Part shown: positions 1 to 31,944 of the stretch, in pieces
Numbering within the stretch: the first letter of the stretch is position 1
How the letters are laid out: every line of letters starts with the position of its first letter
Origin: a virus
Taxonomy: Duplodnaviria; Caudoviricetes
Direction: 5' to 3' (one strand)
IMG/VR virus record: IMGVR_UViG_3300032320_002027
Coordinates: 1 to 31,944 of that record
Length of the DNA: 31,944 bases
Program-made: the position numbers and the translations under genes
The notes under the pieces: generated by a model
Seen by the model: the letters and a program-made list of their open reading frames with translations, nothing else
The model's database searches: none
Told to the model about the DNA's origin: nothing

Positions 1-123
1 ATCCAAGGAAGGGGATACACGCGATGGACGCTGAAACGCAATCGGTCCTGGAGAGGCTGGGCAAAGCCGACGTGTTCGCGGATACGCCGAAGGAAACCCA
101 CGACACGATGGACGCCGCGGCGG
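1..123. repeat. Terminal direct repeat, left copy (identical to 31822-31944); indicates a circularly complete contig
   Basis: The first 123 nt are identical to the last 123 nt, and the ORF starting MDAETQ appears in both copies. Confidence 0.95.
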
Positions 124-275
124 CTGAAATCGCCAGGCTATCGCGCGCGGTGGAGCATTGGCGCGGAGCGTGGGAAGCGACGCTGAAACAGAACATGGAC
201 GCCCGCGAGGCTCTGCGCGCCGCTGGTATCGACGCGGACGCGCGCCGACAGTATTCGGAGGCTGGCAATGGCTGA
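24..275 (+). CDS. Hypothetical coiled-coil protein, 83 aa
   Basis: AAGGAAGGGG SD-like run upstream; overlaps the neighbouring ORFs on both sides across the circular join. Confidence 0.65.
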   Translation: MDAETQSVLERLGKADVFADTPKETHDTMDAAAAEIARLSRAVEHWRGAWEATLKQNMDAREALRAAGIDADARRQYSEAGNG

Positions 276-747
276 AGACGAACTGCGCGCGCTGATTTCG
301 CGCGCCCGCGAGGGCGGCGGGCTGTTCGCCTCAGATTCCGAAGTCCTCGCGATGGCTGCGAAGGCGGAAGAACTGCTGGGCGTTTCCGAACGGCTGCGCG
401 AACAGTTGGACGCGTCGAACAGGCTGGCGACCGCGCTTATCCGCGTCGGTCGCCTGGAAGCGGAACTGGAGACGGCGCGCGAACGCCTCTCCGTCGAAAT
501 GGACCGCTTCGACACGCTGGCGGAACTGGTCGGGGAATGCGGCTTCCGCCTGGGGGCTGTGGAACTTGACGCCACGGAGTTCGCCGCGCCTGGGCTGGAC
601 GGCGAACCAGACTGGGCGCGCGCGTGGCGCGAAACCGTAGACGCGCACCTTGCGCGCATGGAGAGTGCGGAATACCTGGGAAGACTCACGGACCCGAGCG
701 GTTCAGAAACGACGGAACACGATGGACCAGATTGCACCGACCGTTAA
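268..747 (+). CDS. Hypothetical coiled-coil protein, 159 aa
   Basis: GGAGG upstream, overlaps the preceding ORF, E/L/R heptad-rich. Confidence 0.65.
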   Translation: MAEDELRALISRAREGGGLFASDSEVLAMAAKAEELLGVSERLREQLDASNRLATALIRVGRLEAELETARERLSVEMDRFDTLAELVGECGFRLGAVELDATEFAAPGLDGEPDWARAWRETVDAHLARMESAEYLGRLTDPSGSETTEHDGPDCTDR

Positions 748-1048
748 CGTTTGCTGGCGTATCAATCCCGATTCGGAGTTGTCCGCGCTGCTGCGCGGCT
801 ACGGCGTACGCCGCCTGGCGGGCGAAGTGGGCGTCTCTCCCCAGACGGTTTCGAACTGGGTTTCGGGTAGCGTCACGATGGAGGACGCGGACCTGGTCAA
901 AGTCTGCGCCCGCGTCGGCGTCCGCGTACCGAACGTCCGCTACGCCCAGGGCGCGCCGACGGCGGGGACTCGCGCTGCGCCGCGCCTCCGCTTCGTAGAC
1001 GCCATGATCCGCAAGCGCGCCGCCGCGCGGGCTGGCGGTCCCGAATGA
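722..1048 (+). CDS. Cro/CI (XRE)-type helix-turn-helix protein
   Basis: VRRLAGEVGVSPQTVSNWVSG fits the XRE HTH pattern; ATG at 722 chosen as start. Confidence 0.75.
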   Translation: MDQIAPTVNVCWRINPDSELSALLRGYGVRRLAGEVGVSPQTVSNWVSGSVTMEDADLVKVCARVGVRVPNVRYAQGAPTAGTRAAPRLRFVDAMIRKRAAARAGGPE

Positions 1049-1401
1049 CGCGCGACATACGCGCGGCTGCGCCCGTGGAACCCGCCCTGCCGCTGTTCGC
1101 GCTGGAGGAACCACCACGGCGCACGGCGCGCCAGCGGACGCGCTGGGCGACCCAGGACGAAGCGTTCGCGGCTGCGCCTGGAGGCGTCGCGCAACGCATC
1201 CTGGATTCGCTCCGCGCGGACGGTCCAGCGACGTGCGACGAACTGGAACAACGGTTGACGCTGTCTCACCAGACGGCGTCGGCATCGGTGAACCACCTTA
1301 TGCGGGCTGGTATCCTGGTCGCCAGCGGTTCGCGACCCACGCGAAGCGGACGGAGGGCGCGGGTATGGGAGATTTCAAGCGAACGCCAGAGCCGCCCGTG
1401 A
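1045..1401 (+). CDS. Winged helix-turn-helix DNA-binding protein
   Basis: ILDSLRADGPATCDELEQRLTLSHQTASASVNHLMRAGIL followed by a wing RPTRSGRRARVW; ATGA overlap with the upstream gene. Confidence 0.75.
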   Translation: MTRDIRAAAPVEPALPLFALEEPPRRTARQRTRWATQDEAFAAAPGGVAQRILDSLRADGPATCDELEQRLTLSHQTASASVNHLMRAGILVASGSRPTRSGRRARVWEISSERQSRP

Positions 1402-1730
1402 TGACGCGCCAGCGCGTACGCGACGCCGTGCGGCTTATCGCCGCCGCGCCGCAACAGGCGCGCGGCGGCAACAGGACCGAAACCGACAGGCTGCGACGGC
1501 TGCTGGACGAACAGGAACGAATGTTAATCGTCGCCGCGCTGCGCGAGGTCGTGACGCCTCCGCAGTCCTGGACCGACATAGCCACGGAACTGCGCTGCGC
1601 GCATTCCTCCGCGATGAAGGAATGGGAACGATGGGAGGCGATGCCCTGGCGCGACCGCGCGAATTGGCTGGACCTGGTCGAACGGGTCGTGATTGAAACG
1701 GAGAAACGGAATGGCGTGGCGGCACGGTAG
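1401..1730 (+). CDS. HTH protein resembling DnaA domain IV/TrpR-like fold
   Basis: TGATG coupling at 1399-1403; ERMLIVAALRE...SWTDIATELRCAHSSA resembles the DnaA C-terminal S-x-x-x-I-G...H-S/T-T/S motif. Confidence 0.55.
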   Translation: MTRQRVRDAVRLIAAAPQQARGGNRTETDRLRRLLDEQERMLIVAALREVVTPPQSWTDIATELRCAHSSAMKEWERWEAMPWRDRANWLDLVERVVIETEKRNGVAAR

Positions 1731-1797
1731 CGCGGGACAATGCGACCGCGACTCCCAGGATTGCACGGAAGCGAACGTGCGCGCGAACGCGCGGACT

Positions 1798-1965
1798 ATG
1801 TATTTCCACGCGCGCGTCCGCGTCACGCTTCCTACCGATGCCCCAGACGAACAGGTATTGGACGCCGTCCTGGCGCAGATACGGCGACTCCCAGAACTGT
1901 CCACGGACGCCCTGGCGCGGCTCAGAGCCGATACCGCGCCTCTGGGAGAAGTCCAGGGACACTAG
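1798..1965 (+). CDS. Small hypothetical protein, 55 aa
   Basis: Fills the gap before the first cassette and has protein-like composition; start uncertain. Confidence 0.35.
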   Translation: MYFHARVRVTLPTDAPDEQVLDAVLAQIRRLPELSTDALARLRADTAPLGEVQGH

Positions 1966-2003
1966 CACGGACGCGGGCTGCGCCACGGACGGCGCATTTC
2001 CAC

Positions 2004-2118
2004 GAAATCTTGGGAAATCGTCCAACACGGCTTGACAGCGAGCCGATGCCGACTATCTTTCCCGTGTCGCAAGTCGCGACAGGCAAGCGCAGCCGATGCG
2101 CAGAGAACGGAACGCACG
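2004..2118 (+). promoter_or_regulatory. Repeated promoter + structured leader, copy 1
   Basis: GTCCA 2020-24, TTGACA 2032-37, 16 bp, TATCTT 2054-59; hairpin TGTCGC-AAGTC-GCGACA 2065-81; GGC-AA-GCGCA-GCCGA-TGCGC 2082-2101. Confidence 0.9.
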
Positions 2119-2526
2119 ATGAACCAGAACACGAACAACGCCGCCGCCACGAAGGTCGTTCCCGCTAACTCCCGTTTCTTCACCCCGACGGCTGTCTCTG
2201 GCGTGGTCGTGTTCGTCAAGCCCGTAACGGAAATGGTTCACCGTACGAAGCGTCGCAACGGTTCGCTTCGCACCTACGGTCCGCGCTATATGCGCCTCCG
2301 CGTCCTGGTCCGCACGGACGAAGGCTGGACCCTGGCGGGGACCATTGGCAAGGCGTCGCACCACTCCGAAGTCCCCGACGTGCGCGTGGGCGACCGTATC
2401 CAGGTGGAGCCGATTGTGCTGTCCCGCAGTTACGGACAGGTCGAAGCCTGGGATAAGGGAATCTACTCCCCCGCGCACCTCTGCCGCACTCTCCGCGGCA
2501 AGGTGACCCGCGCCCGCCAGGCGTGA
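2119..2526 (+). CDS. Cassette gene 1, basic beta-rich hypothetical protein, 135 aa
   Basis: Single ORF between promoter/leader copy 1 and a terminator; ACGGA before the ATG. Confidence 0.8.
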   Translation: MNQNTNNAAATKVVPANSRFFTPTAVSGVVVFVKPVTEMVHRTKRRNGSLRTYGPRYMRLRVLVRTDEGWTLAGTIGKASHHSEVPDVRVGDRIQVEPIVLSRSYGQVEAWDKGIYSPAHLCRTLRGKVTRARQA

Positions 2527-2548
2527 GCCGACCCGAGCCGCGACCGCA

Positions 2549-2579
2549 AGCCCGCCGAAAGGCGGGCTGCGTCTTTTTT
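2549..2579 (+). terminator. Intrinsic terminator
   Basis: AGCCCGCC-GAAA-GGCGGGCT followed by GCGTCTTTTTT. Confidence 0.85.
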
Positions 2580-2580
2580 G

Positions 2581-2695
2581 GAAATCCTGCGATTTCGTCC
2601 AACACGGCTTGACAGGTATCCGATGGACGCTATCTTCCCCGTGTCGCCGCTCTGGCGACAGGCACGCGCAGCCGATGCGCTGAATGGAGTCTGCA
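2581..2695 (+). promoter_or_regulatory. Repeated promoter + structured leader, copy 2
   Basis: GAAATC-N4-GATTTC 2581-96, GTCCA 2597-2601, TTGACA 2609-14, TATCTT 2631-36; hairpin TGTCGCC-GCTCT-GGCGACA; GGC-AC-GCGCA-GCCGA-TGCGC. Confidence 0.9.
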
Positions 2696-3007
2696 ATGCT
2701 TCGCCCGTTCTGCAACGAATACTGTTTCTCCGACGTTCACCCGTTCGAAGTGGTCCGCCGCGTGTCCTCCAGTTGCGTGGTGCTGCGCAAGATGCGCGCG
2801 GAACTCGCGCCAGACTGGAAGCCGAACTGGATTCCTGGCGGCTTCGCTGGTCACGTCACGAACCAGGATTCCCAGCGGTGGAACTACGCGTCCGACCCTG
2901 AAGGCGAAGTGGTCCGCGTCCGCTTCACGAAGAACGGCTGGGCGTATAAGCGGCGGAGGTTCGTTATGGAGTCCGTCCCGCGCAAGTTCCACGATTACAA
3001 TTTCTGA
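2696..3007 (+). CDS. Cassette gene 2, hypothetical protein, 103 aa
   Basis: Single ORF between leader and terminator; GGAG SD; aromatic C-terminus FHDYNF. Confidence 0.8.
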   Translation: MLRPFCNEYCFSDVHPFEVVRRVSSSCVVLRKMRAELAPDWKPNWIPGGFAGHVTNQDSQRWNYASDPEGEVVRVRFTKNGWAYKRRRFVMESVPRKFHDYNF

Positions 3008-3015
3008 GGCTCCGA

Positions 3016-3053
3016 GCGACCGAACCCGCCGAAAGGCGGGTCGGTTGTTTTTT
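3016..3053 (+). terminator. Intrinsic terminator
   Basis: ACCCGCC-GAAA-GGCGGGT with extended stem, then TTGTTTTTT. Confidence 0.85.
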
Positions 3054-3055
3054 GG

Positions 3056-3171
3056 GAAATCCCTAGATTTCGTCCAACACGGCTTGACAGCATTCGGGGC
3101 GGTGCTATCTTTCCCGTGTCGCAAGTCGCGACGGGCAAGCGCAGCCGATGCGCACGAAACGGAGTCCAGCC
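3056..3171 (+). promoter_or_regulatory. Repeated promoter + structured leader, copy 3
   Basis: GAAATC-N4-GATTTC, GTCCA 3072-76, TTGACA 3084-89, TG-extended TATCTT 3106-11; same two-part leader as copy 1. Confidence 0.9.
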
Positions 3172-3516
3172 ATGCAAGTCGAAATCACCAACGCCACGTT
3201 CGGAACCAGCGGAACCGCCCTTCGTCACGGAACCGCCGTCGCCCGCGTCACGATCAACGGCGAGACGCGCGAACTTCCCGCCGTCTTCCAGTCGGAGTTC
3301 AACGGCGAAACCACCTGGCGCGTCCACGCTGGCGTCGCCGTGAAGTACCCGAAGGGAGATAAGGTCCACAACGTCGGAATGTGGGTCGAAGTGCGCGCCA
3401 CCGAAACCGTCTATTCGATCATCGCTGGACGCGCCACGATGCGTTCCGCTAGCCCCCGCTGCGTCGGGTTCTTCGATGATTGCGCCAACGCCGCCGCGCG
3501 CACCTTCCGCGCCTGA
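3172..3516 (+). CDS. Cassette gene 3, hypothetical protein, 114 aa
   Basis: Single ORF between leader and terminator; CGGAG SD. Confidence 0.8.
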   Translation: MQVEITNATFGTSGTALRHGTAVARVTINGETRELPAVFQSEFNGETTWRVHAGVAVKYPKGDKVHNVGMWVEVRATETVYSIIAGRATMRSASPRCVGFFDDCANAAARTFRA

Positions 3517-3538
3517 GCCGCGACCAGGACCGACCAGC

Positions 3539-3568
3539 CCGCCCGCCGAAAGGCGGGCGGCTTCGTTT
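3539..3568 (+). terminator. Intrinsic terminator
   Basis: CCGCCCGCC-GAAA-GGCGGGCGG then CTTCGTTT. Confidence 0.75.
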
Positions 3569-3572
3569 CCAG

Positions 3573-3688
3573 GAAACTTGCAGATTTCGTCCAACGCTAC
3601 TTGACACGGTTTCGGATCGCGCTATCTTCTCCGTGTCGGGAGTCCCCGACAGGCAAGCGCAGCCGATGCGCAGAGAATGGAACCCACG
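3573..3688 (+). promoter_or_regulatory. Repeated promoter + structured leader, copy 4
   Basis: GTCCA 3589-93, TTGACA 3601-06, TATCTT 3623-28; hairpin TGTCGGG-AGTC-CCCGACA; GGC-AA-GCGCA-GCCGA-TGCGC. Confidence 0.9.
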
Positions 3689-4003
3689 ATGAACCAGAAC
3701 ACGACCACGACCGCCACCGCCACCGCCACCGCCGCCACCGCCGCCACCGCCGCCCTGGAAGCCGCCCTGGCGGCTTGCATCGCCGCCGACCGCGCCCGCA
3801 ACGCGGCTTCCGACCGCTACGCCGACGCCATCGGCGTGAACTGCGAAGCGCAGCGCATGGGCGCGGACGGAACCTATACCCCGATCCAGGTGGCGCGCGC
3901 CGCCCGCGCGTTCGAAGCCGCGCAGACGGACTACTTCGAAGCCGTGGCGAAGTCCGAGGCGGCGCGGCACTCGCTCCGCGAGGCGGCGAAGCGCGCCCAG
4001 TAA
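3689..4003 (+). CDS. Cassette gene 4, Ala-rich helical protein, 104 aa
   Basis: Single ORF between leader and terminator; N-terminal (ACCGCC)n tract encodes TATATA. Confidence 0.8.
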   Translation: MNQNTTTTATATATAATAATAALEAALAACIAADRARNAASDRYADAIGVNCEAQRMGADGTYTPIQVARAARAFEAAQTDYFEAVAKSEAARHSLREAAKRAQ

Positions 4004-4027
4004 CCGACCCAGCCAGCCAAACGACCG

Positions 4028-4057
4028 ACCGCCCGCCGAAAGGCGGGCGGTTCGTTT
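4028..4057 (+). terminator. Intrinsic terminator
   Basis: ACCGCCCGCC-GAAA-GGCGGGCGGT then TCGTTT. Confidence 0.75.
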
Positions 4058-4071
4058 ACTGGCGGCGTAGG

Positions 4072-4542
4072 ATGCCCCGCGGAGGCGTTCGCAGCGTCGG
4101 GGGCTGTCTGGAGCCGCCCGAGCCGCGGAACGCCGTACGGGGCAAATCCGACGCCCTGGAGCGTTCGACCGTGCCGACGCCGAAACCACCCGCGAAGCCC
4201 CACGCCACCGCCGAAGCCGTAGCCCGTCTGCGCCTGGCGTGGGCGGTCGCCGCCGCGGGGGCTAGGGACGGGCGCATACCGCCCCGCCTGTTGCGCGCGC
4301 TGTTGCCCCAGGACGGCGACCGACGCGCCCTACGCGCCACCCTGCGCGCCGTAGCAGCCTCCGCGCCCGTCCAGCCCCGCGACGCCCTGCGGGTCGCTGC
4401 GCAGCCCGTGCCGTCGGTCGAACTGTTCGACGCGCTTACCGCCGCCGTGGACATGGCGCAGGACGCCACCGAACGCCGAAGCCTGGAGTACGCGCGCGCT
4501 TCGTGCGCCCGCGAACTCTGGGGCATCTCCCCGACGCGGTAG
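4072..4542 (+). CDS. Hypothetical Ala/Arg-rich protein (start uncertain, possibly GTG 4171)
   Basis: Fills the gap up to the convergent tail gene, with stops 3 nt apart; the C-terminal half looks helical. Confidence 0.35.
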   Translation: MPRGGVRSVGGCLEPPEPRNAVRGKSDALERSTVPTPKPPAKPHATAEAVARLRLAWAVAAAGARDGRIPPRLLRALLPQDGDRRALRATLRAVAASAPVQPRDALRVAAQPVPSVELFDALTAAVDMAQDATERRSLEYARASCARELWGISPTR

Positions 4543-4545
4543 CCG

Positions 4546-5925
4546 TCACGAAATCAGGCTATCCAGGATCGTTTCCGCGCCGCCCGTGTTGGCTGGCAAC
4601 AGCAAGCCCCGTTCGTACATACCGAAGAACCGATCCAATTCCGTGTTCCACGCGCCTTCGCCGTTGTTCGTAAGCGTCAGGAACAGCGAGTCGTTTACCG
4701 CCCAGTCGGTCGAACCTGGAAGGACCACGACGCCCGCCCCGCCTGGGGCAATCTGGCGGACTTCCGCCAGTACCAGTTCGTCCAGGTAGAACGTAGCACC
4801 AGCGTTCACCGCGGTCGTTTGCTCTAGCGCAATGTTGATTCCCGACGGGAGGTTCAGCGGCGCGCGGAATACCACGGACTTCCACCCGTACGTCGTTCCC
4901 GTCGTGTAGGGGATCGTAATGGACGCGCCCGAAAGAACCGTACCCGTGTTGGAGTCCTGGAGGGACAGTCGGACTTGCCCAGCCGAGATACCAGCGGAGG
5001 TTCGCGCCGATACTGCGAGAATGTAGAGGCGGTCCGATGCAATCGTGTTCGCCGTGCCAGTCTCGCTTCCGAGTTTCTGGACAATCTTCGCCAGCGTCGC
5101 GCCGTCGCCCAGGAACTTGAACGCGGCTGCGCCGCGATAGAAGACGGACGATTCCTGCGCGAAGTGCGTTCCCGCGGTTCCCGTCGCCACGGTCCAGTAG
5201 TTCGGAACATTGGAGGTGAACGCTTCGAACGATCCGTTGCGAGCAATCTGTTCGTATCGCGCGCCCGTCTCCGCCGCTGGGTTCAAACACGCCATGTCCA
5301 TCCTGGTCCCCGATCCAGCGGGGAAGCGGTAGTCCAGGTTCCCGAACGCGCCAAAGCCGCGAATCTGGAAGATTTCGGAACCAGCCTTGATCCACTTGGA
5401 CTTCGCATCTTCCAGGCAACGCGCTTCAAGCCGTTCGTTCCGTACGTTCGGGAACTGCGTCACCAGCGCATCCAGCGCGAGCGGCGGAGCGACCGAAACC
5501 ACAATCGTCCCGTTGCCCGTGTTGCCAGCGGTGGCGGTGGATGCGCCGAGCGTGATCGTGGTCCCGTCAACCGTCTCGCTCTGGCTGTCCATCTCGCGGA
5601 TAAGGTAGAGAAGAGCCGAGTTCACGTCCTTCGCTGGCAGGACGCCGTAGGAAGAAATCAGCGAGTCTTCGTACGTCATCTCCACCAGCGTGGTTTCCAT
5701 CGCGGATTGGATATCCGCGAGGATCGCGCCAGCCGCGGCAATCTTGGCGTCGATCCCCGCCGCCAGGTCCGCGACCATATAGAGGTCCGCGGACGAATAC
5801 TCCGCCTGGATTGCGGCAATGCGCGTCTTTATGTCCGCCTGGTGAGTGCGGACAGCCTCCGCCAGCCCTGCGAGTTTGCCGAGCCGCGTAAAAAGTCCGT
5901 TCGTTCCGTCAAGGGTCAACGCCAT
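4546..5925 (-). CDS. Tail-tip/receptor-binding-like structural protein with possible carbohydrate-binding beta-sandwich, 459 aa
   Basis: Last gene of the virion operon; GGAGG SD before MALTLDG; NGSFEAF...PNYW and FYLDELVL resemble CBM4/9-like modules. Confidence 0.6.
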   Translation of the reverse strand: MALTLDGTNGLFTRLGKLAGLAEAVRTHQADIKTRIAAIQAEYSSADLYMVADLAAGIDAKIAAAGAILADIQSAMETTLVEMTYEDSLISSYGVLPAKDVNSALLYLIREMDSQSETVDGTTITLGASTATAGNTGNGTIVVSVAPPLALDALVTQFPNVRNERLEARCLEDAKSKWIKAGSEIFQIRGFGAFGNLDYRFPAGSGTRMDMACLNPAAETGARYEQIARNGSFEAFTSNVPNYWTVATGTAGTHFAQESSVFYRGAAAFKFLGDGATLAKIVQKLGSETGTANTIASDRLYILAVSARTSAGISAGQVRLSLQDSNTGTVLSGASITIPYTTGTTYGWKSVVFRAPLNLPSGINIALEQTTAVNAGATFYLDELVLAEVRQIAPGGAGVVVLPGSTDWAVNDSLFLTLTNNGEGAWNTELDRFFGMYERGLLLPANTGGAETILDSLIS

Positions 5926-6184
5926 CGCCAGCCTCCGTTCTAGCCTTATCGGCAAATGGTAACGCCTGGTTCATGGCGGCGCGGCGTTCGGCGCAGTTGC
6001 AGTCTCCCGCCACCGCCTTTACCACGGCTGGTATTCCGACCGCGGAAAGCGCGACGTGGAACACGTCGCCCATTCCGCGAAGCCGCCCCGCGTAGTGGTC
6101 GCACGCGGCGCATTTCTGCGGCGTCGCCTCCCCGCCGACCGCGGCGTGGGCGCATTGTCCCGAACTGTGGAAGGCGCATCCCAT
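5909..6184 (-). CDS. Small Cys-rich protein, 91 aa
   Basis: Six Cys (CxxC, CxC); GMGDVF...DCNCAERRAAMN motif; lies in the tail operon. Confidence 0.7.
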   Translation of the reverse strand: MGCAFHSSGQCAHAAVGGEATPQKCAACDHYAGRLRGMGDVFHVALSAVGIPAVVKAVAGDCNCAERRAAMNQALPFADKARTEAGDGVDP

Positions 6185-6193
6185 GTCGAAAGC

Positions 6194-6985
6194 CTACGCG
6201 CGGGCGAATATTGCCGCCATCGAACCCGTGTAGCGGTACTCCAGCGGATAGAACCCGCCGAACAAACCGTCCGAGCATTCGGGTTGCTTGAATGTCACGT
6301 TGCGGAACTGGATAGGGTCGCCGCTGGACCCTGGACAAATGCCCTTGAACGAACAGAGTTGGTCGGGCTTGAACGTGAACTGGAATATGCGCGACAGAGT
6401 TCCGCGGCTGTTGGATTTCGTATCGTTGCCCGCTGGGTCGCCGCATACATGGCTAAACGAATCGCTATTGACGTTCAGCGACAGACTCCCGTCCAGGCGG
6501 TATCCCGTGAAGTTCAGAGGCGCGCCCGTTTCGTCTGGGAAGCAAATCACGGGACCGCAATAGAGCATCCCCGAGAACGTCCCGCGCTCCGTGTACCGTT
6601 CGCGGTAGTAGATTTCCTCAATTGGACAGAGCGGCAACGGCGGCGGATAGGTCGGGTCCAGGCACTTCGCCGTAGCGATACTGTCGAACGACCAGGTTCC
6701 CGTGAGTTGGTAACGCCAGCCCTGGGAAATACCGTTGTTGAAGTAGAACCGCGGACCCTCCGCATGGAACAGCAGCGAATGCGTGATCGTCTGATCGGGC
6801 TTCGTGCAACATCGGCAACGGACGCCCGTGGATGGCTGCGCGCAAATCGTGTTGTTCAGCGCGTAGAGGGACTGGACGCCATCGATGCGAACGTACTTCG
6901 GCGGGATGACGTTCCCGAAGCATTGCAGATTCAGTTGGTCGCACGGGCTACCCGCGCAGCAACACGCAGCCGCACGGCGTCGCAT
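6194..6985 (-). CDS. Cys-rich putative tail-associated protein, 263 aa
   Basis: TAATG coupling to the upstream gene; N-terminal CCC, about 17 Cys in total. Confidence 0.7.
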   Translation of the reverse strand: MRRRAAACCCAGSPCDQLNLQCFGNVIPPKYVRIDGVQSLYALNNTICAQPSTGVRCRCCTKPDQTITHSLLFHAEGPRFYFNNGISQGWRYQLTGTWSFDSIATAKCLDPTYPPPLPLCPIEEIYYRERYTERGTFSGMLYCGPVICFPDETGAPLNFTGYRLDGSLSLNVNSDSFSHVCGDPAGNDTKSNSRGTLSRIFQFTFKPDQLCSFKGICPGSSGDPIQFRNVTFKQPECSDGLFGGFYPLEYRYTGSMAAIFARA

Positions 6986-7350
6986 TAAGCCCCCGATTCG
7001 TAGCCATAGATGGCGAATGAAGCGGTGTTGGCGGCTGTTGACCTACCGCGCAGTTCGTCGCCCGAGTCCAGCCAGCGCGGCGTCTGGTCGATCAGCACGG
7101 CGTTTGCGTTCAGTCTGGAATCGTAATACTGGGCGTTGCCCGTAGTGCTGGTGTTCCACGGGACAACGTGGTGGAGGCGGAACGTAGCGGCGGTCGCGCT
7201 CACGCTACAGAACACAATCGCGGTAATCGCGCACCGCCTGTCCGATGGACAGGTATACAGCGCGGTATCGGTCGCCGTGAGCAAGCCCGACGCGAGTAGC
7301 CGCGGATTGAACTGTGATCGTTGCGTGGGATTGGTAGGGAATGCCGACAT
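6985..7350 (-). CDS. Putative minor structural protein (beta-sandwich-like), 121 aa
   Basis: AGGTGG SD; T/S-rich with a LYTCP...LDSGDELRG...IYGYE pattern; operon position. Confidence 0.65.
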   Translation of the reverse strand: MSAFPTNPTQRSQFNPRLLASGLLTATDTALYTCPSDRRCAITAIVFCSVSATAATFRLHHVVPWNTSTTGNAQYYDSRLNANAVLIDQTPRWLDSGDELRGRSTAANTASFAIYGYESGA

Positions 7351-7359
7351 TGCACCACC

Positions 7360-8136
7360 TTACGCGCAGACGATTGCGCGGTCGTTCGTGAGTGAGAAGA
7401 ACGGGCGACCAGCCGAATCCAGCGACATGGAAACGACCGTCCCCGACGCTATCGCCTGGTTCGTCTCCGTGACGTTCGCGGGAGGCGGACCGCCGACGCC
7501 AGACACGCAAGCCCGTTCCGCGCCGTTGCGCGCCTTGCCCGTGTTCGCGCTGGTGCGCCCAGCCGCGGTCCACTCCATAGACAGCGGCGAAGCGCGCGAC
7601 ACTTCCTCCCAATCGTATAGCCAGTTCTGGACCGTCTGCGCGCCGCAGCCCGCCGCGGGAGCCGTCAAGGTCGAAGCCGTGATGCGCGCCGCCCAGACGC
7701 CGCCAGACGCGACGCCATTCACGACGATCCAGGCTTGCTTGCCGTCCTTGCGTCGCAGTTTGCGCAGGACCACTACGGAGTCGTTCGGTAGCCGCGTCGG
7801 CGGCGGGTTCGCGCCAGTCCAGGTATAGCGTTCGATTACGAAGGCTGGATCGTATGTCGCGTCGGTGGCTGCGTTGGACTTCGCGCCGCCCGTGCGTTCC
7901 TCCCAGAGATACGGCGCGCCGCCATCGGTCGCCGCCTTCGGAACCACTTCGGTCCAGGTATGCGCGCCGTTGGTGTTGCTTCCCGTGATTCGGGCGACCA
8001 GCATTAAGTCGGCGTCCAGCGCGGTGGAACGCCCAGACAGCAACGGTTTCAGTTTCTCCACCGTGTCGAACAGTTCGTTCAAGTGTTCGAACGACAGCCG
8101 ACCGACGTTGCCAGAGTTGAAGCGCGGTAGCGTCAT
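7360..8136 (-). CDS. Putative minor tail protein with internal duplication, 258 aa
   Basis: Position after tape measure; two ARIT...W-x-EV...W segments. Confidence 0.65.
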   Translation of the reverse strand: MTLPRFNSGNVGRLSFEHLNELFDTVEKLKPLLSGRSTALDADLMLVARITGSNTNGAHTWTEVVPKAATDGGAPYLWEERTGGAKSNAATDATYDPAFVIERYTWTGANPPPTRLPNDSVVVLRKLRRKDGKQAWIVVNGVASGGVWAARITASTLTAPAAGCGAQTVQNWLYDWEEVSRASPLSMEWTAAGRTSANTGKARNGAERACVSGVGGPPPANVTETNQAIASGTVVSMSLDSAGRPFFSLTNDRAIVCA

Positions 8137-8994
8137 TTACCAGGCTCCGCTAATCGTGGTGAAGTCGCCCGTATCGGGGAACGGCTGTCGCCAGTAGATT
8201 TCGCGCGCGCGGTTCGCGCCGTTCACCACCTTCGTAGGAATCTTGCCCGTGCTGTCGCGCGCTGGGTACTGGATCAGGTGGTATTCCGAGTCCTCCACCA
8301 TTCGATGCATGGCGACGAACGTCGAAAGCCCCGTGCGGCGAATGCTTCCGCCCGTGTAGAGAACCTTCCCAGCGGGGAAGCCCTCCCAGTCGCCGCTATT
8401 GCGCTTCCCGCGGAAGGCGCGCATATTTGCCACGATTGTGGGGACGCCCGAATAGTTGCTGATCGTCTCCGAAATCGTAATTTCCGACGTGTACTTCAGT
8501 CGCGAGACTGGCGCGCCTTCGATATCGATTTGCGTACCCGAGGAAATCAGCGAGGTCGCCGCCGCCGCGCTAATCGAACCGTTCGCAGGGTATGTCGGGT
8601 TCTCTATCCAAGTGTCGGTAAAGCCCGATGCAACGTCGATAGTCCATTCGACGTAGCCCACTTCGCCAGGCTGCGCGCCCGTGGTTACCTGGTTATTCGA
8701 ATACGTCCACGTTACGGTCCAAATGTCGGTATTCGGTTCGCGCGCAATGGCGTACGAACGCGCGTAGATAGTCGTTTCGCCTGGGAACAGGTCGCCTTTC
8801 GTCGGCAACGAATCGGGCGTGGTCGCGGTCCCGAACAGCCCGCGCACGTCGGCGGGTTCGTCAATCGACGCGGGGAAGGCGTCTCCGCGTCCCGCGCCAT
8901 CGTAGAGTTTGAACACGCGCGACGCCGTAACGCGTCCCGTATCGTAATTGTACGAACGCGACGCGCTCTGTTCGATGCAAACGAAAGACGCCAT
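8137..8994 (-). CDS. Putative distal tail/minor tail protein, 285 aa
   Basis: Immediately downstream of the tape measure with abutting stop/start; beta-rich. Confidence 0.65.
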   Translation of the reverse strand: MASFVCIEQSASRSYNYDTGRVTASRVFKLYDGAGRGDAFPASIDEPADVRGLFGTATTPDSLPTKGDLFPGETTIYARSYAIAREPNTDIWTVTWTYSNNQVTTGAQPGEVGYVEWTIDVASGFTDTWIENPTYPANGSISAAAATSLISSGTQIDIEGAPVSRLKYTSEITISETISNYSGVPTIVANMRAFRGKRNSGDWEGFPAGKVLYTGGSIRRTGLSTFVAMHRMVEDSEYHLIQYPARDSTGKIPTKVVNGANRAREIYWRQPFPDTGDFTTISGAW

Positions 8995-10191
8995 TTATGC
9001 AAACCCTCCGCTACTGGCGTTCTCCGCCATGCGCTTCGTGTTGTCCGCGATTTCCTGCTGGATTCGTTTCTGTTCCGCCGCTGGGTACGGGTCGAACGTG
9101 AACGAACCCAGCGCGGTGGACGCAGACGATGCCGAGCGCGACGCCTGTTCGGTCGCCTTGACGGACCGCGCCTTAAGGTCGGCGGTTTCCTGTTCAAGCG
9201 CGAACCGTTCTTCGATAGCCTCGCGCTCCGCGTCGGACTGCGCGGCTTGCAGCGCGGCTTCCTTTTCCATTGCGCGCAACGCGCGGTCGCGTTCGTCCGC
9301 AGCCTTCCGCGCGCCTTCCTCCCCGCCCTTCGCAGCCGCCACCGTGTAGTCGCGTTCAATCCTCGCGCGCTCCGCGAGTTCGTCCGCAGCGCGGGCGCGT
9401 TCGTATAACGCGTCCTGTTCTTTCTGCGCCTTATCGGTGGTCGCCTGGATTTCCTTCGCGCGCGCTTCCTCCGCCTTCGCGGCTTCCTCCGCAATGGTCG
9501 CCAGTTTCGCGTCGCGTTCCTCCGCGAAGCCCTTGCGCTTTTCCTGGTTCAGTTTCAGCAGCGCGTTTAGTTCAAGGTCGGAGATGCCTTCCGCGATGGC
9601 GCGTTGGGTCGCCAAGTCCTGTTCGGTAATCTTCGCTTCATACTCCGCGCGCGCGATAGCCTCAGCGTCGCCCTTCGCGCGGACGCGGTTCAGTTCGTTC
9701 GCAATCTCCACCGAACGCCGTTCGTACGTCATCCCCGCGGCGTTTTTCTGCTGTCCCTGTTCTTCCTTCGCCGCAGCCGCCGCAGCCTCCAGGCGTTTCG
9801 CCCTGGCGGCGTCTTCCTTTTTCGCGAGTTCCTCCGCAGCCTTATCCGCAGCCCCGAAGGTCGCTTCGTAGATTGCGCTCCCTAGGTCTGCGAAAGCCCC
9901 GACGAAGGGAATCGTCTTCAGTCCATCCAGAATCGCGTCGGGTAGGGACTTATCCGAGCGCAGGACGCCAGCCGCAGCCTTCGCGAGTTGCGCCGCAATC
10001 ATCGGTCCCGCGAGTTGCCCGATTATGCCCTTGCTCTGTTCGGTGAACTTCTCTCCCCACTTAATACCGAAGCCCTTGCCCGCTTCCTCTCCAGACTTGA
10101 CGGATACCGCCTTCGCCTTCGATAGCCCTTGCTCCAGGGCATCCAGGCGCGCGACGATATCGACGTATGCTTCGCCAGCGGATGCGCTCAA
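8995..10191 (-). CDS. Tape measure protein (short, 398 aa)
   Basis: N-terminal AGEAYVDIVARLD typical of tape measure proteins, Ala/Glu/Lys-rich helical body, follows the chaperone genes. Confidence 0.75.
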   Translation of the reverse strand: MSASAGEAYVDIVARLDALEQGLSKAKAVSVKSGEEAGKGFGIKWGEKFTEQSKGIIGQLAGPMIAAQLAKAAAGVLRSDKSLPDAILDGLKTIPFVGAFADLGSAIYEATFGAADKAAEELAKKEDAARAKRLEAAAAAAKEEQGQQKNAAGMTYERRSVEIANELNRVRAKGDAEAIARAEYEAKITEQDLATQRAIAEGISDLELNALLKLNQEKRKGFAEERDAKLATIAEEAAKAEEARAKEIQATTDKAQKEQDALYERARAADELAERARIERDYTVAAAKGGEEGARKAADERDRALRAMEKEAALQAAQSDAEREAIEERFALEQETADLKARSVKATEQASRSASSASTALGSFTFDPYPAAEQKRIQQEIADNTKRMAENASSGGFA

Positions 10192-10400
10192 ATCTCACCT
10201 CGCATAGCGCGTTCGACGTACTCGCGCGGGTCGGTCGGCAACGTGCGCTGGGGGCTACCGCGCGCGACCAGCGCGGAATACGCGTTGAACTCCGCGACGG
10301 ACAGCGCGAGCGGGTCGGGGATGAACGCTTGCGTTGCCAATAGGTACGCTTCCTCTACCCATTCGCGCCGCCGTTCGCGCCCTGCGAACGGCGTACCCAT
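10188..10400 (-). CDS. Tail assembly chaperone, -1 frame extension (gpT-like part of a G-T fusion)
   Basis: Open -1 frame from the slippery site to the ATGA overlap with the tape measure start. Confidence 0.7.
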   Translation of the reverse strand: MGTPFAGRERRREWVEEAYLLATQAFIPDPLALSVAEFNAYSALVARGSPQRTLPTDPREYVERAMRGEI

Positions 10401-10768
10401 TTTCCCAGTTCCTCCGACCATTCGAACCCGATCAGTTGCAGGGCTAGTTCGGTGAACGTGTCGGGGCTGAAGCCCTGGGTAGCCTCGCTGAACCCAGCGG
10501 ACCCAGTTGAACAGCCGACAATCTGCGTCGCGCCTTCCAGCGTGAAACACCAACGCACGATTTGCGACGTGAGCCGCGCGCCCTCGCGCGCCTCGCGCGC
10601 GCGGTCCAGCATGGCGGGCGTGTCCAGCCCCGCCAGCCGAGCGTCCGCGATGGCGTCTTCGGCGGCGCGCTGCGCCAGGATCGATTGCATGGAGACAAGT
10701 TCACGCACGGACAGCGGGCGGAACCGCCGCGGCTGTCCGTCTACAAACACGATTGCATCCCCGATCAT
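10355..10768 (-). CDS. Tail assembly chaperone (gpG-like), 137 aa
   Basis: Between tail tube and tape measure; FRPLSVREL motif; slippery heptamer near the 3' end. Confidence 0.75.
   Translation of the reverse strand: MIGDAIVFVDGQPRRFRPLSVRELVSMQSILAQRAAEDAIADARLAGLDTPAMLDRAREAREGARLTSQIVRWCFTLEGATQIVGCSTGSAGFSEATQGFSPDTFTELALQLIGFEWSEELGKWVRRSQGANGGANG
10400..10406 (-). other. Programmed -1 ribosomal frameshift slippery site G-GGA-AAA
   Basis: In-frame CTG GGA AAA TGG (L-G-K-W) fits X-XXY-YYZ; the shift enters ATG GGT ACG (MGT...). Confidence 0.8.
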
Positions 10769-11061
10769 GCCACGCCCCTTTGGATCATGCGCGATAGCCG
10801 CGCGAACTCTGTTTCCACGTCCTCCGCAATCACGCGCCTACGGTCGGCGTCGCGCTGGACGGTTGCATCCACGATATCGGATTGCTTCCACGGTATGGAA
10901 CGCAGCGCGGTACGCAGGGCATCTTCCCGCGTACCGCGCCCAGGCGAGATTCGGAGAACCTTCGATTCTCCGCCAGCGCGCCACAACGTCACCACCCAAT
11001 CCGAGGCGGACGGGGCGGCAATGGAAAGCGCGAGTCCAGCGGCGTTCGCGCGTGGGTCCAT
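10765..11061 (-). CDS. Hypothetical protein, 98 aa
   Basis: Abuts the tail tube stop and has an ATGA overlap with the chaperone. Confidence 0.65.
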   Translation of the reverse strand: MDPRANAAGLALSIAAPSASDWVVTLWRAGGESKVLRISPGRGTREDALRTALRSIPWKQSDIVDATVQRDADRRRVIAEDVETEFARLSRMIQRGVA

Positions 11062-11517
11062 TTAGGAACCCGTGGACCAGACAATCGTCGGTCCGTTGCT
11101 GTCGTTCATTTCGAAGTTAACGGTTACGGTGTTGTCGCCGTTCTTATCCGCGCTGAGTGCGACGCTGGAGAACACACAGCCGAACTCCATAAGCGCGCCC
11201 GTTGCGGACGTGTTCGTAACGGCGGTTCCGCCAGCCAATGCCAGCAGCAGCGTTCCGCCAAGTTGCGCCGCGGGAAGATTGCTCGCGATTGCTCCGAACG
11301 GACTCTGTCCCGTGGTGGCGTTGGAGTACCACGGAGTTCCGCCCAGGCTTCCCGTAATGTCGATTACGCCCAGGCGGCGAACCTTGCCCGTATGGCTGAA
11401 GCCCGTGAGGTCGCTGGAGACGTACGCGACGTTCGCCGCCCAAGTCTTCACGTTGAATCCGACGCCAGACGGAAGAACGACGTTGCCTTCGTTGCCGACC
11501 GTGTAAGTAATCGCCAT
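11062..11517 (-). CDS. Major tail tube protein, 151 aa
   Basis: Strong GGAGGA SD; beta-rich G/T/S composition; canonical position after the tail terminator. Confidence 0.7.
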   Translation of the reverse strand: MAITYTVGNEGNVVLPSGVGFNVKTWAANVAYVSSDLTGFSHTGKVRRLGVIDITGSLGGTPWYSNATTGQSPFGAIASNLPAAQLGGTLLLALAGGTAVTNTSATGALMEFGCVFSSVALSADKNGDNTVTVNFEMNDSNGPTIVWSTGS

Positions 11518-11538
11518 GCTGAAATCCTCCGTTCGGGC

Positions 11539-11952
11539 TTACGCCTTACGTTGCCCGATTATTTCGTATGTCTCAGATATCGACCAAATCTGGTCTTCGA
11601 ACACGGGTACGCCGCGGACGCGCAGGATGCAACGGGCGCGGTCGAAGTTGGACGGCGCGATATCGACGCCGTCCAGCAGGGTCCGCAATGCCTCCATTGC
11701 CGTTAGCAGGGTGGTAGTTCCGTTCGCGTGAGAATCGTACGCGGTGAACACGACCGAAACGGCTTCGGTCCGCGAGTTGTCCATGCCCCGTTCGAAGCGG
11801 GTATTCGACGCGGAGTACACGCAGAGCGGCAACGCCGTATCCCCAGGCGCGGACTCCAGGTAGACGCGCGACGTAAGGACGTTGAAGAACCCGCCCGAAC
11901 CCGTGGACGTGGCAAGTTTGGTACGGAGCGCGGTTAGGATCGCTTGCGACAT
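11539..11952 (-). CDS. Tail terminator/completion protein (DUF3168-like)
   Basis: TAATG coupling; RVYLESAPGDTALPLCVY motif; synteny. Confidence 0.7.
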   Translation of the reverse strand: MSQAILTALRTKLATSTGSGGFFNVLTSRVYLESAPGDTALPLCVYSASNTRFERGMDNSRTEAVSVVFTAYDSHANGTTTLLTAMEALRTLLDGVDIAPSNFDRARCILRVRGVPVFEDQIWSISETYEIIGQRKA

Positions 11953-12602
11953 TAAGTAACCTTCACCGTTACGCCCTTGCCAGCCCCGCCGCCTGGCGGG
12001 AACCGCTTGGCGATGGCGCGTTCCATCGTTGGCGCGAACAGGTCGCGGACGGCTGCGATTGTAGGGCGGAGGTACGGGCGCGCAGCCGCGCGCCCCATGC
12101 CCCATTCAATCCGAGCGTACTTCAGAGCCGAACCGTACTGGTATGCCACCTGGGAACCGTCCGACGGGACCAGGACCACGCGCGCGGCTACCACCTTGCC
12201 GCGGCGGCGTCCGCCTCCGCCGTCGCCTCCGCCTGGAGTCGGTTCCGCGGGGACGGCTGTCCCGCCTGGGATGCTGCTGCGCCCGATTTGCCAGGACCGA
12301 CGGAGTGTTCCAGTATCGACCGCGGGCGGTTCGCCTGGGCGGCTGGCGCGGTGGAAGCCCGATTCGCGGAGATTGCGCGGAGCGCGGAAGCGGCGTTCGA
12401 CCGCCTCCACCTGTTCCACGGTCCGAGCGCGCCGCATGGCGCGCGTCCGAGCGTTGGCGCGACGGTAAAGGCGACCGCTTCCAGGTTTCGACAGTTGCGC
12501 GCGGACGGCGCGCGACAGAATCAACATGAACGCGACGCAGCCTTCCGATACGGCGGCTTGCATCTTGGCGCGGAACTCTGGATTGTCGCGCCAGCCACTC
12601 AC
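11952..12602 (-). CDS. HK97 gp10-like neck/tail-completion protein
   Basis: PAVDTGTLRRS, YARIEWG and ARPYLRP motifs. Confidence 0.75.
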   Translation of the reverse strand: MSGWRDNPEFRAKMQAAVSEGCVAFMLILSRAVRAQLSKPGSGRLYRRANARTRAMRRARTVEQVEAVERRFRAPRNLRESGFHRASRPGEPPAVDTGTLRRSWQIGRSSIPGGTAVPAEPTPGGGDGGGGRRRGKVVAARVVLVPSDGSQVAYQYGSALKYARIEWGMGRAAARPYLRPTIAAVRDLFAPTMERAIAKRFPPGGGAGKGVTVKVT

Positions 12603-12973
12603 GACGGAAGTACCACCGTTTCCCCTGCGCGCTTGACGCAGTCCACGACCGTATGCGAATTCGCGCCCGCGGCTGGGCGCGTGATCGGGACACGGACGCC
12701 CGTAACGTGGTAGTAGGTGGTCCCGTTATCCACGGTCAACACGTCATCCGTCCGAATGTCGGGCGTCCCCGCGAAGTAGCAGACGGCGGACGTGTTCATA
12801 TCGTCGCGCCCAGCGAAGTTCCCGTCCGCAGCCCCGCGGGGCTGTATCCAGCCCTGGTACGAAGCGGCAACGGCGAACGCCTGGGTTACGGAACCGATGG
12901 CGGAAACGCTGGGCGTCGGGCGCGCAACGCTTACCGCGGTCCCGTGGCGCAGCAGCAGCGAGAGGACCGACAT
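12599..12973 (-). CDS. Head-closure (stopper) protein
   Basis: 124 aa, beta-rich, PDIRTDDVLTVDNGTTYYHVTGV; synteny. Confidence 0.7.
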   Translation of the reverse strand: MSVLSLLLRHGTAVSVARPTPSVSAIGSVTQAFAVAASYQGWIQPRGAADGNFAGRDDMNTSAVCYFAGTPDIRTDDVLTVDNGTTYYHVTGVRVPITRPAAGANSHTVVDCVKRAGETVVLPS

Positions 12974-12976
12974 GGG

Positions 12977-13828
12977 CTACCGATACCGCTTCCACGGCGC
13001 GAGCAATTTGCGCGTTTCCGAGTCCATTTCCGCGCCGCTTCGGATGGAATAGGAATAGTCCCCGAACGACTCCGACGCCAGCGAGGTATCGCGACCGCGC
13101 GACGTGTACGAAGCCGACGCCATTTGCAGACACGCCAGCACGATATCGGGCGGAACGGTTTCGAAGCCGCCATCGTAGTCCACGAACACGGACACGGGAC
13201 CAACGGGGAAGTTCCCGCCGAACTCCGTCGGGTATCCGTTTACCCCGATGTACAGGATGCCGCGTTCCAGGTCGCCCGTTACGTCGAACTGCGCCTGGTC
13301 GGGGAAGGTCAACAGGCACGGCGCGTATTTGAGGTCGCGCCCGACGATTCGGTTCAGTCGCTCCGCTACGCAGTTGGTCCCGAGCGACGCCAGGAAGCCC
13401 GTGGCGTTGCTGTTGATAGTCGCCACGATTTCCGCGGCGGTGTTGTGGGCGGCGTAGTTCACCTGGCTAACGGTTTCGTTTCCGTTGGACGCGACGCGGG
13501 TAAGCGTCACGCGGATATCGGAGACGGTCACCGTTGCCGACAGGTCCGACGCATCGGTGGACGAAACCGTAAGCGCGAGCCGCGAACCCGACCCGATGAA
13601 GTGGACATGACCAACGGGCGGGTTCTTCAGCACCACGGCGCGCGCGCCGTTTGCGCTGGTCCATTCCTTAATCCGACGTTGCACCACCTTACGGTCCAAG
13701 TAGGCTTCGATGGCGTAGGTAGCGCGGTCGATAGCGGCTTCCAACAGCGCATCGTCCGTGGAGGTCGTGATACCCAGATGCGCTTTCAGCGCGGCTAAGG
13801 TCGTTATTGCGTATTGGTCAACAGCCAT
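12977..13828 (-). CDS. Head-tail connector (gp6/gp15-like) with large insertion, 283 aa
   Basis: LAALKAHLGI...DDALLEAAI...IEAYLDR at the N-terminus; VPPDIVLAC...SESFGDYSYS...LLAPWKR at the C-terminus. Confidence 0.8.
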   Translation of the reverse strand: MAVDQYAITTLAALKAHLGITTSTDDALLEAAIDRATYAIEAYLDRKVVQRRIKEWTSANGARAVVLKNPPVGHVHFIGSGSRLALTVSSTDASDLSATVTVSDIRVTLTRVASNGNETVSQVNYAAHNTAAEIVATINSNATGFLASLGTNCVAERLNRIVGRDLKYAPCLLTFPDQAQFDVTGDLERGILYIGVNGYPTEFGGNFPVGPVSVFVDYDGGFETVPPDIVLACLQMASASYTSRGRDTSLASESFGDYSYSIRSGAEMDSETRKLLAPWKRYR

Positions 13829-13840
13829 AGCGTACCCCGT

Positions 13841-14167
13841 TCATCGGACATTTCCCCCGCCCAGTCCTGTCCGCGGTGGACGCCCGCGGCGGGGCTTCGG
13901 TGGTTCTGGAGGCGCGGCGGCTTCCTGCGGCGTCTGCGTGGCTGCTGGAGACGTCGGAGGTTCCTGGAGTGGCGCAGGGTCCGTCGGAGGCGCGGCGGCT
14001 TCCTGGGGCATTCCTGGGGCTGCTGCTGGCACGGGATCATCGTCGCCAGCGCAGCGGCAATAGCCGCGCGAGTGTAGCCATTCGAAGACGTGCCATTGGA
14101 CTTCGATCCGTGCGCCCGCCCGATACACGCTCCAGGGCTTGAGCAGGATTACCGCCTTGCCTACCAC
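13841..14167 (-). CDS. Small head-associated protein with Pro/Ala-rich tail and RRGRPP motif
   Basis: Overlaps the upstream gene end; short globular N-terminus plus low-complexity C-terminus. Confidence 0.55.
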   Translation of the reverse strand: MVGKAVILLKPWSVYRAGARIEVQWHVFEWLHSRGYCRCAGDDDPVPAAAPGMPQEAAAPPTDPAPLQEPPTSPAATQTPQEAAAPPEPPKPRRGRPPRTGLGGGNVR

Positions 14168-15354
14168 GCGGGACGCCCGTTCTTATGGAAGTCGGGCATG
14201 AACTGGTACACGGGTTCGAACTCCGTGCCGACCCAGGTCGCGACCATTTGGAGATGCCCGATCCGAACGTGCGGCGTCACGCCGATGCGCCAGCCAGCCG
14301 CGCGCGCCTTGCGCCAGAAATAAACGTCTTCGTCCACGCGCTTATCCCTCCACTCGCCGTCTTCGCCAGGGTCGCCCAGGAACCAGGGCTTGGCAAGCGC
14401 GCGCAGCGATTCGACGCGGATAAGCGTTAGCCCGAAATGCCCAAACAGAACGGGTAGCGTTAGTTCCTGAAGTCTCTCCACGGGAAGTTCGCGCAGCGGC
14501 TTTCCGTCGCCATCGTCCAAAGCGGAGATGATGGCGGAGCGGTCGCGCCCCATTTGCAGCGCGCAGACGGCGTCCATCTTCGTGTCTTCGATGATCCGAT
14601 GGAGCGCAACGATATCGTGCGCGTCAAAGATGGAATCGTAATCGATTGCCAGGACGTATTTCGCGTTCGGAATCGCGGCTACGTCGGACATGATCCGTTG
14701 CAGACACGCGCCCCAGAATACGCCCGTTGAACGGATGATCGGCATACCCAGCGCGCCCAGCGCGGTGGACACGCAATGAATGTTCTCCGTCCACAACAGG
14801 CGGGGAAGCGTCATCACGGCGACCACGCCTGGGAGCGGTTCAATCGGGAACCGCTGGCGTCCGCGCTTCACGAAGCGGAGATTTAGCGACACAGGAAGCG
14901 CGGCGCACGTCCCAGGTTCTCCGTTCCACTCGCCTTCCAGGTCGAAGCCCGCCGCGGCTGCGCACTCCGTTAGTTTCTGTCGGTTGAAGATGGCGAAGTG
15001 GCGGTCGTTCGCGTCGATATGCCCGCCCAGCAGATAGCGTTCCACCAGCCCGCCGCCGCCGTTCTGGTACATAGCCACGATTCGGTCGAAGTCGGGGACG
15101 GCGATTTCGCAGACGCCGCCGATGCGCAGCGCGCGCGCCCACTCGCGCAGAACGTCCACCGTCTGCGCGTATGGGATATGCTCCAGGACGTGCGACGCGC
15201 GGATGGCATCCACCGATCCGTCCACGATGCCGTCCAGGCTTTCCGCGCGCCTCCCTTGCGCGATATCCCAGCCCGTGTAGCCCTCTGCTGGTCCCTTCGG
15301 ACCGCAGCCGATATCCAGCCGAAGCGGCTGTCCTGTCTGCTGTTCCTGGATCAT
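14161..15354 (-). CDS. SAM-dependent methyltransferase fused to a GT-A-like glycosyltransferase domain
   Basis: RLDIGCG motif I and ASHVLEH in the N-half; LAIDYDS (DxD), FGLTLIR and EDVYFW...GH in the C-half. Confidence 0.8.
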   Translation of the reverse strand: MIQEQQTGQPLRLDIGCGPKGPAEGYTGWDIAQGRRAESLDGIVDGSVDAIRASHVLEHIPYAQTVDVLREWARALRIGGVCEIAVPDFDRIVAMYQNGGGGLVERYLLGGHIDANDRHFAIFNRQKLTECAAAAGFDLEGEWNGEPGTCAALPVSLNLRFVKRGRQRFPIEPLPGVVAVMTLPRLLWTENIHCVSTALGALGMPIIRSTGVFWGACLQRIMSDVAAIPNAKYVLAIDYDSIFDAHDIVALHRIIEDTKMDAVCALQMGRDRSAIISALDDGDGKPLRELPVERLQELTLPVLFGHFGLTLIRVESLRALAKPWFLGDPGEDGEWRDKRVDEDVYFWRKARAAGWRIGVTPHVRIGHLQMVATWVGTEFEPVYQFMPDFHKNGRPAW

Positions 15355-15387
15355 AAAGACAGCCCGACCGCGCAAACGGTCGGGCTG
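15354..15387 (-). terminator. Terminator/attenuator hairpin after the capsid genes
   Basis: 11-bp perfect stem CAGCCCGACCG/CGGTCGGGCTG (15360-15387) followed on the minus strand by TCTTT and then the ATG. Confidence 0.65.
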
Positions 15388-15409
15388 CGGTTGCACCGAT
15401 TGTAGCGGC

Positions 15410-15853
15410 TTAGGTGGACGAAGGAACGGAGACGTAGCCGCCGTTCGCTCCGATGCCAGCCGCGGTATTCGCGAGTCCGACCGTGGGCATTGCCAGGGTG
15501 GCGGAGCAAGCGATATTGGCGGTCGCGCCCGCGGGGCGCACCGTAACCTTCAGATACCGCTTCATCTTCGCGCCCGTGAGGTCGAACACATAGTGCGGCG
15601 CGGTGGTCGCGCTGCTGTTGTTCGTCGCGATGGTGAAGTCCGTACCGCCCGTGAGGTTAAGCGTACTGTAGGTGGTCGCATCGTCAGAACCTTCCACCTT
15701 CAGGGTGGTCGGAGCGTTCGAAATCGACATGAAGACAGCCAGGCGGCAAGCGCGGTAGCCGAGGGTATCGACCGAAGCGGTGGTATCCGCGTTGGTCGCC
15801 GCGGCGGCGGCGTTCAGGATAAGCGAGGACTTGGCGTTTGCGGGGTAGTTCAT
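15410..15853 (-). CDS. Putative capsid decoration protein, 147 aa
   Basis: Directly after the capsid gene, AAAGGA SD; VDTLGY...VEGSDD...KRYLKV pattern. Confidence 0.65.
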   Translation of the reverse strand: MNYPANAKSSLILNAAAAATNADTTASVDTLGYRACRLAVFMSISNAPTTLKVEGSDDATTYSTLNLTGGTDFTIATNNSSATTAPHYVFDLTGAKMKRYLKVTVRPAGATANIACSATLAMPTVGLANTAAGIGANGGYVSVPSST

Positions 15854-15871
15854 GGGTGTTGGTCCTTTCGT

Positions 15872-17251
15872 TTAGCGGGTAAGCGCGATGATCGGACCAG
15901 CGGTGGAAGCGTCGCCCGTGCCGTGGACAACGATATCCACGCGCTCCGTGCCGCGGATGGCGAGTTCGTCCTGTTCGAACGCGTTCAGCGCGCTATCCGA
16001 AGTGCGGAGCGTCACCTGGCGGCGGTCACCGAATGCCGCGCCAAGCGACATATCGCCAACGTACGCAATGTGGACGCCGTCCGTACCAGAGGTAACCGCG
16101 CTGGACATTCCCTGGACGAACTCCACGGGGTAGCCGTAGAAACGGTACTCGCGGGTTCCGTTATACGTCTCCGCGGCGGTCGCGCCGCCAACAGTCTGCG
16201 CGATGCGCTCAAACACGGCGTGGTAGACCGCCTTATGGCAGTAAATCTTGGCGTTCGGGGTAAGCGCGAACGCGGGGAGAGCCGCGAACCACTTCGACGC
16301 CACCGCAGCCGAAATCGCGGTGGTAATGTCGCCAGTACCCGCCGCGCTATCGATGATGGACGCCGCGCCAAGCGCGTTCTTCAGTCCGACGATGCCGCCA
16401 TAAGTGGTAGTACCGTCGCCGTTGAAGAGCGCATCGTCTTCCTTGCGCGCGAACTCCCAGGCGATTTCATCCGCCACCATATCCGCGATGGGGATGATGC
16501 TGTCCTCTGCGAGTTCGTTGCTGGTGGTTGTGAGGCACGAAAGTTTCTTCGCGACCAGCGAGACGTTCGACAGCGTCAGGGTCGATTCGGTGGTCGCCGC
16601 AGTCTCGCCCGTCCAGTACGCCGTGAGTCCAGCGGTACGGCGCGGAATGTTCAGCGTGTCGCGCGACATGGGGTAAACCTTGCAGTTGCGGCGGGCGACG
16701 CCGTAGACTTCGCGAAGGTTAATCAGGGTCGCTTCAAACTCGTCAGGAACCAGGAAGCCGCCCTGGCTGTTGACGCCCTCCGAATGCGCCTTCATGTTCA
16801 GACCGTTTCGGTTGCACCACTCCGCGGACTTCGAATGTCCAGCGGCGGCGAACAGGAAGCGACCGAAGCGGTAGGCGGTGCGTTCGTCCTTGAAGGACTT
16901 CACGCGACCACCGTACGAACGCGGAAGGTCGTTGTCCTGGGTCGGAATCGAAATGCCCTTGCGGACGGCAATGCCGTTGTCCGCGATGGCGGCGCGAATC
17001 TCCGAGCGGACAGCCTTCGCGACGGCGTCGGTAGCGGGCGCGGTATCCGCCGCGTCCTCCATCGGTGCGCCAGCGGCGGCGGGCTGGAGAACAACGTCGA
17101 TTGCGTCGGGCGCAATCGGGTTGCCGTCGCCGTCCACCACCAGACAATCGTTCATCATCACAGCCTTCGCATGGAGCGCGCCGCGCTCGCCATGCTGCGC
17201 GGCGGCGTTCTGAATAGCCGCCTTCAGCGCGTCAAGTGAAATGGTCTTCAT
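15872..17251 (-). CDS. Major capsid protein, HK97 fold, 459 aa
   Basis: GGFLVPDEF, AYWTGE, EDDALFNGDG and AFEQDELAIRGTERVD motifs. Confidence 0.95.
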   Translation of the reverse strand: MKTISLDALKAAIQNAAAQHGERGALHAKAVMMNDCLVVDGDGNPIAPDAIDVVLQPAAAGAPMEDAADTAPATDAVAKAVRSEIRAAIADNGIAVRKGISIPTQDNDLPRSYGGRVKSFKDERTAYRFGRFLFAAAGHSKSAEWCNRNGLNMKAHSEGVNSQGGFLVPDEFEATLINLREVYGVARRNCKVYPMSRDTLNIPRRTAGLTAYWTGETAATTESTLTLSNVSLVAKKLSCLTTTSNELAEDSIIPIADMVADEIAWEFARKEDDALFNGDGTTTYGGIVGLKNALGAASIIDSAAGTGDITTAISAAVASKWFAALPAFALTPNAKIYCHKAVYHAVFERIAQTVGGATAAETYNGTREYRFYGYPVEFVQGMSSAVTSGTDGVHIAYVGDMSLGAAFGDRRQVTLRTSDSALNAFEQDELAIRGTERVDIVVHGTGDASTAGPIIALTR

Positions 17252-17329
17252 TGGGTGTTTCCTTCCGCGTTCCGCTGTCGCTCCAGGCGCAGTCTCCAGG
17301 CACTCGCCGCCGACCTATGCGCCGCCACT

Positions 17330-17995
17330 TCAACGAATCGCGCCACGGGCGCGCGCGAGTTCGCGCCGCACGATGGACGAATAATCAATCGGCGCAATCC
17401 TATGTCCACTTGCGCCCTTTGCGGCTGGGATCCTGATTTCCACGCGATGCCGCACGGTCGGCGGAACCCAGCCCAGCCAGCGCGCGGCGTCGGACGCGCA
17501 TACCGCGCCCTTTCGGATCGCGGATACCAGCGCGTCGGGATTGCTCTGGACTGGGGCTAGCGAGACTTCCCAGAGTTTCCATTTATTGAACACGGTATGG
17601 ACGCCGTCCCCGTGCCGCTTGCGGTCCTCCGCGGTCGCGCGGCGGACGCCGCCCTGTTCGGTGGCGTAGCCGATGCTAACGCCCTTGACGATGCCCTGGG
17701 CGACCAGCGACGCCGCGAACTCTGGGAAGTACGGACCCACGAACCCGTCGGGACGCTGGGCAAATTGGAACTCGCCCACGATGCCGCCGTCCTCGCGCGT
17801 GAGCGAGACGCACCGCCCAACGGGTAGGTTCGAATCGTGGTTCCAGAGTAGAATCGGGTTCTTCATGTAGTCCGAGGCGTTCATGCCCTGGGGGATTACC
17901 ACTTCGCCGTCGCGGTCAAGCGTGGCGGTCGTGATAGTCGCCGCGAATCCCTTCGCGGTCGGGGCGAACGTCGCTTCCAGTTTCTTTCGGATCAT
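17330..17995 (-). CDS. Prohead maturation protease (HK97 type)
   Basis: DRDGEVV, NPILLWNHD, GVSIGY and LWEVSLAPVQSNPDA motifs. Confidence 0.9.
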   Translation of the reverse strand: MIRKKLEATFAPTAKGFAATITTATLDRDGEVVIPQGMNASDYMKNPILLWNHDSNLPVGRCVSLTREDGGIVGEFQFAQRPDGFVGPYFPEFAASLVAQGIVKGVSIGYATEQGGVRRATAEDRKRHGDGVHTVFNKWKLWEVSLAPVQSNPDALVSAIRKGAVCASDAARWLGWVPPTVRHRVEIRIPAAKGASGHRIAPIDYSSIVRRELARARGAIR

Positions 17996-18006
17996 GGGTG
18001 GTTTCC

Positions 18007-20877
18007 TCAGAGCGCGGCGATTCGGCGTTCCGCCTCGCGGGCAATGTCTTCGTATTCGGGGTTTAGAACGGGCTGCGTTGCGCAGCGACAATTCGGATGC
18101 AACGGCGGTCCGTCGATTCGTTCGTAGTCCGCCTTATACGTCCCGCCGTCCGCGCCGACGATTACGCTCCCCTTCGGATAGAACGGATCGTCCAGCGCGA
18201 CGGACCGCTGTCCGAACGCCTTCGCAGCGGCTTCGCAGAACTCGCATGGGTCGGGCGCAAGTAACCACGTCTTTCCCTTTACCAGCCCCGTGGACCGCCA
18301 AGCATCTTGCTCCGCGGTGGACGCGGCGTATGCGGCTTCCGTGCGGGCAACGCGCACGGCGCGCCACGTCTGCGCGCGTTCGTCGCCCTGCGGGCGCGCC
18401 CAGTCCTGGACGCGCTGCGCGAGTTCGTCCACCGTGTCGCCGTCCTGGAGTCCGCGCCCCAGCAAGTCCGCAACGGCTTCGGTCCTGGTGGTGTTTAGCC
18501 CCGTGGTCGCTCGCGTGGAAAGAACGGTCGAAGTCCTGGAGACGTATTCATCCAGTTCGGCACTAGTCCAGCCGAGCCGCGCCACCGATACGTCGCCCGT
18601 GAGTTTGGACAGCGTCGCCATGCCGAGTTCCGCGCCGTGGCGTAGCGATTCCTCCAGGTACGGTCCGAACGCCTGGCGCAGCGATACCGACCATTCGCGC
18701 TGCGAAATCACTTCCAACACGCGGTCGATAGTCGCCGCCGTCGGCGCGCCTTCCTTGCGGATCGCAGCCACGACGGCTTCCACCTGGGCGGAGAACACGC
18801 CGTCCACTTCGTCCGCGAGTTTGCGCAACGCTTCATCGTCCACCAGTTCGCCCGTGGGGGACGCCTTCAGCGTGAGCATCGGATGCCCTGCGAATTCATC
18901 ATGGGTATCCAGCCAGAGTTCGCGCGCGCTGGTGTTCTTCGCGTGTCGCTTGCAGTTGCAGCCCGCAGCCTTCGTCCCGCGGGCGCGGTCGAACTCGCCT
19001 ACCTTCCGCTTTGCCCACGCCCAGCCTTCGTCGCCGCCCCAGCCCTGCCAGGCTTGCCAGCCCTTGCCCTGTTCGTCCCACGTCTCGCCCTGTTTGTCGG
19101 ACTGGTGGCGTTCGAAATAGGCGACCATTCGGCGGACCGTGTCTTCCGAGAGCGCAACGCGGTTCGCCAGGTCGCGCGCGCGCGCGATTCCAACGGGCGT
19201 CATTCCGCGTTGGGACGGCGGCTTCGTCTCGCGGACCGCCAGCGCGCGTTCGGCGTTCGCCGCCACCTGGGCGGGCGGGACCGTGTCGATATCCTCCAAC
19301 GCCTTCGTTTCTCCGCAGTATTCGTACGCGATTGCCGCCGCCTGGTCGGACGGGTAGCCCTCGCGGATTAGTTGCGCAATCTTGGCGGATACGCAATCGT
19401 CCGCGGCTTTCTGGTTCGCAGGATCATCCACGAACCAGGTATGCGCGGCGTTCTGCGACGGCGCGGCGGGCGCAGCGGGCGCGGCTGGAGCGTCCGCGAC
19501 GGACGGCGCAGCGGGCGCGGACAGCGTCATCGGCGGAGCGGTCGGACCGCCGAGCGGCGTTCCGTTCACCAACAGCCGATCCGCCATCGGGTCGGGGTTC
19601 GGGTCCAGTCCGTTCCGCTCGCGCGCTTCGTTGGGCGTTAGCCAGCCGCCAGCGACCGCCACTTGCGTTTCCTGCAAGTCCTGCTGGCGGTTCGCGGGGA
19701 CTGGATCATCGTACGCCAGCACGGCGTCGCCCTCTAGCCCGAACATCGGCAATAGCCGCTGGTTCAGCGTTTCTTCGTCCATCCTGCAAAGCGGTAGCAC
19801 CGTCATTTCCCGCCAGGACGCGTAGCCGACGGTAGCCGACGCCAAGTTCGGGTCGTTCGCGCGGAGCATGGAGACGGGGACGCCGAATACCGCGGCGATT
19901 TCCTCCACGATTTCCGTGCGCCCCGTCAAGTCCTTTGGCGGAAACTGCAACGCCTTAAGGTCGATTTCCGCGGTGGTAACCAGGAAATTCCCATTGTTCC
20001 GCGGTCCGCGCAGTTTGTTCGCGATGGAAGTTTCGATCCTGTCCAGTTCGTCCGCGCTGGCGTCGCCCTTCACGGTTAGCAGCCAATCGGGACGCGCGTG
20101 GTTCGCGAACGTCGCCAGGTCCATCGAATGCAACGCGATGTTTGCTTGCGCTGCCCCCCACGCCGCTTCTAGTTTGCCCATTCCGTACCAGAGGTCGCGC
20201 GGGTTCGGTCGGCGGAAGTGGATTACTTCGTCGGGCGTGAGCGTGATACGCGATTCGCTGGATGCGCCGTAGCGGTAGCCCGCGATGAAGCGTTCCGTAT
20301 CGCGGATGATCTCCACCCATTGCGGCGGCATTGCCCAGAGTTCGGAGGGAACGCCCATGTTGCCCGTAACGACGTGCAAGTAACTGTTCCCCGTGAGTTC
20401 CTGCCAAACCACGCGAAGTACCGTGAGGTCGTGTCCGTTGTGGTATGGGTTCGAAACCGCCAGCAGCCGCAATAGCGGATGATCGTCGGTCACTTCCTCA
20501 AAGTCGTTACCGAGTTGCGCAGCCTTCCGCAGAACGTAGGTAGACGGATTGCGCGCGGCGTCACCGCGCAGCCAGGCGGCGGACTTGCGCGACGCCTTCC
20601 GCGTGTTCCAGAGTTTGCGCGTGGTCGGGCTGGATCGGACGTAGAGCCGAAGCGGAGTGGACGCCACGGCGGTGGCGTTGATAGACGCCGCGGCGTAAAT
20701 CCACGACGCGTACGCCCGCACGGCGGTTTCGTAACTGAACGGCTGCGGAGCGACGCCCGTACCGCCGTCGATCACGCGCATGGAAGCCCGCGTCCAGGCG
20801 TTCGCGTCGGTCGCCTTCGCCTCGCTGGGCTTCGCGTCGGGTCGGTTGAAGCGGAACAGGTCCAGGAATCGTTTCAT
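18007..20877 (-). CDS. Portal protein fused to extra domains and a C-terminal Mu gpF/SPP1 gp7-like head morphogenesis domain, 956 aa
   Basis: ELTGNSY, EVIHFR, IAAVFGVP and LTPNEAR (portal); VARTE, CEFC and PPLHPNCRC (gpF); ATGA overlap with the terminase stop. Confidence 0.9.
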   Translation of the reverse strand: MKRFLDLFRFNRPDAKPSEAKATDANAWTRASMRVIDGGTGVAPQPFSYETAVRAYASWIYAAASINATAVASTPLRLYVRSSPTTRKLWNTRKASRKSAAWLRGDAARNPSTYVLRKAAQLGNDFEEVTDDHPLLRLLAVSNPYHNGHDLTVLRVVWQELTGNSYLHVVTGNMGVPSELWAMPPQWVEIIRDTERFIAGYRYGASSESRITLTPDEVIHFRRPNPRDLWYGMGKLEAAWGAAQANIALHSMDLATFANHARPDWLLTVKGDASADELDRIETSIANKLRGPRNNGNFLVTTAEIDLKALQFPPKDLTGRTEIVEEIAAVFGVPVSMLRANDPNLASATVGYASWREMTVLPLCRMDEETLNQRLLPMFGLEGDAVLAYDDPVPANRQQDLQETQVAVAGGWLTPNEARERNGLDPNPDPMADRLLVNGTPLGGPTAPPMTLSAPAAPSVADAPAAPAAPAAPSQNAAHTWFVDDPANQKAADDCVSAKIAQLIREGYPSDQAAAIAYEYCGETKALEDIDTVPPAQVAANAERALAVRETKPPSQRGMTPVGIARARDLANRVALSEDTVRRMVAYFERHQSDKQGETWDEQGKGWQAWQGWGGDEGWAWAKRKVGEFDRARGTKAAGCNCKRHAKNTSARELWLDTHDEFAGHPMLTLKASPTGELVDDEALRKLADEVDGVFSAQVEAVVAAIRKEGAPTAATIDRVLEVISQREWSVSLRQAFGPYLEESLRHGAELGMATLSKLTGDVSVARLGWTSAELDEYVSRTSTVLSTRATTGLNTTRTEAVADLLGRGLQDGDTVDELAQRVQDWARPQGDERAQTWRAVRVARTEAAYAASTAEQDAWRSTGLVKGKTWLLAPDPCEFCEAAAKAFGQRSVALDDPFYPKGSVIVGADGGTYKADYERIDGPPLHPNCRCATQPVLNPEYEDIAREAERRIAAL

Positions 20878-22076
20878 ATCACCTTCCAGATTAGCGGTTT
20901 GTGCCGTCGCTTCGCGGCGATTGCCAGCGCAAGCGCGCACACTCCATCATCGTGTCCACTTTCCGCGGCGTAGGAAACGCGCCCGTTGGTATATCGGAAT
21001 CCGAACGCCTCCAGTTCATGCCGCAGCCAGCCGTCGGGGAACCGTACTTCGCGCGATTGGATCGCGCTCGCGAGTCCCTCCATTAACTGTTGCTTGCTCT
21101 GCTGGCTGAACTTCCAGCCCTCCGCGCCACGACATACGCGCGTCAAGTCCTCCACGATTGGATCGCCCACGCCCGTGGAATCCACGAACGCGCGGCGGTT
21201 CCCGATCATGCGCGCCACGCGCTCGCGCGTTGCGCCCCAATCGGCTTGGAATCGCTCCAGGTGCGCCACGTTGCCGTCCGCGTCCAGCCCGCAAACGACG
21301 GTCCAATCCTGGGACTTCGCCAGGTCCACGCCGTACGCGACCACGGACGCGGTGGAGAGTTCGCCCACGCAAGCGCGGATGGCTGCAAGCCCGAACGGGT
21401 TCGCGCCATCGTCGGTAGGTTCCGCCAGGTAGAGTTCGCGGAAGACGTTGTCTGGGAGGATTGCGCGCGCTTCCTCCACTTCGTCGCGGTGGAGGATGCC
21501 GCCTTCGACGGCGTCCCAGGCGGTAAGTTTGTGGTACGCCATGTTCGGCGCGCCCGATTCCGCTTTCCGCGCCAGGCGGTATACCCAGTTCTTCCGACCC
21601 TTTACGTTGCCGATGATGCGCACGGGTCCGCGCGTCGCGGTAAGTGTGGAGCGCACGGCGTTCCACGCGTCTTCGCTGCAACGCGTCGCTTCGTCCACGA
21701 CCGCGGCGGAAACGTCTTCACCGTAGAGCGAGTCGGGATTGTCGGCGGACTTGAACCAGACGCGCGCCCCGTTCGCCAGCGTGACGCACAGTTCGGAATC
21801 GTTCGCCTTCCAGGTGCGCTTCCCTGCGTCGGCTTGCTGGAGCATGGAGCAAAGCCGCTGGAAACCTACCGTCTTCGTTACATGGAACGTCGGAGCGATC
21901 CACCAGAACGCGCCGCCGCCGCGGCTGTTCCAGGCTTGCGCCAGTAGCCATAGCATACAGCCCGCCGTCTTCCCCGATTTGGTGGAGGCTTCCACGATCA
22001 CGATGCGCGCTTCGTCGCAAATCGCGGCGTACTGGCGCGGGTACATTTGGGGCAACGTCGGAGGCGCGACTATCAC
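20874..22076 (-). CDS. terL: Terminase large subunit
   Basis: Walker A-like ASTKSGKT, Walker B VVDEA, nuclease GVDLA...D, DSTGVG and HDDGV. Confidence 0.95.
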   Translation of the reverse strand: MIVAPPTLPQMYPRQYAAICDEARIVIVEASTKSGKTAGCMLWLLAQAWNSRGGGAFWWIAPTFHVTKTVGFQRLCSMLQQADAGKRTWKANDSELCVTLANGARVWFKSADNPDSLYGEDVSAAVVDEATRCSEDAWNAVRSTLTATRGPVRIIGNVKGRKNWVYRLARKAESGAPNMAYHKLTAWDAVEGGILHRDEVEEARAILPDNVFRELYLAEPTDDGANPFGLAAIRACVGELSTASVVAYGVDLAKSQDWTVVCGLDADGNVAHLERFQADWGATRERVARMIGNRRAFVDSTGVGDPIVEDLTRVCRGAEGWKFSQQSKQQLMEGLASAIQSREVRFPDGWLRHELEAFGFRYTNGRVSYAAESGHDDGVCALALAIAAKRRHKPLIWKVI

Positions 22077-22486
22077 GCGCCGCCAGCCCCGCCAGGACGC
22101 AGCGAAATCGGTAGCAGTTCAACGCGGTCGGTAGCCGCGCCGCCGTCCAGGCGTTCGCAGCGGTCCGCAGCCTGGAGCGCGTCGGTGTTGGCGCGGTCCA
22201 TTGCCAGCAGGACTTCCACGGCGCGCAGCCGTTCGCGCTCCGAATCGCTGGACTCCGCCACGCTGGTAACGATGGCGGGGAGAGTGCGCATTACATGGGG
22301 CGGGATGTTCCAGCCTCCGCGGATGGCGCGTTCAATCAACAGCAGCCCCGCGCGGACATGGCGCGGGGACTGGGTCGCAGGGTCGAACGACTCTGGCGGC
22401 GCAGCATCCCCCAAACCCCCGTCGGCGGGCTTGGCGGATGCGCGCGCGCGCGCTGTCTTCGGTCGTGTCTTCCGTTCCTTCGCCAT
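22073..22486 (-). CDS. Putative terminase small subunit
   Basis: 137 aa helical protein immediately upstream of terL with GTGA overlap. Confidence 0.55.
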   Translation of the reverse strand: MAKERKTRPKTARARASAKPADGGLGDAAPPESFDPATQSPRHVRAGLLLIERAIRGGWNIPPHVMRTLPAIVTSVAESSDSERERLRAVEVLLAMDRANTDALQAADRCERLDGGAATDRVELLPISLRPGGAGGA

Positions 22487-22657
22487 TCAATTAAACCGCG
22501 GAATTGCAATCGGATCGTATACCGCCCCGATATCCACCCATTCATCGTCCGAAACGGATACCGCCGCGGTTCCGTCTGGCGGCGTCCACGGCGCGACGCC
22601 GTCCCAAACGACGATATTCACCACCTTGCCGCCCTGGACGATTGCCCAACGGTTCAT
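22487..22657 (-). CDS. Small fibre-associated/assembly protein, 56 aa (not in the ORF track)
   Basis: Manually translated MNRWAIVQGGKVVNIVVWDGVAPWTPPDG...; ATGA overlap upstream; stop abuts the next ATG. Confidence 0.7.
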   Translation of the reverse strand: MNRWAIVQGGKVVNIVVWDGVAPWTPPDGTAAVSVSDDEWVDIGAVYDPIAIPRFN

Positions 22658-23544
22658 TGCTCCACCACCAGGACATAACCCGCCCCGCCCGTACCGCCTG
22701 GGCGGGACGCGACGGAGTAGGAACCACCGCCGCCGCCGCCGCCCGAGCCGCGACCGCCGTTTCCGCCCGTCCCAGCCGCGGACGTGGCGACCGATCCACC
22801 GCCACCGCCTCCGCCTGTCCCGATGCCCTGCCAGGCGTCCGTAACCAGCGCGCCAGCGGTCCCCGCAGTCTTTGCAGCCCCGCCCGCGCCGCCACCGCCT
22901 GTAGTCGCCGTGAGTGGACCTACGTTGCCGCCTGCGCCGCCCGCGTACTCCGTGATGGCGGAAGCCTGTCCGCCGCCCGCGCCGCCTCCCGCGCCCGTGT
23001 AGTAGCCCACGAAGCCCGCGCCGCCCACGGCGTTGGTGGAGGCGTCGCCGCCCGCTCCGTACGCGACGCCCAGGATTGTCCCAGCCGTCCCGCCCTTCGG
23101 CGTTCCCGTCGCTGCGCCAGCCGAGCCGCCCAGCCCTCCAGATACCGAAATGGGACCGAAGACGGTCGTTCCGCCCTGTCCGCCCGCCAGCCCTGGCGAG
23201 CCAGACGTGCCAGCCGTCCCGCCCGCGCCAATGGTGACGGTTACGGACGTAGCCAGGACGGAAGACGGGAACAGGAATACCGCGCCCAGCCCGCCCGCGC
23301 CGCCGCCGCCCCCAGCCGAGGAACTTCCTGCGGTCCCCTGTCGGAAGCCGCCACCGCCGCCGCCGCCGCCGCCCACGGCGTAAACCAGGACCGACGTAGC
23401 CGACGTGGATTTGGTGAACGTGCTGGACGCCGTGAACGCGGTCACGGTCGCCCCGACCACGTTCCCGTCGGAACCAATGGCAAGCGACGCGCCGAGCGGA
23501 AGCGTGTTGGCGTCCAGGAACGGGACATAGCGTGGGCTAATCAT
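22654..23544 (-). CDS. Glycine-rich fibre-like structural protein, 296 aa
   Basis: VYAVGGGGGGGGG...GGTGGAGYVLVVE glycine-rich domain common in phage fibres. Confidence 0.75.
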   Translation of the reverse strand: MISPRYVPFLDANTLPLGASLAIGSDGNVVGATVTAFTASSTFTKSTSATSVLVYAVGGGGGGGGGFRQGTAGSSSAGGGGGAGGLGAVFLFPSSVLATSVTVTIGAGGTAGTSGSPGLAGGQGGTTVFGPISVSGGLGGSAGAATGTPKGGTAGTILGVAYGAGGDASTNAVGGAGFVGYYTGAGGGAGGGQASAITEYAGGAGGNVGPLTATTGGGGAGGAAKTAGTAGALVTDAWQGIGTGGGGGGGSVATSAAGTGGNGGRGSGGGGGGGSYSVASRPGGTGGAGYVLVVEQ

Positions 23545-23840
23545 GCTTCGGGAACCCGAATCGGGGCTGGGGCTGGGGCTGGGGCATCCTCTGGACCGTC
23601 CACGAAGCGCGGCGGGACCAGATACCAGCCCTCTGGAATCTGGACGGGATTCTGGGAGAGTTCCCAGCCTGTCCCGTTGAACAGGTAGACGCGCGCGCGC
23701 ACTCCAGGTCCGAGACGGATCGGGGAATCGTCGTTAACCAGGACGGTTCGGGCGCATCCACCCACGAATCCGACCGCCAACGCGGCGCAGAAAGCGACGG
23801 TCGGACGGCGCGGTATCGACGGGCGATTTCGTCGCGGCAT
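23541..23840 (-). CDS. Putative lipoprotein (o-spanin/Rz1-like)
   Basis: Basic N-terminus, hydrophobic stretch, lipobox-like VGG-C, Pro-rich mature part; overlaps the upstream ORF in another frame. Confidence 0.5.
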   Translation of the reverse strand: MPRRNRPSIPRRPTVAFCAALAVGFVGGCARTVLVNDDSPIRLGPGVRARVYLFNGTGWELSQNPVQIPEGWYLVPPRFVDGPEDAPAPAPAPIRVPEA

Positions 23841-23904
23841 TGCGTAGGAACTCCAGGACCGATTCCGCGATGCCCGCGACGATGGCGCGCAGCGCGGCGA
23901 ACAT
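23734..23904 (-). CDS. Small amphipathic protein, 56 aa (possible i-spanin-like; not in the ORF track)
   Basis: TAATG coupling to the holin-like gene; MFAALRAIVAGIAESVLEFLRN... Confidence 0.5.
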   Translation of the reverse strand: MFAALRAIVAGIAESVLEFLRNAATKSPVDTAPSDRRFLRRVGGRIRGWMRPNRPG

Positions 23905-24104
23905 TACTTCGCGCCCGCGGCTTCGCTGGTCACGTTGTTATCCCTGGCGAAGATAAGCCCGAGTCCAGCCATAAACGCGGCTGCGACCGCGCCCCAGTCG
24001 GGGACGGTGGCTGCGTCGGCATCGAACAGAGCGACCACGGCGGTAGCGGCGGCTGCGACGATTGCCGCGATGCCCGCGGCGCTAGTCTTCCAGGATTGGT
24101 TCAT
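23904..24104 (-). CDS. Holin-like two-TM membrane protein, 66 aa
   Basis: SWKTSAAGI, two hydrophobic helices, GLIFARD; ATGA overlap. Confidence 0.6.
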   Translation of the reverse strand: MNQSWKTSAAGIAAIVAAAATAVVALFDADAATVPDWGAVAAAFMAGLGLIFARDNNVTSEAAGAK

Positions 24105-24382
24105 GGGGTATTTCCTTTGGACTCCATGCGGTCGATCCTGGCGCGGAGGGAATCCAATTCCCGCGCCATGCCCGATTGCTGGGTCGCCCCCGCTATCTGG
24201 GCTTTGGTTAGGTCGGTCACGATTTGACGGAGTTCCGTTACGGACTCCATCGTAGTCCCCAGCCGTTCGTCGCGCTTGCCAGCCTCCACGCCGATCCACC
24301 AGAGTCCCGCGATAAGCGCGACCAGTTGGGAGACGTTTACCACGCGGTCAAACCCGATGGAGACGGTTCCAGGATTGTTCAT
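24101..24382 (-). CDS. Single-TM + coiled-coil membrane protein, 93 aa
   Basis: LVALIAGLWWIGV followed by a heptad coil; overlaps both neighbours. Confidence 0.6.
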   Translation of the reverse strand: MNNPGTVSIGFDRVVNVSQLVALIAGLWWIGVEAGKRDERLGTTMESVTELRQIVTDLTKAQIAGATQQSGMARELDSLRARIDRMESKGNTP

Positions 24383-24726
24383 AGCAGGGGATTCCGCCGC
24401 GCGTCTGCGATTGCGTTTGCGAACGCCACCACGTCCCGAACGCGAACGACTACCGCCCATTCCGTGTCTCCGTCCTCGCGCATGATGGCGACGGGAACGC
24501 GCCCCGTCTGCGCCTCGCGTTCCGCTTGGCGGAGGAAGTCAAGCGCGGCAATCCTGGCGTAACGCTTGGACTCCAGGTGGATAGCCGCGCCGCATTGCAA
24601 GTCGGCGTCGCCATGCTTCCCGATGCGCTGGGCGGATCGGTAGCACGGAATGCCCGTCGCGGCTTCGAATGCCGCGGCGGCTTCGCGTTCGCCCGACGCG
24701 CCTTTGTTCCTGGAGTTCGTCGCCAT
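24379..24726 (-). CDS. PD-(D/E)XK Holliday junction resolvase-like nuclease
   Basis: SRNKGASGERE...DADL...HLESKR, an Hjc-like catalytic pattern. Confidence 0.8.
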   Translation of the reverse strand: MATNSRNKGASGEREAAAAFEAATGIPCYRSAQRIGKHGDADLQCGAAIHLESKRYARIAALDFLRQAEREAQTGRVPVAIMREDGDTEWAVVVRVRDVVAFANAIADARRNPLL

Positions 24727-24862
24727 GCATCCAGTATCGGCGCGGCTGGCGGGCGCGTCTAGTCCCAGGAAGGCGGCGGCGCGGGGATGCTACCGCGCCG
24801 CCGCCGAACCAGGGGAACAGCGGTACGGGTATCGGCTGAATACCGCGCCGCGATTCGCCATG

Positions 24863-24895
24863 AAACGAACCGCCGCGCAACGGAGCGCGGCGGGT
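24863..24895 (-). terminator. Terminator closing the leftward cassette array
   Basis: Minus strand CCGCCGCGC-TCCGTT-GCGCGGCGG then TTCGTTT, the same tail as the terminators at 3568 and 4057. Confidence 0.6.
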
Positions 24896-24924
24896 CGCAT
24901 GGGGAAAAAGATGCTGTGAGTCTA

Positions 24925-25170
24925 TCATCCCGCGCAGCCGCGCCAACACGCGGATGGGATGATTTCGAAATCCCCGCGGTGGATGCGCGCGCGGTTCTCT
25001 GGCGTGTCCGCGACGGAGTCCAGCGCGCAGTCGCAGACGAAGGGTTCGGGCGCGCCGCCGTCGTGGCGTTCCGAGTATTCGCCCAGCCCGCGGCAACAGG
25101 TGCAAGCGGCGGACGCGACCAGTTGCAGCGGGTCGGCGCGCTTCGGCTGGGACTGGTTCAAAGGGTCCAC
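24925..25170 (-). CDS. Small Zn-binding-like hypothetical protein (second gene of cassette 5)
   Basis: CTCCRGLG...VCDC motif; overlaps the upstream stop; start GTG 25170 or TTG 25161. Confidence 0.55.
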   Translation of the reverse strand: MDPLNQSQPKRADPLQLVASAACTCCRGLGEYSERHDGGAPEPFVCDCALDSVADTPENRARIHRGDFEIIPSACWRGCAG

Positions 25171-25451
25171 CCTTCGTTCAGGCGGACGCGCTTCATGCCG
25201 CGTTCGGCGGCTTCGCACTCCGCAATCACGGCGGCGCGGTCCGCGTCGGTCGTGGCGGCTTCCCAGCGAGTGTGCCAGTCGTTGTGACGGGTCCAGGCAA
25301 GCGCGAAAGCCGCGCGCCCGAGTTCGCGCACGATCATATCGGCGGGCGTCGGGACGAACTGCGAATCGGAGTGGATGTTGCGAACGACGCGGAGGGCTGG
25401 GGTAATCGCGTTCAGTTCGACTTCGGTAACTGCAATGGTGGTCGCGGACAT
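25158..25451 (-). CDS. Cassette gene 5, hypothetical protein, 97 aa
   Basis: ATG follows leader copy 5 with CGGAG SD. Confidence 0.8.
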   Translation of the reverse strand: MSATTIAVTEVELNAITPALRVVRNIHSDSQFVPTPADMIVRELGRAAFALAWTRHNDWHTRWEAATTDADRAAVIAECEAAERGMKRVRLNEGWTL

Positions 25452-25568
25452 GGCTGGACTCCGTTTGGTGCGCATCGGCTGCGCTTGCCTGTCGGGGACT
25501 CCCGACACGGGAAAGATAGCGGGACTTCGGCGCGTGTCAACCACGCATGGACAGAATCCGCGCGTTTC
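25452..25568 (-). promoter_or_regulatory. Repeated promoter + structured leader, copy 5
   Basis: Minus strand GTCCA (25552-48)-N7-TTGACA (25540-35)-16-TATCTT (25518-13); leader matches copy 4. Confidence 0.9.
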
Positions 25569-25571
25569 GAC

Positions 25572-25611
25572 AAAAAGACAGGCGCGCCAGCCCTGGGGGA
25601 CTGGCGCGCCT
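25572..25611 (-). terminator. Intrinsic terminator
   Basis: GGCGCGCCAG...CTGGCGCGCC stem followed on the minus strand by TGTCTTTTT. Confidence 0.8.
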
Positions 25612-25617
25612 GGTGGT

Positions 25618-25842
25618 TCACTCTCCGACGTATTCGTAGGAACCGTCCGCATTGCGGACCACCGTATGGGCGGGCGAAATCATGTTGCGACCGTCGCGCC
25701 CGAACATGACGTGGCGCACGTTGCCCGAGAGGTCCACCAGCAGCCCGACGCCCAGGACGGACGAATCCAGCGTCGCCAGCAGCGAAGCGGCGTGGTTGAA
25801 GGCGGCGGTAACTTCGAAGACGGGGGAGGCGTTCGCGGACAT
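25618..25842 (-). CDS. Cassette gene 6, hypothetical protein, 74 aa
   Basis: Single ORF between leader copy 6 and a terminator. Confidence 0.8.
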   Translation of the reverse strand: MSANASPVFEVTAAFNHAASLLATLDSSVLGVGLLVDLSGNVRHVMFGRDGRNMISPAHTVVRNADGSYEYVGE

Positions 25843-25958
25843 GGCTAACTCCATTCGTGCGCATCGGCTGCGCTTGCCCGTCGCCAGACTGGCGACACGG
25901 GAAAGATACTCCGTCTTCGGCGGGCGTCAAGTGCTGTTGGACGAAATCGGAGGATTCC
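25843..25958 (-). promoter_or_regulatory. Repeated promoter + structured leader, copy 6
   Basis: GTCCA-N7-TTGACG (25930-25)-16-TATCTT (25908-03); hairpin GTCGCCA-GTC-TGGCGAC; GGC-AA-GCGCA-GCCGA-TGCGC. Confidence 0.9.
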
Positions 25959-25960
25959 GC

Positions 25961-25992
25961 GAAAAAGAAATCCGCCCGCGCGTGGCGGGCGG
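25961..25992 (-). terminator. Intrinsic terminator
   Basis: Minus strand CCGCCCGC...GCGGGCGG then ATTTCTTTTT. Confidence 0.8.
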
Positions 25993-26014
25993 AGTCGGTC
26001 GGCGGCTGCGGGCG

Positions 26015-26311
26015 TCACTCCGTCGGCGGGCATTGATAGACGGTGCGCGGAAGCGGGCGGCACTTGCAGCCCTTGCGGGACTCGCAGCGCGCAAGCATCT
26101 CGCGAATCTCGCGCTTGAACTCCATGCAACGGTCGTTGTCCCCAGTAGCGAAGGCGTACGCGGTCGCGACGCCGAGCGATTCCACGGCGAACGCGCGCAG
26201 TTCCTCCAGCGACCATTCCTTCGCATTGCAGTCCAGGATATGGACGCGCCAATTGATTTCTTCCTCCAGGCGGTTCGTAATCTGGGACTGCGTGAAGTTC
26301 TTCGCGATCAT
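26015..26311 (-). CDS. Cassette gene 7, hypothetical protein, 98 aa
   Basis: Single ORF between leader copy 7 and a terminator. Confidence 0.8.
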   Translation of the reverse strand: MIAKNFTQSQITNRLEEEINWRVHILDCNAKEWSLEELRAFAVESLGVATAYAFATGDNDRCMEFKREIREMLARCESRKGCKCRPLPRTVYQCPPTE

Positions 26312-26430
26312 GGCTGGCACTCCGTTCGGTCCGCGTCGCCCGCGGCTGGCTGTCGGGGACTCCCGACACGGAGAAGATAGCGACACTCTGGAGCGTGTCA
26401 AGGCGTGTTGGACGATTCCCGTGGAAATAC
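26312..26430 (-). promoter_or_regulatory. Repeated promoter + structured leader, copy 7 (variant pseudoknot)
   Basis: GTCCA-N7-TTGACA (26401-396)-16-TATCTT; hairpin as copy 4; GCC-AG-CCGCG-GGCGA-CGCGG. Confidence 0.9.
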
Positions 26431-26655
26431 TCCGATTTGTCGGAGCGATTCCAGGTGGTCGCGAATAACCGCGCTGGAATCCGTTCCTTTGATCGTCGCC
26501 CACGAATACGCGCCAGAGGTGCGCGGCGTCGAAATGCTGAACCAAACGCGATACCAGCCGTCGCCCATGATGGAGCAAGGTGCTAGCCACGTTGTCATCC
26601 AATGCGTGTCCGAGCGGACAACGGAGCGCGCGGCGGTCGGCTTCGTGGCGTTCAT
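26398..26655 (-). CDS. Second gene of cassette 8, hypothetical protein, 85 aa
   Basis: TAATG coupling to the upstream ORF; the stop TGA lies inside the TTGACA of promoter copy 7. Confidence 0.6.
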   Translation of the reverse strand: MNATKPTAARSVVRSDTHWMTTWLAPCSIMGDGWYRVWFSISTPRTSGAYSWATIKGTDSSAVIRDHLESLRQIGVFPRESSNTP

Positions 26656-26861
26656 TACTTCGCCTCCGATCCGAGTGCGACCATATAGCCGCCCCAGTAG
26701 CCATGCCCCTTAAACCAGGTGACGCCGTCGGATCGGTCCGACAGTTCGTACATCTCCACGCCGACCACGGCGGAAATCGTTCCTTCGAACGACGCGCCGC
26801 CCCAGGGATTCACGAAGCGGACGCGGGTTCCGATTTCGAAGGTGGCGGGCGCGCTGTTCAT
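26655..26861 (-). CDS. Cassette gene 8, small SH3-like beta protein, 68 aa
   Basis: Follows leader copy 8; FEIGTRVRF...GTI...YEL pattern. Confidence 0.75.
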   Translation of the reverse strand: MNSAPATFEIGTRVRFVNPWGGASFEGTISAVVGVEMYELSDRSDGVTWFKGHGYWGGYMVALGSEAK

Positions 26862-26977
26862 TCGTTGCTCCATTCGATCCGCGTCGCCCGCGGCTGGCTG
26901 TCGGGGACTCCCGACACGGAGAAGATAGCGGGACTTCGGCGCGTGTCAACCACCAATGGACAGAATCCCAAGATTTC
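26862..26977 (-). promoter_or_regulatory. Repeated promoter + structured leader, copy 8 (variant pseudoknot)
   Basis: GTCCA-N7-TTGACA (26949-44)-16-TATCTT (26927-22); spacer identical to copy 5, leader identical to copy 7. Confidence 0.9.
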
Positions 26978-26990
26978 TTCGGATTCATTC

Positions 26991-27089
26991 GTCCATGTCC
27001 GCTTGACACGCGGCGCGGCGTCTGCTATCTTCCCCATGTCGCCACTACGGCGACAGCCAGGCGCGGGCGACGCGCGCGGAGTTTTCCGA
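26991..27089 (+). promoter_or_regulatory. Repeated promoter + structured leader, copy 9 (divergent from copy 8)
   Basis: GTCCA 26991-95, TTGACA 27003-08, 17 bp, TATCTT 27026-31; TGTCGCC-ACTAC-GGCGACA; GCC-AG-GCGCG-GGCGA-CGCGC. Confidence 0.9.
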
Positions 27090-27860
27090 ATGTCGTTCAT
27101 CCTCTCCCAAGTCCCGCCAGCCGCGCAGAATCGCTTGCTTTCTGCGCCGCACGGGCGGAACCAATGGTGCGGACCCGCGGCGGTTTCCGCCGTCACGGGC
27201 TGTTCCAGCGACCTGGCGGCGTTGCTGGTCGCGCAGGACCGCTACGGCGTCGATTGCGTCCGACGCCTCCGCGGCGTCCGTGGGACGTACACGCGCGAGG
27301 TTTGCAAGGTGCTGCGCGTCCTGGGCTGGCGCAGCGTGGTTTCCTGGTTCCGCTCCGAGGATCGCGAGACGTTCGCGGCGTGGACGTACCGAATGCGCGC
27401 GGACCGCCGTGCGTGGATCGTCTCCACGTCGGAACATTGGCTGGCGTTCCAGGGCGACCGCGTGGCGGACAATCGCGCGGGGCTGGTCCGCGCGGAGGAA
27501 AGCGCGCTGCGGCGCGGTCGCGTGGTGGAGGTCGTTTGCTGCTGGCGGACCGAATTGGTTGACTTCGCCGCGCTGGAGCGGTCGCTGCTGGACCAGGTGC
27601 GCGAGCAGCGACCCGCGGCGCGCGCGCGCGCGCGGACTACCTGGGAGGTCGCGACGGTCGCCGCCGACGGGCGCGAACACTCGCAGCACGGCTTCGCGTC
27701 GAAGCGCGCCGCGCTTGACTTCCTGCGGCGCATGAACGTCCCAGGCGGGACGGAGACGGAAACCCGCTGGGTCGGCGCGGTCGCGCTGCGCGTGGCGGAG
27801 ACGGGCGAACGCTGCGTGGTCGCGGAGCGCGGAGAGACGGACGCGTGGGCGGCGTCGTGA
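27090..27860 (+). CDS. Cassette gene 9, papain-fold (C39-like) cysteine peptidase domain protein, 256 aa
   Basis: NQWCGPAAVS ... EHWLAF ... VADN gives a plausible Cys-His-Asp triad. Confidence 0.6.
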   Translation: MSFILSQVPPAAQNRLLSAPHGRNQWCGPAAVSAVTGCSSDLAALLVAQDRYGVDCVRRLRGVRGTYTREVCKVLRVLGWRSVVSWFRSEDRETFAAWTYRMRADRRAWIVSTSEHWLAFQGDRVADNRAGLVRAEESALRRGRVVEVVCCWRTELVDFAALERSLLDQVREQRPAARARARTTWEVATVAADGREHSQHGFASKRAALDFLRRMNVPGGTETETRWVGAVALRVAETGERCVVAERGETDAWAAS

Positions 27861-27864
27861 TTCG

Positions 27865-27898
27865 GCGGGGCGCGCGCGGAAGCGCGCGTCCCGCATTC
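27865..27898 (+). terminator. Strong hairpin after cassette gene 9 (terminator-like, weak U tract)
   Basis: GCGGGGCGCGCGC-GGAA-GCGCGCGTCCCGC. Confidence 0.55.
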
Positions 27899-27900
27899 GG

Positions 27901-28017
27901 CATTCCGCGAGGAATGTCCAAAGTACCTTGACGGAGTTGGACGATAGCGGTATCGTCCGAATGCCTGGACTCACCAGGCGGGCTACGCGCAGCCGATGCG
28001 CGCGACGGAGTCAATAC
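27901..28017 (+). promoter_or_regulatory. Repeated promoter + structured leader, copy 10 (drives recombination/replication genes)
   Basis: GTCCA 27916-20, TTGACG 27928-33, 17 bp, TATCGT 27951-56; GCCTGG-ACTCA-CCAGGC; GGC-TA-CGCGCA-GCCGA-TGCGCG. Confidence 0.85.
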
Positions 28018-28146
28018 ATGGAAGACGGTTCCCCGTTCATCGATGTTACGCCGCTGGCGTTCATCATCCCGATGCTGGTTTGCCTGTTCTGCGATTGGCG
28101 CGCCTCGCGCGCCGCGAAGCGCGTCCGCGCGGAGGTGCGCCGATGA
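28018..28146 (+). CDS. Small single-TM peptide, 42 aa
   Basis: CGGAG SD after the leader; hydrophobic PLAFIIPMLVCLF and basic tail; ATGA overlap with the next gene. Confidence 0.6.
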   Translation: MEDGSPFIDVTPLAFIIPMLVCLFCDWRASRAAKRVRAEVRR

Positions 28147-28952
28147 CGCGCGGACCGCTGTTCATGTCGGAGGCGGAATACTCCGCGCTTCCTGGGCTGC
28201 GCGCTTCGTGGGTGAAGGTTCTCTGGCAATCGACGCCAGCGCACCTTCGCGCGAGGATGGAGGATTCCACGGATACCGACGCGTTCCGATTCGGGCGCGC
28301 CGTCCATTGCGCATTGCTGCGCCCGATGGACTACGCCGCGGAGTTCGTGGTATCCCCGAAGTTCGACCGTCGGACGAAGCAAGGGAAGGAAGACGCCGCC
28401 GCGTTCGAAGCGCGCTACGGCGGGGCTGGCGTCGCGATGATCGACCAGGACGAAGCCAACGGCGTCGAAGCCGTTCGGCGCGGCGTCCTGGCGAACCAGA
28501 CCGCCGTCGCGCTGCTGAACATGGCGGAGACGCGCGAGGCTGTCTACCTGGGCGAAATCGCTGGCTATCCGTGCAAGTGCCGCGTGGACGCCGTGGGTAA
28601 CGGCGTGTTGCTGGACGTGAAGACTTGCATATCCGCCGCGCCGCGCGCGTTCGCGCGGGCTTGCGCGGACTACGCGTACCATCTCCAGTTCGCGTTCTAT
28701 CGCGAAATCCTGCGCCAGAACGCCGTCCACGTCTCCGACGTGGTGCTGGTCGCCGCGGAGAAGTCCGCGCCGTACGCGGTCGCGCTCTACCGAATGCGTG
28801 AAGCGGACCTGGATGCCATGTTGCCCGTGGTCCAACGCGCTTGCGCGCTGTTCGCGGAGTGCGCCGACGCCGACCGCTGGGATGGCTACGGCGACGCCGT
28901 CCAGGAAATCGCGATGCCCGATTGGTCGATCCACGGAGGGAACACGCAATGA
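28143..28952 (+). CDS. RecE/exonuclease VIII-like PD-(D/E)XK nuclease (DUF3799-like)
   Basis: FGRAVHCALL, CKCRVD...LLDVKT, YHLQFAFY and AAEKSAPYAV motifs. Confidence 0.9.
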   Translation: MTRGPLFMSEAEYSALPGLRASWVKVLWQSTPAHLRARMEDSTDTDAFRFGRAVHCALLRPMDYAAEFVVSPKFDRRTKQGKEDAAAFEARYGGAGVAMIDQDEANGVEAVRRGVLANQTAVALLNMAETREAVYLGEIAGYPCKCRVDAVGNGVLLDVKTCISAAPRAFARACADYAYHLQFAFYREILRQNAVHVSDVVLVAAEKSAPYAVALYRMREADLDAMLPVVQRACALFAECADADRWDGYGDAVQEIAMPDWSIHGGNTQ

Positions 28953-29821
28953 CGAAGAAAGCCGAAGCCGCGGCGGTCGCCGCGCAGCCGTCCACGCCAG
29001 AGCCGCCGCGGTCGCTGTTCGCCGCGCTGCTGGAGGCGCAACGCGCCATCGGATCGGTCGGGAAGGACTCGCGGAACGACTTCCATAAGTACCGCTACGT
29101 TTCCGCCGAGGCGATGATTTCCGCTTGCCGCTCCGCGCTGTCGGACGGCGGGCTAACGGTGCGTCGCCGTTCGTGGGAACTCAGTCCCGACGGGCTGTTC
29201 GTCGTGTCGAAGTTCGAAATTGCCTACGCGCTCACGGGCGAATCCACCACCGATACCGTCCCCTGGGCGATTGTCGTGGAGAAAGGAAAGCCCGCGGATA
29301 AGGCGTTGGCGTCCGCGCTTACCACTTCGCTTTCGTACTGGCTGCGCGACTTGCTGCTGTTGCCGCGTGAAGAGGAAGACGCGATGGACCAGCGGAACGA
29401 CAAAACCGCCGAGACGGTCCACGGAATCCGACGCGCAGCCCCAGCGGTCGCCAACGTGTCCGCGCTGAACGAACGCGTTAAGGCGGTGCGCGAGAACCCG
29501 CCCGCGCAGTTCCAGACGGTCGCCGTTGCGGTGCAGGCGGAGCAGCCGACGCCGAAGCCCGAGCCGAAGCCCGAGCGAATCACCGTGGTCGGCAAACTGG
29601 AAAGCGTCTGGGACCGCGACGCGAACGGACAGGTTTGGCAGTTCGTCGGGCTGAACACGGACGGCGGATACCGCGAATACCTGGTGGACCGCGCCGTGGG
29701 AGACGTGTCCGACCTACTGGCGAAGACGGTTTCCGCCAACGTCCAGCCCCGCGAGGGGAAGGCGGGGCTAATTCTGTCGGTTGCCGAGATTGACGCGGGG
29801 ACGGGTGAAATCCTGTTCTAA
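28949..29821 (+). CDS. ERF-family single-strand annealing protein with C-terminal extension
   Basis: VGKDSRNDFHKYRYVS...KALASALTTSLSYWL...EED; paired with the RecE-like gene. Confidence 0.8.
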   Translation: MTKKAEAAAVAAQPSTPEPPRSLFAALLEAQRAIGSVGKDSRNDFHKYRYVSAEAMISACRSALSDGGLTVRRRSWELSPDGLFVVSKFEIAYALTGESTTDTVPWAIVVEKGKPADKALASALTTSLSYWLRDLLLLPREEEDAMDQRNDKTAETVHGIRRAAPAVANVSALNERVKAVRENPPAQFQTVAVAVQAEQPTPKPEPKPERITVVGKLESVWDRDANGQVWQFVGLNTDGGYREYLVDRAVGDVSDLLAKTVSANVQPREGKAGLILSVAEIDAGTGEILF

Positions 29822-30132
29822 CGGCGACGGATCGAAGGACGCGCCCGCTGCGAACCAGCGGGCGCGCCCGTTCACCGTCGCGGAGGCTCTGGGCGCGGCT
29901 GAAATCGTCTGGGTTACCACGGGCTTCCCCGTGGTCGTGGTGCGCGTAGGGATCGTCCTGGACCTGTTGCCAGGCGACCTAACGCCGCAGCGCGGACGCC
30001 TTGCGCGTCGCCTGGGACTGTCGCGCCCGCAATTTGAAGCGTTGGAAGCCGTCTGGACGCTGGCGGATGATTCAGTCCGCTTCGCGGCTGTCCTGGAGGC
30101 GGTACGCATCGTGAGAAACGGAAGGACTTCGG

Positions 30133-30624
30133 ATGCCCTGGATAAAGGTACGGACGAACCTCGCGGCGGACCCGCGGGTGGATGAAATCGCACGGAGGAC
30201 GGGGAGGACGGTGCAACACGTTCTGGGCGCGCTGGTCGCGCTCTGGTCGTTCGCGGACGAACACTCCACGGACGGACGCCTGGCGTTCGTGCGGCGCGAA
30301 CGGATCGACGCATTCTGCGGCGGGACGGACGCGGACTTCTCCAGCGCGCTGGAGGCTGTCGGATGGCTGGAGTTCCTTCCTGGGGTCGATTGCTTCGCCA
30401 TCCCGCGTTTCGCGGAACACAACGGGGAGAGCGCGAAGGCGCGGGCGCAGGGCGCGAAGCGCGTAGCACGCCACCGTTACGCAAGTGGTGGAGCGTGTAA
30501 CGCGTCCAGCGTTACAGAACAGCGCGAAGACGGTGAATCAAGTAACGGTGGACGCGTTACCAGAGAAGAGGAGAGAAGAGAAGAGAAGAAAAAGCGCGCG
30601 CGCGCTGGAGGCGGTGGACTATGA
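30133..30624 (+). CDS. Putative replication initiator (wHTH-type N-terminus)
   Basis: MPWIKVRTNL..DPRV...GALVALWSFAD...LEAVGWL...F..HNG pattern, internal iteron-like repeats, E/R/K-rich linker. Confidence 0.65.
   Translation: MPWIKVRTNLAADPRVDEIARRTGRTVQHVLGALVALWSFADEHSTDGRLAFVRRERIDAFCGGTDADFSSALEAVGWLEFLPGVDCFAIPRFAEHNGESAKARAQGAKRVARHRYASGGACNASSVTEQREDGESSNGGRVTREEERREEKKKRARAGGGGL
30463..30594. repeat. Candidate replication origin: inverted 19-bp iterons plus purine-only tract
   Basis: GTAACGCGTCCAGCGTTAC (30497-515) matches the reverse complement of 30542-560 at 18/19 positions; partial copy at 30463-480; A/G-only run about 30562-594. Confidence 0.6.
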
Positions 30625-31094
30625 ACGAATCCCCGACCTGGGAGGACGTGCGGCGGAAAATCAACGGGCTATGGTCGCGCTACGATCCGACGCCAGAGGA
30701 ACGCGAGTTCATTACGCGCCGCCTTTCGTCGCTGAACCAGCGGTGGTTGGACGCAGCGGTGGAGACGTACCGCGCGTCCAGTTCGTCGGGCGTGTTCCAT
30801 ATCGCGGAACTGCTGGAACACTATCGACGGATCGCGAACACGGGAACGGAGCGCGAGACGCGCAAGCGCGATCCAGAGGGCGGCGACGCCGCGCGCTGGG
30901 CTGCGGAGCGCGAGCGCGACCGCGTGGCGGCTATAGCCTTCCTGGAGCGCAGCGACCGCGAGCGAATCCGCGCGGCGGTCGGTGAACTGCGGAAGACGGG
31001 CTGGCTATCGCCCGATCCTCTACCGACCCGTTTCGATGAATGGGGAACGAACTCGCTATTTGCAGTCCAATCGCGCTTGACGCACGGCGCGTAG
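30621..31094 (+). CDS. Putative replication accessory (loader-like) protein, 157 aa
   Basis: ATGA overlap with the initiator; helical; position equivalent to lambda P. Confidence 0.5.
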   Translation: MNESPTWEDVRRKINGLWSRYDPTPEEREFITRRLSSLNQRWLDAAVETYRASSSSGVFHIAELLEHYRRIANTGTERETRKRDPEGGDAARWAAERERDRVAAIAFLERSDRERIRAAVGELRKTGWLSPDPLPTRFDEWGTNSLFAVQSRLTHGA

Positions 31095-31161
31095 ACAGTA
31101 TGATCCGACCAGCGGGATTCCCCCGCGGGCTTTGCGCAGCCGATGCGCCTGGAGTCTTTGA
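31065..31161 (+). promoter_or_regulatory. Repeated promoter + structured leader, copy 11 (upstream of csrA-like gene)
   Basis: GTCCA 31065-69, TTGACG 31077-82, 16 bp, TATGAT 31099-104; GCGGG-ATTCC-CCCGC; GGC-TTT-GCGCA-GCCGA-TGCGC. Confidence 0.8.
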
Positions 31162-31325
31162 ATGGAACCGACGTTCGCTACAATCCTGCGCGACTCCGAC
31201 GGCGCAGGGAATCCGACGCATGATGCGCCGCGCGCCTCCCAGGCGTTTCGCCTGGGATTCCCCCAAATGCCGATGGCTGGCGCGTTCCGCATTCACGCGC
31301 CAGCCTTCGGCGGGGAGGGCTTCCC

Positions 31326-31547
31326 GTGCTGGTGGTAACCGCAACGAAGCCGACCCGATTTGAGTTCCGCCGCGAAGGCGCGGACGCCGCCATCGGAACT
31401 ATGGAAGTGAGCGTGACGCGCAACGGTCGCGTTCGCGTCGCCCTGGACTTCCCGCGGGATATCCAGATTTGGCGCGGCGAACACGCCGACCAGATTTCCG
31501 AGCGTCGCCAGGCTGGTGGCAATCCCAACGGGAAGGAAGGTTCGTAA
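31326..31547 (+). CDS. CsrA/RsmA-like translational regulator, 73 aa
   Basis: MLVVT N-terminus and RVRVALDFPRDIQIWRGE align with CsrA MLVLT...VRIGI-x-AP-x-x-V-x-V-x-R-x-E; GGGAGG SD. Confidence 0.75.
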   Translation: MLVVTATKPTRFEFRREGADAAIGTMEVSVTRNGRVRVALDFPRDIQIWRGEHADQISERRQAGGNPNGKEGS

Positions 31548-31855
31548 TGGGCTTCGGTGGCAATGTCTCGCTTACGGAACGTCTGAAACGCCGCGCGGAC
31601 AAATGCGCGGAGGACGGCTACGAACGCGATAGCGCGCTGTTGCTGCTGGCTGCGGCGGAAATCGAATCGATGCGCGCGCAGATGTTCGACAATCTGGAGA
31701 CGGCGCGCGCCGCAATCGAACGCGTCACCGCCGAGCGCGACGAAGCGCGGCGCGAGGCTTGCGGGCTGTCGTTGGGTTCGCCCAGCGACCACGCGAAGCG
31801 GCGCGGCTGGGACTGCTACCCATCCAAGGAAGGGGATACACGCGATGGACGCTGA
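31547..31855 (+). CDS. Hypothetical coiled-coil protein, 102 aa
   Basis: TAATG coupling to the csrA-like gene; ERDEARREAC...RGWDC. Confidence 0.7.
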   Translation: MGFGGNVSLTERLKRRADKCAEDGYERDSALLLLAAAEIESMRAQMFDNLETARAAIERVTAERDEARREACGLSLGSPSDHAKRRGWDCYPSKEGDTRDGR

Positions 31856-31944
31856 AACGCAATCGGTCCTGGAGAGGCTGGGCAAAGCCGACGTGTTCGC
31901 GGATACGCCGAAGGAAACCCACGACACGATGGACGCCGCGGCGG
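31822..31944. repeat. Terminal direct repeat, right copy
   Basis: Identical to 1-123. Confidence 0.95.

Follow-up and report, generated by a model that had tools for sequence, protein, structure and literature searches.

Stem-loops at the 5' terminus stabilise bacterial mRNAs such as E. coli ompA and papA and B. subtilis aprE, as cited in PMC3997798. According to the same account, RNase E and RppH require single-stranded 5' ends, and B. subtilis RppH requires at least two unpaired bases. In S. aureus cspA mRNA, RNase III cleavage is described as leaving a shorter 5' hairpin, with more stability and more translation (PMC3386247). Folded RNA on its own can halt RNase J1, and xrRNA blocks this enzyme in vitro, as summarised in PMC5760640.

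Here we analysed a 31,944-nt record (the window, meaning the whole stretch of DNA), which is one complete phage of 31.8 kb. A motif of 36-41 bases is present at 11 places, seven on the plus strand and four on the minus strand, and ~30 related phage contigs also bear it. It consists of a predicted hairpin of 5-7 bp (P1), whose loop mostly has five variable bases, and a mini H-type pseudoknot with a 3-bp S1, a 5-bp S2, no L2 and a GA loop (L3). Little sequence is kept except this GA; the bases downstream vary, with no conserved CCA, and the motif contains no U tract.

Motif copies and promoters in the window

The preliminary description of this DNA had listed 11 copies, and pattern and structure scans found all of them where it had placed them. 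A promoter-independent structure descriptor applied to the whole window recovered the same 11 copies and nothing besides, compared with a mean of 0.57 and a maximum of 3 on 100 dinucleotide shuffles; the reversed-pattern control gave 0 matches in the window. The window also holds exactly 11 TTGAC-N17/18-TAnnnT sites (mean 0.25, maximum 2 on 100 dinucleotide shuffles), each with the motif behind it. Ahead of the -35 box stands a near-invariant GTCCAA element, which was absent from the preliminary description. The promoter-like sites of the other plus-strand copies share the layout of copy 1, and those of copies 5 to 7 the layout of copy 8:

Copy 1, 2066..2101, plus strand: P1 2066-2080 (5 bp), purine 2081, pseudoknot 2082-2101, ATG 2119; promoter-like site 2020..2059 (GTCCAA 2020-2025, -35 2032-2037, -10 2054-2059)
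Copy 2, 2643..2680, plus strand: P1 2643-2659, pseudoknot 2661-2680, ATG 2696; promoter-like site 2597-2636
Copy 3, 3118..3153, plus strand: P1 3118-3132, pseudoknot 3134-3153, ATG 3172; promoter-like site 3072-3111
Copy 4, 3635..3671, plus strand: P1 3635-3650, pseudoknot 3652-3671, ATG 3689; promoter-like site 3589-3628
Copy 5, 25470..25506, minus strand: P1 25506-25491, pseudoknot 25489-25470, ATG 25451; promoter-like site 25513-25552
Copy 6, 25859..25896, minus strand: P1 25896-25880, pseudoknot 25878-25859, ATG 25842; promoter-like site 25903-25942
Copy 7, 26331..26367, minus strand: S1 variant GCC/GGC, pseudoknot 26350-26331, ATG 26311; promoter-like site 26374-26413
Copy 8, 26879..26915, minus strand: S1 variant GCC/GGC, pseudoknot 26898-26879, ATG 26861; promoter-like site 26922..26961, divergent from that of copy 9
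Copy 9, 27038..27075, plus strand: S1 variant GCC/GGC, pseudoknot 27056-27075, ATG 27090; promoter-like site 26991-27031
Copy 10, 27963..28002, plus strand: leader of a small ORF (28018-28146) and the exoVIII-ERF-replication operon; promoter-like site 27916-27956
Copy 11, 31111..31148, plus strand: P1 31112-31126, leader of an ORF (31162-31338) and the CsrA-like gene; promoter-like site 31065-31104
2549..2568, plus strand: terminator-like hairpin ending cassette 1 (repeat family D8)
3024-3041, 3539-3560 and 4033-4050, plus strand: similar terminator-like hairpins
25579..25612, minus strand: terminator-like hairpin ending a minus-strand cassette
25971-25993 and 24870-24893, minus strand: similar terminator-like hairpins
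28143..28952, plus strand: RecE/exonuclease VIII-like gene, the anchor for locating relatives and orthologous motif positions
31326..31547, plus strand: CsrA-like small ORF, clade-conserved (PF02599 E 0.001, below cut-off)

Most cassettes comprise a single gene, a terminator and, immediately, the next promoter. They are repeated round the genome, probably shuffled by recombination, and such shuffling may explain the copy number. The phage encodes RecE- and ERF-like proteins; the exoVIII and ERF genes overlap the stop codons of the genes upstream. The CsrA-like ORF was kept in 7/7 clade sequences compared, and a motif copy precedes it in the window and in 5/7 other contigs checked; the ORF's second match, with a score of 0.88, is a lead only.

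We then located the motif relative to the predicted transcription start. The preliminary description had put it 5-7 nt after the -10 box, a range that narrows to one position: the hairpin is best read from the 7th base past the hexamer (the predicted +1), which is paired in 70/72 copies, while the T before it pairs in just 36/72. The predicted +1 base is a purine in all 72 copies and the preceding base a pyrimidine in 66, and free 5' bases number none in 54 and one in 2 of 56 copies. P1 thus begins at the predicted +1, which agrees with a cis element at the mRNA 5' end, as proposed. Contrary to the preliminary description, hairpin and pseudoknot do not abut: a single purine intervenes in 55/56 promoter-led unique cores. 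Downstream, the pseudoknot lies 0-8 bases from the SD and 12-20 bases from the ATG in all 74 retained cores, a set filtered for SD and ATG from which 5 matches were dropped. The SD is unpaired or weakly paired in most predicted folds.

Covariation of the hairpin and the pseudoknot

Among 32 hand-picked copies, double changes occurred in 13/13 pairs and 99.8% of cells paired, counts that overstate independent events because copies share descent and perhaps gene conversion. With a model free of S1, 81 distinct matches were obtained, in which 95.8% of S1 cells paired (19-47% in slid controls) and 3/3 S1 pairs had double changes. When promoter copies were picked by S2 only, 73/75 retained the S1 complement, compared with a mean of 60.7 and a maximum of 68 over 10,000 permutation rounds. 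S1 also changed at orthologous positions, reading GGC/GCC, CGG/CCG or CGT/ACG before exoVIII and GGC/GCC, CCG/CGG, GGG/CCC, GGT/ACC or CGGC/GCCG before the CsrA-like gene. The 68 cores with a 3-bp S1 had GA as L3, and the 6 cores with a 4-bp S1 had an L3 of three bases. In total, S1 occurred in 13 different pairings and S2 in 25. Both crossed stems of the H-type pseudoknot carry compensatory changes.

In the window itself, the linker and loop triplets of copies 7, 8 and 9 (26350-, 26898-, 27056+) change jointly, as claimed earlier. The preliminary description had cautioned that its S1 covariation amounted to one base pair and had called for more in homologues; matched values at the two orthologous positions supply it, and the caveat is lifted because all three S1 pairs covary across phages and 73/75 promoter copies keep the pairing. 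Nested folding of the 11 window leaders returned P1 in 11/11 and S2, whole or partial, in 11/11, with modest z-scores (-0.1 to -2.8). The case for the predicted fold rests on covariation, not on energy. Judged by comparison of sequences, the motif is a covariation-supported hairpin, one purine and a 3+5-bp pseudoknot, the architecture first proposed.

Promoter-less internal copies in related phages

Relatives also hold promoter-less copies behind an interrupted stem, which were not visible to the preliminary description. In several of them, the motif at the position of copy 10 has no promoter and stands behind a long interrupted stem. All nine hairpin-preceded internal sites fold as one 19-23-pair interrupted stem that includes the 5' strand of P1; the sites represent about five lineages, whose stem sequences are unrelated. 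In longer-window folding, the P1 probability was at most 0.15 in 7/10 precursors, and P1 was not excluded in the remaining three (0.37, 0.53 and 0.76). After a cut at the P1 foot, it was 0.31-0.99; in three near-identical sites with 2-4 bases left in front, P1 in the scored register fell to ~0.1. Window promoter copies with their upstream sequence attached gave P1 at 0.92 or above in 10/11. By these predictions, the long stem may hide the hairpin until it is cut or melted.

The long stem resembles an RNase III site in the models, with about two helical turns and an internal loop in 9/9 internal sites. E. coli RNase III prefers an 11-bp helix whose proximal box has AU pairs (PMC1540722). The upper stems here are 8-10 bp and almost all GC, and they lack the 11-bp helix, the AU-rich proximal box and the UA/UG distal box, although these may not be the host's rules. 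The stop codon of the upstream gene falls within the long stem's 5' arm or shortly before it; ribosomes that terminate there could open the stem without a cut. The finding of masked internal copies behind a processing-like stem suggests that the module probably must sit at a 5' end, and that processing may serve to generate a shielded terminus.

Possible functions and comparison with known systems

Our preferred reading, which we hold tentatively at a probability of roughly 0.45, is that the motif is an RNA-only shield of the early mRNA 5' end against RppH, RNase E and RNase J. In promoter copies, transcription from the predicted start would open with the first P1 pair, so that RppH, the RNase E sensor and RNase J would have no free 5' tail to act on. 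With P1 stacked over the intervening purine on S1 and S2, a knotted helix of 13-15 bp would form, in which peeling S1 from the 5' side would require S2 to open; S1 would form a second barrier should P1 breathe or be trimmed. Intra-operon cistrons are predicted to mask the module in the 19-23-bp interrupted stem. Cleavage of the RNase III type close to the internal loop would free it 2-4 bases from the new 5' end and let P1 refold there. The GC-rich leader would be locked and the SD 0-8 bases downstream open, making early mRNAs long-lived and translatable. The stabiliser role suggested earlier gains indirect support; the translational enhancer/operator suggested with it is possible. Judged from the sequences, a shield would account better for P1 than for the pseudoknot and the invariant GA, because a plain 5' hairpin would suffice to hide a 5' end. 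S1 has just 3 bp, which counts against it, as does the missing ring fold of true xrRNAs. A bolder version is doubtful, namely that the 40-base protein-free knot is a universal phage mRNA cap, mechanically blocking 5'-end decay in an xrRNA-like manner, installed by transcription and by RNase III release of the masked copy, and possibly also acting as a 30S dock.

Because the distance to the ATG is 12-20 bases in every retained copy, a ribosome-linked role fits equally well. The pseudoknot could bind protein S1 or the 30S platform and deliver the SD, allowing phage mRNAs to out-compete those of the host; P1 would merely tidy the 5' end, and processing or melting of the long stem would activate internal cistrons. 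This is possible, if unlikely overall. Its position 0-8 bases before the SD in 74/74 retained cores is consistent with such docking, and the invariant GA is a possible contact. The motif marks genes that open a unit or come after an intergenic gap, while exoVIII and ERF overlap upstream stop codons. Protein S1 is described as binding H-type pseudoknots (SELEX, tmRNA, preQ1, rpsO), and processed tisB mRNA as needing a 5' pseudoknot for 30S/S1 standby (PMC7708055). However, the mostly unsequestered SD makes a standby site seem unneeded, spacing is tight toward the 5' hairpin (1 base) and loose toward the SD, late genes bearing their own SD lack the motif, and the tisB pseudoknot has other dimensions and acts ~100 bases off. 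A quite improbable proposal is that the shape flags early mRNAs for a phage protein, such as the CsrA-like one, which later represses or stabilises them, and that the internal long stem acts as a translational-coupling switch, which ribosomes open as they terminate on the gene before it. A structure scan of the window placed the motif on all early leaders and on none of the late ones, the CsrA-like ORF repeatedly lies behind a copy, and the long stems overlap or adjoin stop codons; CsrA itself, as described in PMC3997798, can bind flhDC mRNA close to the 5' end and thereby protect it. Yet sequence conservation is almost nil outside GA, the SDs of many clade leaders read GGGG or AGGG and offer a CsrA-type protein no GGA, and the CsrA match falls under the Pfam cut-off.

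The put/nut-like antiterminator acting on RNA polymerase, also suggested earlier, is very unlikely, because one-gene cassettes close with a terminator followed directly by a new promoter; read-through at 4033 would, moreover, enter the convergent late operon. The promoter-proximal position and the two helical elements one purine apart are loosely reminiscent of HK022 put, and the early promoters diverge as in lambdoid phages. That element, however, has ~73 bases, a V shape, a triplex and sequence-critical bases, and the main text of PMC9378689 does not use the word 'pseudoknot'. Least probable of all is a DNA-level or neutral origin, with palindromic operators or a recombination-copied, PeSL-like cassette (cf. 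PMC2839356) and incidental pairing. The repeated cassettes and the encoded RecE- and ERF-like proteins would suit it, but crossed covariation is unreadable from double-stranded DNA, copying would keep the sequence rather than yield so many different S1 and S2 pairings, and the motif has a fixed orientation relative to transcription.

Returning to the proposed shield, the motif offers a direct test case for natural xrRNA-like or cap-like elements in bacteria. It shows clean covariation in a pseudoknot of near-minimal size, and a phage clade employs it throughout the genome as its standard early leader. With 40 bases and free sequence variation, it lends itself to immediate testing in laboratory E. 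coli or B. subtilis and, if working, would provide a portable mRNA stabiliser or translation element.

The RNA family is undescribed in Rfam and the papers searched; the preliminary description had not matched it to a familiar family either. Rfam 15 cmscan gave four weak matches in the window (best E 2.5, none over a copy) and two tRNA matches only in six relatives, with no motif match at gathering score. The motif strings were not found in four supplements of the Fremin 2023 csRNA set (IMG/VR, 8,495 candidate models), a comparison by strings only. ARAGORN found nothing in the window.

In the TYMV acceptor pseudoknot, a hairpin is stacked on the 5' side. Like the motif, this knot (PDB 1A60/3PHP) has a 3-bp S1, a 5-bp S2, an L2 of 0 and a coaxial stack (predicted for the motif), with loops of 4 and 3 bases instead of 2 and 2, as listed in Table 1 of PMC2873773. 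The TYMV knot is 3'-terminal in a plant virus RNA and comes with a T-loop and CCA, whereas the motif lies at a 5' end, upstream of ORFs, with a variable hairpin loop and variable bases downstream, and we rejected a tRNA-like structure of this type. T4-type PeSL cassettes (PMC2839356) likewise repeat a terminator, sigma70 promoter and SD before short early ORFans, but the PeSL stem-loop itself terminates transcription and is placed within or ahead of the promoter. In the present cassettes, the terminator is a separate element in front of the promoter, and the conserved structure begins at the predicted +1, inside the transcript. HK022 put (~70 bases, two long stems with a triplex, conserved G35/A9) is also a promoter-proximal two-helix RNA, and differs from the motif in size, fold and cassette logic. 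Early T7 RNase III sites of the R1.1 type are, like the long stems, intergenic interrupted stems of ~two turns; the long stems differ in being GC-rich and in overlapping a module downstream of them that refolds.

The tisB +42 pseudoknot, as described in PMC7708055, shares with the motif an H-type fold that precedes the RBS, close to the 5' end of a processed bacterial mRNA. Its dimensions (S1 9, S2 5, L1 0, L2 2, L3 3) and its sequestered RBS ~100 bases away, with a distant single-stranded standby site, contrast with an SD that is adjacent and mostly open here. Flavivirus and plant-virus xrRNAs, as presented in PMC5760640, are also compact protein-free pseudoknots; they are larger, belong to eukaryotic viruses and form a ring round the 5' end, whereas the covarying pairs of the motif make up a hairpin and a two-stem knot only, without an evident three-way junction, and its decay block is only proposed. 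The ompA, papA and aprE leaders and, as outlined in PMC3386247, S. aureus cspA resemble the motif in placing a paired 5' end, primary or processed, just before the SD. These are single hairpins on single genes, whereas the motif adds a stacked minimal pseudoknot and occurs on every early transcript of a clade.

Promoter-linked copies of the leader RNA

All 11 TTGAC-N17/18-TAnnnT sites of the window were followed by a hairpin (P1, 5-7 bp) and a mini H-type pseudoknot, in line with the eleven-copy leader proposed in the preliminary description. A promoter-blind structure descriptor recovered exactly the same 11 copies from the window and no others (shuffle mean 0.57). P1 pairing began at the seventh base after the -10 hexamer, a purine in 72/72 copies that was preceded by a pyrimidine in 66/72. 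Because this onset coincides with the usual sigma70 start position, the first P1 pair is predicted to contain the 5' base of the transcript. One purine separated P1 from the 3-bp pseudoknot stem S1 in 55 of 56 cores (the 36-41-base unit of hairpin, purine and knot). Among the retained cores, a set pre-filtered for an SD and an ATG, the knot ended 0-8 bases 5' of the SD and 12-20 bases 5' of the ATG; the five matches excluded were two window copies with a weak SD, both 17 bases from the ATG, and three likely chance matches.

The promoters shared a further element that was absent from every search pattern used:

Window 2020-2025, with the same offset at all 11 promoters: GTC(C/T)A element, its first base 12 bases 5' of TTGAC

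Across the window and the related motif-bearing contigs (the clade), it was near-invariant, occurring at this position in 73/74 promoters. GTCCAA-N6-TTGAC forms an imperfect dyad that overlaps the -35 box, and may serve a phage HTH protein (719-1048 or 1045-1401) as an operator or activator site, or represent an additional promoter element of the host. TTGACA and the -10 hexamer lay 16 bases apart in 9 of the 11 window promoters (e.g., 2032-2059), closer than the usual 17. In two records, G007 (L393 and L394) and G006 (L398), the motif lay 3' of promoter-like sites of another sequence lacking TTGAC, as judged by eye, which suggests a different host or sigma factor with the RNA fold retained.

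The window is a complete phage record; its G+C content is 65% and its terminal repeat spans 123 bases. It encodes a portal, terminase, HK97-type capsid, RusA, a RecE/exonuclease VIII-like nuclease (exoVIII; 28143..28952, +), an ERF-like annealing protein, a replication initiator, two HTH proteins and the following weak candidate:

Window 31326-31547: CsrA-like ORF (Pfam match below the cut-off), conserved in 7 clade sequences

The seven sequences share the C-terminal motif R-V-A-x-D-[FL]-P-R-x-[IV]-x-I, and a search of PDB sequences with this protein gave no match. Late genes occupy the minus strand, running from about 24.4 kb down to 4 kb, and are flanked on both sides by the early region, which consists mostly of cassettes with a promoter, leader, short ORF and terminator. 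Two short ORFs, compared with PHROGs alone, matched no family. The head operon includes a methyltransferase and glycosyltransferase-like fusion with many viral relatives (14161-15396, -), and the 977-aa product of 18007-20940 (-) joins a portal to a Mu gpF-like head morphogenesis domain. ARAGORN found no tRNA gene in the window; two relatives carry one (L146, 8268-8341, +; L147, 53-126, -), that of L146 ending directly 5' of a motif-bearing promoter.

Repeated promoters also occur with other leaders. Three phages (L131, L149 and L144) have 5-11 repeated sigma70 promoter cassettes with short, A-rich, motif-less leaders, and provide a natural contrast group. More distant exoVIII phages (L049, L050, L052-L054, L060 and L062) often have a single hairpin directly 3' of the promoter and no knot, several with a CAAT-containing loop. 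This hairpin is possibly a simpler relative of the motif, or an independent 5' hairpin.

Covariation and range of the pseudoknot

The preliminary description held that the linker triplet can pair with the loop triplet to form S1, and four tests across phages all favoured a real knot. In 32 copies hand-chosen for diversity, double changes occurred at 13/13 pairs and 99.8% of cells were paired. A model built with P1 and the 5-bp stem S2, leaving S1 out, returned 111 matches (81 distinct ones, among them a few that were weak and false), in which S1 pairing reached 95.8% and the three S1 pairs showed 3, 8 and 1 double changes. The S2 hairpin with its GA loop was present at 75 of 80 distinct clade promoters; 73 of these 75 also had the S1 complement upstream, compared with a permutation maximum of 68; the two misses were single mismatches. 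Finally, at two orthologous positions fixed by gene order, S1 varied by lineage and was always matched. At these positions, a copy was present within 420 bases before exoVIII in 8/13 contigs checked and before the CsrA-like gene in 6/8; contigs without a copy include three motif-less outgroups, truncated search intervals and one variant knot, seen by eye in L147.

Altogether, 74 distinct cores displayed 13 S1 pairings and 25 S2 pairings. The knot measures S1 3, L1 mostly 2, S2 5, L2 0 and L3 2. L3 grew from 2 to 3 bases as S1 went from 3 to 4 pairs, a trend to be read knowing that, where S1 has 3 bp, the descriptor permitted no L3 length other than 2, and that some copies fit a 3-bp as well as a 4-bp reading. 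No clear pattern linked the first L1 base to the S2 junction pair, a possible base triple, in 45 distinct knots. Our controls only partly removed shared ancestry, yet several independent changes are needed.

Protein and pattern searches yielded about 30 other motif-bearing contigs, many of them near-identical populations. Where TerL was present, it was 71-82% identical to that of the window. In a midpoint-rooted exoVIII tree with most inner branches unresolved, ten motif-bearing sequences clustered at 100/100 against two motif-less ones. Two contig-finding patterns fixed GGC...GCCGA, so this S1 type is over-represented; the S1 variants come from other copies on the same contigs. An exact 20-mer pattern gave 19 matches, 17 without promoter-plus-hairpin context. 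Model searches found no match in two complete phages whose TerL identity was 44%, and none convincing in the distant exoVIII phages, where the best (21.5 bits, E 0.39) apparently lay in coding sequence.

On the host side, a pattern scan of the genome collection gave 111 single matches, approximately the chance expectation by our estimate; the sole structure-like one, L202, sits within an smc coding sequence. Exonuclease relatives, sought in the single class to which G008 (a Phycisphaerae MAG) belongs, were present in 67/301 genomes. The four best, at 26-34% identity to the window protein, were motif-less, and such relatives prove little about the host. A model search of two genomes from one genus returned nothing, and in an atlas look-up for host signal every result was a viral cluster or taxonomically mixed.

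Internal copies without promoters

Promoter-less copies were found inside operons in the L146 group (L146, L397, L142, L150, L042 and L433), L147, L154/L159, L119, L398 and L394. In 9/9 folded cases, the predicted structure 5' of the copy was a long stem of 19-23 pairs. Its upper part has 8-10 perfect pairs and is separated by a small internal loop from a lower part, in which the 5' arm and loop of P1 serve as the 3' strand. The stem sequences were unlike between lineages, with the layout retained. A tenth site, in L395, is ambiguous and resembles a promoter that has decayed. In folding predictions P1 would be excluded in most internal precursors and restored after a cut, with exceptions.

T7 R1.1 is cut once, within its internal loop. 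Internal loops can restrict cleavage to one strand, according to PMC1540722, and the 11-bp rule for the E. coli minimal substrate in the same source, applied by hand, places the cut 2-4 bases 5' of P1. Because they are GC-rich, the long stems fail the E. coli RNase III sequence rules, which may not be those of the host. The upstream stop codon overlaps or adjoins the long stems, and ribosome melting is therefore a real alternative to cleavage. With either route, the module would be masked when internal and exposed when it is 5'-terminal, made so, or freed.

Proposed function and comparison with known systems

We propose that the motif is a new RNA family whose mode of action resembles that of a 5' stabiliser, an RNA-only shield against RppH, RNase E and RNase J. 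We give the shield reading a probability of about 45%, slightly under even odds. Sequence, covariation, position and distribution are observed, whereas the start site, the folds and the mutual exclusion of P1 and the long stem are predictions. On the proposed route, helices would stack, long stems would be cleaved at internal copies, and the 5' end would be protected; PMC3997798, PMC3386247 and PMC5760640 lend support to such a shield. A 5'-end role is preferred mainly because a position-independent enhancer would hardly account for the masking of internal copies. The reading is weakest in that P1 alone would hide the 5' end. The knot may act as a second lock, or may contact the ribosome or a protein (compare PMC7708055), and both roles may be combined.

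One-gene cassettes sit poorly with antitermination (compare PMC9378689). Shuffling of the PeSL type, as described in PMC2839356 (see also PMC4122927), may account for the copy number but leaves the RNA structure unexplained. tRNA mimicry was rejected, as the motif has no CCA and no T-loop.

The Rfam comparison called for in the preliminary description, run on the window and six relatives, gave no match to the motif in Rfam 15. Within open-licence PMC and bioRxiv, we found no description of it. Fremin et al. 2023 mined IMG/VR for 8,495 anonymous candidates, as stated in PMC10690425; motif strings matched nothing in four supplementary files of that study, and the motif may be present, unnamed, among its candidate alignments. 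Judged by their defining features, it is not a member of the xrRNA, TLS, put or PeSL classes. In its dimensions it is close to the TYMV acceptor knot (S1 3, L1 4, S2 5, L2 0 and L3 3; Table 1 of PMC2873773), with shorter loops.
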